This document shows, piece by piece, positions 1 to 64,000 of a stretch of 64,000 bases of DNA. Both the position numbers and the translations under genes were made by a program. The notes under the pieces were generated by a model. The model did not search any database and was not told the origin of the DNA. It saw only the letters and a program-made list of their open reading frames with translations. How positions within the stretch are numbered: the first letter of the stretch is position 1; each line of letters opens with the position of its first letter. Source of the stretch: Phyllobates terribilis (taxonomy: Eukaryota); NCBI RefSeq assembly GCF_046119375.1, contig NW_027362771.1, positions 180,668,001-180,732,000 of the forward strand, in the 5' to 3' direction.

Positions 1-734
1 CAGCGCTGCACACAGGGACAAGTTACTTTGGTCATGCACTGCACATGACCAAGGTAACTTCCTGCCTCCTGGTGACCCGGATGTTGTCATGAAGACATCG
101 GGTCGTTATGACAACATCCGGGAGCCGCCGCAGACATCGCTGGACGCCGGAGAGGAGGTAAGTATCGGCGCTTACATCCCCCCTTGCCCCCACAATGCTG
201 CAATCGACTTCGATCGCAGCATTTCGGAGGTTAATGCGCTGGGAGCAGTGCAGGACCGCTTCCGGCAGATAGCACCGGGTATTAGCTGTGATAATCAGGT
301 AACACCCGGCGGCGTAATAGTACGTAGCTGGCCCAATAGGCCCAGGGCGCAGATACGCACTATTACTGACGCTGTCAGAAAGGGGTTAGTTTACCTCCCA
401 TATCGGCGCCATACCAGTGACGTTGGTACCGGGTCTCCCAAGACTCACTGGACATTGTAATGCCACGTGAGCCTTGCAGCGCTCACACCTCCCCTGCACA
501 TTCAAAATTTGTCTGAAGGAAGTGAGAGCACAGTAACTCATTAGCATCCGCTGATTGGCTGCAGGGCTCGCGTGGTATAACAATGTTACATGAGCTTCAG
601 GAAACCTGGAGCAGTCATTGCTGGAATGGCACCGATACAGGGGGGGGGGGGTATAGTATTTAAGAAGGGCTTGTCCTAGTAGTGAACAACCCCTTTAAAA
701 TCCACATTGAAGTCAGCGTGGACAGAACCTCAAA

Positions 735-1279
735 GGGAACCTGTCAGCATGATCATCCATGTTAAACTAAAGGTATGGGCAGAATGGCGCTGATATACTG
801 ATTTAATACATACTTTAATGTAAAAATCTGCAGCATTTTGATTTCCTTGGTGAAGGACTGTGGGTAGGGTCTTCGGTTCAGAGGGCTCAGCCACAGCCCC
901 TCCGCTGCCTCTGTTGCATTCATCATAATGCATTCACATAAATGTTGGGCTTGCGCTGTCTTAGCTGTGGACAGCACTCGCGCTGGTGGCGGTCTTCATG
1001 AAAATGGCACCAGCACATGTACAGATCTTCCTCTGCCGCTCTTCAGGAAAATGGTGCCGGGGGTGGCACATGCGCAGAATGAGATCTCAGCTCATCATTG
1101 ACCCTACCCCCAGTCCTGCCAACAAATCCCGCCCCAAGCACGGAGCACCAAGGAAAACAAAATTTATCATGATTTAACAAAAACCGGGCTGCAGATTTTT
1201 ACTCTAAAGGTATGTATTAAATCAGTATGACAGCACCATTCTGCCCATACCCATTGGTGATCCCGATGACAGGTTCTCT
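735..1279. mobile_element. T2/Kolobok-type MITE with long imperfect TIRs
   Basis: Begins AGGGAACCTGTCA and ends TGACAGGTTCTCT-TTAA; internal arms are mutually reverse-complementary (GGTATGGGCAGAATGG…AAAAATCTGCAGC vs GCTGCAGATTTTT…CCATTCTGCCCATACC). Confidence 0.65.
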
Positions 1280-1767
1280 TTAAAGGGTTTGTCTCATGAA
1301 GATCTTATTAGGTCGCACACAATCATAATTATTAACCTCTATTATTGAGAAAGGAGTGCTGCTCTGTACACAATCATTCTTCTGGGGGTCACATTTTAAG
1401 AAAAAAGTTTGTCTCTCATAATTCAACCCCTTTAAAAGTGATTTGTCCAAGCCTTGAACATCATTTTATTTTGCTTTTATTCACTAAAGTAGTGCCCATT
1501 GCGGTCTTAGTAAATCTATGTAATAGGTAGTTTAGATAAAGAATGCTAAATCTCTTCCATAGTGGTAAAAGGTGAAACGCTGCAGACATCACTGGAGGGG
1601 CATTACGAGTTCATATGGCTGCTGGCTATTTTATGTGTATGGCCAACATCAGACTCAAGTGACTGGAACATTGGCCCTTCTCTAAACACAGCTAAGCTTA
1701 CAGTCTGGCATATGCCATCCAATAAAGTCAAAGGGTGTATCACATCTAGATAGAAAATAACCCTTAC

Positions 1768-1895
1768 TTCTGTATTTTTAGGTAGGCCATAGCTCGATTT
1801 GCTGGCAACAGTGCATTTGAACTATCGGCTGCGATTCCTTGTGTGTAGCACTCAATGGCAAGTTCATACTTTCCTTCTTTAAAGTAAGCGTTTCC
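1768..1895 (-). CDS. RPAP3: RPAP3 TPR2 exon (128 nt)
   Basis: GNAYFKEGKYELAIECYTQGIAADSSNALLPANRAMAYLKIQ(K), flanked by tacAG and GTAAGG; same length and phase as the TPR1 exon at 6008-6135. Confidence 0.93.
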
Positions 1896-4800
1896 CTGTA
1901 GTAATAAAACAAACATAATTTTGTTAGACATTTTGATAGGGTGGAAATGTCTCTATGGAAGAAAAAAAATGAAGACAACTAAATTTAGCAATAAGAGCAT
2001 TGCAAAATAACTGTACACTCATGGCTACATTTTACAGTACTGGCTCCAATTACCTTCAGAACAGGGGGAATTCCTTGTTGTATGGGCAAGATACTAGAAA
2101 CACTGATCGGAGAAATGGCCACCGATTAACATGAGAGCATTACATACCTGCTGCAGAGTTCACAGGGGTACAGTTCTGATGCAAATCTCTCAGCAAATGC
2201 CAGAATGTGCTCATATGTAATACCATTCCCAGCCCCACTATACCATCACCAGACTGAACCACTGGCAGCAGTCTTGACAATTTGGGGCAGTCTTCTGTTG
2301 CTCTGGCCATCCACTTAGAAGTGTAGTGTTCAGCCATTCAATGGAAACCCTAATGATGATTATGACGTTTTAAAGGGAATCTGTTATTAGAATCAACCCA
2401 CCTAAACTGTCTATATGGGCACACAGGTCATAGGAAGCCGAATAAGATGATGCCTTGATATCTGCTATTCGGAGAAATCCATGTTTTTCTTATATGTAAA
2501 TGAGCTGTACAGGACTATGGGCCAGACATTGATCTGCATGGGAATCTGCCTCCAGAGATTATTTTAATTAAAATGAAGCGTTACCAGTGTGAGACAACAC
2601 AATACAGTAGAACTGCACTTTGTCTCATAACAAAAAAGTTAGCAACTGCAGCTCTCACAGCTCTGCTGTATTACAACAATATTACATCCCTGTCTGCCTG
2701 TGAGATAGAAGCTGAGAGGACCCTGCAGATGTGTCAGGTATAATCACACACAGCTCTGCAGTGAGATCAGTAGAGCAGAGAGAAGCCATTACACATCACA
2801 CTGGTTATGTCCCCTTTTATTTAATAATAAAAAAAAAAAAAAAAAAAAAAAAAAGGATTAGATCAGTGTCTGGCCCATAGCCCTGAACAGCTCATTTACA
2901 TACAAGAAAAACGAAAACGTGGAATTCTCAGGAATAAGACATCAGATCGCAGATATCAAGGTATCATGTTATTCAGCTTCCTATGACCTACATGCCCATA
3001 TAGACGGCTTAGGAGAGTTGATCCCACTGACAGATTCCCTTTAAAGAGGTTATAGTCTGTGTGTGTTACTTAAACAATTACTTCTAGGTCAAAGTTACTC
3101 AAAAGACATGTCTTCTCTTCTAAATTTTTCACAACCATTTTGGCATAATTCAATCACTATAATTGATGAATAGATATGTTCATGAATAAGCTAATATATA
3201 CACAAGAGTACCTAATAAAATGGTCACTGCGTATAGTTTGCAGAGATAACCTGTCACTGGAAGGGCTTGTTCACACGTTGCAGATTTGGTGCTGATTTTT
3301 TTGTCTGAATTTGTGGACAGAAAACCCAAAGATGATAACAGTTGCAGCAAAATACATCCAGCAGCTACGGATTTTTAAATCTGTGACATGTCAATTTTTT
3401 CTATGGATTTCATTCTTTGAAATGCAAGGGATGAAAACTGCAGAAAATTCAAGAAAAATTCTGTCACATGTGGACAAAACCTTACAGATCTACTATAATG
3501 AGGACATCGATATTGTACCCTAATAGACATTCACTAGTGGTTACAATTACACCCATAACACAAAGACCCAAATAGTGGGGCAGAAAATAATCACTAAATC
3601 CTAAGGGTACGTCACATGTGTCAGATACGAAGTTGATTTCAAAACGGAAATTTGCTGACTGCTTTGTGGAACAGATTTTTTTTTTTTTTTTTTTTCAATT
3701 TAATCCACATCCTGTATTTCAAATGTACTGAGGCTGAGGATTCAACCTTTGCAGCCTTTCGATTTTGGCGGCAGTATTGCAGTGGAAACTTCAGCAATGT
3801 CTGCCCAATTTAGTACCAATATTGATGCGGCATCTGTGACTCTAAAAGGAATCCTAGGATACATTATGTAACTGCAAAGAATCAGGAAGCAGATTTTTAT
3901 TCCCACACTTGGAGGTTGATTAGTTGATAAAATTACATATTGAGGAGTTTTCTGTGTTAATAACAATAGTGATACAGGAAAATATATATCTATGTACCGT
4001 GTTAGCCAGTAGATAGAAAAATAATAAAATTTGAGGATTCTCAAATTTACCGCCACAAGGTGTCCGTCACCTGTCTTATTTACTGCATTATTGTGCCCTG
4101 TTGTGTATAAATGTGTTTCTTTTCAGATTTTATGCTATTCTGTGCCTGATAAAGAGATCTGAGCTTCTATTTGTTACCTTTTAATGGCTAACAAAAGATG
4201 GTATCACTGAGGACTGTCTAATAGTGCTAAAACTTACCAGATCTTTCTGTACAATGGCTTTTTGCTTCAATTGTTGAGCTTCTATATGACTCCTTTCTTC
4301 CTCACAGACTTCTGAACTTTTCTTCTGAATCTTTTCACTAATTTTTTCCTCTTCCTGTAATGTACTAGAGGATGACCGAAGCTCCTAAAACATATACACA
4401 AATGGTTGACCAAAGCCAGTGGATACAAATTGGCTTCTTTGACGTGTGAACAGAAGCTCAGCTAATGATGGGCATACTGCTAATGATTCTATGCACAATT
4501 CAAATGCTGCTTGTAAACACTCTTTATACATTATTCACAGCCATCATTATGATCAGGTAGCAGGTAGTTCAAATTCAATGAGTTGCGCACGCCAGTCTTA
4601 ATGGAGGGCTCGCTAGAGTACAATACTCAAAATTCATTAGGAGGCTCATGGCATTTAATAAATTCGGAGCTTCTTCGTGTGCCTCACCAGAAATGCTACT
4701 CCAGTCAGCGATTGGAGTTGCATTTCTAGCATGAAAAAATGCGGTCAGTTTTAATTAATTTGACGGGCACATAGCCACACCCTTTTCCACCCGCGGCTCT

Positions 4801-7800
4801 GACCCAGCTCCAACCATTTTAGTGGCGCTGGCAGAATCTGACGGGAAAATGCCAAAAGTTGCACATTTTCTGAGCAGCTCTGCATTGCACGAAAATGTTG
4901 CAAATTTTAAAACTGTTTTAGACCAGAAAACTGTTGTAAATACTTCGATGAACTGACCCCAATATGTATTACTATATGCAACAGTGAAAAATAAATATAT
5001 TACATTAAAAGCCAACTGAAGTGAATTCAATTGAGAAAACTCACCAAGGCTATTTTCTTTAGCTCATTTGTGGCATCAAAATTGTTTGGATCCAATTCTA
5101 AAACCTTTTCATAATCTTTGGCAAAAACAGAACAATTACACACATGAAATAAATACTTTGTATATAAATAAGATTTATCATTGCAACACTAAGGTTATGT
5201 GAGCACGATCAGGAATTGCTTGCAAAAATTTCTTCAGCATTTCTGCAAGATTCTGCACCTCTTGGCAGCAAAAACTCAGCGCGTTTTTTTTTTTTTTTTT
5301 TGCATTTTCATGTATTTTTTGTGCGTTTTTGCCATACGTTTTTTCCAATGCATTCTATAGGTCAAACGCAGGCAAATCCACACAAAGAATGGACATGCGG
5401 CTTCTTTTTCCACACATGAAATCCTGTCAGGAAAATTCCTGATCATGTGTACAGATCTTCCAAAATCCTATAGAAAATACTGGACAAGGTTTGCTATGCA
5501 TTTTAGGGGCCAAATCCGCGCGCATTTGCAGCAGTAAAAACGCATAAAGAACGCACCGTGTGCACATACTCTAAAATAGGGGTCCCCAACCTGTAGCTCG
5601 ATTCACTGGTAAATACAAGTCACTAAGTTGCTTAAAATTGTACTACTTTTCATCAATCCTTGTATCTCAGAAAGCTGGTTGATGACCAGAACTGTTTTCG
5701 CAAACAATTTCCAATGTCTCAAATAGCAAATAAAGTAGCAATAAATACTCATAGAAACCTTCTGTGGGAATTTGTAAAAAAAAACATTAGACAACCTTCC
5801 TTTGCTCCTTGGAAGTTCTTCAATGCCAGGCGACAGGCTCCTCTGCGAGCATAAGCCTTCCAGTAATTACGGTTTAAAGCAATGGCCAGATTGCAGTCTG
5901 ATTCAGCAACAGCATACCTAAAAATAACAAAAAAAGAAACATATGGAAAGAAAATGAAGTCATAGTCAGCTTGTTCAGGAAAAACACCACCAAGGCAAAA
6001 CACTTACTTTCTTAGTCTAAAGAAAGCAGATGCTCGATTTGTGGGCAGGACCGCATTGTATGGATCAGCATTCATGCTTCTTGTATAGCACTCGATAGCT
6101 TCATCATAATTCCCAGCTTTAAAATAATTATTTCCCTGAGTAAAAATTGAAAATGTACATAATTATTATTTAAGATATCATTGTTTCAAATTTGTCTGCA
6201 TTACCAAGTTTCTACAGTTATAAAGTTAACACCTTATATAGCCAAGGCCTGATTCCACAAAAAAAATGTACAGTACAGACCAAAAGTTTGGACACACATT
6301 CTCATTTAAAGATATTTCTGTATTTTCATGACTATGAAAATTGTACATTCACACTGAAGGCATCAAAACTATGAATTAACACATGTGGAATTATATACTT
6401 AACAAAAAAGTGTGAAACAACTGAAAATATGTCTTATATTCTAGGTTCTTCAAAGTAGCCACCTTTTGCTTTGATGACTGCTTTGCACACTCTTGGCATT
6501 CTCTTGATGAGGTTCAAGAGGTAGTCACCGGAAATGGTTTTCACTTCACAGGTGTGCCCTGTCAGGTTTAATAAGTGGGATTTCTTGCCTTATAAATGGG
6601 GTTGGGACCATCAGTTGTGTTGTTCAGAAGTCAGGTGGATACACAGCTGATAGTCCTACTGAATAGACTGTTAGAATTTGTATTATGGCAAGAAAAAAGC
6701 AGCTAAGTAAAGAAAAACGAGTGGCCATCATTACTTTAAGAAATGAAGGTCAGTCAGTCCGAAAAATTGGGCAAACTTTGAAAGTGTCCCCAAGTGCAGT
6801 TGCAAAAACCATCAAGCGCTACAAAGAAACTGGCTCACATGAGGACCGCCCCAGCAAAGGAAGACCAAGAGTCACCACTGCTTCTGAGGATAAGTTTATC
6901 CGAGTGACCAGCCTCAGAAATCGCAGGTTAACAGCAGCTCAGATTAGAGACCAGGTCAATGCCACACAGAGTTCTAGCAGCAGACACATCTCTTCAACAA
7001 CTGTTAAGAGGAGACTTTGTGCAGCAGGCCTTCATGGTAAAATAGCTGCTAGGAAACCACTGCTAAGGACAGGCAACAAGCAGAAGAGACTTGTTTGGGC
7101 TAAAGAACACAAGGAATGGACATTGGACCAGTGGAAATCTGTGCTTTGGTCTGATTAGTCCAAATTTGAGATCTTTGGTTCCAACCACTGTGTCTTTGTG
7201 CGACGCAGAAAAGGTGAACGGATGGACTCTACATGCCTGGTTCCCACCGTGAAGCATGGAGGAGGAGGTGTGATGGTGTGGGGGTGCTTTGCTGGTGACA
7301 CTGTTGGGGATCTATTCAAAATTGAAGGCATACTGAACCAGCAGTGGCTACCACAGCATCTTGCAGCGGCATGCTGTTCCATCCAGTTTGCGTTTAGTTT
7401 GGACCATCATTTATTTTTCAACAGGACAATGACCCCAAACATACCTCCAGGCTGTGTAAGGGCTATTTGACCAAGAAGGAGAGTGATGGTGTGCTACGCC
7501 AGATGACCTGGCCTCCACAGTCACCAGACCTGAACCCAATCGAGATGGTTTGGGGTGAGCTGGACTGCAGAGTGAAGGCAAAAGGGCCAACAAGTGCTAA
7601 GAATCTCTGGGAACTCCTTCAAGATTGTTGGAAGACCATTTCCGGTGACTACCTCTTGAAGCTCATCAAGAGAATGCCAAGAGTGTGCAAAGCAGTCATC
7701 AAAGCAAAAGGTGGCTACTTTGAAGAACCTAGAATATAAGACATATTTTCAGTTGTTTCACACTTTTTTGTTAAGTATATAATTCCACATGTGTTAATTC

Positions 7801-10800
7801 ATAGTTTTGATGCCTTCAGTGTGAATGTACAATTTTCAAAGTCATGAAAATACAGAAAAATCTTTAAATGAGAATGTGTGTCCAAACTTTTGGTCTGTAC
7901 TGTATATATATTTATTTTGTAGGGATTGACACTCAGCAATAGGTGGCATTCACACAGGCAATGCGATTTGGTCCAACCATGGAGTTTTATGAAAGCAGGA
8001 AAACCGCACAAGCGATTCATAACCAAAACAGCCTCCTCTGGGCAGAAAGGTATAACAGCAAATTAACAGTTCATTGAGCAGGCACATATAGGTCAGTGGG
8101 GAATCACCCAAACAGATTACAGTCCTTTCTCCCAGAGCAAACTTTATACACAGAAGAGGTACGGTCCCACCAGTCTCAGTATCACCTTCAGCCTGAGCTC
8201 CAGCAGTTTCCAGCACCAAACAGAAGTGCTCAACGCTGTGCACAGTTCACACTGAACAAGCTGCAGCTTTCACACACTTCTGTGCAGCTCCAACACACAG
8301 ACTGCTCAGCTTTCCTAGCTGACCAATGCGCTCTGCATTCAGAGCGAGACTATGGCTTGTCTCTTTCTCAGCTACAGCTCAAATTTTAGCTTGTCACTCC
8401 CCACTCTACTCAACATCCCCAGCAAACAGAGCTTCCAAGTGAACACATGCCATGGTTCTTAGTGAAAGCTAGTAAGGTGCATCTAATGAATACCTGCAGT
8501 TGTAGGATTTAACCCAGACCTACCTGGCTTTTCTACAAAATATATAAGGTTTATTTTTTGCTATGAAAATGAACAACCTTTTTTCAATTAACAACAAAAG
8601 CTCTAAAATGTTTCAAATGAAACTGAATGCTATACCCTATAAAAGGTATTCCCATGTCTGCCATTCATAGCTGAGGTAAGATTATTCAACTCAATGCAGC
8701 AGCCTCAAGAGCAGAGGACTATGAAGAAGTCAATCGAGTGGGATTACACTGGGAGATACAAAAATAGTGTAGTGCAGCACACTTGATCAAGTCCGGATTC
8801 CTGGTCTCCTGGAGCTGCCATCAGTCTGCGTATTCCAACCACACCTTTGCCGTGTTCAGGAGTAATTTCAAATGATGTACCGCTAATTAACAACTATGCA
8901 CAGTAAGTTCTGAGCTCACAGCACTCTGCTGACGCTGCACCAAATAAACTATGAATTCATGAATGTTACACCATAGTCACAAGTGACACATCGCTAAAAT
9001 CCATGTCTATTACTACTTTATTCTGCTCGATCTAAGTTGCATAGACCTGGTGAATAATTTGCTTTAAAGTTATAAACAACTTAAAAAGTAAATTCATAAG
9101 GCCAAATTAACCCAAAAGTCAGTGCAAAGTATGGACACTTCAGCAGTCAGAGCGCCTGTATTCCTTAGAAAAGAGTGGAGATTTTTGTATTTATGGATCT
9201 ATCAGTAGAACCACCATGTCCATCTCAGGGCTCATTGAGACAAGTGTATTGTACAGACATGTTGTCAGAGTTAAAATAGGACAGAACACTGACCAATGTT
9301 ATTGGATAGGGCTGTTTAGATGACGGTGTCCTTTTAAAAAAAAGAAAATGCAGCATACGCTATTCTTTTCCAAATATCAGAGGAGACTCATCTATTCAAG
9401 TCTATAGGTGTGCAAAAAAAAAAATTGGCGTCCATCCAGAAGGTCCATATTGCAACTGACTTTTAAAGATGCATTTATCATTATTAAAATAGGAATCTAC
9501 TTGATATTTAGACTGATGATCTATAAATATGGATGTGACTCGGATGTAAAAACGGACACACAAATGGCACACAGATGAAATATGAATGACAACAAGACAA
9601 ATGAAAATTGTCTAAATTTTCTGATTTAAAAAAAAAATCAGACAATTGTTCATACAATCTTCAGCACCTGCCCTAGTGTTCATTAAACAATACTCACATT
9701 GCTTACTAGTATTCTCTAGAAGACATTTACTCCTCATTTCCCAGCAAATATGTAAATCCTATTAAAGGGGAGTTCAGTAGGCCTGTGCTTCATCAGGATT
9801 CAATTTTATCTCCTCTCTCCTGCCACCAGCAATGAGAAACAGTCAAAACCTTCCTGAAATCTGGGAAAATCTACCATGTGTAACCACAGACATATTGTCC
9901 ACATAGCATTCACATATTATCAACTTGCAGGTGTTGCAGATGAAAGTGCTGCTGGAAGATGGGTTCTTTCTAACAGTAGTACTATGGACACAACAACTTC
10001 TAAGCACGGGGCGGATTTCATCAACAGGAGCAGTGAGAAGAGCTAGTCAGTCAAGCTAGGTGGGTGTCGGAGTTTGCAGCCAGAATACACCTGGAATCTG
10101 GCAGTGCATAGCTGGAGCCATAAAATGCTAAGCGCTCAGGAAGGATTAGAGAGTCATTCTGGGATGGATTTGTAACGCAAGTACATCATCGTCACCATGT
10201 CTAGGTGATTTATGTCATGATATACATTGTTAGACCTGGCGACAGATCCTCTTTAAAAGGGTTGTCTGTTCTAAAATATTTACGTAACAGTCACAGGAAT
10301 TGCCAGAAATGTTCAGAAACTGCGGGTCTCAGTGCTGGAATCTGCATGTATCTCTAGAATAGGGCTTTGTCGCACGCCACAGGGATCGAAGTGGTGGAAT
10401 CGCATGCGTGGCTATCTCCACTCATTTGTGGGACTGTGCTAAAATGTCCCATATGGGAATAACTATTTAGTAACTAAAACTAGAGAAATAAAAAATATCC
10501 ACCAGACATTACCCAAATTCTAGCAATTTCAAATTTTTTAAGAGTTTGTATACCTTTTCTTTTTCTGCTAAAGCTTTTACTGTATCAATTTGAATGCCAT
10601 CTTCACCCTCAGAGTCAGATTCGGCAGACATTGATTCATTAGTGTTGTCCTCTTTATCAAGTTCCTGTAAGGCTTTGTCCTAAAATGATAAGATATACAA
10701 CTTACACTGGAAAATCTATCATGCGTATGATAAAATGAATACAGATGTGTCTACTACAAAGACAACACATAACAAGCTATTCAATTACCAAAATTACTCC

Positions 10801-13800
10801 TGTACAGTTATAGTCATTACCTTACACCAAGACAAGCCATTTTTTTTTTAATTAAGTTGAACCGGAGATCAGCTTATCACTTATTAGCTTCTCTAGACCC
10901 TGTCAGCAGGTCTCTGCTATTTAATTTTACAGTGGCACAATGTAGGGCCAGAGATCCTGATTCCAGTGATATATCAGTTAGTTGACTGGGTGCAGCAGCT
11001 GTGATATATAATGCAGATTTAGCAGTGCACTAAATGCTGAGCCCCATGGTGTGGGCAAGTTTGACAAGGAGGCAGGAGATACCTACTCCTCTAGTGAGCA
11101 TGTCCTGCTGATAAAGCACCGCCTTTATTGAAACAGCAAAACACAGCCCAGTAAGTGACACACCACTGGAATCAGGGTCTCTGCCCCTACATCATGTTGC
11201 TTTCAGCAAAAACCTCCTGACAGACTTCCTTTACTCACCAGGACTGAGAGAAGCTGTGTCCGGTGGGCAAGCACGAATGCTACAGGGGGAAAAGTAGCAT
11301 TACATTCTGGCTTTTGAAAAGTTAAGGTGCTCTTACAGAACAGCTCTATGACAACCTTAAGTGCGAAAAGTCCATATGGAATAGAGATGTCTTAAAGGAT
11401 TTGTCCACTTTTAAAAGGTTACTTTTACATGTATTCATAATCTGATTATAAAGAAGATATGAATCCACTTATATTGTCAGTTAGCCCTGATCTTCAGCCA
11501 TCAGCCTCGATCATGGGTCAGAAGGTCCACAGGAGAGAACTTCTTATGTTAGCACATATCTAGTGCTGTCTATGAAGGGGCCAGGCTTATGGCTCATTTC
11601 AGGCTGTAAATATAATTATGTACAAAAATTTTTTTTTTCGGATCTTCTGATAAGAAGTGTATTACTACAGATTACAATTACCACATCCAGCTTGTCCCAG
11701 TACTCATAGTCATGTAATTTTCCTTTCGGGTTTTGGTTATTTTCATTTTTCTTAGTTTCAGTAGATACTTTACTTCTGTTCTTTTTCTTTTTTCTATAGT
11801 CTTTGTTTCTAATTGGTGGTAGCGTCTATAAGAATAAGTATGTACATATTAATATAGGGTACAAAATGTTCCAGTTCTTACACCAGTAATATATTCACTG
11901 ATATTTCTAAAGCTACGTACGTTAAAGGCACAATCTGTCGCTAAGATTAAGATGCTCTGGGAGCAGCAAAAAATACTGACCACTACCATCTTATTGAAGC
12001 CCATCGAGAGATCAATCTGCGCAAGCAACGCCTGTGGCTAGGATGGCGCGGAATTTAAATAACAATGAAGACAGACAGCAGCGGCAGCAGAGGGACCATG
12101 GCAGAGGGAAAGACACCTTCACGACCTTTGACGTAAGTTTACGTCACGGTCGGGAAGGGGTTCATGACCTATGACGTAAACTTACATCATGGAGATGCTC
12201 CTGTGCTGCATTATCTCCATGATGTAAGTTTACGTCATAGGTCATGAACCCCTTCCCGATCGTGGCGTAAACTTACATCATGGAGATAATGCAGCACAGG
12301 AGCTGTGCACGCATGATTGCCGCCAAGAGTTTGGTGTAAGTGATAGCCGAGCTCCGGCTGTCACGGCCAGGAGAAGTGAACGCACTGCCCAGGGCTGTTT
12401 AACCCCCTAAATGCCGCGATCAATAGTGATAGCAGCATTTAGGAGGCTATGAGAGGGAGAGGTCTCCCTCTCCCATCCGATCGGCATTATCGAGAGGGCC
12501 CGATCGTTGCTAAGACGTCCTCCGCGTTTGCCAGCTACAGTAGCCTGTTTACACCATTCCAGGAGCATGCTCTAAAAGGCTTCCATCAGTGTCACACAGA
12601 GGGGTAATGCATTGCAATGCTGGTATACCAGCAATCAGAGTAATAAAAGTTAAAGTCCCATAGAGGGACTAAGTGAAAAAGTAAAAAAAAAAAAATTTAT
12701 ATATATCAGAATAAATAAAAATATTATACCAATAAATAGGTATATTTATGAAAATATAAAAAATAATCAAAAATAGTACACATATTTGGTATTTATGAGT
12801 CTGGAACGACTTGATCTAAAAAAAATAGCATTGCAAAAACAATTATTTTTTTTATAAAATAGTTTTTACTGTGCAAAAATCTCAAAACATAAAAAAATTA
12901 TATAAATTTGGTATTGCTGTAATCGTACGGACCCGAAGAGTAAAGTTATCTAATCACTTATACCTCACGAGGAACGGTGTAAAAAAATGAATAAAACCAA
13001 TTCTTCGGCTAACATTTATCCTGCGCTCTGCGCTGACACAGTCATTTCTGTGGTTTCTGAAAGACGTGATTCAGACGGAACCCCTGAATGATTCCCTGTA
13101 ATGAGGCAGATGGAGACACTGTCGACACTTTCTGGCCTGTGATAAGGTGGCGTCTGTCGTTTAAGCATGCATAAAAGTGCGGTCGACCACAGTTTTGTGC
13201 ACTTCTGAAAAGAAGAACGCCGCTGAACAGAGGCCAGACGAAATTCAGAGTAACATTGCTGCCTCATTATACTGATTGGATCTCTCAGGGGTTTCATCTG
13301 AATCACGTCACTAGGAGATTTAGGTGGAAACCCTGATGTAAGCGCTCAGCGTAGAGCACAGGATAAACATGATCCCAAATGTTATGTAAAATGTTCCCAA
13401 TAAAAGCTTCAACTCAATCCATAAAAAGAAAAACAAGTCCCCACTCAGGTCATCTGTCAATGGAAATACAGGGGGCTCCATGTTACTGGTAGTACAAAGG
13501 CTCTGGAAAAGCGCTATGGCTCTTCGTCCCCCAAAAGAAATCCAGTGAATTCTGCGCTCCGAAATCCAAATACCCCTTCCGTTCTGAGCCCCAGTGTGCC
13601 TAAACCGCAGCTAGCGTCAACATGTTTGGCATTTCTGTAGTAATTTACAGAGTCCATTTCTTCAGAAGCATGGGCTGGGCACAATGTACTGGGCACTACA
13701 ATGGTAGATTTGCAATTTTCACTTAGCAACATCCATTGCTGCTCATTTCTGGAAAACACCCATGGAGTCAAATCGTCACTACAGCAATAAATACCCAGAG

Positions 13801-16342
13801 GATGTAATTTCCAAAATGGGGTCACTTGAAAGTAGGGATTCTACTCTTCTGGCACTTAGGAGATCTGTATATGGACTTCCTGTTGATGTTCAATTCGTCC
13901 TAAGGCAGGGAAAGTGACGCCAGCGCTGATTGGGTTCAGAGCTCAGGGCCCAGGGCCCACACTGGAAGAGCAAGTGTCGACATCGCTGGAATGGGAGGTG
14001 AGTATAAGTGTTTTTATTTTATCGGCACCAAAGAAACATTCAGATCAAGAAGGGGTTATCATAGTAGTGGACAACCCCTTTTAGGCAGATCTGTCGGCAT
14101 AATATGCTGCCTCACGTAAGGGCTGGATATTACAGCTGCAGGCAAGTCATCCTAGTAGTCAAAACAGAACAGAAATTGGTATGGGCAGAAATAATACACC
14201 TGACTCATGGTTTATAATGCCAGTGTATTTATAACAGGAACACTTCCCTACCCCCCTCTGTAGTTTATTGAGTATGTTACCATAGTCCCTTGAACAATAA
14301 TTTATGAATATGAGCACCAAGCAATGTATCGAGGCCATAACGGGAAGTACATCTTTTGTTTTATTTATTCTATTTAGGACTCTATTTTCTTTGTTCCTGT
14401 CCTTTGATTTAATTTAATTTATCATTTGGAAACATTATCTGCATTATGAGCACTAACTGCTTTGATACGATCACTGTTCCTTTGTATAGTGATGCACTAG
14501 TCTCCTGCTTGGCACGTTTGTTGAGAACATATGTGTTATGCATTACCAGGCGAGTGCAAATTATTTTTTGATGTCATTGCATTGGTGCTCGTATCCATAC
14601 ATTATTGTTAAGGGACTATGGTGACATACAAAAAACAACAGTAATATGATGTATTCTGTGTGTCTTCTACGTGTCTTGTGGTGTAATACACATGTTTAGA
14701 GAAATTCATCCCTTTTAGCCTTTGGGGGTTAACATGGGATAATAGGGTTAGGCGACGAGGAGCGGGGGAACCATGTCATGCGTTGCGTTGTTTTTTACAG
14801 TGTTAACCTCTGTGGTCAGGTAGGGTGGATATCTAGGGTCTTCCAGGGATATCATAGTGGACATCCAATTGCCCTCTTGTCACCATATTTACTTTTCCTT
14901 GAACATTTTAATTAGCAGCACTGAGTGGCTGCAGGGGACACTGGAGGTCCATGTAAGGTGTTTAACCCCTTAACAACATCTGACATACTAATACGCGTCT
15001 GTGCCCTGGGAGCTCCCCCACAAGTGACCCCATTTTGGAAAATAGACCCCCCAAGGCACCTATCTAGATGCATAGTGAGCACTTGGAACCCCTAGGTGCT
15101 TCACAAATTGATTCGTAAAAATTAAAAAGTGAAAAAAAAAAACACTTTTTCATTTTTACAAATCAATTTGTGAAGCACCTGGGGGTTCCAAGTGCTCACT
15201 ATGCATCTAGATAGGTGCCTTGGGGGGGTCTAGTTTCCAAAATGGGGTCATTTGTGGGGGAGCTCCAATGTTTGGGCACACAGGGGCTCTCCAAACACAA
15301 CATGGCGTCCGCTAATTATTCAAGCAAATTTTACAATCAAAAAGTCAAATGGCGCTCCTTCCCTTCCGAGCCCTGCCGTGCGCCCAAACAGTGTTTTTTC
15401 CCCAAATATTGGGTATCTGCGTGCCCAGGGGAAATTGCACAACAAATTTTGGGGTCCATTTTTTCTTGTTACCCCTGTGAAAATAAAAAAAATTGGGTCT
15501 AAAGTAACATTTTTGTGAAAAAAGTTAAATGTTAATTTTTTTCTTCCACATTCAAAAAATTCCTGTGAAGCACCTGAAGGGTTTTTAGAATGGTGTCACT
15601 TTTGGGTATTTTCTGTCATAAAGACCTCTCAAAGTGACTTCAAATGTGATGTGGTCCCTAAAAAAATGGTTTTGTAAATTTTGTTGGAAAAATGAGAAAT
15701 CGCTGGTCAACTTTTAACCCTTATAGCTCCCTAATAAAAAAAAATGTAGGTTCCAAAATTGTGCTGATGTAAAGTAGACATGTGGGAAATGTTATTTATT
15801 AACTCTTTTGTGTGACATATCTCTCTGATTTAAGGGCATAAAAATTCAAATTTTGAAAATTGCAAAATTTTCAAAATTTTTGCCAAATTTCCGTTTTTTT
15901 CACAAATAAATGCAAGTGATATTGAAGAAATTTTACCACAATCATGAAGTACAATATGTCACGAAAAAACAATCTCAGAATCAGGGGGATCCGTTGAAGC
16001 GTTTCAGAGTAATTACCTCATAAAGTGACAGTGGTCTGAATTGTAAAAATTGGCCTGGTCATTAACGTGCAAACCACCCTCGGGGCTTAAGGGGTTAAGT
16101 ATGTCTGCGCATATGGGATTGGCTAAAAAGCTGCAAGTAACAAGAACAGAATGATTCTTCTTTTGTATCTACATTGCAGACATGCGTACCTCCTCACCCA
16201 CGACTGTCTGATTACTCAGCTTAGCATCCTTCTGTTTTATATCCGTTTCCCAGCTTTCTAGCTCTCTCATAAAGTCTTGCAGCTCCTCGGCATTCTGCTT
16301 CATTTGTAACTGCAACTCAAGAGCTTTGTTTGAAGAAGACAT
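1768..16342 (-). CDS. RPAP3: RNA polymerase II-associated protein 3 (R2TP TPR co-chaperone), spliced, 3'-partial; coding exons 16342-16190, 11825-11682, 10679-10554, 6135-6008, 5917-5796, 5115-5045, 4384-4238, 1895-1768
   Basis: Exons joined by hand through AG/GT sites give one continuous frame: MSSSNKALELQLQMKQNAEELQDFMRELESWETDIKQKD...TLPPIRNKDYRKKKK...DYEYWDKLDV-DKALQELDK...KALAEKEK-GNNYFKAGNYDEAIECYTRSMNADPYNAVLPTNRASAFFRLRK-YAVAESDCNLAIALNRNYWKAYARRGACRLAL...DYEKVLELDPNNFDATNELKK...GNAYFKEGKYELAIECYTQGIAADSSNALLPANRAMAYLKIQK. This matches the vertebrate RPAP3 N-terminus and TPR1/TPR2 as I recall them. The next exon was not found in 1-1767. Confidence 0.95.
2374..3040. mobile_element. T2/Kolobok-type MITE, TTAA-flanked
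   Basis: TTAA|AGGGAATCTGT…ACAGATTCCCT|TTAA, with roughly 170-bp imperfect inverted arms and an internal poly-A at about 2828-2854. Confidence 0.75.
4238..4384 (-). CDS. RPAP3: RPAP3 inter-TPR linker exon (147 nt)
   Basis: ELRSSSSTLQEEEKISEKIQKKSSEVCEEERSHIEAQQLKQKAIVQKDL, flanked by ttttAG and GTAAGT. Confidence 0.9.
5045..5115 (-). CDS. RPAP3: RPAP3 exon (71 nt)
   Basis: (D)YEKVLELDPNNFDATNELKKIAL, flanked by ccaaAG and GTGAGT. Confidence 0.92.
5796..5917 (-). CDS. RPAP3: RPAP3 TPR1 exon (122 nt)
   Basis: YAVAESDCNLAIALNRNYWKAYARRGACRLALKNFQGAKE(D); acceptor ttttAG, donor AAG|GTTGTC. Confidence 0.9.
6008..6135 (-). CDS. RPAP3: RPAP3 TPR1 exon (128 nt)
   Basis: GNNYFKAGNYDEAIECYTRSMNADPYNAVLPTNRASAFFRLR(K), flanked by ctcAG and GTAAGT. 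Confidence 0.93.
6271..7902 (+). mobile_element. Full-length Tc1 DNA transposon (1632 bp), transposase inactivated
   Basis: TA|CAGTACAGACCAAAAGTTTGGACAC…GTGTCCAAACTTTTGGTCTGTACTG|TA; 268-bp TIRs (6271-6538, 7635-7902). Transposase [16 protein letters not shown]… starts at 6685, with a TAG at 7156 and frameshifts near 7340-7400. Lies in an RPAP3 intron. Confidence 0.95.
10554..10679 (-). CDS. RPAP3: RPAP3 coding exon (42 codons, acidic)
   Basis: DKALQELDKEDNTNESMSAESDSEGEDGIQIDTVKALAEKEK, flanked by ttttAG and GTATAC. Confidence 0.92.
11682..11825 (-). CDS. RPAP3: RPAP3 coding exon (48 codons, Lys-rich)
   Basis: TLPPIRNKDYRKKKKNRSK...KLHDYEYWDKLDV, flanked by tatAG and GTAATT. Confidence 0.92.
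12130..13830. mobile_element. Degenerate non-autonomous DNA element(s) with a rearranged palindromic end and a nested MITE
   Basis: AACCCCTTCCCGA terminus-like motif inside nested palindromes at 12130-12303. Nested MITE 13015-13367 (TTTATCCTGCGCTCTGCGCTGA / TCAGCGTAGAGCACAGGATAAA, 20/22 match). Shares motifs (e.g. TTTCCAAAATGGGGTCA) with the 14966-16094 element. Confidence 0.5.
14966..16094. mobile_element. TTAA-flanked non-autonomous element (piggyBac/Kolobok-like, 1129 bp)
   Basis: TTAA|CCCCTTAA…TTAAGGGG|TTAA; internal inverted arms of about 105 bp at 15009-15113 and 15161-15266. Confidence 0.7.
16190..16342 (-). CDS. RPAP3: RPAP3 first coding exon (51 codons)
   Basis: Acceptor tttttttcaAG at 16357-16356, ATG at 16342 in ACCACCATG context, donor GTACGC after GAG GAG. 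Confidence 0.95.
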
Positions 16343-17025
16343 GGTGGTGATGTGCCTTGAAAAAAATAGTATATATGTTACACATATCCATATGTACCTC
16401 CTCACAGCACCAAATAGAAAGCAAAAATATCAGTACAATAAGTGGTAGAGCTCAGCTACTGAGTAATAGCTAGAGAGCAAAGCATTAGGCTATGTTCACA
16501 TGTTGGGATTTTGCAGCGTTTTTTTATGCAAATTTTCAGCTTCGTACAGTACCAGCAAAGTTTATGAGATTTCAGAAATCTCATACACACGTCTTGTTTT
16601 TTTTCCTGACTGTTTAGTCAAAGAGGTTTTGCAAAATACAACATGTCACTTCTTTCAGCGGTTTTTCACCCATTGAAAGCAGCAAGTAGTGCAAAAAAAG
16701 CAGCAAAAAGTGCAGGTATCAGGTTTTGCTGCATTTCTGGTATCAAAACCTGAGGAAGATAAATCGGGTTATTTACTTATGCACTAAACTTCATTAGCAT
16801 GCACAAGAGACAAATATACCGACAAAAACGCAGTAAAAAAAAATGCAACAAAAACTCAGCAAAACCTGCTATTTTGACATTGCCTCTTACTGCCAAGAGA
16901 TCAGGATTTGCCTGCAGAAAAAAAGGTCTTCAGTTATTCTATGTGACTGCTGAATCATGACAGCATGTGGTGCCCATATATAATAATAATATAATACATT
17001 CATATCACTGATTAGGAGGGTAGAC

Positions 17026-17460
17026 ATGGAAGGTAAAGAAGTGGCTCAGGAGGAGCAAGCAACTAGCAGGGTAAATGTAGTAAGGGACAGTTCAAAGAGG
17101 TCTAAGAAAAGGAAAGCAGCACCAGTTTCTGTACTTCTAACCAAAATTGACAAGCTGGGTGATGATGCAAGGGTGTCATTGTCTGATCTGGCAACCTTAG
17201 GGGATATTGCTCTCAATAACAGCTGGAAGGATGGTAATGGAAGGGGAACACCGTTGGTGGTTATAAGGAATTCTATAATCAAGAAGATGGATAAAATCAA
17301 TTATTGCGAAGACCGCCTCAACTGTCCTCCTCGTGCCAATGTTCAGCATGTGGAGGAACTGGTTGATAAATTACTGGCGGGGGGAGGGTGGAGGGCTTGT
17401 GATCCATGTGGGAACCAATAAGAGAATAAGTGGTAAGTGAATGATCCTTAAAGGGTTAGT
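17026..17460 (+). mobile_element. CR1/L2-clade LINE ORF1 remnant (SGNH esterase-like)
   Basis: LVVIRNSIIKKMDKINYCEDRLNCPPRANVQHVEELVDKLLAGG, then frameshifted LVIHVGTN; resembles the GDS…PGA…VHVGTND blocks of CR1 ORF1 esterases. Confidence 0.65.
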
Positions 17461-18199
17461 CCGAAACCCAAAAGGAAATTTCAATTAATAAATCTTAAAT
17501 TACAGAAGTTAGTTTTGCAAGTCATGATAAAATTCCCGACAATTCACTCTGTACTGTAACTTCAGGTTCTGTCTATATTACCCACTTAATAAGACGATTC
17601 GTTTGAAAATCCCAGTGCATGATGGGATACTCAAACAAATCGTTATCTGCTGGCAGAAACTGCTGTCACTCCCCTTTCCGCCCTGAAACGAAGCATCATG
17701 GGGGGCTGGGGCATCCCGACACTCCAGTTGCTTTGTTTGCTGCATTGAATCAAAGTTGGCGCATGTTTCAGGGCTAGCCCTGTGGGGCCCCCCCATGTGC
17801 AGGGCACCCCCATGTGCGCGGCCCCCCACAGCGCCTTGTGCGATGAGCTCAGCGTCTGGTCTGCTATCTGCTTAGATTTATAGTAATAAGTCGGCAGCAG
17901 AGCCGAGTCACAATTCGTTTTATGGGGACAATAAAATAAAGTTATTGCTCTTGGAAGAAAGAAAGCACAGGAATGGTAAAGTGCAGTTATATTGGGGAGA
18001 TGCCTGGTATGGTGTATAAAGCACATGGCGGCTTTCCTCAGGGCTTGTGTGTAAGCCTGCTGTGAAGTCCTGCCATAATACCTGACACAACCATGGACAG
18101 GTGTGGCGCTGTGTCTGACAGGAAGGAGGCAAGCTTTTCTTATTGCTAAGAACAACAGGAGTATGAATAATCCGTGTTTTGTGCACCATATAGAGTCAC

Positions 18200-18820
18200 C
18201 CAGCATTATGTCAGAGGTACAGAGCGTCCGGTCTGCACAATGCCACACTCCCCACCGAGCAGCACACGTGACAGGTATGGCATACTACACCCTGCAGCCG
18301 TAAAGCAGACCCGTGACAGTAACCGTGAGCACACATGGCTGTCACCTACCTCCAGCTTCTCCCTCAGCCGCTTGTCTACTATCACTTCCCAATCACTCCC
18401 GGCATGCTCTGCGCACATACGGTAGCCATAGAGACCAACGTCGCCAAATCCCCTATAAGCGAATTATGCAGCAGCACAACCTGGCGGCGCGTCCGGTGTA
18501 CTGCTGCTTATCTGATACGTACAAAGCGCATGTGGAAGTTGGAGATTTTAGTTTGCCCCAAATAAAAATGGCTGCACGTGTTCCGCGTGCTTAGAAACGT
18601 CACGGGGTCACGTGCGCACAATCCAAGATGGCAGCTTCCTGTGCGGTTTCGGAGGGGTTCATAAGAGAGTTGTAAAGGTGAAAGACAGATGGAGGGAGAC
18701 AGGTCAGCCCATAGAGACCAAGGCTACCCTCCGTCCGCGGAAAGGAGAAGATGGGAGAGCAGAGGCGGAGCTCACCAGAAATGCCACAGGATGCTGCAGA
18801 TGGCCATGGAGACCAGTGAG
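18200..18820. promoter_or_regulatory. CpG-rich putative bidirectional promoter between RPAP3 (-) and ATP23 paralog a (+)
   Basis: Local CpG enrichment. Candidate RPAP3 5'UTR exon donor GAG|GTAGGT at 18350/18349 (-); ATP23a ATG at 18689 (+). YY1-like AAAATGGCTG 18565-18574 and AAGATGGCAG 18625-18634; CACGTG E-boxes at 18575 and 18609. Confidence 0.6.
18689..18815 (+). CDS. ATP23: ATP23a exon 1
   Basis: ATG 18689 to ACCA|GTGAGT; ends [14 protein letters not shown], phase 1, compatible with exon 2. Confidence 0.85.
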
Positions 18821-18867
18821 TGACAAGCAGCCTGCACTCATGTCATATGTGTATAATGATCCAGCCC

Positions 18868-18912
<45 letters not shown>

Positions 18913-21900
18913 CTGTATGTATATTTTAAAAATTGTACATTCACACTGAAGGCATCAAAACTATGAATTAACACATGTGGAATTATATACTTAACAAAAA
19001 AGTGTGAAACAACTGAAGATATGTCTTATATTCTAGGTTCTTCAAAGTAGCTACCTTTTGCTTTGATGACTGCTTTGCACACTCTTGGCATTCTCTTGAT
19101 GAGCTTCAAGAGGTAATCACCGGAAATGGTCTTCCAACAATCTTGAAGGAGTTCCCAGAGATGCTTAGCACTTGTTGGTCCTTTTGCCTTCACTCTGTGG
19201 TCCAGCTCACCCCAAACCATCTCGATTGGGTTCAGGTCTGGTGACTGTGTAGGCCAGCTCATCTGGCGTAGCACCCCATCACTCTCCTACTTGGTCAAAT
19301 AGCCATCACACAGCTTGGAGGAGTGTTTGGGGTCATTGTCCTGTTGAAAAATAAATGATGGTCCAACTAAACGCAAACAGGATGGAATAGAATGCTGCTG
19401 CAAGATGCTGTGGTAGCCATGCTGGTTCAGTATGCCTTCAATTTTGAATAAATCCCCAACATTGTCACCAGCAAAGCACCCCCACACCATCACACCTCCT
19501 CCTCCATGCTTCACGGTGGGAACCAGGCATATAGAGTCCATCCATTCACCTTTTCTGCGTCGCACAAAGACATGGTGGTTGGAACCCAAGATCTCAAATT
19601 TGGACTCATCAGACCAAAGCACAGATTTCCACTGGTCTAATGTCCATTCCTTGTGTTCTTTAGCCCAAGCAAGTCTCTTCTGCTTGTTGCCTGTCCTTAG
19701 CAGTGGTTTCCTAGCAGCTATTTTACCATGAAGGCCTGCTGCACAAAGTCTCCTCTTAACAGTTGTTGAAGAGATGTGTCAGCTGCTAGAACTCTGTGTG
19801 GCATTGACCTGGTCTCTAATCTGAGCTGCTGTTAACCTGCGATTACTGAGGCTGGTGACTCGGATAAACTTATCCTCAGAAGCAGAGGTGACTCTTGGTC
19901 TTCCTTTCCTGGGGCGGTCCTCATGTGAGCCAGTTTCTTTGTAGCGCTTGATGGTTTTTGCAACTGCACTTGGGGACACTTTCAAAGTTTTCCCAAGTTT
20001 TCGGACTGACTGACCTTCATTTCTTAAAATAATGATGGCCACTCGTTTTTCTTTACTTAGCTGCTTTTTTCTTGCCATAGAATTTGTATTATTGTCTATT
20101 CAGTAGGACTATCAGCTGTGTATCCACCAGACTTCTGCACAACACAACTGATGGTTACAACCCAATTTATAAGGCAAGAAATCCCACTTATTAAACCTGA
20201 CAGGGCACACCTGTGAAGTGAAAACCATTTCCAGTGAATACCTCTTGAAGCTCATCAAGAGAATGCCAAGAGTGCGCAAAGCAGTCATCAAAGCAAAAGG
20301 TGGCTACTTTGAAGAATCTAGACTATAAGACATGTTTTCAGTTGTTTCACACTTTTTTGTTATGTATATAATTCCACATGTGTTAATTCATAGTTTTGAT
20401 GCCTTCAGTGTGAATGTACAATTTTCATAGTCATGAAAATACAGAAAAATCTTTAAATGGGAAGGTGTGTCCAAACTTTTGGTCTGTACTGTGTCTGTCT
20501 ATCTATCAAGCTGACTCCCATCACTTTCTGTCCCTCAGATCCATACACCAGGCTCCTTTTAGATGCCATGAAGAGATCTGGTTGGTAAGTGTCACTCATG
20601 GATCAGTAGAATCCCTCCTTTTTCCACTACAGAATGCAGTTGTCTCTATGAAATGTAAATGAAGGAAGATTCCGGGGATCCCATGTCATTGTGGCCATAG
20701 ACAGGCAGCTTTAGAAGGAAACCTATGTGTACAATGTCCTATTTTAGTGTCTGTTTGGGCACGAAGACTCTTTCCTCTCCTTAGTTACTCTTTTAGAAAC
20801 AAAAAAAGTCTTGTATTTATTAGATTTTACTCACTATTATTAACACCATTAATTCCACATCATCATCACTGTCCCCATTGGGGCTCACAATGTGAATCAG
20901 TATGTCTTTGATGTGTGAGCGGAAACCTGGGTACCTGCAGGAAACCCAGGAAAGTGTGCCATGTACCCATCACTGTTCCGTTGTATGTCTGGGAGGGTTC
21001 TCTCAGAGATGGGATGTATACACATGGGTCTTTCCTTATCTTTTCTCCTGAGATACGTCCTTAACCGATTTGATGAATAGATAATGACGGTAGTATTGAT
21101 AGAGAAGCTGTTCTACCACAAGGACATTGATGTGCCCAGGAGAAGGACTTCTGTCGCTTTATTGATAATATGTACAACTCTGGCACTGACATATGACAAG
21201 ACTTTGTTGCTTCACATATAGTGTCCATCCCACATTTCGACCTTTGAGAAGGTTACCTGTACCTGTGTGAGGTCGGCAAGGAGCTTCAGAATGTCACAGA
21301 TACTCACTGCGACACTGTCCGCATTCTGAGCCTCCATGCCGACCTCTCACAGGTACTGATCACCTTCACAGGATCAAGTGGTCAAAGCCTTGGATGTACA
21401 GTATCTGTTTATTCACTTGTCAGATTCATTAAAATACTCTTGAAACAAATATCTAAGTCTTGTCATACTCAGTGCCGGCTATGCATATTATTTGTATAAT
21501 AATGGGCCCTTACCATGTTTCATTCCTTAATTGGCACAGGAGTCTATTTAGAGGACAGAATGACCCCCAATAATGGCAGGTACGCTGAAAACCTCACTCG
21601 CATATCAGCATCTGTATATTCATAGTGACAAAGCTGCTGCAGCACATTGAATAAAAAAAGCAATGCCAAGTGGGCTGACTAGTTAAGGTACACTCTTGTC
21701 CCCTTTATTGGGATTGAAGACGGCTGAGTCGGTAAGCCAAACCACCAACTCAAACTCCTCAATTTCCCTGACTCCCGACTCCACAGCACGGCCTCACTAC
21801 TGAGCGTGTACATAAAGTGCAGCACAGATTCATCTCCACTAAAAGCTCAGATCCTTCGATCAGGAACAGAACAGAACAGACATTTATAGGACATTTCATA

Positions 21901-24675
21901 ACATTCCCAAATTCTTATGAAAACATTTACAGCACATCCTGCATTGTACTACTGTACCCAATTTATTATATATTTTAGGAATCGGTCCATTTTATACTGA
22001 CTCCAACTCCACAGCCCTTATTGAAGGGAGTATTTAGTGGACAGCAATAGAGGGAGATCTGGGTGTTCGCAAGTGCTAGATCAGGATTGTCTTGTCTCAC
22101 CAGGTAACGGAGCATCTTGGTGACAACCTCACTTTATTGGCCATAATAACACACTTGAAATGTTCTCTGCTTTCTTGAATGGACAAAATATAACAGTTGT
22201 GACATGACAATAAAGCATTGATGTCAATGTGTTGCAGCTCTCCAGAAATGTATTTAAGTGTCTGCATCTTTTTTTTTTTTTCAGCACAGTTTCCCGAGAC
22301 CGACATTTTTCCTGTGAGGATTGTGATGGATCAGTAAGCGGAGGCTTTGATGCAGATACGTCTGAAGTAAGTGAGCATCTTAAAAAGATTATCTTGAGGC
22401 TGGGGGCTACACAGTGACATTGGCAGCGACACCTGTTGTGCGACCAAGATTCACTCGGAGCTGCTGCTACATCACAGCTTGCAACAAGCAAGTCGCAAAA
22501 AATCTGATGAGGTTGGACTTCTTTTGACTTTCTTGTCGCAGGACCATTCAATGTGCCTCATTCACTTGTATCACGCTGCGATGTAACAGCAGCACTGAGC
22601 GAACCTTGGTCGTACAACAAGTGTTGTGGCCAAAGTGACCGTGTAACCCTAGCCTTAATATATTCCACATGTCTAGTCCCCCCTAGGTCATCAGTATCAG
22701 TTCAGTGTGAGTGACACAGAGCACTCCCACCGATCAGCTGACAGCCCTCAGAGGCCGACTGACAGCTATGTGTTCAGCAGACTACAACAGTTCCATATAC
22801 CAATGACTGACCGCTGCTGAGTACTGCGTCTATTTTCCATTCCCATCCAGCTTCTGCCAGTGCAGCCATCAGCTGATCGGTGAGGGTACCGGACGTCGGA
22901 CCCCTGCCGATGAACTATCCTATGGATATTGGATAGGTATTGGTAGTTTTAGTCCTGGACAACCATAAGGATTTCCTGTAAAACAGTAGAAATACAGTCC
23001 GATGTCTGAACAACCTTTCCCTCCTTTCAGATTGTGTTGTGTCAGAATAACATCCACAATCAGTCACACATGGACCGCGTGGTGACACACGAGCTGATCC
23101 ACGCATTTGACCACTGCCGTGCACACGTAGATTGGTTTAATAACATTCGCCACTTGGCATGCTCTGAGGTAAGCGGATCACTTACGTGCATTATTATTAT
23201 TATTATTTATATAGCGCCATTGATACCATGGTGCTGTACATAAGAAAGGGTTATATACCGAATACAGATATCACTTACAAACTAATGATGATAGACTGAA
23301 GATGGCTTTCTATACGTGCCCATTGTCAACTGATCTCTTGGTGATCTAGTAGCAAATTAAGCTGGATTACTAGCATTCTAAAAGATCTGGTCCAACTGTT
23401 GCATCCTTAAAGCAGTTAAAGGGATATGCACCCAAAACATAAAGCGCAAAGGTGGCAAACAAGATGGCCGAACCGTCTGTCGACACGTATTAAACGGAAG
23501 TAACTGCCACAACAAAACAGAAAAACCTTTGTCTCTGCTACTTCTTCGCCTTCTGTTACAAGACCAGTTTTACAATGTGGGTGCAAATTATTATTTTTTT
23601 TTTTTGATGATTGTTTCCTTTATTCGCATGTAATGGAAATGTAAATGTACAATATTTTTCATAATCCATATTTATTACAAGTAAAATGTTAGACATCACG
23701 AGAAGTGTCCATATGTGTATATGGCTTTGTGATTGGAGTACAGATAAAGTACCACTGCAGCGGGTATTTTTATTTCCCTTCTGTATGCTATCAGTATTTT
23801 ATATTCACAGTATGCATTAAAATACTCACCGATCCCTGTCTTCTTCCATTTCAGCGTTGCTCTGGTCTCTCTTCTGCAGTTGTGACCAGCCAGCTCCCAC
23901 AGCCTTTCTAGGTGGACTTTCAGTCACCTTCTCAGGCCACATTCACACGTTCAGTATTTGGTCAGTTTTTTACCTCAGTATTTGTAAGCCAAAACCAGGA
24001 GTGGGTGATAAATACAGAAGTGGTGACGTGTTTCTATTATACTTTTCCTCTGATTGTTCCACTCCTGGTTTTGGCTTACAAAGACTGATGTAAAAAACTC
24101 ACCAAATAGTGAATGTGGCTTAGAAGAACATGTGTTTCTCAGTAGTGACCAGTAAAGATGGCGGTTTGAAGAGCCGATGCTCCGCTTCGATATTCTTGTG
24201 ATTTACATTTTGTCATTTTCTATAGATCAGAGCTGCCAATCTCAGTGGAGACTGCTCACTTAGTAATGAAATTAGCCGCTTTAACTTTGGCTTGAAACAA
24301 CATCATCAGGTATGTTCCGAAATGTGGGTATCTGTAGTGCCCCGAAACATTTTATTGATGGATCCATTCAAATAGCATAATAAGGGGACACCAGATCTAG
24401 AAGTGAATAATAAGTGAGCGGCAGATAAATGATTCTTTCTTTGAGGTAAAAAATTGTTTAAAAACAGGCAGGGAAATGTTTTACCTCACAAAAAGAATAA
24501 GCTGCGGTCCTGTCTGTATACTCTTTTGCGTCCTCTCCTTCCCAGGAGCTATAGTATGATCAGACCGTGTTCCTGTATGATCAGACACAGCCATTACACA
24601 GTACACAGCAGGGGAACATTTATAAGATTATCTCAGCACAGGAACATTTTATTTAAACACATCCAGTTGTGGAAT

Positions 24676-24711
<36 letters not shown>

Positions 24712-26231
24712 CAAGATCTATTGATTAAAATGTACTTTGCTCATGGCAAACCCCTTTAAGTCTTGTAGATATCTTGCACAGGACCCTTGCACAGTCGGTG
24801 AATCTTTTGGTGGCATAACAAGGAAAATTGAACTGTGACTATAGCGCACTTCTAGGTTTTACACCACTGAAAAGTAATTAATTCTAATTAAATGTTCGCT
24901 GTCTCTTCAGATGACTGAAGTGAACAAACTCCGAGTCCAGTGCTGTGTGATATGGAGATTTGTGCTAATTGCAGTCAGATAGTGGGTCGGAGTTCCTGGG
25001 ACATAATTGAATAACTATCACCAAGCAAAATATTAAAAATATAAAACAAAATTTGTCATTAATATCAAACCTTTATTACAAACAACTATACAAAAGCCAA
25101 AAATCCTTTAAAAAAAAACATAAAACCCACATAAAAGGAGAAATTGGGCAGTGTGGACTCAAAAGTATTAGTATATTAAGAGTCCATATATCCAGAATAT
25201 AAAGGCATAGGACTTTAATATAATACAGCACATAAGGACTTTAATACAACCAGGCCAATGAGAACATATGAACCCCCTGCACCACCAACACTCCTTCAAT
25301 CAATAGAAATTACCTATACCCACCATATGCCATTATGAGTCCAACCATACTTCCTAGTACCCTGACTCACGTTTCGCGTGCAGCTTTGTCAGGGGGTCCT
25401 CTTCTTGGGACAACACTCATGGAGAGGAGAAGTTAAAATGTGTTATAATTTTGTAAAAAGACCTTGGAGGGATTGTATGGAATGGAGAGGTGAAAGGTTC
25501 ATAAATCCTTGTTGTGGAATGGTCTTTACTCCAGGCCAGTCCTCTGGTGCACTGTATTGAACAGCATTTCAATAAAGGAATCCAAATGTTTCTCTTAATG
25601 TTTCCCATAGTGGATAGGATGTTGGTAGATTAGACAGTAGGCTCTGTTCACATCAGAGGCTGCACCGCATGTTCCTTCCTTCTTACTGTAAGACGTAGGC
25701 TGTGCTATTTCTTAAAGGACAGTGAGAGACCCCATCAGCCAGGTGATGCATCCATCTGCTGCACAAATTCTTTTTTTCTGTTGGTTTTCCAGTTTTGTTT
25801 TTTTCATACAGAGAAACCAAATTCCTAACACACATGAACTAAGCCTTGAATAAAAGAACGTAGTGGGCATTCTGTTGTATTAATGCATGCTCTGTTCATG
25901 TCTTAATCGTAATAAGAAACCAATGATATTGATTTAATGCTGCGTGCAAATAAAACATGTTATTGGACATGCATGATATGAAAATGATCTCTGGTATAAC
26001 CTAACCTGTTCCTTCTTTCCCTACCAGGCCTGTGTAAGAGACCGCGCTCTCCGCTCCATATTGGCAGTCAGGCAGATCAGTCGGGAGGCAGCAGAAAAAG
26101 CCGTCAATGACGTGTTTGAATCCTGCTTTAATGACCATGAACCATTTGGTCGAATTCCTCATTGTCCACGGGATGCCGATATGGCACACAGAGATTTTAA
26201 AAACCGCGGAAGACATTATGCAAACCTTTGA
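18689..26231 (+). CDS. ATP23: Mitochondrial inner membrane protease ATP23 homolog, paralog a (226 aa); exons 18689-18815, 20539-20584, 22285-22366, 23031-23168, 24226-24309, 26028-26231
   Basis: Six GT-AG exons (127+46+82+138+84+204 = 681 nt) give an uninterrupted ORF: [141 protein letters not shown]...EPFGRIPH...HYANL*. HExxH peptidase M76 motif present. Confidence 0.95.
18868..18912. repeat. Compound (GT)n(AT)n microsatellite
   Basis: gtgtgtgtgtgtgtgtgt directly followed by atatatat…. Confidence 0.9.
18927..20491 (-). mobile_element. Second copy of the 6271-7902 Tc1 family, inverted, with one terminus truncated, in ATP23a intron 1
   Basis: Transposase 20078→19026 ([16 protein letters not shown]…GSYFEEPRI) with in-frame stops at about 19779 and 19287. 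Right end GTGTCCAAACTTTTGGTCTGTACTG at 20491; the left TIR lacks its first ~65 bp next to the microsatellite. Confidence 0.92.
20539..20584 (+). CDS. ATP23: ATP23a exon 2 (46 nt)
   Basis: ccctcAG|..[14 protein letters not shown](C)|GTAAGT. Confidence 0.92.
22285..22366 (+). CDS. ATP23: ATP23a exon 3 (82 nt)
   Basis: poly-T-cAG|[27 protein letters not shown]|GTAAGT. Confidence 0.95.
23031..23168 (+). CDS. ATP23: ATP23a exon 4 (138 nt, HELIH zinc site)
   Basis: ctttcAG|[46 protein letters not shown]|GTAAGC. Confidence 0.96.
24226..24309 (+). CDS. ATP23: ATP23a exon 5 (84 nt)
   Basis: tatAG|[28 protein letters not shown]|GTATGT. Confidence 0.95.
24683..24710. repeat. (TTA)n microsatellite
   Basis: attattattattattattattattattatt. 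Confidence 0.85.
26028..26231 (+). CDS. ATP23: ATP23a exon 6 (terminal)
   Basis: accAG|[70 protein letters not shown]; AATAAA near 26445. Confidence 0.95.
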
Positions 26232-27717
26232 ACTGCCAAAAATCCCCTATAAATCAGGTTTCAGATGGATTCTTATATGATCTAGTAATCGTGAATGAGG
26301 AATTGCTCCCTTCTAGCAGATTTTCTCAGAGATGATGGAATGTATTAGGATATGCCTCAATTTCTGTTTGTCTGTTTATTGTATGTCCTTTTTAATTTTA
26401 TATTTAATTCTGTGATTTTTAAAATTGATTTATGTTTTGTGAGTAATAAAAAAGTTTATATGACAATGTTCTCTTTGGTCACTGTAAGCAAAACAAGGTA
26501 TTATGTACTTTCTCATCTGTGGATTCACTCGACTCAAACTTTTACAGTGGAATTTACAGTTCTGCCCTCCACACCCAATAAGTACTGAGAGCACAATACA
26601 CTTAATATCCTATAGGGGTTGTCTCAAGATTCTATCTTCAGAGTGCATCGCTTCTCTGCTTGCGCTTCTGATGATTGACAGTTTGTGTCCGCAACATGGT
26701 TGAAATGCTGGATGCGACTGTTCACTCTTCCAGGCTGCTGGCAGAGGAAGCGTTACCTCTGCAGCATCGCAGGGGAGCTGAGGTTGGTCAGATCCAGCAA
26801 TCTAGCCAGCATTAGAACAGCACTTTCAAGCTGTATAGCAAACCGCTTACAAGCACGCTCTCCTTTCCTAGGAGACCATCAGCCTCCGGCTTATTTTGCA
26901 TCAATATTTTGTGTTATTTTGGGTCCATTTTGGCAGACTGTTATATTGAAGTCATTCTCCCTTTGCAGGTCAACACCTCTGCTTGTCCCAGTGTTGAGCA
27001 AGTTAAAAAAAAAAAAAAAAAAAAAAAAAACATTTTTGTAATGCACGCTACAGAATTGTAATTCCCTTTTACTTGAATTGTACTATAGTGGAATTTTAGT
27101 AATTCTGAAAATATTCTACAAGTACTTCACTGTATTAACCAACTTATGAGACACTTTGTGAGTGTGACCTTTCTTGGTGATACAGGACAGAGTGCATGAG
27201 AGGAAGACTATGTTAGAAGACCAGTTTGGAGCTTACCGTATTTCTTGGAGGGCAGCCCAAGATATGCAGTCTGCCCCAAAGTTATGCTGTTCCAGCTGAC
27301 TGGATCTCCAGCTGATATCCGTCCTCCTTAGTGTAAAAATTGAAAGAGAACTGATTAGCACGCCAATAACGCAGTATAAGGTGGAGCTGCTGTTCTGCTG
27401 TGGTATAGGAAGTGTGGAGACACTGGCACCTCCCCTGGGCATAATACTACTCAGACAACACAGGGTGAAGGTAAAACAGTGTGGCAATAAGTTATTGAAC
27501 CACAAAGCGGACAATAACATCTAGAAGAGTCCCAGCAATACACAAAATGGTGAAAAATTACAGAGACTCACCCATCCGCTGGCTCGCCAGGATTTGAGCA
27601 GCTGCAAATTTGAGGCTTCCAGGGCCAACTACCACAACAAGTGGCCCTGCGCTTTGGGTGGGCACCCACAGAGAGGAGGTAGTGGCAAACTTAGGAAGCT
27701 AACGGTCCAGCGAGGTA

Positions 27718-28232
27718 CAGTTGAAACCAGAAGATTATATAATAAGACACATATGCATGTTTCAATATCTGACATGAAATCAGAATAAACCTTTCCCGTT
27801 TTAAGTCAATTAGGATTACCATAATTTTTAACATTTGCCAAATACCAGAATAATGAGAGAGAGAGAGAATGTTTTAAGGTATTTTATTAATTACTGCAAA
27901 GTCAAAAGTTTACATACATTTCATTAGTATTTGGTACCATTGCACTTAAACTGAATGACTTTGGTCAAACGTTTGGTATAGCCTTCCACAAGCATCTCAC
28001 AATAGTTGGTTGGAATTTGGGCCAATTCCTCCTGACAAAACTGGTGTAACTGATCTAGGTTCATAGGTCGCCTTGCTCGCACCTGCCTTTTCAGCTTTGT
28101 CCATACATTTTCAATAGGATTGAGATCAGGGCTTTGTGATGGCCATTCCAAAACATAGACTTTGTTATCCTTAAGCCATTTTGTTACTATTTTGGCAGTA
28201 TGCTGCCGGTCATTGTCCATTTAGAAGACCCA
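27718..28232 (-). mobile_element. 3' fragment of a Sleeping Beauty-like (IR/DR) Tc1 element
   Basis: Terminus TA|CAGTTGAAACCAGAAG and inner DR GTCAAAAGTTTACATACAT. C-terminal transposase [52 protein letters not shown]…FKCNGTKY closely parallels the SB C-terminus as I recall it. Confidence 0.8.
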
Positions 28233-28812
28233 TTAACATATATCCGCTGCAATAATCAGATGTGGACTATATAGAAGCACCAGATAGCGGCTACACAGCA
28301 CCCTTTGATGAAGGAGATCGACAAAATATCCGAAACGTGTAAGGTCAGGACGGAGCACTGAGACTTCCGTCCCTGTGCTGAGCTGTGATGTCACACACCG
28401 CTGCTGGATCTTCACACGCGATCTGCTGAGCGGCAGGAAAGCCACCGGCCGGGGCTCCCTGCGTGCAGGCACCGCCAATACGCTTGCACACATACTGGAC
28501 TTATTCGTCAGGTATTTCACCTGGGACTTTGCATAGACCTTGGATTGAGTGAGTGGTCTGAGAACCCCCCCCCCTTCTCTTTCTTCATCCCTCTGTCTGC
28601 GAAGACTTGGGTAATGTGTCATTTTTATGCAGTTTTATAGGACATTGTGCAAAACTAATTTATCAGTCTGGGAGCTGTGTGTGTCTGAATACTGGCAGCA
28701 TTTGGTATTGTAATTTAACAATGCCTTTGGACACTGACCATTGGGAGACCAGGTACTGATGAGGTTCGATTTTGTTTTTGTCTACACCTGTAAGCCATAC
28801 TGGTTATATATA

Positions 28813-30372
28813 CACTGCTCAAAAAATAAAAGGGAACACTTAAACAACAGAATATAACTCCAAGTAAATCAAACTTCTGTGAAATCAAACTGTCCACTTA
28901 GGAAGCAACACTGATTGACAATCAATTTCACATGCTGTTGTGCAAATGGAATAGACAATAGATGGAAATTATTGGCAATTATCAAGACACACTCAATAAA
29001 GGAGTGGTTCTGCAGATGGGGACCACAGACCACATCTCAGTACCAATGCTTTCTGGCTGATGTTTTGGTCACTTTTGAATGTTGGTTGTGCTTTTACACT
29101 CGTGGTAGCATAAGACGGACTCTACAACCCACAGAAGTTGCTCAGGTAGTGCAGCTCATCAGGATGGCACATCAATGCGAGCTGTGGCAAGAAGGTTTGC
29201 TGTGTCTGTCAGCGTGGTGTCCAGAGGCTGGAGGCGCTACCAGGAGACGTGGAGGGGCCGTAGGAAGGCAACAACCCAGCAGCAGGACCGCTACCTCCGC
29301 CTTTGTGCAAGGAGGAACAGGAGGAGCTCTGCCAGAGCCCTGCAAAATGACCTCCATCAGGCCACAAATGTGCATGTGTATGCACAAACGGTTAGAAACC
29401 GACTCCATGAGGGTGGTATGAGGGCCCAACGTCCACAGATGGGGGTTGTGCTCACAGCCCAACACCGTGCAGGACTCTTGGCATTTGCCACAGAACACAA
29501 GGATTGGCAAAGTTGCCACTGGCGCCCTGTGCTCTTCACAGATGAAAGCAGGTTCACACTGAGCACATGTGACAGACGTGACAGAGTCTGGAGACGCCGT
29601 GGAGAGCGATCTGCTGCCTGCAACATGCTTCAGCATGACCGGTTTGGCAGTGGGTCAGTAATGGTGTGGGGTGGCATTTCTTTGGGGGGCCGCACAGCCC
29701 TCCATGTGCTCGCCAGAGGTAGCCTGACTGCCATTAGGTACCGAGATGAGATCCTCAGACCCCTTGTGAGATCATATGCTGGTGCGGTTGGCCCTGGGTT
29801 CCTCCTAATGCAGGACAATGCCAGACCTCATGTGGCTGGAGTGTGTCAGCAGTTCCTGCAAGATGAAGGCATTGAAGCTATGGACTGGCCCGCCCGTTCC
29901 CCAGACCTGAATCCGATTGAGCACATCTGTAACATCATGTCTCGCTCCATCCACCAATGTCACGTTGCACCACAGACTGTCCAGGAGTTGGCAGATGCTT
30001 TAGTACAGGTCTGGGAGGAGATCCCACAGGAGACCATCCGCAACCTCATCAGGAGCATGCCCAGGCATTGTAGGGAGGTCATACAGGCACGTGGAGGCCA
30101 CACACAATACTGAGCTTCATTTTGACTTGTTTTAAGGACATTACATCAAAGTTGGATCAGCCTGTAGTGTGTTTTTCCACTATAATTTTGGGGGTTGACT
30201 CCAAATCCAGGCCTCCATTGGTTAATAAATTTGATTTCCATTGATGATTTTTGTGTGATTTTGCTGTCAGCACACTCAACTTTGTACAGAACAAAGTATT
30301 CAATGAGAATATTTCATTCATTCAGATCTAGGATGTGTTATTTGAGTGTTCCCTTTATTTTTTTGAGCAATG
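28813..30372 (+). mobile_element. Tc1 (DD34E) transposon between the two ATP23 paralogs
   Basis: TA|CACTGCTCAAAAAATAAA…TTTATTTTTTTGAGCAATG|TA. A 312-aa ORF (29175-30113) has FTDESRF, QDNARPH and DLNPIE with 34 residues between D and E. The N-terminus is damaged (ATA at the expected start 29110, frameshift near 29160). Confidence 0.92.
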
Positions 30373-31065
30373 TATTAATATATAGATTATATTAAGCTCT
30401 ACCATAAAAACATCTAAACAACTTTTTATCTCACTACGAAACCCCTTTAATTACTGGTTCTGGTGTCTGATATAGTGAATTTAAAGGGGTTGTCCGGGAC
30501 TAACACACTGAGGACCTATCTGTAGGAAGGTCATTAATTTAAATCAGTAGGGGTCCGATATCCGTATGATCATCTGCAGTGTCATCAGTGGCCGGATGTA
30601 TGGAGCAACACACCGCAGCCCTGTAGATTGTTTAGTGGCAGCTGCAAATACTGCAGACTACCTTCCATTCAATGCCTTGTAGAAAATGCCATTCATTTCA
30701 TCCATTTTTATTTAGCTGTATTTTTTTCATGCATTTTCCTGGTCTGTGGCATGGAGTATGCTGTATAATGGGTAGTCCAACTACTTTGCTGCCACTATGT
30801 CTGTCCTTACACACTAGTATCCATTATATGGTTAGTAAGATGATGGGATACATAGCCTATAATGTTAGATTCATACACACAGGGGCTTCCTAGGGCAGAG
30901 AAACCTACTTGTTGTCATAGCAACCTGTGTCCCTACCCACAACATGCCCAACTGTGACCTCCTCTGTATAACATGGCAGCATTATGTGCACCCGCCCCCT
31001 CCAGCTATCAGTAATCAGAGCACCTCTGCCCTCATCAAATATGGCCGCCGCTGCTCCCAAGCCCC

Positions 31066-31073
31066 TGACGTCA
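31066..31073. promoter_or_regulatory. Perfect CRE palindrome (TGACGTCA) upstream of ATP23b
   Basis: TGACGTCA 78 bp upstream of the ATP23b ATG, close to a YY1-like AATATGGCCGCC near 31038. Confidence 0.4.
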
Positions 31074-31150
31074 TCTTCCAGCGCTTGAAGGTCAGGTACC
31101 TGCTCTGACAGCTGCATGTGCTTGTGTAGCACCAGGGTCAGACTCTCGGT

Positions 31151-31301
31151 ATGGGTGACGGGCAGGACGGAAGACATGAGCACGGGTACCACCTGTTCCC
31201 TGAGAGGGACCCCCGCAATCCGAAGCAAGAACCGTTTTTATCCAGGCTGTACGGGCTGAAGATCAGATGTAAAGCGAGGCTGAAGATCGCAATGGACACC
31301 A
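31151..31301 (+). CDS. ATP23: ATP23b exon 1
   Basis: ATG 31151 to ACCA|GTAGGT, phase 1; contains GYHLFPER. Confidence 0.88.
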
Positions 31302-34300
31302 GTAGGTGTGATGGCTCCGGCTCTGAGTACATACATTGCGTTATGTTACACTATGCTGTAGTTTGTGTGCTGGAGATAGCCTTATTGTCTCTTTGTGGGG
31401 GGGAAGGAGCCCATCTTTAAAGGGGCCGTTTTTTTTCTCCCTACTTGAATACGTGTATTTAGGACTAAAAATAATTTTTGCAATTGGATTCCATTAAAAA
31501 TGTTGCACCGTTTGCTTTCTATGGCCTCTGTGTGTACTGTCTATTGCTGGCTGCAGAGTGAGTTAACTGTTCATCCAACAGAGCTCATTCTGATTGAATG
31601 ACATGGGAGCTGGTAACTGTTGTACGCCTTTTCCTGAGCTCCTCTCTGCTGATTTATGATGACAAGCCACATCAAAGTTGGATGTACAGGGAAACAAGAG
31701 CCTGGAAAAACCAAATGGTGCAAATGTTTTAATGAAACCCAATTGCAAAAATGATTTTCAGCCCCAAACACATGCATTTAGGTTAAAAAATAAATTAGTG
31801 ACTGGCTTCCTCCTTACTGCCCTCTGTGGTTGCACCCATGTTGGTGATTACTAATATTCCTATTATATAGTAGAGGTTTACATTATCCCATATATAAAAT
31901 TAGTGTTATAAAAAACAGCAGTCCTATGTCACTGTATTCATATATTGTGTCCCTCATTAGGTCCACATGTCAAGTTACTTCTAGATGCCATGAATCAGGC
32001 TGGCTGGTGAGTTTTTTAACTTCATCAGTTTTATACATTAAAAAAAATTACAGACCAGAAAAAGTTGCTTGTTGGATGCTTGTAGCCATGAGATATGAAC
32101 ACCATCATCCTTTGCACTGACTTATTATTTATAGCCCTCATTGATACACCTTTAAAAGGATTGGTAGAATTTTTAAAGGGGTTTTCTAGTTTCAGAAAAC
32201 CTCTGTTCCCCCTGGCTGCAGTCACTCTTAAAGAAGCACTCCTCCCATCAAAGTTTTTATCCTCTTAATATATTGCAATCATCATATTATATAGCACTGT
32301 GTATTTACAATTGCTCATTTTGCCTTATAGCCAGTTAATTCTTCTCGTTTCTCTTCTCTGTGTAGAAACAGGAAGTCTCTTGTCCCTGCATTTATCATTT
32401 CCCTCTTCATCTCCTGACCCAGCTGCCTCGCTTTCCACACTCAGCATCAGCTGATCGGTCATGAGACCGATCAGCTGATAATAGGCTTCAGCAATCAGCT
32501 GATGGTCACGTGACCATCAGCTGATTGCTGCAGCACTGATCACCTGATGGTTGCGTGACCATCAGGTGATCAGTGACGTCACTGCAGGTCCTGGAAGTAC
32601 ACTGCGGGGCGCGAGCTCGCCGCCGGACAGACAGCATCGCCGAGGAGGAAACCGGGGGCCGCCGGAGAGGTGAGTATGAAGGTTTTTTTTTTTTTTTTTT
32701 TTTTTAACTGGCACATGGGCTGGGAGAAGCAGGCTGCTGCACCTCCCATCCACGCTGCTCTCACTGTTATCAGCCAGAGCAGCGTCGGATGAGAGTAGTA
32801 GCATTCTTCTCTCCCGACCCGGGTACGAGCCGTGGTGTGATTTTGCGCCTATTGATTTACATTGAAACGCAGCAAATCCGCATGTATAGATATTATACAT
32901 GCAGGTTTGCTGCAATTCAATGCAAGTCAATTTACCGTGGAATCACGCCTGAATTGGTAGTGCTGCGGTTTGTGCCACAATGATAATCCGCAGCGTAAAT
33001 TTCCGCATCATGTGCAGAGCACATGCAGATTATCATTGGAATACATGGCAGACTTCTTACCAAGCGGTTTTAATGCGTTTCCGCGGCAGAATAACCACCG
33101 CGCCAATACATTAAAACCGCATCGTATGCACACAGCCTTAACTGGGTAGGAAGGCAAAATGAGCAATTGTAAGTACACAGTGCTATATAATATGATGATT
33201 GTTATATATTAAGAGTATACAAAATGTGATGGCAGGGCTTCTTTAAAAACAAACAAACTGTGCTTCACTCACCCTCCCCGGGTCCAGTGCTGAATCTCTG
33301 CCGCTACCCCAGTGTCTGTTATTGTCTGCAGAGCTGTGGATCTCGGTCTTTGGCTTCAGTGCTGTGCGACATGACTTCAGGGCTGCAGAATATAACACTC
33401 TGGGAGCAGCAACAGAGACTCATCGCTGGACCGAGGAAGAGTGAGTACAGAACAATTTATTCTAAAACAAACTCCAGCCGGGGGGACAGGGGTTTTCTAA
33501 AACTAAAGACCCCTTTAATGCTGACTATTGATTACAGTTTATATTTTCACACTTTATTATTCATATTTTTGTTTCAATATAACAAGATCTGCCCTGAAAT
33601 GTGATCTTGCATGTATTTGTTGTTCCTCAGCACCGCATACAGAGAGAGACATTTTTCGTGTGAAGAATGCGATGGAAAAGTAGGAGGAGGATTTGATTCT
33701 TCTACCTCCGAGGTAATTCCAGCAAGTATTGCCTGTCAGTAAAGCTCTATTTGCGGAGGTCCAGTCAGTAGGAAAGCAGTAGCAGACTTCTCTTTCCTAT
33801 ACACTAGTCATCTGCTTTATCATTCGTGTATTTGTCAACCCCCATTCACCCAGCAAAATTTCCTATGGCTTATAGCAGGCTGGAATGTCTTTTTTTTTTT
33901 CTTTCATTTTTTATTGTATGGAAAAGCATAGTCTGCTGCAATATGTCAGGCTGAGACATCTCTAAAATATATATTATACCCCTCCTATGGGCTCGTATGT
34001 ATGCGGAGATGGTGGCATACACTAACGTTATGTCAATATTATAGCTAAGTTCACAATTGATAATTTTTCATCTGTTTTGTCAATTTTTGATATGTTTCTA
34101 TACATTAATTAAGAAATTATACAAGGTAAAATACAGTTTCTTATGTTATTAGTTGCATTTGAGCCATTAAAATAGATGCCATATGGGTGGTGTCCACATG
34201 GAATCCATTTTTTTTTTTTTTTCTTCTTGCTTATTCATTTAAAAATATAGGCGCGTCTCATTCATAAATGGGAACAGACCTGCACATGCTATGTTTTTTT

Positions 34301-37300
34301 GTTTTTTTTTCTTTTTCTCCAGAACATTGGTCCATGTATCAAAATGTTCATGTGAGCCTAACCATTCACTAATATTTCTCTGTATGTGGCTCGTTTTCCA
34401 CATGGCCAGCACTTGGATTGAATGTGAACGTTCCCTTATGTGTGTGGTGTTTGAAGAGTTGGGATGACTTTATATTAAGATGTGCTTAAGAGGTCATATG
34501 CTGTAAGAAAAGTTAGAAGTTATCTAGTATAAAGTGGACAGTATCTGTTTATTCTCCTTTAGGGGCACATTTATACAGTGGCATGTAAAAGTTTGGGCAC
34601 CCCTGGTCAAAATTAATGTTATTGTGAACAGATAAGCAGGTTGAAGAATAAATGATCTCTAAAATGGCTTAAGTTAAAGATGACACATTTCGTTTGTATT
34701 TTAGCAAAATAAAAAATATATTTAAATTTTTTTTTTACATTTTAAAAATTACTAAAAGAAAAATGGACAGCTGCAAAAGTTTGGGCACCCTTGGAGATTT
34801 GTGTGCTCAGATAACTTTTGACCAAGGTTTCAGACCTTAATTAGCCTGCTAAGGTCATGGCTTGTTCACTATCATCTTTAGGAAAGGCCAGGTGATGCAA
34901 ATTTCCCAGCTTTATAAAAACTCAGCCTCCTCTAACCATGTGCCAAAAAACTGCAGCCATGGGTTCTTCTAAGCAGCTGCCTAGCACTCTGAAAATGGTG
35001 GATGCCCACACTATAGGAGAAGACTATAAGAACATAGCAAAGTGTTTTCAAGTTGCCCTTTCCTCAGTTCTAAATATAATTAAGAAATGGCAGTTAACAG
35101 GAACAGTGGAGGTCAAGATAAGGTCTGGAAGACTAAGCAAAATTTCAGTGAGAGCTGGTCGTAGGATTGCTAGAGAGGCAAATCAGAATGCTTGCTTGAC
35201 TGCAAAAGACCTTCAGAAAGATTTAGCAGACTCTGGAGTTGTGGTACATTGTTCTACTGTTCAGAGACTCCTGCACAAATATGGCCCACATGGAAGAGTC
35301 ATGAGAAGAAAACCTCTCCTGCGTCCTCACCATAAAATTCAGCGTCAGAAGTATGCAAAAGAGCATCTAACCAAGCCTGGTGCATTTTGGAAACAAGTCC
35401 TGTGGACCGATGAGGCTAGAATATAACTCTTTGGCCACAATGATCAAAGATATGTGTGGAGAATAAAAGAGCACATAATTTCAGGAAAAGAACATCTCGC
35501 CAACAATTAAGCATGAGGTAGATCAATCATCCTTTGGGGTTGTGTTGCAGCCAATGGCACAGCGAACATTTCACGGGTAGAGGGAAGAATGGATGTAATG
35601 AAATTTCAACAAATTCTTGATGCAAACATAACACCATCTGTAAAAAAGCTGAAGTTGAAAAGAGGATGGCTTCTACAAATGGATAATGATCCTAAACACA
35701 CGTCAAAATCCACAATAGACAAGCTCAAAAGCGCAAGCTGAAGGTTTTACAATGGCCCTCAGTCTCCTGATCTGAACATCATTGAAAATCTGTGGCTAGA
35801 CCTCAGAATAGTAGTGCATGCAAGACGACCCAGTAATCTCACAGAACTGGAAGAATTTTCCAAGGTAGAATGGATGAAAATCCCTCAAATAAGAATTGAA
35901 AGCCTCTTGTCTGGCTACAAAAAGCATTTACTAGCTGTTATACTTGCAAAAGGGGGTGCTACTAGGTACTAACCATGCAGGGTTCACAATAATAGTAATT
36001 TTGACCAGGGGTGCCCAAACTTTTACATGCCACTGTACATACAGGCAAAACTGGTATAAAATAAAAGGGACTAAATGCAGATACATCTTGCAAATTGGAT
36101 CCGTGAGAGCTTCCGGTGGAGAAGAATACTGCTGGAAATAGGGACAGATTTGTGTTACACATTGCATCTCCTGGGGTCTTACACATTTGTTAATGAAATG
36201 TTATAAAGGGTCTCACCAAACCAATCACCCCCTCCACTGAGGTCAGACGGGGACGGCAGATTAGATTAGATTCTAATCCTCATTTCTGCTCTGGGTCATA
36301 TTTTCCCCCAGGAGCCTCCTAGAAAAGCAATATGACAGTTATCTTATTGAACATCCTTCAAGCATACCACACATGAATATGATATATCCATATTTCAGGG
36401 ATATATGGTGCTCCTTTGGATTGCCAGCTACCAGAACTTTTTTAATTTTACCGACAAATGCAAATATGCTCCCCATTCATGGATATATCCATGAATTTTA
36501 TAAAACTAAACTTCTAATACAAAAAGCCTTAATATTGCTTGACTTTGTTCTCATTATGAAGTACAGACAAAACGGTTGCATAATGTGAAAGCATTGATGC
36601 CCCTGCATTTAACACCTATGTGCCAGTGGAGGTGTACAGGGACACATCTGCTGGCCTAAATGGTTATCCAATATTGACAGCTACCTGTTAATTTCTCTGT
36701 GTATGCAATCCATGTCTGTTCTTCATCAGATAACCTACTTCAATTACCTGTTCACATCGGGGGGTGCAGGCAGTGATCCAGTTCCGCTAGCCTTTGATCA
36801 GTATAACTCATAACTCCACTTCTGAAACTCTCATTATATTTGTCTTTTTTCTAGATTGTTATATGTCAGAATAATATTAATGATCAAAGAACCATGAACA
36901 GAATGCTTACACATGAGTTGATTCATGCTTATGATCACTGCCGCGCCCAAGTTGACTTTTTAAGTAACATTCGGCATTTGGCCTGCACTGAGGTATGTTC
37001 ATTTTCACATTCTAGTATTTTAGTAACTTTTTAGAAAAAAAAATATTCTTTTTATTTTAAGCCAATGACTGTTGACGTAAAGCAACTAAATTAAGAGCAT
37101 CGCTTAAAGGGTTTGCACCAAAAATGCAAATCGTATAATCATAGGATGGGCGATAACTTGCTGATTACTTGGGGTCCAATCACTGAGGTCCCCTCTGATC
37201 GTTAGATCAGGGCTCTGGAGCTGTAGTGTGCATGCAGGACCATAGCATTACTCAAACTAGTCATTTCAAAGTCTCCTGTTGTTGATCTCTGGGGTCAGGC

Positions 37301-40300
37301 CAAAAGCGATCGGCAAATTATCACTTGCAGTTGAGGATAAAAGTTTACATACAGCTTAGCCATTTTCATTAAAACTTTTTTTTTTTTCTTGAAATTTTTA
37401 ATCCTAGTACACAATTTCCTCTCAGGGTCTATATTTCAAGAATGTGATTTGTTAGAATAATACTAGACACTTATTTTTTCCGCCTTTATTTCTGTCATCA
37501 CATTTCCAGTGGCTCAAAAGTTTACATGCACGTGGTTCTTATTTAGTAATATTGTCTTCCTTGGGTCACAGGGTTTGGACAGCCTCCCACAAGCTTCTCA
37601 CAATAAGTTGCTGGAGTTTTGGCCCATTCCTCCTGACAGAACTGGGGTTACTGGGTTAGGTTTATAGGTCTCCTTGCTTGCACATGATTTTTCATTTCTG
37701 CCCATATACTTTTTTTTTTGTAGGATTAACATCAGGGCTTTGTGGTGGACTCTCCATTGTCTTCCCTTTTTGTTCTACTTTTGATTCCACGTTGGACGTC
37801 TAATTGATAGCCTTTTCCATTTATTGAAGATCCATCCAAATCTGATGTCTTGAGCTATTGTTACAGTATCTCCACATATTTCACCCTTCCATTAAATTTT
37901 TTTGCCTAAACATGTTAGTATACTCGCTTACTGCCACTTTCTCCGAGATCCAGCGCTGTTCTGCTCCTCTTCTCAGTGACGTGACCACTCTTCAGACTGT
38001 CCAGCTCGATCTATGCTCTGTGTGAGCTGGAAGTCTTTTACAATGAAAGCCTTCTTCTGACTCACCATAGGCTTACATTGTAAAAGCCACTTCCAGGTCA
38101 CGCAGAGCTCAGCGTGGCCCGGAGAGTTGTAAGAGCGGTGATGTCACTGAGAAGAGGGGAAGAACCGGCGCTGGATGCCGGAGAAGGCGGCAGTAGGTCC
38201 ATTTATTAACACACGAACACTATACATCACACAGATATACACAGGTTTAGGCAAAAAAAAGTTAATGGGAGGCTTCTTCAATAAAATTATTATACAACTT
38301 TTAGATAGCATTTATCCTCAATCCATAATTAATTGCCTAAAATCCCACTGTAATATAGTAGATAGGATCATATTAAAATATTTAATACCTTATAACAATT
38401 CCATTCTAAAGGGCCTTGGCAGTCACGTGATGCAAAACCACCAATAGATCGCAAGAATGAGAAGTGGTTTCATTCACGCTGGGAAAAAAAAAAAAACGCC
38501 TACCCAATATAATTCTTTATACATAAATCCCATATAACAATTAAAAAAATACATAAAATAAGAAATTATACTATTCAAAATTTTATAGATATCGTTGTTA
38601 GATATATAATTATTGAGAACTATATTGATGAATCGCATACTATACAAAAAAATTTTTTTTACTACAATACTATATCAAATTTATTCCATTAGTTCTTTTA
38701 AATTGGTTCTCCCCTATTAAATGTATTTATTCAATTTACTAATATCAAGCTGAAATATGATTATCCCATTATGTTCTATCATATGTAAATTATCTTATTT
38801 AAACAAAAAAAATATATATATATTTTTTTTTAATTGTTATATGGGATTTATGTATAAAGAATTATATTGGGTAGGCTTTTTTTTCTGTTTTGCATATGAT
38901 GTCACTTCTAAGGTGTAACCCTTTATAAACTAGGGATTGTATGTTAACTACATTTTTGAAAAAAGCCTTGGACAGGCTGAAACGTCCACTGGAATTGGCA
39001 ATGTAATTAAAGAGCAATTATTGACTGAACACGTGAGTGCCAGGAATTGCTTCCATCCATGTGGTTGAAGCTGCTCACTAATTTTCGCTTGTGAAACCAA
39101 TAATGCAACTTGGCCTTTGTTGCCTCCTATATGTGGAGCGCACAATGCACAAATTTAAAACCCCTATAAGGAGCTTATTTACCATATAGTGATCCTTTAA
39201 GATGGCGTACACCTCCAAAATAAAGGCCGATCAGCACACAGTGACCACATTTACCTCGTTATAGGGAATGGTACCACCGGGGATTCTGTTCGAATCCAGT
39301 TTTTCAGGGATTTAGACAGAAACCTTGATGGAGCCACAAATGTTCGGCCATGACTTTATTTTCTGGAATTTTCTAAGCTACTTAAAAGCACAGTCACCTT
39401 GGAGTATGTAAACTTCTGTCCCATCTGAATTTTTATATAGCGAATGATTAATGAAAAGATCTATTTGTAGGAAAATGTGTGTCTTGTGTCCATTTTGACC
39501 ATATTACAGTTCAACTGGACTCTGCTTAGAAAATCATTCAGTAAAGATAAGGGTGGGTTACAGGCTCTGCTGTCAGAACAAGCTCACTGATAGATTCACT
39601 GTTCACTCATCCTGCAGTCTGTTATGCATGGAAGCTGTAAGATCCATACTGTCAAAGCTTATTGAAATGTCTACTTTTGAATTGCTTTAGATCCGAGCTG
39701 CCAGCCTTAGCGGAGATTGCTCCCTTGGCAATGAAATGTCACGGTTCAAATTTGGTGTAAAGCAGCATCATCAGGTATGTAAAGAGAATATCCCCCATGG
39801 AAACTCTGCTGCTCCTCCATCCAGACATCATTCTGATATAAGCCTCTTCATTGGTTACTGATCAGCAACCAAAACATATTTTGGGGATGCCTGGCAGCTG
39901 TGTTCATGAATCCTATTCATTCATAGCAAATTTCAGCAGAGTTTTCTTGTAATGGTATCTGCTATAGAATAGACCGTTGAATTTTTTTTAATATATAGTA
40001 TACTTATACTTCTTATACTACTGTAATCTTGTAAGTTAAAATGATATTGTGCATAGATTATTCCTGTGTAGTGTATCCTGCCAAAAGTGTCCAGTTTTGC
40101 TTTTATTTTCACTGTATCCCATGGTATTGCATTGTATACTGAAAATTTAAGGTCTCCTTGGCTTCACGAGTGTGCTAAGATGGGGGTGATAGGGCACTCC
40201 ATGATCACCTACCCCCCCCCCCAAAAAGGAGACCATGGGTCCTGGGATTGCACCACTTAAACACCAGAGTGGAATTTAAGGGGTTAAATTGTTAGGAGGA

Positions 40301-41814
40301 TGCTGGCTTTATACAGATAGCGGGGAACTAAAAAATAATGTAAGGAAAAATTAAAATAGGTTTTGCAAAAAATAAAGGTATAAAAATTTGGATCGTCACC
40401 CTTTTCCCAGTTTATAAATAAAGAAATTTAAAAGCAAACCTATTCAATATCAACACGTCAATTAACATCTACTCTATGAAATTAATGAACCCATATGATG
40501 AGCACCATAAAGAGTGAAAAACATTGAAACGCCAGAATTGCTGTTTTCCAGCAGCTCTACCACTATCTAAAGGAAAAAAAAAAAGATACAATCGTATGCC
40601 GCACACATCGAAACCCATAAAAAAGACAGCTCAATGCTTGAAAAACACTCCGCTTCATCAATGGAAAAATAAAAAGTTAGGAATCTTCCAAACCCCCTGC
40701 CCCTTCTACTCCCCAATGAAAACCTACAGGTTTAGTATACCCATAATCGTATTGACCTGAAGAACTTTACTGCCAGGTCACTTTTAGTGCTCAATGAAAA
40801 CCATAAAAACAAAACCCAAAAAATGTATTTATTTTTTTTTCTTTCCCCCATTTCAAACTACTTGGATTTTTTTTTTCCTGTTTTTTCAGTACATTATCCG
40901 GTACAATGAATGTTGTCTTTCAAAACTACATCTCGTCCTGCAAAAAAAGCAAGCCTCCATACGGCTATGTCAATGGAAAAATAAAACTGGTTATCGCTCT
41001 TGGAAAAAGTGTAGGGAAAAATGAAAGGACAAAAAAATTGCCAGGAGAGCAAGGGTTAATGTTCCCACAAATTAAAAGTTTTGTTACTAGGACTCCTGGG
41101 TGCTGGACAGGATTTACTCCCTGGTTGTAAGGTCTGGGCAACCTTATCCAAGTCATGTTATAAGGTCTAGCTGGTCCTTCCACCTCTTGCACTGAGAAAT
41201 AAAGCAGGTGAGTTGAGTACTGGCTCTGCTCATTGGAAGCCATGCTCTAGGCTTTAAGGGTATGTGCACACAGAGGGGTTTTTTTTCAGTTGATTTGGGA
41301 GCAAGAAGTCCTCCCAAAACTTGGAGGTTCTGCTCTAAAACCTCTACATAAAGTCTCTGTGTGCACATACCCTGCCTTTACTTACAGTGCTGCAGAACAT
41401 GAAGAACCCAGGAGACGACAGCCTTTACTATTGTGGTTGGTATCTGCTATTCCCAGCTTGTCTGCCATATTACTGCTCCAAGATATTGCTACCAGTTAAA
41501 GAAAACTGTAGAAGAGCATGTTGGTTTTGTGTTTAGCTTTTCTGCCTTGTATTAATATTTCATGCACGGCCGAGTAACATAAGACTTGTTTGTATTTATT
41601 TCCCCAATAGACTTGTGTGCGAGACCGAGCCGTTCGCTCTATTGTGGCTGCAAGGAAGTTTAGTCAAGAGACTGCAGAGAAGGCTGTGGATGAAGTGTTT
41701 GATTCATGTTTTAATGACCGAGAACCATTTGGTCGCATTCCTCATAACACAGCTGAAGCAAATATGGCATACAAGGAGTTTAGAAATCGTGGAAGATATT
41801 ATGCGAATATATGA
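31151..41814 (+). CDS. ATP23: Mitochondrial inner membrane protease ATP23 homolog, paralog b (234 aa); exons 31151-31301, 31961-32006, 33631-33712, 36855-36992, 39691-39774, 41611-41814
   Basis: Six GT-AG exons (151+46+82+138+84+204 = 705 nt) give an uninterrupted ORF: [149 protein letters not shown]...EPFGRIPHN...YYANI*. Confidence 0.95.
31961..32006 (+). CDS. ATP23: ATP23b exon 2 (46 nt)
   Basis: cattAG|..[14 protein letters not shown](C)|GTGAGT. Confidence 0.92.
32177..33514. mobile_element. TTAA-flanked MITE containing a second TTAA-flanked MITE (32232-33242)
   Basis: Outer TTAA|AGGGGTTTT…AGACCCCT|TTAA; inner TTAA|AGAAGC…GCTTCT|TTAA with about 90-bp inverted arms (…ATAGCACTGTG…ACAATTGCTCATTTTGCCT / AGGCAAAATGAGCAATTGT…CACAGTGCTAT…). 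Confidence 0.7.
33631..33712 (+). CDS. ATP23: ATP23b exon 3 (82 nt)
   Basis: cctcAG|[27 protein letters not shown]|GTAATT. Confidence 0.94.
34576..36035 (+). mobile_element. Tc1 transposon (third family), degenerate transposase, in ATP23b intron 3
   Basis: TA|CAGTGGCATGTAAAAGTTTGGGCACCCCTGGTCAAAATTA… with a perfect 40-bp reverse complement ending at 36035|[14 protein letters not shown]…[11 protein letters not shown]…VLWTDE from about 34959, followed by frameshifted [12 protein letters not shown] remnants. Confidence 0.92.
36855..36992 (+). CDS. ATP23: ATP23b exon 4 (138 nt, HELIH zinc site)
   Basis: tttctAG|[46 protein letters not shown]|GTATGT. Confidence 0.96.
39691..39774 (+). CDS. ATP23: ATP23b exon 5 (84 nt)
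   Basis: ctttAG|[28 protein letters not shown]|GTATGT. Confidence 0.95.
41611..41814 (+). CDS. ATP23: ATP23b exon 6 (terminal)
   Basis: caatAG|[70 protein letters not shown]. Confidence 0.95.
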
Positions 41815-41820
41815 AATAAA
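41815..41820 (+). terminator. Candidate polyadenylation signal of ATP23b
   Basis: AATAAA begins at the first base after the TGA stop (…ATA TGA AATAAA). Confidence 0.45.
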
Positions 41821-42925
41821 TAACATATTAAACCTCCAGAAGTCGAGTGCTACGCTGTAGAACCTGTGGCTGAGGACACGGCTTTCTACGTTCTCTCACT
41901 GTAAGGGTCTGTGTGCACACTTTTTTTTTTTTTTTCTTTTGGTGAAGATTTTAGTTTTGTCTTTTTCTTTTTTTTTATGCATTTCTTTTTTTGTAGTCTT
42001 CTGATTACAGTACCTAGTTTTAGAGCGTTTTCCATCAGGAGACTCTTCAGAGAAAAGGAGACATGCACTTCCTTTTTTTTACCACCTGCCATTTTTCGAG
42101 ACCTAAAGTGGAAGAAAAGCGCTCAAAAGACTGAACATATGAACGGCAAATTAAGATTTGTATCCTGTATTTTTTTCTTTAGCTCTCTTATTTTCAGTTG
42201 TCTCAGAACTAGTGGGTGGAAACTAGCTGCTCTAATGTCTTCCATATGCTGCACTTATATATATATCACACATATACAAGGGATTCCTGCTCTTCTTTGA
42301 CAATCAGAAGCAGCATGGAGAACACTATGCAGATATGAATCCAGCTCTGGGAATAGCAAAAGCAGCTGACTCAAGGCTGCAGCACGATCTGCCTGTCTCT
42401 CTGCCTCTGATGGTTTTCTGACTTCTCCTCCCTCGTCTTGGCAGTCCATCTAGAGCAAGATGATGAGTTAAGGGAGGAAGTCATAAAGTGGATCAAAAAT
42501 GGAGAAATAAGGATTTTTCTTGGATAAGATGTTAATAGGATTAACAAAAAACAACCCCATACAATTTAACCTTTAGTAGATCATACTAAAAAGGGGTCTC
42601 ATCAGAGACTGACTAGGTGCTGTTAACGGAACGAAACAATATTGATTTATGTTTTATCTGTTGGAGATCCATTGTCTATCTTTATAAGGCGACCATGCAC
42701 CCCTGCAGTGGATGAGGGTTTTTTCAGAGCTACTTGGAGGTAAAAATAGTCAATGAAGTCACTTGAATTTGGTATATCATACATCTGACTCTTACCTCGT
42801 GTTTTTACTCATACAGTACATTGTATGTATTCATTTCGTTACCTTGCTATCCTGTCTGTTTTATATCTTAGTGGTGACCTCCAATTAAGCATCTAGTCTC
42901 TACAGTCAAGATATATATAATTATA

Positions 42926-43161
42926 CAGTACAGACCTAAAGATTTTTCTGTATTTTCATGACTATGAAAATTGTACATTCACACTGAAGGCATCAAAACT
43001 ATGAATTAACACATGTGGAATTATATACTTAACAAAAAAGTGTGAAACCACTGAAAATATGTCTGATATTCTAGGTTCTTCAAAGTAGCCACCTTTTGCT
43101 TTGATGACTGCTTTGCACACTCTTGGCATTCTCTTGATGACCAAACTTTTGGTCTGTACTG
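42926..43161. mobile_element. 236-bp internally deleted mini-derivative of the 6271-7902 Tc1 family
   Basis: TA|CAGTACAGACC + most of one TIR + CCAAACTTTTGGTCTGTACTG|TA. Confidence 0.85.
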
Positions 43162-43234
43162 TATTTCTATAGTGATGGTGGTTTTGGTGATGTATTTCTG
43201 TACTGACAGTGGTTCTGGTGCTGGATTCATTTGC

Positions 43235-43830
43235 ACTGGGTAAAACTGGCGCTGAAAAAGATTTGGGTGTTTGGGTGGACCGCAAAACCCACTTTAGTGA
43301 TCATTGTAAGGTAGCTGATGCCAATTCAAATGCAATAATGGGATGCATTAAAAGAGGCATAGATACTCATGAGGAGAACATAATTTTACCTCTATACAAG
43401 TCACTTAGAATACTGTGTACAGTTCTGGTCTCCGGTGTATAAGAAAGACATAGCTGAACTAGAGAGGGTACAGAGAAGAGCGACCAAGGTTATTAGAAGA
43501 CTGGCGGGTCTGCAATACCAAGACAGGTTATTACACTTGGGGTTTTTTATTATGGAAAAACTAAGGCTTAGGGCTGATCTTATTACTATGTACAAGTATA
43601 TGAGGGGACAGTACAAAGACCTTTCTACTGATCTTTTTATTCTGAGGCCTGAGACAGGGACAAGGGGGCATCTTCTACGTCTGGAGGAAAGAAGGTTTAA
43701 TCATAATCACAGACGCGGATTCTTTACTGTAAGAGCAGTGAGACTATGGAACTCTCTGCCGCATGATGTAAAAATTCAAGAAGGGTCTGGATGCCTTTAT
43801 TGATATAATATTACAGGTTATGGACACTAG
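43235..43830 (+). mobile_element. CR1 LINE ORF2 3' fragment
   Basis: EKDLGVWVD…MGCIKRGI…ILPLYKSL / YKKDIAELERVQRRATKVI…RLRADLITMYKYMRG…EERRF…RRGFFTVRAVRLWNSLP, the typical CR1 C-terminal region. Confidence 0.9.
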
Positions 43831-45779
43831 ATTCTGACGGAGTACTCCTCCCATCAGCCTAAGACGTTTTTAAATAGCTCTTGATCCTACTTGTCCATAT
43901 AATTATAACTTATACTTGGATATAGACTCCAAAAAACTACTTGCAATCATATAAAACAATATATTTTATTGAAAGATTCTTTAAAACACCAAAAAATACA
44001 GCAATTAAACAGAAGTGAATAAGGGGAGGTTCAAGAAAATGTGGATACATGTGGTCCAGAGTATTATCCAATATTAAATAAAATATAATTGATATAAATT
44101 AATTTGGGATCACAGCCAAGAGGGCCATGCAATATGATAGCCTGGTATCCAACCCCTGAAAAGAAGAGGGGGGGGGGGGGGGGGGCTGAAGACATCAACA
44201 AGAAAGAACACCTGTACTGTTTCAGCTCATTTTATGTTAATTATGTAAACTTTAATGCAGCTCACCTAAATAGGCAAAGTAATGGAGGACCATATGTTCT
44301 CAGATCTTAAGGTATGCATGCAAGTGCACAAATAGTCCTACATAGTGAAATAGTAAGATCATCATGAGCTGTCAGGCGTTTCGCACTGTAGGCTTTCTCA
44401 AGGGGAGTGTGTGAATAGTCAGACCTCATCCTGTTTATACCTATCCCAATCGTGTTTGTGCCAATAGAGGCTCCGCATGTTTGCACCGTCCCAGCGGCAC
44501 AAACACGATTGGGATAGGTATATGGGATAGGTGGCAATCCATAAAGTGCTTCATGTTAAAACTGAAAGACCCTCAAAACTTAGTTTTGACTTTATAAGGA
44601 GGATTTTGTTGCGTTTCTGTTCAAAAACCGTGTTCACACTGATTGTTTTGGAAGAGAAACTGAGCAGAAACTCTCCTAATCCTTCTCAAATACTCCATTT
44701 GGTTCTGATGTATTAATGTACTGACTGTGGTTCTGGTGCTGTATTTATTTAAGTACCCCTTTCAAATTATTGGTGACCCTTTGTATTGGTTCAATATGAC
44801 AATGTGGCCTTTGGACCAAAAAAAATGTTGTACGTCGCTGGCCTAGGCAGTAACTTTTTCATACGTTGTGCAGTGGCTCAGGAAAGATTAATGTATTAGT
44901 ATATAGAGGATTTGAGTGCTTCTACTGTATACTGCAATACAATAGCATTGCAGTGTATAGTGAATTTCTTGGTCTCCGAGGCTGAGCTTCACAGAAGTAC
45001 CAAGATGACTGCTATGGGGATCTTCAACAAACCCCTGGCGGTCATAGTAACCCATCGATTCCCCCAGCGCTCTTGTCTCGGGAAGGGTGGGGGGTGATGG
45101 GAACAAGTGCACATCCATTCAAATGCCGCTATTGGAGATTGACAGCAGCGTTTAAATGGTTGACAGGTGTGGTCGGAAGCTATCTCCGACCACGGCTGTT
45201 AGAGACTGATGCCAGCATCAGCCATGTGTGAAGGGAGCTCTGCTCCTGAGTCCCCTCCCCACATATGGACTCCTTCCCAAGATGTTAATTCATGTCCTAA
45301 TGCAGAAAAAGGTTAAAAAAGGGGTGGTGTGGTCTAGGGTCACATCAAAGAAAGATACAAATTGGTATGGCTGGTGGATACACTTGAATTGGCTAGTTTG
45401 TGGCTTAGTATCTCAATTGTATAAGTATATTCTATATTGCAGTAATGCAGTGTAAAATTCACATATTCAAAGTTTGCCTTCATCTCGGCACACAATGTGC
45501 AGCTGTATTCTTGGTTTTATATATTTAGCAATATCTAGACACTCAAGCATTTTTTTTAATGATTTCCATAGACAAAATGTTTTGTATGATCTGACAGTAA
45601 ATTACTATTTCTTGGATAACCCCTTTTAATGTTACAGTATATACCGATATAGTATTGACACTCGTATGCCTCCAAAATTGCACAACTATGCTCCTGTGCC
45701 CAAGGCGATTTCCAAAAAGATACGGTTACATGGGTCTGGTTTGCACCCCTTCAGCCCAATAAAACACCTTGAAGATTAA

Positions 45780-48293
45780 CCCTCCGTCACATAGAACCGA
45801 TATTGTAACGAGTTCACATACAATGTGACTGTCAGGCGCAGGCTAGAAAAATACCTATAATATCTAATGTTTGCAATTTCAGTGCTCTAAAAGTGATCAG
45901 TGACCTTCATAGGGATGTAATAAAAGAGACTACACATACTCAGGTGCAAAAAAAAAAAAAAAACATTTACTTAACATAAAACTAATAACTCTGAAATACA
46001 AACATTTCAAAACTCCCGCCAAATAGTCCCCAGTTCGACTCTGTCCAAAAACTCTACAAAGAAAATTTATGGAAACAAACTTAATTTTAAGGTACCTTAA
46101 GTACTATTAAACACATATTCAATCAGAATTAGATCCTGAAGTTTCCCCAGAAAAATTACACTTGCAGAGCAAAGAGCAAGAATTACACATCATTTTTGCA
46201 TGTGTCAGGCAGATTGCATTGTGACATTTGTGACATTCATAATTAGAAAGCCTTCTGATTCCGCTTTCCGTGGTGCAGGTGGTGCATCTCCTTCTTTTGG
46301 GAGGTGGTGCAGGTGGTGAATTTTCACTATCATCTTCTGGGCGGAATCTTTTGAGCTGAACTTGAAGGCGAGAGGAGATACCGATTGTTTTCATACTTCT
46401 CCTGCGTAGATCTCCAAGCACTAGTTCATGGGCCAATTTTTTCAGATAGAATCGTCTACGGAGTGGTTCAAGCTTGTTTTCAAGGTAAATGACTTGTGAA
46501 TTTATACCACCCAAATTCAACATAGCAAAAAATATGACCATTGGCCAGCGTTTGGTGTTTCTGCTGACGTTGAAAGTTGAGCACATCTGATCAGCTGTAT
46601 CAACACCCCCTTTGGTTGCATTATAAAATGTAATTATCTCCCGGTTTTTTTTTGCCTCAGTCTCAGGATCGATGGCATCATCATCATGAAGTGTTGATAG
46701 AAGAAGTACAAATTTTTTTTGCTTGTGGTACATAGGAAACCAAAACCTTTCCATTATGGAATGCAAACATACTGCTGTACTGTTGTCTCCCTTTCACACT
46801 TACAAACTGTGTAGGCAATTCTTTTTTATTTTTTCTTACAGTTCCGACATATGAAAGCTTCTGCATTTTCAGATAATCAATCAGATCACAATTTGAAAAC
46901 CAATTGTCAGCTGTTGTATTGCGACCCGATCCAAATAAGGGCTCAGCCAGTCTTTTTACAACATCACTGGGTTTGTTGCTGACACAGTAAGGACCTTCTG
47001 GTTCTTTTCCTGCATAAACTTCCAGGTTGTAAGTGTAGGTCTTACTGGCATCAACAAGGGCATACATTTTTATTCCATAGTTGTTAGGCTTTGATGGAAT
47101 ATATTGACGAAAGGCACATTTACCACGAAAACCAGGGAGCATTTCGTCAATAGTGAGATTCTGCCCAGGGCAATAGCTTTTTTTACAGTTTTCAACAAAT
47201 TTTTGGAATATATCACGAATTGGAGCAAGTCGGTCATGTGTTTTACGTTCGGTTCGGGTAGTTCTGTCGTCAAACCGAAGGCAAAGAATTAGAAGCTTGA
47301 ATCTGTTTATGGACATAACCAGGCCAAATTTTTCAACTCCATCCCCATCTTTACTCCAAAGTTCCTCCAAACGTTGTCTATTTGCCCTATAAGCTCCTGC
47401 AAGGTATAATAATCTAAAAAAAGCACGCAGTTCTATTTCATCTGTGGCCGTGATGGTTCTGTTGCAGATGAACTTGTCCTTTATAATGTCTATATATTGG
47501 TTGGTATATGTGACAATAGAGTCCAGAATGTCATCTGTGAATAAACTATTCCAGCATTCAACTGCAGTTTTTGCATTACTTGCAGTTCCTATAACTGCAG
47601 GAAGGTGAGTAATAATGTTTTGAGGTTCCCTACGTTTTTTCTGGAGTGGCTTCTTGTTCCATTGTTTTTTTTATCTTTTCCCATATAATAAGATTCTACA
47701 TCTTCATCCTCATCACTGTCACCATCTTGCTCTGTTTCAGAATCCACTTCACATACTTCCACCTCATCATGAGAATCAATCTCACTTTCCTCTCCTAAAT
47801 CCTCATTCAGTGTGGGGTCTGCATCATCTAACAGCATGTTTGTTACTTCTTCAACATCAAGGTTTTTTGATAAATTGTACATTTTCCTCTCCATTTCAGC
47901 AGATAATCTGAAGCAAGAGAAGGAATATGTGTTAGGGAACTACTGTATATGCCTGAGCAGCACACTTTCTTTTTTAATCTGCCTTATTTCTATGAAATAT
48001 CCTCACACTTTGTGCTATACATTCATAAAACAAGCTAAATAAACAATTGTGATGAATAAAAACATAAAATACCAACCTTATTGAGTGTGACGTGTTCACA
48101 TACAATGAGCCTGAGAGATTAGCGCAGTTATATCTGTCCTCCTGAAGCTCTGCAATCCAACTGTGGTATGAGGTTTCACAGAGCTGCTAGAGACAGGAGA
48201 CTACCTGGAGGGAGGGGATTTCCTCACAAGTGAGGAAGGAGAAATGAAAGTAAAAGAGATGTGCCTGTCAGGCCTATTGTATGTGACGGAGGG
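45780..48293 (-). mobile_element. Full-length piggyBac transposon (2514 bp)
   Basis: TTAA|CCCTCCGTCACATA…TATGTGACGGAGGG|TTAA (14-bp TIR, TTAA TSD on both sides); transposase 47894→46119. Confidence 0.95.
46119..47894 (-). pseudogene. piggyBac transposase (~591 aa if repaired), two single-base frameshifts, no in-frame stops found
   Basis: Acidic N-terminus; TIDEMLPGFRG, ADNWF and KGGVDTADQ catalytic motifs; C-terminal Cys-rich domain (CTTC…CHKCHNAICLTHAKMMCNSC). Frameshifts in A8 runs at about 47665-47672 and 46713-46720. Confidence 0.88.
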
Positions 48294-50148
48294 TTAATTA
48301 AAATTTCAATTGCCAGCCAGGCCTCCGCATGGTCATCATGTATGCTTTTCTGGCTGCGCACAATTTTCCCTTGACACATTTCGCACACTGAAAATTACCA
48401 TCGGAGACATGGGATGGTGTCCGCATTCAATTGATTTTCTCAATTCCTTGTATAGCTCTCTGATAAAATTTCTACTTTTTGATGAACTGCTTCCATATTT
48501 CATAGATTCTTTATTTAGAAATAGAAAAGGTTGCCAGTCAGATTTTACAAGCAGAGTGACTGATACATGACATATACATTTCATTTGCTGAAACTGGAAT
48601 ACTCATTTAACAAAGTTATAAAATGTTTAATAAGTAATGCTCATTATGCTGAATTTTATTGTGGACCCTTAAGTCTTAAATTCTATTTAGCAGTGCAAAA
48701 GTTTGGATTTCTCTCTTCTAAATGGAGCATTTTAGGTTTTGCGTTAATTTTATGATGCCAAACAGCAGAGGGCGCCACAAGGCAAAAAATAACATAGTAA
48801 TGCAAGGAAAGCAGTGCTGGTAAATCTGCTTATGTTCTAGTTAACATGTTCTTACTGTGCTGGTTGTTAGAAGACTTCTCTCTGTCTCATCCTTTCATGC
48901 TGTTGCTCCTTCAATAGCCATAAGTTATAGTGGTTACAACGCCCCTACGGACTGGAGCAGTAAATGGGTTGACATGAGCATTGATGAATTCAGTTATTGT
49001 TGCCCTGTCATCTCCAGCTCCGAGCAGCTTATCCTATGGATTCAACAATACTTGAGTAACAAGGCTGGGACAAAAAGCAGCCAGAGTGTGCAGTCGCCTA
49101 GGGCGCTATTGAGGAGGGAAGCGTAATTTATGGACTACAAAGGCCACACCATGCTCTACTTTAAAGGGGTTATCTGGGAGCTTAATATTTATAACCTATC
49201 CTTTGGGTAGGTCACCGACATGGAATCTGACTTTTGGGACCCCCACTGACCGGCTGATCACCTGGACTGGGGGTGGTATGGCTCTGTACATTGTGTAATG
49301 GCCTTGCCATGAATGGTACTGCAAGCTTACTCCTAGATAAGTGAATATCATGACCAGTACAGATTGTATGAAGCTGTTTTCAATAGATTCACTTTCATTC
49401 AGTTAATTGGTGAGGGTGCCAGGTGAAGACCCCTACCGATTTAATATTGACGACTATATTAAAATCCTGGAATATGCTTTTATATTTCATTGCACAATAA
49501 TTTTAAAGGAACTCTTTTTCACCAAGTTTTTTACTACCCTATTTGAGTGTAGCAAGATGTAGGGGCAGAGACTCTGATTCCAGCGATCTGTTACTTATCG
49601 GGCTCCTTACTGCAGTTTTAGTAAAATCACCATTTTATCTGCTGCAGATCTACCAGTTCTCTGGATGCTGGGCTCTGTATAACTAGAGTTCTAGTCCTCT
49701 TCCTCTCTGAAGAATCAATTTGCAAAATTAATTTCCCAGGGGAGTATGCATGGTGTATAAGTCTCCTCACTCTGACATGCCAGGCCTGGCTTGTCACTCT
49801 CCACAAGGAGAAATGTAACCCCTTAAACCCCAGTCTTAAGCCTCTTACCCAGTCAAATCAGATCTCATACTTGGCACTGACGAGAGGCAAAACCCCTAAA
49901 CACTGTGTCTGCTGAGAAAGCAAAGCAGTATATAATTCATGAATATATACAATCTGGAAAAGTCCATAATACTGCCAGGGGAAAGGACCTTTTTAGAGGA
50001 CGGATCATCAGATAATAATGGGGGATGTCTGCAGAGCAGAAAAAAAGTGACATTCACTACAGTTCATAATATAAAATATACAAATGTTATTAATACATAT
50101 AAATACAGAAAAAAAGGGACAAAGAATTGCCGAGGACAATATTATATA

Positions 50149-50282
50149 CAGTGCATTGTGAAAGTCCCACTTGTTGATTCTTCCTAAAAAAAATTAGAAT
50201 TTTATATCTTTTATGTTTGAAGCCAGAAATGTGGCAAAAGGTAGAAAAGTTAAAGGGGGCCAAATACTTTCACAAGGCACTG
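50149..50282. mobile_element. 134-bp Tc1 mini-element
   Basis: TA|CAGTGCATTGTGAAAGT…ACTTTCACAAGGCACTG|TA (16/17 TIR match). Confidence 0.75.
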
Positions 50283-51371
50283 TATATAAAATCATCAAAG
50301 ACAGCACGGGGGTGCAACTAGCCAGATAAAGATTATTATATATAGGAAGTAATTATAAAGAGATCCGTTGATGTGTATATCAAACACTCCTGGTCATATC
50401 CTAAAATGCTATGACAATGTTAAATCCATATTATTGTAATCCAGGTACTAATATCCAACACAACAATATTTGAAGGTGCACAAGGCACATGGAATATTCG
50501 GGGAAACAATAATTACCTGGATACACAGCGGGCAGTTGAACACCGCTGCGCATTTGTATATTTTATATGATGGACTGTAGTGATTGTCACTTTTTTCTGC
50601 TCTGCAGACACCCCACATTATAAACTGAGATTCTGGTTTGGATTTTATCCTAAGTCATATGGCAAGGCTCATTGAAGGGTCGATATTGACTTTTAGGATT
50701 GCTACTTCCAATAGGTGGCACTAGAGTTCAAGTCCTCTTCCTCACTGAAGAGGCAATTTACATATTTAATTTCCCAGAGGAGCATGCATGGTGTATAAGT
50801 CTCCTCACTCTGACATGCCAGCCTAAGCATGTCACTCTCCACAAGGAGAAACGTTACCCCTTAGATTTTAGTCGTAAGCCTCTCACCTAGTGAAATCAGA
50901 TTTCAGAGATCTCTGATGAGGCGATTTGCATATTTAAAACTCTATTTACATGATGGCTTAAAATCCAATCTTTATTTCCGCCGCTGATACTGAGATTACA
51001 ACCTTTGATACATAAGGATAGGAGTAATTTTCTGCATTCTGTGTGAAAAAGTGAACATGTTACTGAGTTCTGTACCAAATATTTTAGACTATGCATACAC
51101 AAATCCACATGTCATTTTCCCCTTGCAGGTCAAGGACACGAATGTAATGTAGATTGTCTTCAGATGTGACACCGAATCCAAACCAAAATCTTCGACTAAT
51201 CTGACATTTGTGTATGAGACACAAACTCCCTCCAGTGTTCACACAGTTCTTGTTGAAATTGGATCTGCTTAAAAAAACCTCAGTGTGAACATACCCTAAG
51301 GATTTTGTATACAGCCACCCAACCTTTGACAGTGTAGTTAGCATGGCTGCCTAGTGTCTATATGTCATGGG

Positions 51372-54062
51372 TAGTGTTGAGCATTCCGATACCGCGAATA
51401 TCGGCCGATACCAGATATTACAGTATCGGAATTCCGATACTTTTACAATATCGAATACCGGAATCGGAAGTTCCCATAATGCCTGCGCTCTGCAGTGTCT
51501 CTGAAGTATGACAAGCTGGATGGCAGCGCTGAGCTGAGATCCAGCCTGTCATCAGAATGCCATCCCAGCGTGAGAGAATTCTCCTGATTGTTTAAAAGCC
51601 GGCGGACGGTAAAAAGCCGCAGGCTTTTAAACAATCACACAGCCCCATACTGCTCCCCCGCAGCCTCCCACCCCGATCCTCTGCTCCCCTCGCCACCTCC
51701 CATCCCGATCGTAAGTTAGGACCGGGCGGGGAGCACAGCACCAAGGAGCGGGAAGCGAAGGACCCGGGCAGGGAAGCCGGCAGTGAAAAGACTTCACCGC
51801 CAGCTTTCCCGTTCTGTGCTGCGCTTTCCCGCCGGTTATTTCAAATGAACAGCTGAGGTATCAGGTGATGCTGATCAGCTGTTCATTTGAAGTCGCCGCG
51901 GTGCCCTCAGAGGGTTCATGTGAGTTCATGCTTGACTGCATTGCATGAACTCACATGAACTTTCCCACGGCCGCACAGGTCAGCCTCACCTCCCAGACGA
52001 TCAGACCCATCATGATTGGTGTGTGTGGGTGTCTGTGCGATGTGTGCGAGTGTGCGCGGTGTCTGTGCGATGTCTGCGGGTGTGCGCGGTGTCTGTGCGA
52101 TGTCTGCGGGTGTGTGCGTGCAGGCAAACATAGGCCGATGTGACACTACTACTCCTATCGGCCTATGTCTGTCCCCCGTCCACTCGTGCCAGCAGGATCA
52201 GCTCGATGGGAGCAGTAGTTCCCATCAGCCTGATCCTGCTATTTAAATTGCCCTACTGTGTCCCCAATAAATTTTAAATACATGTCATTGGTGGCCAGTG
52301 GTTACCTAAAAGAAATTAGTTCATACATTACCTGTCCCCGCCGATCGCCACCTAAAATAAAGTAAAAAATAAAAAACTACATCTATACTCACCTAGACAC
52401 CTAATTCCCCGAAGCCATCGATCTCCTGTAATAAAATATAAAATAATAAACCACAACCTTATCCTTACCCCTCCGTAGTAGTCCACGAGTGTCCCACGAA
52501 GATCTCCAGTTTAGAGCAGCCACATAGAATGTGACCGCTCTGAACCGCTGCCGCCGCTAGAATGATGGGGCCGTAAAGCAGCCCTGTCATTGCATAAGCG
52601 GGTTCGCCGGAGTTCAGGCAGCGCTGCTCCGGTTAGCTGCTTTACGGCCCTGCTGTTCCGTGAGAAATTCCCACGGTACAGCAGTGCCGTAAAGGAGGTC
52701 TCCGGAGCAGCGCTGCCTGAATGCACTCCGGTGACCTCAGTCAGTGGCTCCCGCTGCCGGGAGCGGACGTGTTCCCGGCAGTGTGAGCTTACAGCAGCCA
52801 TGCACAGCTGTCACCATCTCCAGATGTGACAGCTGTGCATGGGAGATCAGCGCAGGAACGTGGACAGGTAACTATTTTTTTTTTTAGTAAACTAAGAATT
52901 AAATAAAATGGTGTGTTTTATTTCAAATAAATTATTTTTTTCTGGGTGTAGTGTGTTTTTTATTTTTAACACTTTGTAGGTAAGTAATGGGGGTGTCTTA
53001 TAGACGCCCATCATTACTAACCTGGGCTTTATGGCAGCTGGCGCTGACATGAACCCCACCACTATTACCCCACTGCCACCGCACCAGGGCAGCGTGGAAG
53101 AGCGAGGCTAAGTGCCAGAATGGCCGCATCCTATGGATGCGCCATTTCTGGGGCGGCTGACGGCTGGTGTTTCTAGCCTGGGAGGGGGCCAATATTCATG
53201 GCACCCTTCCTGGGCTATTAATGTCAGCCCCCAGCTGTCTGCCTAGCCTTTGCTAGCTATTAAATTAGGGGGGGACCCCACGTCATTTTTTGGGGGGGTC
53301 CCCCATTTTAACAGCTAGTAAAGGCTAGGTATTCAGCTGGAGGCTGATATTAGTAGCTTGGGAAGCTCCGTGGGTATTACCCCCTTCCCAGGCTTCAAAC
53401 ATCTGCCCCAGCCGTCTGCTTAACCTCCGCTAGAGCCTAAAATTACGGGGAACCCCACGCCAATTTTTTTTTAAATAAATCCTTTATTTTAACACTAAAT
53501 GACAAGTACAGTAATCAACACTGTCACTGTACTTCATATATATGTGACTGACATGTTTCTATTTATCTAATCTATGTGTGATTCTCTATTCCTTCTATTC
53601 TAAATTGTCGGGTACCGCTGCTGAATTGCCGGCCGGCTTTTTTAAAGAGACTGTGCATGAAAACACTATTATTTTTTTTAATAAATCCTTTACACTAAAT
53701 GACAAGTACAGTAAGCAACACTGTCACTGTACTTCATATATATGTGACTGACATGTTTCTATCTATCTAATCTATGTGTGAAGCTCTATTCTTTCTGTTC
53801 TAAATTGTCGGGTACCGGTGTATGCCGCTGCTGAATTGCCGGCTTTTCATGTAATACATTCTACTTTATTCTTAGTTGTTTTACTTCATGTAGAATTAAC
53901 CTACAAGGAAAGAAAGGGTTTATTTTCATTTCGATATTTGTGTCCCATTGACTTGCATTGGTTTCCGGTATCAGAATCGGCGATATCCGATACTTTTTGG
54001 GTATCGGTCCGATCCAATCCGATACGATATTTCCTGATATCGGAAGGTATCGCTCAACACTA
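51372..54062. mobile_element. Non-autonomous hAT-superfamily element (2691 bp)
   Basis: 8-bp TSD GTCATGGG at 51364-51371 and 54063-54070; TIR TAGTGTTGAGC/GCTCAACACTA; clustered subterminal CCGATA/TATCGG motifs at both ends; no transposase ORF. Confidence 0.88.
52030..52115. repeat. About 30-bp GT-rich tandem repeat inside the hAT element
   Basis: GTGTGCGCGGTGTCTGTGCGATGTCTGCGG-like unit, about 3 copies. Confidence 0.7.
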
Positions 54063-56542
54063 GTCATGGGTTATGTTGACACTTGCGATGGATCTCATAT
54101 TTCTGTGTATACCTAGATGTGCACATGGTCATAAAAAGCTAAACTACTATACCATTAAAGAATGCTCCACCCGATAAATGTGTTTATCTGCCCCTGATCT
54201 GGGACATATGCTGCTATCACCTCTAGTTTCTGGTGACCATTGAACCTCAGCTTGCTTTTCATCTGATTCTGAGCCGCTCGCAGTTTAGCAGACTTCAGAT
54301 TCCCATTAGCATCGCTATTCACCTGGCCTCACACCATCACCTCTTTCCAGTCTTCTAGAGCACCTTCAGCTTTGCTGTCAGCTATTTCTCCGCTTGCCTT
54401 CATGGTAAATTTTTCTATAATCAGTGAATTTTCCCAGGACACAGCACTATGCAAACTCCTGCCTGCACAAGAAACTTGTTTTATTTTATTCTAATGTTAG
54501 AACTTTGTTAATTTTTATTTGTATTTTGTCTTTTCCATGGAGTTGAAGTTTCCTTCCTTTTCTCCTTTATACCAGGTGTCTCATGGAAGTTTTTAAATGG
54601 CTATGCATTAAGTCCGCTTTAGCTTTCTAATACGTTCATTTTGGCATTATTTTACTTATATATATTTATTTATTGAATACAGCTACAAAGAAAACAGTAA
54701 GCCACAAAAAAATTTACAGTAATATAAGTTGTAGTATCGGCGTCTCTGCCCCCTGACAGGCAGAGACGCCGTCCCCCTTACCGCCGCGCTCCCGGCCCGG
54801 CGTCTTCCGGCTCTCCTGCTGCTGCCGGCGCGTGCAGCTTCCCGGGCACTGTGCTTAGGGCACGCGCTCCCTCCCTCTTAAAGGGGCCGTGCGCGCCGTC
54901 CTAAGGAGTCCCCGGCCAATGGCCAGAGGACCTCTCATATAAAAGGCACCTCCTCCAAAATGGAGGTGCCCGTGCAAGGTTGTAGCTTTGTGTCCTAACT
55001 CTGCTCCAGCCCTCAGTTCCCGGAATAGAAAAAAATACTCGGGAGCAGTGGGAACAAAATAAGAGCAAGACCTGGCCACTTTCACCTGGTGACAGGTGCA
55101 CTTTAAGTAAATGTTTGCATTTGTATAAAATATCTACAGCTCTTCAGATAAGTTGTGATGCTCTGTGCACCAAGATGGCACTTGGCATTAATATTTTAGA
55201 ATGTTATATTAAAAATCCGATTTATGTTTAGCATCTTATATTCTGAATGTTTTAATATTGCTATACTCAGCATTTTTTCTTACATTCCTTGAGTTTATGT
55301 GATGAGTTTTAGAAGACACAGATGATGTTGTGGGATTTAGATACTTATGTTGTAAATACTCTGTGGCTTTGACTACTCTGCAGGTAGCGAGTTGATAAAT
55401 TAGAGTGTTAGAACCCGGACTAAAGACCCCCCCACCTTGTAGTGAGAAGTCGAGGGCCAGCAAGTACTTAATAATAAATTACCAAGTTCTGCAGTTTAGA
55501 GATTAGGAAACATTCTAAAAGTATAGGATTGGCCGAACATGTACTTCATGCATTGATAACTACCCCCTTCCTGACATCTGCTGTACATGTACGATTCATC
55601 TTGGGTGCCGGTGCACAAAGTGAGCTCATGACCTGAGCATGCGTCACGCAAGGCAGGTGGCGGCGTTCTTTACTACTTAAAAGGAATTTGTCATCAGGTT
55701 TGTGCTATGTAATCTGAGAGCAGCATATGTAGGGGAAGAGACCCTGATTCCAGTGATGTCACTTATTGGGCTGTGTTTGGCTATTCAAAACAAGCAGTGT
55801 TTTATCAGCAAGAGATTATCACTACAGAACAAGCTGCCTTTGTGCCTTCTAGTCCAACCCCGCCCTCAGCACTGATTAGCAGCTCTCTGTACATTGTACA
55901 CAGAAAGCTGCAGGACTCAACTGTCATGGGTGTGTCAGAAGTGACACAGTCGCCCTGCAGATGGTTGCAGGAGATCTCTACATTTAGCATTACAGACATC
56001 TTCTTAGAGGCAGTCTATAGGACCCAGTGGCTACCTTCCTCTGGCTAATTAACACCCTGGCCTGGGTGTATAAATACCTGTTGTGTTTCAGAGTGAGGTG
56101 CTGACGATATTCAATACTACTTCTGAAGGCATTAGCAAGAGCAGTACTTCATCCTCTCTGGAGCTTGAGGACATGTGCACATTTGTCTGGAGTCGTCTAA
56201 AGCTAAGCAATTTCCCCTTGTTTGTTCACCCTTGTTGTCTATAGTGTTTAGTGGAGATCGACTAGTGCTTATCTACTCTCTTCCTTAGCCTTTATAAAAC
56301 AATGAATGAACTTCTAGCGTTTTGTTTTTTTTAATAGGAAGAACCCTTCAAGCTTTTTCTACGTGATTTTTTTCCAGGGAAAACCCACTCAAAAAAACAC
56401 CAGGGGAAAAATAGAAAAATATAGTGTGAACACACTCATACATAAGCCAGTGCTGAGGTAGATGGTCAGATGCATACATGTATGTAAGTATGCTTTTATG
56501 CATCAGTTTACTGAAAGCTAGCCATTGTTAGCATAAAGTTCA

Positions 56543-57362
56543 GCCATTATTCTGTATGGAGTACTATGTGGGGCCCATTATTCTGTATGGAGCACTATGT
56601 GGGGCCCATTATTCTGTATGGAGGACTATGTGGGGCTATTATTCTGTATGGAGGACAATGTGGTGCACATAATATTGTATTGAGGACTATATGGGGCTCG
56701 TTATACTGTATGGAGGACCATGTGGGGCCCATTATTCTGTATGGAGCACCATGTGGGGCCCATTATTCTGTATGGAGGACCATGTGGGGCCCATTATTCT
56801 GTATGGAGGACCATGTGGGGCCCATTATTCTGTATGGAGGACCATGTAGGGCTCATTATTCTGTATGGAGGACCATGTGGGGCCCATTATTCTGTATGGA
56901 GGACCATGTGGGGCCCATTATTCTGTATGGAGGACCATGTGGGGCCCCTTATTCTGTATGGAGGACCATGTGGGGCCCCTTATTCTGTATGGAGGACCAT
57001 GTGGGGCCCCTTATTCTGTATGGAGGACCATGTGGGGCCCCTTATTCTGTATGGAGGACCACGTGGGGCCCCTTATTCTGTATGGAGGACCACGTGGGGC
57101 CCTTTATTCTGTATGGAGGACCACGTGGGGCCCCTTATTCTGTATGGAGGACCACGTGGGGCCCCTTATTCTGTATGGAGGACCACGTGGGGCCCCTTAT
57201 TCTGTATGGAGGACCACGTGGGGCCCCTTATTCTGTATGGAGGACCACGTGGGGCCCCTTATTCTGTATGGAGGACCACGTGGGGCCCCTTATTCTGTAT
57301 GGAGGACCACGTGGGGCCCCTTATTCTGTATGGAGGACTATGTGGGGCTCATTATACTGTAT
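56543..57362. repeat. 31-bp minisatellite, about 26 copies
   Basis: Unit GGGGCCC(A/C)TTATTCTGTATGGAGGACCA(T/C)GT; period of 31 confirmed (CATTATTC at 56761 and 56792). Confidence 0.95.
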
Positions 57363-58133
57363 ACTGGTTGGCCCTCAACTTTGTCCAAGTTTTTAATTTT
57401 GGCCCTCTGTGTGTTTGAGGTTGACATCCCTGCTCTAAAGTGCCGGGTGTATTGCAGCAAATATAGCACTTCAATCTCTGTGACATAGGAACTCCCTAAT
57501 AGTTCAGACATATTGCTGTAACACATTCTGTTTTATTTCACCACGAAGTGCTAACTATAATGGCCAGCAATAGAGAAAGACATTTGGAATAGTGACATTC
57601 CTTCTACTCCTACCTTACTAACATTACACGTAAAGCAATTTGTGGAAAAAAGGGTGAAAACTCATGGGGGAGTTAAAATAGCTATATAACCGAGAAGAAC
57701 AGATTTAGACAAGATACTGTATAACAGGGCAGGCTTTTTAACATTTCTAAATTCAATGTTATGTATTCACAATATAAATAACAACACAGTAAACTAGTGT
57801 GAAGGACTGAAAATGAAAATCTATCAATTTCAGCCTATTTTTCCTGTAATGTTAGTCCAGAGAAAGGGAAGATCCTTAGGTGGAAGTCATTTTTTTCTCA
57901 TCTTAGGTAAAATCCCTTTATTGATTCCAAATATGATCCATGGATCAATAACCAATCAGCATTGTTTGCAGAATAATTAGACAATATTTATTTCTGATGA
58001 TTAACTTTATTATTGAATAACTACAGAGCTGTTGGTCAATCCAAAAGTTTAATAAACCTGAATATTTAAGAAAGTAAAAGTGAGGGTTTGTCTTTCTTAG
58101 GAGAATATGGGTGCAGAATTATTGGACAACTAT

Positions 58134-58922
58134 TAGTGGGCAGAATTATTATGCAACCAAATGAAAAACGTACATTTTCCCATTTCAGATGTTTATTTTC
58201 ACCTGTAAAGTGACACCTTGCTGGTGTCTGAGTCGAAGTGGAGGTTTGTGCCAATTACTGACTCAGTCACAAGCCCATCCATCTGTTTCATCAAGAGTCA
58301 CTCTCATCTCATCTGTCCATACATTCTTAGAAAAATCTGTCTTCAGATATTTATGGTCCCAGTCTTGACATTTCACCTTCTTTGTCTTGTTCAATGGTGG
58401 TCGGGTTTCAGCTTCCCCCACCTTGGCCATGTCTCTGAGCACTGAGCACCTTGTACTTCTGGGCCCTCCAGGGAGGTTGCATTTCTGGAATATGACAGCA
58501 CTGGAGGATAATGGGGTCCTAATCACTTCATGTTTGATTCTTTTCAGTCTTTGGCAATTAATGTGCGTCTTTTTTTTCTCAACACATTGTTTGCGACTCT
58601 GTTGACTATTGCAATAAAACTTTTTTCAATAGTGCTGCATTAATCTGTAAGACTTTTAGCAATTTGGGGCTTTTCAGAACCATCTAAATCTCTTTTTTGG
58701 CCTATTTTGCCTGAGGAAAACAAGCTGCCTAATAATTCTGTACACCTTTTAATAAAGGGTGTTGATATCTTTAGGCCTCACCCTTCCTCATTACACAGAT
58801 ACACATCACCTGATCTGCTTCATCTAATAAGCATTCAAGTTTATATAGCTTGGAATTGGAAAATCTGTATAAAAATGATGATATGGTGAAAATACCAATT
58901 TGCCTAATAATTGTGCACAGTG
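58134..58922 (-). mobile_element. Internally deleted, degenerate Tc1-like element
   Basis: Ends GCAGAATTATTATGCAA / TTGCCTAATAATTGTGCACAGTG|TA; residual transposase RPPLNK…CQDWDHKYLKTDFSKNVWTDEMRVTLD at 58526→58263. Confidence 0.7.
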
Positions 58923-61900
58923 TAAATTATACAGTCAAATTAAAGATTTCACTCATACACACATGTATAGAGACACAGGAATGTACAGTGTAGGATTTTA
59001 TCGCCTCTATGGTAGACTTATTATGGCTTGGTACAAAACAATTGTATGTATGAGTCTTGATACCCAAAATTTAAATTTCAGTAAATTCTTACTAAATTGA
59101 AATGTGTTTTCTTTATTTTGTGCATTAATTTCTGCCTTATTGTGGCATCCAATATGTATTAATTTGTATAGAGCTTCTATCTATTGCTGAAATAATAGAG
59201 AAAGTGATCATTTTTAATGCATTAGTGGAGAGAAATTAAACAGTGTGCTGCCTGCATTTAACCACAATTGATATGCAGAGAACAGGCTAAAGTTGGGTAA
59301 CTGCTGTACTGGCAATAATAAAATCCCTCATTTGACATAAAATATTTGCTATGTTCAGAAATTCTAATTAGAGAGGGTTTAATCAGTCTTAAAATCACAT
59401 ATGCACTAAATCAAAGGAATTAATCCTAGCTGCTTAACTATTATGTGGCTCTATAAAGACTGCATTCCTGCTCAGTTCAATGCCTGAAATTTGCCAAATA
59501 TTAATCCATCAAGTGTCCATATAATCCTAAAATTTTGATGTGGATATTAAACAGCTCTTAATAGCTACTGGGTCATAGTAAGTCAAGATGGAACAATATT
59601 CCAAAAATGAGAAACAATACATAATTTTATTCTATTCAAAACAGGATAAGTATGTTTGGATTTACTAAATTGTAGCAATAGTACAATCAGCTAAAGAATT
59701 GCCCCCACATGATTGGATTTTCAATTCAAGTCTGCTGTGTATATTGAAGGCAGTGGTTTGATTGCTGATTACTTTTAATTACACATTTACAATTCTTCAA
59801 ATCAGGCTAACATGGCGATAACTTGATGAAGGATTATATGTGAGAAAGAGCCGAAATAATTGCATCCTTGTTACCAGGTCCCCAAATTCAGAAGAAACAC
59901 TCTTCTCCTTTTTCTTAACCCCCCCTCCGAAAAAAAAAAAAAAAAGCCAACCATACACCTCCCAGCCTATAAACACATTTATCATGCATCCAACCTAAAG
60001 TCAATACCCTATGCAGAATTCCATGTACCATTCGACAATGTGCCCTCATCATGCAGAATGCAAATTTTCCAAACCCCAAAAAACTCTAATCATTAGTAGA
60101 GTTGACTGACTGACCCAAAATTCTATTCAGGCAGTTTTGCTCAATTCTGGGGGAGGTATGATTTGCATTGAATAAACTCTGTGCAAATCAAACCTGCTGG
60201 GCTTTAAAAAAAAATAAATAAAAACTATAAAATCTTATATTCGCCCTTCATCTCCTCTTCAAGATCTCTTGAGCTATTGTAATAGTGGGGAAGGGCGTAG
60301 CCTTCCCTTGGCACTGAGATAGTTAAAAGAAGTGTTCCTGTAGTCAGACCTCTCTGAACTTTGGTAGGCCAAGCTAAGGGGTTAGCTTCAGTGGTCCAGT
60401 CAGCAGAGTAAAGGGGGAACTTAGTGCCCTGATCAAGCCTTGAGTGATATAGCGCTTGTTCCTGGCATAATTCCTTGTGGGCTGCAGTACCTGTAAACAG
60501 CCACAAGATGCCACTGTCCTGGGTGCAGATGTCAGGTTGAGTCTGCTAGCAGTGTTACAGACAGTGATGGGTTAATACTGAGTGATGACAGCTCACAGAG
60601 GGTGGGCACCTTAAGAAAATCCCTGTTTAGTTTCCTGAGGCAGGGAGAGATGATCAGTTAGAGATAGGACAGTGAACCGTGCGGGCAGCCTGAATATATG
60701 GTGGCTGCTAGAGTAGACGTAAGCTCCATACCCTCAGACAGTGGGATCACTAGTGTGAAAGTCTCCCTACGCAAGAGCAAGAGTCCTGTTAGCCGGCCGG
60801 AGAAACTCAAAGGAAGTGTTGAGGACCCGGGGCACTAATAGTCTGCAGGAAGCAGAGGAAGATAAATAGGACTCCAGGCTAAGACGTGGGGGAGAGATCG
60901 GATCCAGATCACTGTTGGTATTGCAGAAGAGCCTCTTGGGCTAGAGAGAGAGTCACAGAGATGCTTCACTCAAAGAGGGAACCAGGGCTGAAGATGTTGC
61001 CAGCGCCTGTGAGAGAGATAATAACCTGTCGGGCCTTATCCATTATATCTGCCTGTAAATACTGTACATATTCCTCTTCCCCAAGTAAAGTCCAAGTTCT
61101 GGTTAAGAACCTCGTGTCCTCTGAATTTATTGCTGCCTTGGTCCCAGAAGAGAAATGCCTGGAGACAGCCGCGATCGGATGGTTTGAAGTAAGTGGAGAG
61201 CACCACATACACAACCACACTTCAGAGGGAGGACACGAATTGTCTGTAGGGTGCCAGAGCGAGGGGGGGCTACAGCTCGCCCACGACTACCTCGCTGGGG
61301 CACCTTACACTACCACTCCTTTTCCTTTTTCCAATCTGCTCCTCTTCTTCTTTCCAGTATTCCGTCGGGCACCTCTGCTGACTAGGCTCCACGCCGTCAT
61401 GTGGTGAATGACATTATTGCTCTGGGGTCTAAAAGGTGGCAGCACCCCTCCAAAAACCGGAAGGAAAAAAGGGGGAAGAGGAGCTCATCTGAAGAGGAGT
61501 GGAAGTGGGACAAATATAGGAGGTCCCAGGATAGTTGAGTATAAGAGTTTGTTTTTTCTTTAATCTCTTCCAGACCCTCAAAATACAGCAAAATTACATC
61601 TGGCTTGCTGCCATTTTGCTACGTTCATGGAACTTGAATCCCCCAAAATTTAAATTTGTTAGATTTTGAATTTGGGGGAAATTTGTAGCAAACTAGATCT
61701 GCTCATGTCTATTCATTACCCTACATTTTGTTTATTGTCCCTCTCTGCTCTTACACCTAACCAAACCAAATTCTCCAGCTACTCTATGCTCATGTATGGA
61801 TGTCCTAAGCCCATCCGGGAGATGGGCTTAAAAACATACTAGCCACCATTGATCTGTACCAAAATCTCAAAGAGCATAAACTATATGCCCCTTATAAGAA

Positions 61901-62515
61901 ATTTTTTGGTATACCATGTATATTGATAATGTTATGTTGCACTGATAAAATGTTTTATTGTGCCCTGTGTTGCCGATGTATTTGTGTCACTGTGACTGGA
62001 CAAGTAATTAGAGTCTTTTTATTGGCAGGCACAGGGTAGGTACAGAGGACTGGCTATGTCCAGGAAGAGTCTAGTGCTTACTAGGGACTGACCATGGTGT
62101 TGCCGATACTTTGCTCACTTCTCTGTCAGAATGGGGCAGTAGGGCACCAATGGAAGGTGGAGGTAGAATTGCTGAGGAGCTAGACCTGAGTTTTGTGAAT
62201 CTTTGCAAGAGATAGTCCAGAAGTGCCGTGGGAGAGAGATTGTCCTAATGTATTGATCAGAGGAGACTCCAGGCTGAAACTGCAGAGGTGGTCAACAGGA
62301 GGTCAGGAGTTGTAGTGTGGGACTGGAACCTTAAAAGAAAGTAGTCTGCTTGGTCTAGCAAAGGTAAATTTGTTGAAATCACTTAGTTCACTTATCTTTT
62401 GAAGGTCAATTTTGAGGTGTTTTATCTAAAGTCTTGACCTATTCTGAATTTGTACATAGACACAGGCATTAGGCAAACTGTGTATTGTAGTGCAGCGGTG
62501 TTCACACTGTGCGGT

Positions 62516-63086
62516 AATGAGGCAGTGACCCAAGGAACGTTCAACTTAAATGTCTTTATTTGCAGAAACTCACAACTTAAATGCAAATGGTGTCCTCCAG
62601 ATCGCAGCCGTGCGCTCCAAACTGTCCGTATAAACTGGTTGCCGTCAGCAACTGCCACGCTGTCTTGCTCTGAGGTGCGTCAGATGCTTTTCCTTCACAG
62701 GCCTGTGTTATGCCTTCACACAAGCTTGCCGTGCACTGAGCCTCCTGTTCTGCAGCTTGCAAGCAAACCGCTGACACACCCAAACCTTTGCTGCAGGTTC
62801 TTAAATGAAAACTGTGAACATGAGCTACATACAAGACCCGGGTTGGAGGGAGTAGACCTCCCCACTGCCATCCTGTAGTCCACTCCAAGAATAAAAGCCC
62901 ATGCCGAGTTTTACTAAATCTGCTTTGGTCAAATAGCTTTACCAAATCCAAACTTACATTTATTCTGCACTGCAATCACAGCTGTGTCTGTGATAGCAAT
63001 GCACACCAGCGGGTTCAATATGCTTCTATGCGTATTCTGGGGGATACGTACCGTCCCTCGCATATAATTCCCCTGACTGCCTCACA
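62516..63086 (-). repeat. 3' LTR of the Gypsy element (~570 bp)
   Basis: On the minus strand a polypurine tract AGGGGGGGG-ATA precedes TGTGAGGCAGTC at 63086. The opposite end carries the inverted TGAGGCAGT at 62518-62526; minus-strand AATAAA at about 62555. Confidence 0.65.
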
Positions 63087-64000
63087 TATCCCCCCCCCTA
63101 TGTTCAAACTTGTGGGGTTGAACACTTGTCACCATACAGGTTGCCCGTGACAGGGCATCCACATTCCCTGCGACTTCCCAGCCAGATGTTCCATCGAAAA
63201 ACTAAAGTTTTGTAGGGACAGGAACCATCTGATAACCCGAGCAAGCCTCTCCTTTGCATTTCTCATCCAGATGAGGGGCGAAGGCGAATGGTCCATTACC
63301 AAACAAAACTGTTGCCCGAGCAAATAATAGCGTAGAGACTCCAAGGCCCACTTAATAGCCAAGCACTCCTCCACTACGCTATATTTTTTTCTGCCGGGGT
63401 AAGTTTCCTGCTCAAGTAGGTGACTGGATGTTCCTCTCCGTTCACCTCTTGCGACAGTACTGCTCCTAGGCCTACCTCAGAGGCATCCATTTGCATGGTG
63501 AAGCCTTTCTTGAAGTTGGGGCTGGTGAGGACAGGCTGTCCACACGACGCCGACTTCATGAACTGGAACGCTTCCTCCGCTTGAGGGTTCCACCGAACCA
63601 TAACCGACTTCTTACCCTTTAACACATAGGTCAGGGGCGCCGTTCTCGCAGCAAAGTTAGGTATAAATCGTCGGTAGTACCAGACGATGCCGAGGAATGC
63701 TCTCACTTGTTTAGTAGTCACAGGCTTGTGCCAGTTTTGAATGGCTTCGATCTTGTTTGGCCGTGGGGTTATCAAACCACAAATAATCACGTACCCCAAG
63801 TACCAGGCTTCCTTGAGACCTATCACACTTTTTTGGGGTTCGCTGTCAGGTCTGCTACTCTGAGCGAATCCACTACTGCTTGTACCTGGGACAAGTGGGT
63901 CTGCCAATCGGTACTAAAGATGATTCATCCAAATATGCGGACGCGTACTTCTGATGGGGCTCCAAAACTATGTCCATCAGCCTCTGGATTGTAGCCGGGG
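63087..64000 (-). mobile_element. Gypsy/Ty3 LTR retrotransposon pol (RT C-terminus plus RNase H), frameshifted, 5'-partial
   Basis: QRLMDIVLEPHQKYASAYLDE (degenerate YLDD), QVRAFLGIVWYYRRFIPNFA, TDAS-like MDASEVGLGAVLSQ, YLSRKL, ECLAIKWALESLRYYLLG, RWFLSLQ; followed directly by the PPT and LTR. Confidence 0.92.

Follow-up and report, generated by a model that had tools for sequence, protein, structure and literature searches.

In animals, the mitochondrial protease ATP23 is regarded as encoded by a single gene and is still poorly understood, and two adjacent copies of its gene in a frog raise the question of whether both are genuine, when they arose, and why both were kept. The window, a stretch of 64,000 nucleotides from Phyllobates terribilis, contains 2 neighboring ATP23 (Peptidase_M76) genes on the plus strand, with 6 exons each and 4.9 kb between them (copies A and B; Table 1). 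All introns of both copies are bounded by GT and AG, and no stops or frameshifts interrupt either gene. A sequence-only reading of the window had described 2 intact six-exon tandem copies, each with a HELIH motif, and every detail of that description was borne out. Its manual count of 127 identical amino acids out of 184 over exons 2 to 6 was exact, and the same exons are identical at 401 of 554 nucleotides (72%). Outside the exons, blastn comparison of the A and B loci found only 2 short transposon fragments in common, and the introns, in which no similarity had been visible by eye, are therefore unrelated. The equality of exon sizes and phases was rejected as evidence on the pair: the sizes 46/82/138/84/204 recur in the Xenopus tropicalis gene, in the 2 genes of Nanorana, and in Mixophyes, and represent the ordinary structure of a vertebrate ATP23 gene. 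Upstream of copy A, and head-to-head with it, lies RPAP3; the spacer between the copies holds a Tc1/mariner-type transposon copy, outside both genes, over which the contigs of the RNA runs reach a very high, multi-copy depth.

Table 1. Features of the ATP23 locus, in window coordinates.
Feature	Position	Strand	Description	Basis
RPAP3 orthologue (TPR + RPAP3_C protein)	1767..16351	-	first coding exon ~16187-16351	Xenopus tropicalis RPAP3 exon translations, 63-85% identity
ATP23-A (copy 1), CDS start to stop	18689..26231	+	226 aa, 6 exons	splice model; Pfam Peptidase_M76; clade A in tree
ATP23-A exons	18689-18815, 20539-20584, 22285-22366, 23031-23168, 24226-24309, 26028-26231	+	127/46/82/138/84/204 nt	
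HELIH zinc-binding motif, copy A	23088..23102	+	motif-encoding exon sequence	
3' UTR of copy A	26232..26466	+	AATAAA near 26445; polyadenylated at 26466	RNA contigs and direct sequence reading
Tc1/mariner-type transposon copy, A-B spacer	28810..30409		transposase-like ORF match of 329 aa at 29154-30110	
ATP23-B (copy 2), CDS start to stop	31151..41814	+	234 aa, 6 exons	splice model; clade B in tree
ATP23-B exons	31151-31301, 31961-32006, 33631-33712, 36855-36992, 39691-39774, 41611-41814	+	151/46/82/138/84/204 nt	
Alternative-exon match, copy B	33316..33441 (approximate)	+	isoform match from about 33331	tblastn, P0244 residues 46-95 vs window
HELIH zinc-binding motif, copy B	36912..36926	+	followed by a B-specific 12-aa stretch	

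Both genes are present in public annotation. The copy B protein is identical to RefSeq XP_073507959.1 (P0253), isoform X2 of P. terribilis, and the gene span of 10,664 bp is that of the NCBI record. RefSeq gives 3 splice isoforms for copy B, including isoform X1, which has, instead of exon 2, the exon matched by the alternative region in Table 1. For copy A, NCBI holds a 226-aa M76 gene located 4.9 kb upstream of B, with an end coordinate exactly that of our model, and the products of both loci carry PF09768. The sequence-only reading had allowed that the duplication might be both annotated and characterized already. The first proved to be so, with NCBI pipelines calling both genes in many neobatrachians under one shared name, “ATP23 homolog”; the second did not, in that a literature search found no account of an ATP23 duplication in frogs.

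Membership of both copies in the M76 family was assessed by querying the PF09768 profile (cut-off of 25.2 bits) with exon translations. Exon 4 scored 63.2 bits for A and 62.7 bits for B, exon 6 scored 45.4 and 44.3 bits, respectively, and the 28-aa pieces encoded by exon 5 fell just below the cut-off, at 21 to 22.5 bits. The HExxH motif is intact in both copies, its H, E, and H residues being invariant across a 51-sequence alignment, and all 10 conserved cysteine columns are kept in clades A and B, with an extra, eleventh cysteine in copy A. The AlphaFold model of copy B, the copy chosen for modeling (pLDDT 70, pTM 0.71), matched the Swiss-Prot models of Xenopus, human, and yeast ATP23 with TM scores of 0.68 to 0.78 and a probability of 1.00; among solved structures, a sequence search returned none, and a fold search returned only weak, nonsignificant minigluzincin-like matches. 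The copies thus have in common with vertebrate ATP23 (XRCC6BP1/KUB3, MEROPS M76; X. tropicalis Q5BKJ4, human Q9Y6H3) the Pfam family, the HExxH motif, the 10 cysteines, the six-exon structure with equal exon sizes and phases, and, in the model of copy B, the predicted fold. The frog proteins also share the family, the fold (TM of about 0.68 to 0.70 over 190 residues), and the conserved cysteines with yeast Atp23, at about 35% identity. The yeast protein works as a protease in the IMS, processing Atp6; its 10 cysteines form 5 disulfides, and its import proceeds via Mia40 (PMC8452992; PMC4951193).

The pair is not peculiar to P. terribilis. The tandem order is kept in 6 other frogs, and the pair is present in 7 independently assembled genomes; A lies before B, both on the same strand, in Dendrobates tinctorius, Ranitomeya imitator, Nanorana parkeri, Rana temporaria, and Mixophyes fleayi, and in the last of these RPAP3 again lies upstream of A and then B. 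By comparison, X. tropicalis has 1 ATP23, likewise adjoining RPAP3, with no second ATP23 found within 10 kb of it, and sequence searches recovered 1 gene each from Xenopus, Bombina, Spea, Pelobates, Ascaphus, one caecilian, amniotes, and fishes. Every non-neobatrachian vertebrate recovered yielded a single gene, as opposed to 2 in neobatrachian frogs, consistent with the earlier expectation of single copies elsewhere; the second frog paralog proposed in the sequence-only reading is indeed retained, but as common property of the neobatrachians sampled. For yeast Atp23, we know of no paralog pair.

In the protein tree, A and B fall into separate clades (support of 100/97 and 100/100, respectively), both nested within one neobatrachian clade (98/97), and the deeper frog nodes are without resolution. 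Each of the 2 clades includes hyloids and ranoids, the orthologues spanning Hyloidea, Myobatrachoidea, and Ranoidea, which places the duplication on the neobatrachian stem, at roughly 192 to 130–160 Mya according to published dates. The stem branch of B is longer than that of A (0.29 vs 0.13). A duplication before Neobatrachia followed by loss elsewhere was rejected, given AU tests against 2 older-duplication topologies (p = 0.015 and 0.018, only moderately small values) and the lack of a second copy near the X. tropicalis gene.

The sequence-only reading had also held the duplication to be old and kept under selection, and the divergence estimates, together with the orthologue clades and the conserved tandem order, agree with this. 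The dS between A and B is about 1.9, i.e., saturated, and pairwise dN/dS within clade A and within clade B ranges from 0.09 to 0.19. Codon models (4 CDSs per clade) yielded omega values of 0.141 (A) and 0.138 (B), rather than the value near 1 that had been named as contrary to the claim, and purifying selection is equally strong on the 2 clades. From this, and from the retention of HExxH, the 10 cysteines, and the six-exon structure, we infer that A and B both encode working IMS zinc metalloproteases of family M76, probably imported through the MIA40 relay.

Equal constraint today follows unequal divergence in the past. Sites that are at least 85% conserved among 118 further vertebrate ATP23 proteins carry 11 fixed replacements in B and 0 in A, and the 11 B-specific states are conserved throughout the B clade; around HELIHA.DHCRA.VD.. 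next to the zinc-binding helix, F has become Y, W has become F, F has become L, and H has become Q in B. Relative-rate tests over exons 2 to 6 counted 26 to 37 unique changes in B versus 8 to 16 in A (p < 0.05 in 15 of 20 tests), whereas in exon 1 the trend toward a faster B is reversed, and the conserved N-terminal motif GYxLFPxR is lost in A and kept in B. Substitution rates of neobatrachians are raised in general (PMC3551647), which would inflate the stems of both A and B and leaves the asymmetry between them unexplained. Coevolution with a changed mitochondrial ATP6 was considered and found no support: according to Irisarri et al., atp6 evolves faster in neobatrachians, but the null model fitted best and omega did not shift along the neobatrachian stem (PMC3551647).

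Transcripts of copy A, about 1 kb long, are spliced and polyadenylated in 4 RNA runs; their contigs end at 26463–26466, and the tail of A residues in run X4 measures 22 nt. Every sampled word of the last exon and 3' flank of copy B is present in those P. terribilis runs, whereas exons 1 and 2 of B have zero contig cover (4 runs, 26010–32009), with copy A being full length in the same runs. This could reflect low abundance, 3' bias, or filtering. With these exons uncovered, the splicing of B in P. terribilis rests on the RefSeq models and on other frogs, in which transcript contigs of 920 to 1338 nt contain full-length B-type ORFs. A conjoined A-B read-through transcript has no support, the unique spacer having zero depth and A its own poly(A) site.

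The best explanation of the whole, which we hold with considerable confidence, is a single tandem duplication on the neobatrachian stem, after the pelobatoid split and before the separation of ranoids and hyloids, with both copies kept, most likely by partition or specialization. Copy A occupies the ancestral position beside RPAP3 and has kept the ancestral catalytic core, which suggests that it performs the ancestral ATP23 job in IMS proteolysis and in the biogenesis of ATP-synthase FO/subunit a. Copy B, the downstream copy with a new upstream region, passed through a burst of replacements at near-invariant vertebrate positions, several of them flanking the zinc-binding helix, and then through a selective freeze, while retaining the ancestral N-terminal motif that copy A let decay. 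The functions of ATP23 may be divided between different substrates or partners, and possibly between tissues. Judged from the protein and codon comparisons, such partition or specialization appears most likely and simple redundancy less likely, and the asymmetric divergence argues for the sub- or neofunctionalization suggested at the outset.

Partition might instead be purely regulatory, both proteins doing the same job and an ancestral expression domain being split, e.g., between germline, oocyte, or larva and soma. This is a possible but clearly less probable account. It draws on the upstream regions, new in B and in A still the one shared with RPAP3, on the 3 RefSeq isoforms of B, on the full-length recovery of A next to the uncovered 5' exons of B, and on the documented testis-type versus somatic-type division of frog cytochrome c, another mitochondrial protein (PMC13655612). 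However, contig depth cannot rank expression, and a regulatory split leaves unexplained both the 11 fixed replacements in B and the complementary N-terminal decay in A. A stronger form of protein-level partition, in which ATP23-B is a neofunctionalized IMS protease or the pair splits protease and assembly-chaperone roles, originating on the neobatrachian stem and kept in most living frogs, is speculative and on present evidence unlikely. Were it true, the changes near the zinc-binding helix of B would retune substrate choice, and A, with its decayed N-terminus, would have dropped a partner-binding function that B keeps. Retention for dosage, as redundant duplicates whose asymmetry is a by-product of relaxed selection soon after duplication, would fit the presence of every recognizable catalytic and structural feature in both copies and their equal omega today, but fully redundant copies rarely persist together beyond 130 My across all sampled lineages, and the B-specific states are fixed over the entire B clade, which makes it improbable. 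An assembly artifact (haplotig or collapsed allele), against which the sequence-only reading had argued, or a dead pseudogene can be dismissed as next to impossible, considering the exon identity, unrelated introns, dS, separate orthologue clades, and recurrence of the pair in other genomes on the one hand, and the intact ORFs, low omega, and transcription of both the A and B kinds on the other.

The ATP23 pair is both genuine and old, a variant within a known family and not a new kind of system. It resembles the somatic and testis-type cytochromes c of frogs, also a nuclear-encoded mitochondrial protein with 2 long-lived paralogs, and differs from them in being a lineage-specific tandem duplicate, whereas the cytochrome c pair stems from an early-vertebrate whole-genome duplication and is split by tissue (PMC13655612). 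Where “ATP23” counts as a single gene in orthology pipelines or rate studies (e.g., bioRxiv 10.1101/2025.07.24.666600), the 2 neobatrachian paralogs risk being mixed. The substrates of vertebrate ATP23 are still being sought, for instance, in a 2026 IMS-protease screen (bioRxiv 10.64898/2026.08.20.745762). Maintained by selection for over 130 My, with A conservative in the catalytic core and B in the N-terminal motif, the pair amounts to a natural experiment, and comparison of the 2 copies could assign functions to individual parts of ATP23.

Two complete tandem genes of the ATP23 (Peptidase_M76) family, ATP23-A (copy A) and ATP23-B (copy B), represent a real, ancient, and clade-wide tandem duplication. 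A protein-level comparison matched four exon pairs between the halves of the region, a six-frame scan located the exon sequence encoding the zinc-binding HELIH motif (HExxH type) in both copies, and a bird ATP23 (P0016), found with exon 6 as the query, positioned exon 1 and the small exon 2 in each. The exon translations matched Pfam Peptidase_M76, and the models agree with the gene structures proposed in the sequence-only reading, with GT..AG introns throughout and no stops. The count of 127/184 identical residues over exons 2 to 6 was reproduced exactly (401/554 identical positions at the DNA level), and the introns, previously described as dissimilar, have only two transposon fragments in common.

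Features of the ATP23 region (window coordinates)
Feature	Position	Strand	Remarks
RPAP3 orthologue	1767-16351	-	TPR repeats and RPAP3_C; head-to-head with ATP23-A
ATP23-A	18689-18815, 20539-20584, 22285-22366, 23031-23168, 24226-24309, 26028-26231	+	six exons, 226 aa
HELIH, copy A	23088-23102	+	exon sequence
ATP23-B	31151-31301, 31961-32006, 33631-33712, 36855-36992, 39691-39774, 41611-41814	+	six exons, 234 aa
HELIH, copy B	36912-36926	+	exon sequence
Alternative exon, ATP23-B	33316-33441		RefSeq isoform X1; replaces exon 2, ~190 nt upstream of exon 3
~1.5-kb element	18929-19134, 20220-20425		ATP23-A intron 1; 206-nt terminal inverted repeats, 95% complementary
Further repeated element	27410-28210		A-B spacer; covered by RNA contigs to a moderate, multi-copy level (summed depth 200-3,800)
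Tc1/mariner-type transposon	28810-30409		between copies; 329-aa transposase-like ORF match, 29154-30110
Decayed Tc1-like transposase remnant	35004-35969		ATP23-B intron 3; in-frame stops
Solo copy of the 206-nt repeat	42935-43163		just downstream of ATP23-B

Contigs from RNA runs stack on the intergenic Tc1/mariner-type transposon to a summed depth of up to about 100,000, so its family is high-copy and abundant in RNA; the remnant in ATP23-B intron 3 shares 26% protein identity with it. The element in ATP23-A intron 1 looks like a non-autonomous Tc1-type transposon, and the solo repeat is 100% identical to its repeat over stretches of 34 and 64 nt.

In profile searches, neobatrachian frogs yielded ATP23 of two kinds, and all other taxa yielded a single kind. 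In a maximum-likelihood tree of 40 ATP23 proteins, the neobatrachian sequences form a single clade (support 98/97), which is split into clade A (100/97; copy A and proteins of Dendrobates, Bufo, Eleutherodactylus, Mixophyes, Nanorana, and Staurois) and clade B (100/100; copy B and proteins of Phyllobates, Dendrobates, Rhinoderma, Bufo, Dendropsophus, Engystomops, Eleutherodactylus, Gastrophryne, Nanorana, and Rana). Outside it, Xenopus, Bombina, Spea, Pelobates, Leptobrachium, Ascaphus, and a caecilian have one ATP23 each, and forced topologies grouping clade A or clade B with non-neobatrachian frogs were rejected by the AU test (p = 0.015 and 0.018). Because ranoids and hyloids occur in both clades, the duplication, which had been proposed to be old, preceded the ranoid/hyloid split (160-130 Mya) and followed the Pelobatoidea split (about 192 Mya; Irisarri et al., PMC3551647).

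The A-then-B order on one strand, with a gap of 3-5 kb, is annotated in five further frogs (Dendrobates tinctorius, Ranitomeya imitator, Nanorana parkeri, Rana temporaria, and Mixophyes fleayi). RPAP3 is head-to-head with ATP23 upstream of A in Mixophyes, as in the window, and with the single ATP23 of X. tropicalis, within 10 kb of which no second ATP23 was found; the ancestral position, with its upstream region, is therefore that of copy A, and copy B was added downstream. The first coding exon of RPAP3 lies ~2.3 kb from the ATG of ATP23-A, the same spacing as in X. tropicalis, which suggests a bidirectional promoter region common to both genes. By eye, both ATP23 genes show a YY1-like motif containing ATGGC, along with an ACGTCA element, just 5' of the ATG (18590-18640 and 31030-31080); the latter is a full palindromic TGACGTCA in ATP23-B, and ATP23-A additionally has a CACGTG E-box.

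Purifying selection is equally strong on both copies. For this analysis, exact protein-guided mapping was used to splice the coding sequences at the loci of Nanorana, Mixophyes, and Xenopus, all of which have the 46/82/138/84/204 exon structure; transcript contigs with full ORFs, taken from public RNA assemblies, were added. Pairwise NG86 dN/dS was 0.09-0.15 in clade A and 0.10-0.17 in clade B (least saturated pairs, 0.145 at dS 0.38 and 0.166 at dS 0.49, respectively), dS between the Phyllobates copies was ~1.9, and the GY codon model put omega at 0.141 (A) and 0.138 (B), bearing out the proposed retention by selection.

The copies have nevertheless diverged asymmetrically. At columns at least 85% conserved among 118 non-neobatrachian vertebrate ATP23s, clade B has 11 fixed replacements where A is ancestral, and clade A has none where B is ancestral. 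Among those in B are F to Y immediately C-terminal to HELIHA, two changes in the VDWF segment (W to F and F to L), and changes in LACS (S to T), RAAN (N to S), and VSGGFD (S to G). Tajima-type counts over exons 2 to 6 (five species pairs with four outgroups) gave 26-37 unique changes in B versus 8-16 in A, with p < 0.05 in 15 of the 20 tests (lowest, 1.5e-5), and the stem branch is 0.29 for clade B versus 0.13 for clade A. Exon 1 shows the reverse trend, non-significant in every single test: the N-terminus of copy B is well conserved and retains the ancestral GYxLFPxR motif, whereas that of clade A is shortened and poorly conserved. Both copies have all ten conserved cysteines, the number that forms five disulfides in yeast Atp23, a Mia40 substrate (PMC8452992, PMC4951193), and clade A has an eleventh within IPHC. 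The AlphaFold model of copy B (mean pLDDT 70, pTM 0.71), with disorder at residues 1-18 and a confident N-terminal helix at 36-50, matched Swiss-Prot ATP23 models from Xenopus, human, zebrafish, and yeast with probability 1.00; sequence and fold searches found no solved structure for the family.

Copy A is a spliced, polyadenylated mRNA. Its last exon and 3' flank were found in the sequencing runs X2, X4, and X19, labeled "RNA?", and contigs of four such runs (X1, X2, X4, and X19) were mapped onto 26010-32009. Each run gave a copy A contig of 0.9-1.0 kb matching 26025-26389, or to 26466, with zero mismatches; the unaligned upstream part carries the last 30 nt of exon 5, that is, the exon 5-6 junction, and in X4 the contig terminates at 26466 with a 22-nt poly(A) tail, ~16-20 nt past an AATAAA. 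Unique intergenic sequence had zero depth in all four runs, which identifies them as RNA and, with the poly(A) tail of A, speaks against a read-through transcript from A into B. For ATP23-B, all sampled words of exon 6 and 286 nt downstream were present in runs X1-X4, three of which (X1, X2, and X4) are among the four mapped; yet exons 1 and 2 (31151-32006) had zero contig cover in those four RNA runs, which could reflect scarce transcripts, 3' bias, use of another 5' end, or filtering. In other frogs, full ORFs of both types occur on transcript contigs of 920-1338 nt. RefSeq lists three ATP23-B isoforms differing at exon 2, which is skipped in X3; isoforms X1 and X3 would each lose a conserved 10-residue segment and one of the ten cysteines.

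The NCBI annotation already contains both genes and gives them a single name: the copy B protein matches XP_073507959.1 exactly (P0253; [quoted passage not shown], Phyllobates terribilis), the gene's 10,664-bp span in GCA_046119375.1 agrees with our model, and a 226-residue Peptidase_M76 gene ending 4,920 bp upstream is copy A. The duplication is thus annotated but not characterized, as a literature search for ATP23 duplication in frogs found no paper noting or studying the pair; one amphibian rate study handles ATP23 as a single gene (bioRxiv 10.1101/2025.07.24.666600). A tie to the neobatrachian mitochondrial rate acceleration was considered and found no support for atp6 itself.

By every sequence criterion, both copies appear functional. 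Their pattern is complementary, with a conservative core and decayed N-terminus in A and a conservative N-terminus and alterations near the active-site helix in B, which favors specialization over redundancy. Candidate readings place the split in substrates, partners, protease versus chaperone roles, or mainly expression. The protease family itself is known; the ATP23 pair adds a new, conserved variant (subfamily) to it.

Follow-up and report, generated by a model that had tools for sequence, protein, structure and literature searches.

Naturally active piggyBac transposons are few in vertebrates and are sought as tools for gene transfer as well as markers of ongoing genome change. The element described here occupies 2,514 bp at positions 45780–48293 of the window, the 64-kb stretch of Phyllobates terribilis DNA that was analysed as a whole. 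An earlier note on this sequence had presented it as possibly intact and recently active, with two homopolymer indels in the transposase gene as the only disabling lesions. This raises the question whether the frame is open in the real allele and the two indels are errors of the assembled sequence, or whether the copy has decayed since it was inserted.

The element is framed by perfect TTAA target-site duplications at 45776–45779 and 48294–48297, and its 18 terminal bases, TTAACCCTCCGTCACATA (TTAA plus a 14-bp terminal inverted repeat, TIR), are the same at both ends in inverted orientation. At the left end, which is 3′ with respect to the transposase gene, the TTAA at 45776 is followed by the TIR CCCTCCGTCACATA (45780–45793, plus strand), which matches the other end perfectly. 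At the right end, TATGTGACGGAGGG runs into the TTAA finishing at 48297, and the TIR of the 5′ end (48280–48293, minus strand) is likewise perfect. In the 64-kb window the TTAA-plus-TIR pattern occurs at two sites, which are the two ends of the element, against a chance expectation of 0. The TIRs are of the CCC..GGG type, as required in the piggyBac superfamily. Thus, the perfect TIRs and target-site duplications reported in the earlier note were confirmed.

A sub-terminal motif, TCACATACAAT..CTGTCAGGC, accompanies both ends and is found as inverted and direct repeat pairs. At the 45.8-kb end it is situated 20 bases inside the TIR (45814–45840, plus strand), whereas at the 48.3-kb end the repeat at 48260–48286 overlaps the TIR, which renders the two ends asymmetric. 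End asymmetry of this sort is typical of piggyBac. A third copy of the motif at 48096–48117 lies within the non-coding 5′ part of the element (47910–48279, minus strand), which also holds a candidate 5′-UTR intron with a possible donor AAG/GT at 48077/48076. The non-coding 3′ part (45794–46118, minus strand) contains an A16 run on the plus strand at 45947–45962. The parts required in cis for piggyBac transposition, namely TTAA sites, TIRs and sub-terminal repeats, are intact. A second copy of the element was sought in the 64-kb window and none was found.

The transposase gene is located on the minus strand and extends over 1776 nt from the ATG at 47894 to the end of the stop codon at 46119. 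It consists of three open pieces separated by two one-base shifts, which cancel each other (net shift 0), just as had been described before for a frame of about 591 codons. Frame 1 is open from 47939 to 47592 and includes the ATG at 47894–47892, frame 0 is open from 47670 to 46687 (328 aa), and frame 1 is open again from 46793 to 46122, followed by the stop codon at 46121–46119 (all on the minus strand). The gap between the open reading frames listed for the locus (47661 to 47370), already translated as open in the earlier note, lies within frame 0. No stop codon was found in the proper frames of the three pieces, and the two one-base indels are the only frame breaks.

Each piece contributes a recognizable part of the protein. 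The first (47673–47894, minus strand) encodes an acidic N-terminal region, 89–100% identical to the N-termini of relatives from P. terribilis and Anomaloglossus baeobatrachus. The middle piece (46721–47664, minus strand) comprises the main part of the DDE_Tnp_1_7 domain (PF13843, 5.8e-61) with the first two catalytic aspartates in the motifs LTIDEM and ADNWF. The third (46119–46709, minus strand) contains the end of this domain (PF13843, 2.3e-10) with the third aspartate in GGVDTADQ, the Cys-rich domain and the stop codon. Among solved structures, the transposase of Trichoplusia ni piggyBac (6x67) is the best match, with E-values of 6.9e-56 for the middle piece against residues 104–413 and 7.2e-28 for the last piece against residues 409–593. 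In this alignment the three motifs coincide with D268, D346 and D447 of the T. ni enzyme, and all cysteine and histidine residues of the C-terminal zinc domain are aligned up to residue 593; the isolated domain 5lme is matched with an E-value of 0.0058. The presence of all three catalytic aspartates and of the Cys-rich domain, as previously proposed, was therefore borne out by alignment to 6x67. In conclusion, 45780–48293 is a structurally complete piggyBac, in which every piggyBac-defining feature tested is present (TTAA, TIRs, sub-terminal repeats, PF13843, DDD triad and Cys-rich domain).

The closest proteins are 17 sequences, all from poison frogs: eight gene models of P. terribilis, eight of Ranitomeya imitator and one of A. 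baeobatrachus (P0128). The family members annotated as 'piggyBac transposable element-derived protein 4-like', several of the P. terribilis models among them, are 88–100% identical to the window copy over the shared parts and agree with it in the 591-aa layout and the N-terminus. Unbroken 591-aa frames are found in three of them, P0129 and P0219 of R. imitator and residues 361–951 of P0128. The intact R. imitator pair (XP_069589943.1, XP_069611561.1) differs at 8 of 591 residues, and in A. baeobatrachus XP_075194775.1 the transposase forms the C-terminal 591 aa. In contrast to the members of this family, which read through both break sites, the copy in the window is frameshifted and exceeds every other copy compared in its number of strictly private changes. 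Since every relative covering both sites reads through in a single frame, the breaks are either lesions of this copy or assembly errors and not a feature of the family.

The first break (−1 on the coding strand) coincides with an A8 run at exactly 47665–47672, where the copy reads GAT AAAAAAAA C AATGG and the relatives read GKDKK[T/K/N]QWNKK. With an added A, the K variant of three P. terribilis models is obtained and an A9 run is implied; addition of a C after the seventh A gives T, and addition of a C after the eighth gives N. A contracted A9 run would hence be one of three equally short routes, given that K, T or N is found in the relatives at this position. A C lost after the seventh A was likewise considered as the event at this site, an assignment that carries less weight since the K and N variants leave the same three routes. 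The second break (+1; 46710–46720, minus strand) reads GC AAAAAAAA TTT GTA. Here, an A8 run at exactly 46713–46720 is directly followed by TTT at 46710–46712, where the relatives imply TT. Removal of one T restores AKKIV, removal of one A gives AKKFV, and all relatives covering the site read AKKIVLLL. Accordingly, no change in length is implied for the A8 run and the additional base is a T (TT to TTT), provided that, as assumed for both sites, no further change has occurred there and the codons deduced from the relatives' proteins are the right ones. Read in this way, the second indel would be an expansion of a T run from two to three bases beside the A8 run, unlike a classic error in a long homopolymer. 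The earlier note, which had placed a −1 in one A8 run and a +1 in the other, was thus correct about the location of both runs and of both breaks. Its contracted A run at the first site is retained as one route of three, and its additional base within the second A8 run is replaced by a T in the adjoining run.

In order to compare the copy with its family at the protein level, it was read through with an X at each break and aligned to the 17 relatives from the three species. Over 590 residues, 11 changes are strictly private, i.e. absent from all 17 relatives, and 13 were counted by eye as residues without a match in any relative of the copy's own subfamily. A single base substitution suffices to derive each private change from the family residue. 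Those in the middle piece are K→T, G→R, S→R, R→L, E→Q, K→N, Q→E and I→T. In the numbering of the read-through protein, R161, L204, N272, E298, T327 and R419 belong to the private residues. The stretches FFRLLY and RNTTADNWF, which the earlier note had flagged as off-consensus, are indeed private to the window copy with respect to the relatives. Conservation of the affected sites was scored in 79 distant full-length piggyBacs that are 41–69% identical to the family, and sites identical in at least 90% of them were regarded as conserved. Near-invariant residues are replaced by G→R (G in 78 of 79), K→N (K in 75), Q→E (Q in 79) and P→R (P in 76). Three of the 11 strict private changes fall on conserved sites, which make up 22% of all sites, and this is the share expected by chance (binomial p = 0.72); P→R is one further change at such a site. 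As a control, the 52 fixed differences that separate the R. imitator subfamily from the group of the window copy were inspected, and none of them lies on a conserved site (0/52; Fisher p = 0.004). Conserved sites are spared by changes transmitted through active lineages but not by the changes of the copy itself, which indicates that the latter arose after insertion and under no selection. The pattern of private changes in the protein alignment is hence best read as neutral decay after insertion. Some of the 'private' changes could be traits of a species-specific subfamily, a reading that is disfavoured because they strike near-invariant residues.

The extent of this decay can be estimated in several ways. 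In the maximum-likelihood tree, the end branch of the window copy (0.021) is among the longest in the family, whereas those of P0128 and P0126 measure 0.0077 and 0.0043, respectively. In 19 public sequencing runs from 7 organisms, 0.55–0.70 of the sampled 31-mers of the element were recovered and no run came close to 1.0. The runs are mostly small (10–992 million letters), and the shares obtained across several species suggest that the family is abundant or transcribed there. Assuming an even spread of differences, the share of 0.70 translates arithmetically into about 29 differences in 2514 bases, suggesting that the nearest copies are about 1.1% divergent. This value fits the 13 replacements and two indels together with the silent and non-coding changes expected at an equal rate. 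The ratio of indels to substitutions is roughly 1:10, so that about two indels in 1.8 kb are expected at a neutral divergence of about 1%. Neither the preservation of the ends (36 bases) nor the lack of stop codons is surprising in a copy that has diverged by 1.1%. With a frog substitution rate of roughly 1e-9 per site per year, an insertion age of the order of ten million years would result. Of the description as "possibly intact, recently active", the complete structure, the restriction of disabling lesions to indels and the existence of intact 591-aa relatives hold. An intact or recently active state of the copy itself is not upheld: the number of private changes, the long end branch and the best 31-mer share of 0.70 speak against recent activity, and the two frame breaks in the assembled sequence against an autonomous intact element.

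Taken together, the locus is probably an ordinary ageing piggyBac copy, which drifted neutrally after insertion, whose frame was broken by two indels and which most likely gives rise to no transposase; both indels, we infer, are real. An alternative explanation regards both as consensus errors of long-read sequencing, in which case the real allele has an unbroken 591-codon frame and may encode an active transposase. It can draw on the position of both breaks at or beside A8 runs, where such errors concentrate, on the mutual cancellation of the shifts and on the A9 run that the K variant of the relatives implies at the first site, and it accords with proper frames free of stop codons and with perfect TIRs and TTAA sites. 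However, at the second site it is a T run that has grown, from two to three, with the A8 run unchanged, and the frame is kept at the third of the long runs in the ORF, which is A9 on the coding strand (46645–46653). Moreover, for a polished assembly of modern long reads, two consensus errors within 1 kb would be highly improbable, which counts against an artefact at both sites. Even with the frame open, the protein would carry G→R, K→N, Q→E and P→R at residues that are 95–100% conserved in the 79 distant kin, a pattern of neutral decay. Judged from these replacements, it is doubtful that a fully active protein would be made even if both indels were artefacts, and this explanation as a whole appears highly improbable.

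Between these two stands a mixed case, in which one indel is real and the other an assembly artefact, the A9-to-A8 site being the likelier artefact. Such a division is in keeping with the two sites, of which the first, unlike the second, looks like a typical contraction of a homopolymer; we hold this case to be unlikely, and the copy would be dead either way. Finally, the A-rich slippery runs at or beside both sites could in principle allow the transposase to be made through programmed shifts, by ribosomal or transcriptional slippage. This would need two compensating slips in opposite directions, whereas the relatives covering the sites are all in one frame and P0129, P0219 and P0128 are unbroken. 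To our knowledge, no such slippage mechanism exists for piggyBac. Programmed frameshifting is ruled out by the straight read-through in the relatives, and its probability is negligible.

For the preferred reading, an ageing copy under neutral drift, the following course of events is proposed. An autonomous-type piggyBac of a poison-frog (Dendrobatoidea) family would have been inserted at a TTAA by cut-and-paste, duplicating this tetranucleotide. Since then, neutral drift would have introduced about 1% of point changes, among them about a dozen amino-acid replacements, and two one-base indels. Judging from the frame breaks, the copy itself would supply no transposase. With its two ends and TTAA sites preserved, the copy could in principle still be moved by a transposase from an intact copy elsewhere; mobility in trans would consist of precise excision and re-insertion at a TTAA by the transposase of an intact member, if the genome has one. 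The window copy is thus probably moderately old and non-autonomous, and most likely dead. It is probably not one of the active vertebrate piggyBacs.

In the maximum-likelihood tree of the family, the window copy forms an unresolved star with those of P. terribilis and A. baeobatrachus. The copy of A. baeobatrachus, a member of the Aromobatidae, is placed inside this P. terribilis-type star with 2–4% amino-acid differences, whereas the copies of R. imitator, which like Phyllobates belongs to the Dendrobatidae, differ from the P. terribilis-type group by the 52 fixed differences mentioned above. Similarity among the copies of the three frogs is therefore out of step with taxonomy, and either the differential retention of old subfamilies or horizontal transfer among poison frogs is the cause. 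That the family, as distinct from the window copy, is still mobile in some poison frogs and may also have moved between frog lineages is a tentative proposal, to which we give some weight while considering it rather unlikely. The family may still be live in R. imitator, and its intact transposase genes in related species are candidates for activity. If this family is still mobile, the window copy, its ends being perfect, would remain open to mobilization in trans.

Among sequences from other sources than frogs, the nearest relatives of full length are 60–68% identical and stem mostly from insects, e.g. Schistocerca nitens, in addition to assembled contigs. By sequence similarity, the frog family is thus placed among insect-type piggyBacs. 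Scans of metagenomes with the TIR pattern and with the middle protein piece gave no match. A search of the literature on piggyBac in poison frogs retrieved no paper describing the poison-frog family represented at 45780–48293; most hits concern other matters, in one case tadpole transport ('piggyback'), and one survey of anuran transposable elements handles PiggyBac as a class only. The poison-frog family is of a well-known kind, and the window copy itself is ordinary. The family is of mild interest owing to the intact genes of R. imitator and A. baeobatrachus, the fusions through a splice acceptor in two species and the mismatch between similarity and taxonomy. Beyond this family, the comparison provides a way to judge a broken frame that looks repairable, by asking whether the private amino-acid changes avoid conserved sites, which is not the case here.

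A splice acceptor is situated 13 bases upstream of the transposase ATG (47895–47909, minus strand; AG at 47909–47908, ..tcttgcttcag/A), and the frame is open from there into the ORF (..LSAEMERK). Gene models of two species make use of this position: the fusion models P0123 and P0001 of P. terribilis, labelled as SUGCT isoforms, and P0128 of A. baeobatrachus join host exons exactly before LSAE. P0128 combines a part with a BTB domain with the whole 591-aa transposase, and its gene spans 88 kb.

The surroundings of the element are rich in transposons, with Tc1/mariner copies, a piece of an LTR retrotransposon and a 31-bp tandem array within the 64-kb window. Tc1/mariner transposase ORFs with HTH_Tnp_Tc3_2 and DDE_3 domains were found at 29175–30113, 34938–35426 and 6685–7158, all on the plus strand, and the first of these (312 aa) is long enough for a near-complete copy. 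The Tc1/mariner copies around 6260–7913 and 18925–20492 are 95–98% alike and arranged in inverted orientation. The tandem array at 56508–57458 consists of about 30 units and produces long spurious ORFs on the plus strand. An ORF at 63374–63907 (minus strand) encodes the RT-linked RNase H domain of an LTR retrotransposon and heads towards the end of the window. Within these 64 kb, no host gene was seen.

Among the known systems close to the element is piggyBac of T. ni (transposase structures 6x67/6x68). Both elements share the TTAA duplication, short CCC..GGG TIRs and asymmetric sub-terminal repeats, and the transposases have in common a length of about 590 aa, the DDE_Tnp_1_7 domain, the DDD triad and a C-terminal Cys-rich domain, being alignable over residues 104–593. 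In contrast to the T. ni element, the present one resides in a poison frog, has a different TIR sequence and possesses a splice acceptor just before the ATG; moreover, the frame of the window copy is broken twice and private changes affect conserved residues. With piggyBat of Myotis lucifugus (9c0f) and TxpB/Uribo2 of Xenopus it shares a vertebrate host, complete ends and a full-length transposase gene, but piggyBat is much more distant in sequence (E-value of 2.6e-17 versus 6.9e-56 for T. ni). piggyBat and the Xenopus elements are vertebrate piggyBacs that have been reported to be active or recently active. Human PGBD3 possesses a splice acceptor just ahead of its transposase ORF, through which host exons can be joined to the whole transposase, giving CSB-PGBD3. 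The poison-frog family resembles this arrangement in having an acceptor just before its transposase ORF and fusion gene models in two species. It differs from CSB-PGBD3 in that the frog fusions are predicted by gene models and that no host gene is visible around the window copy.
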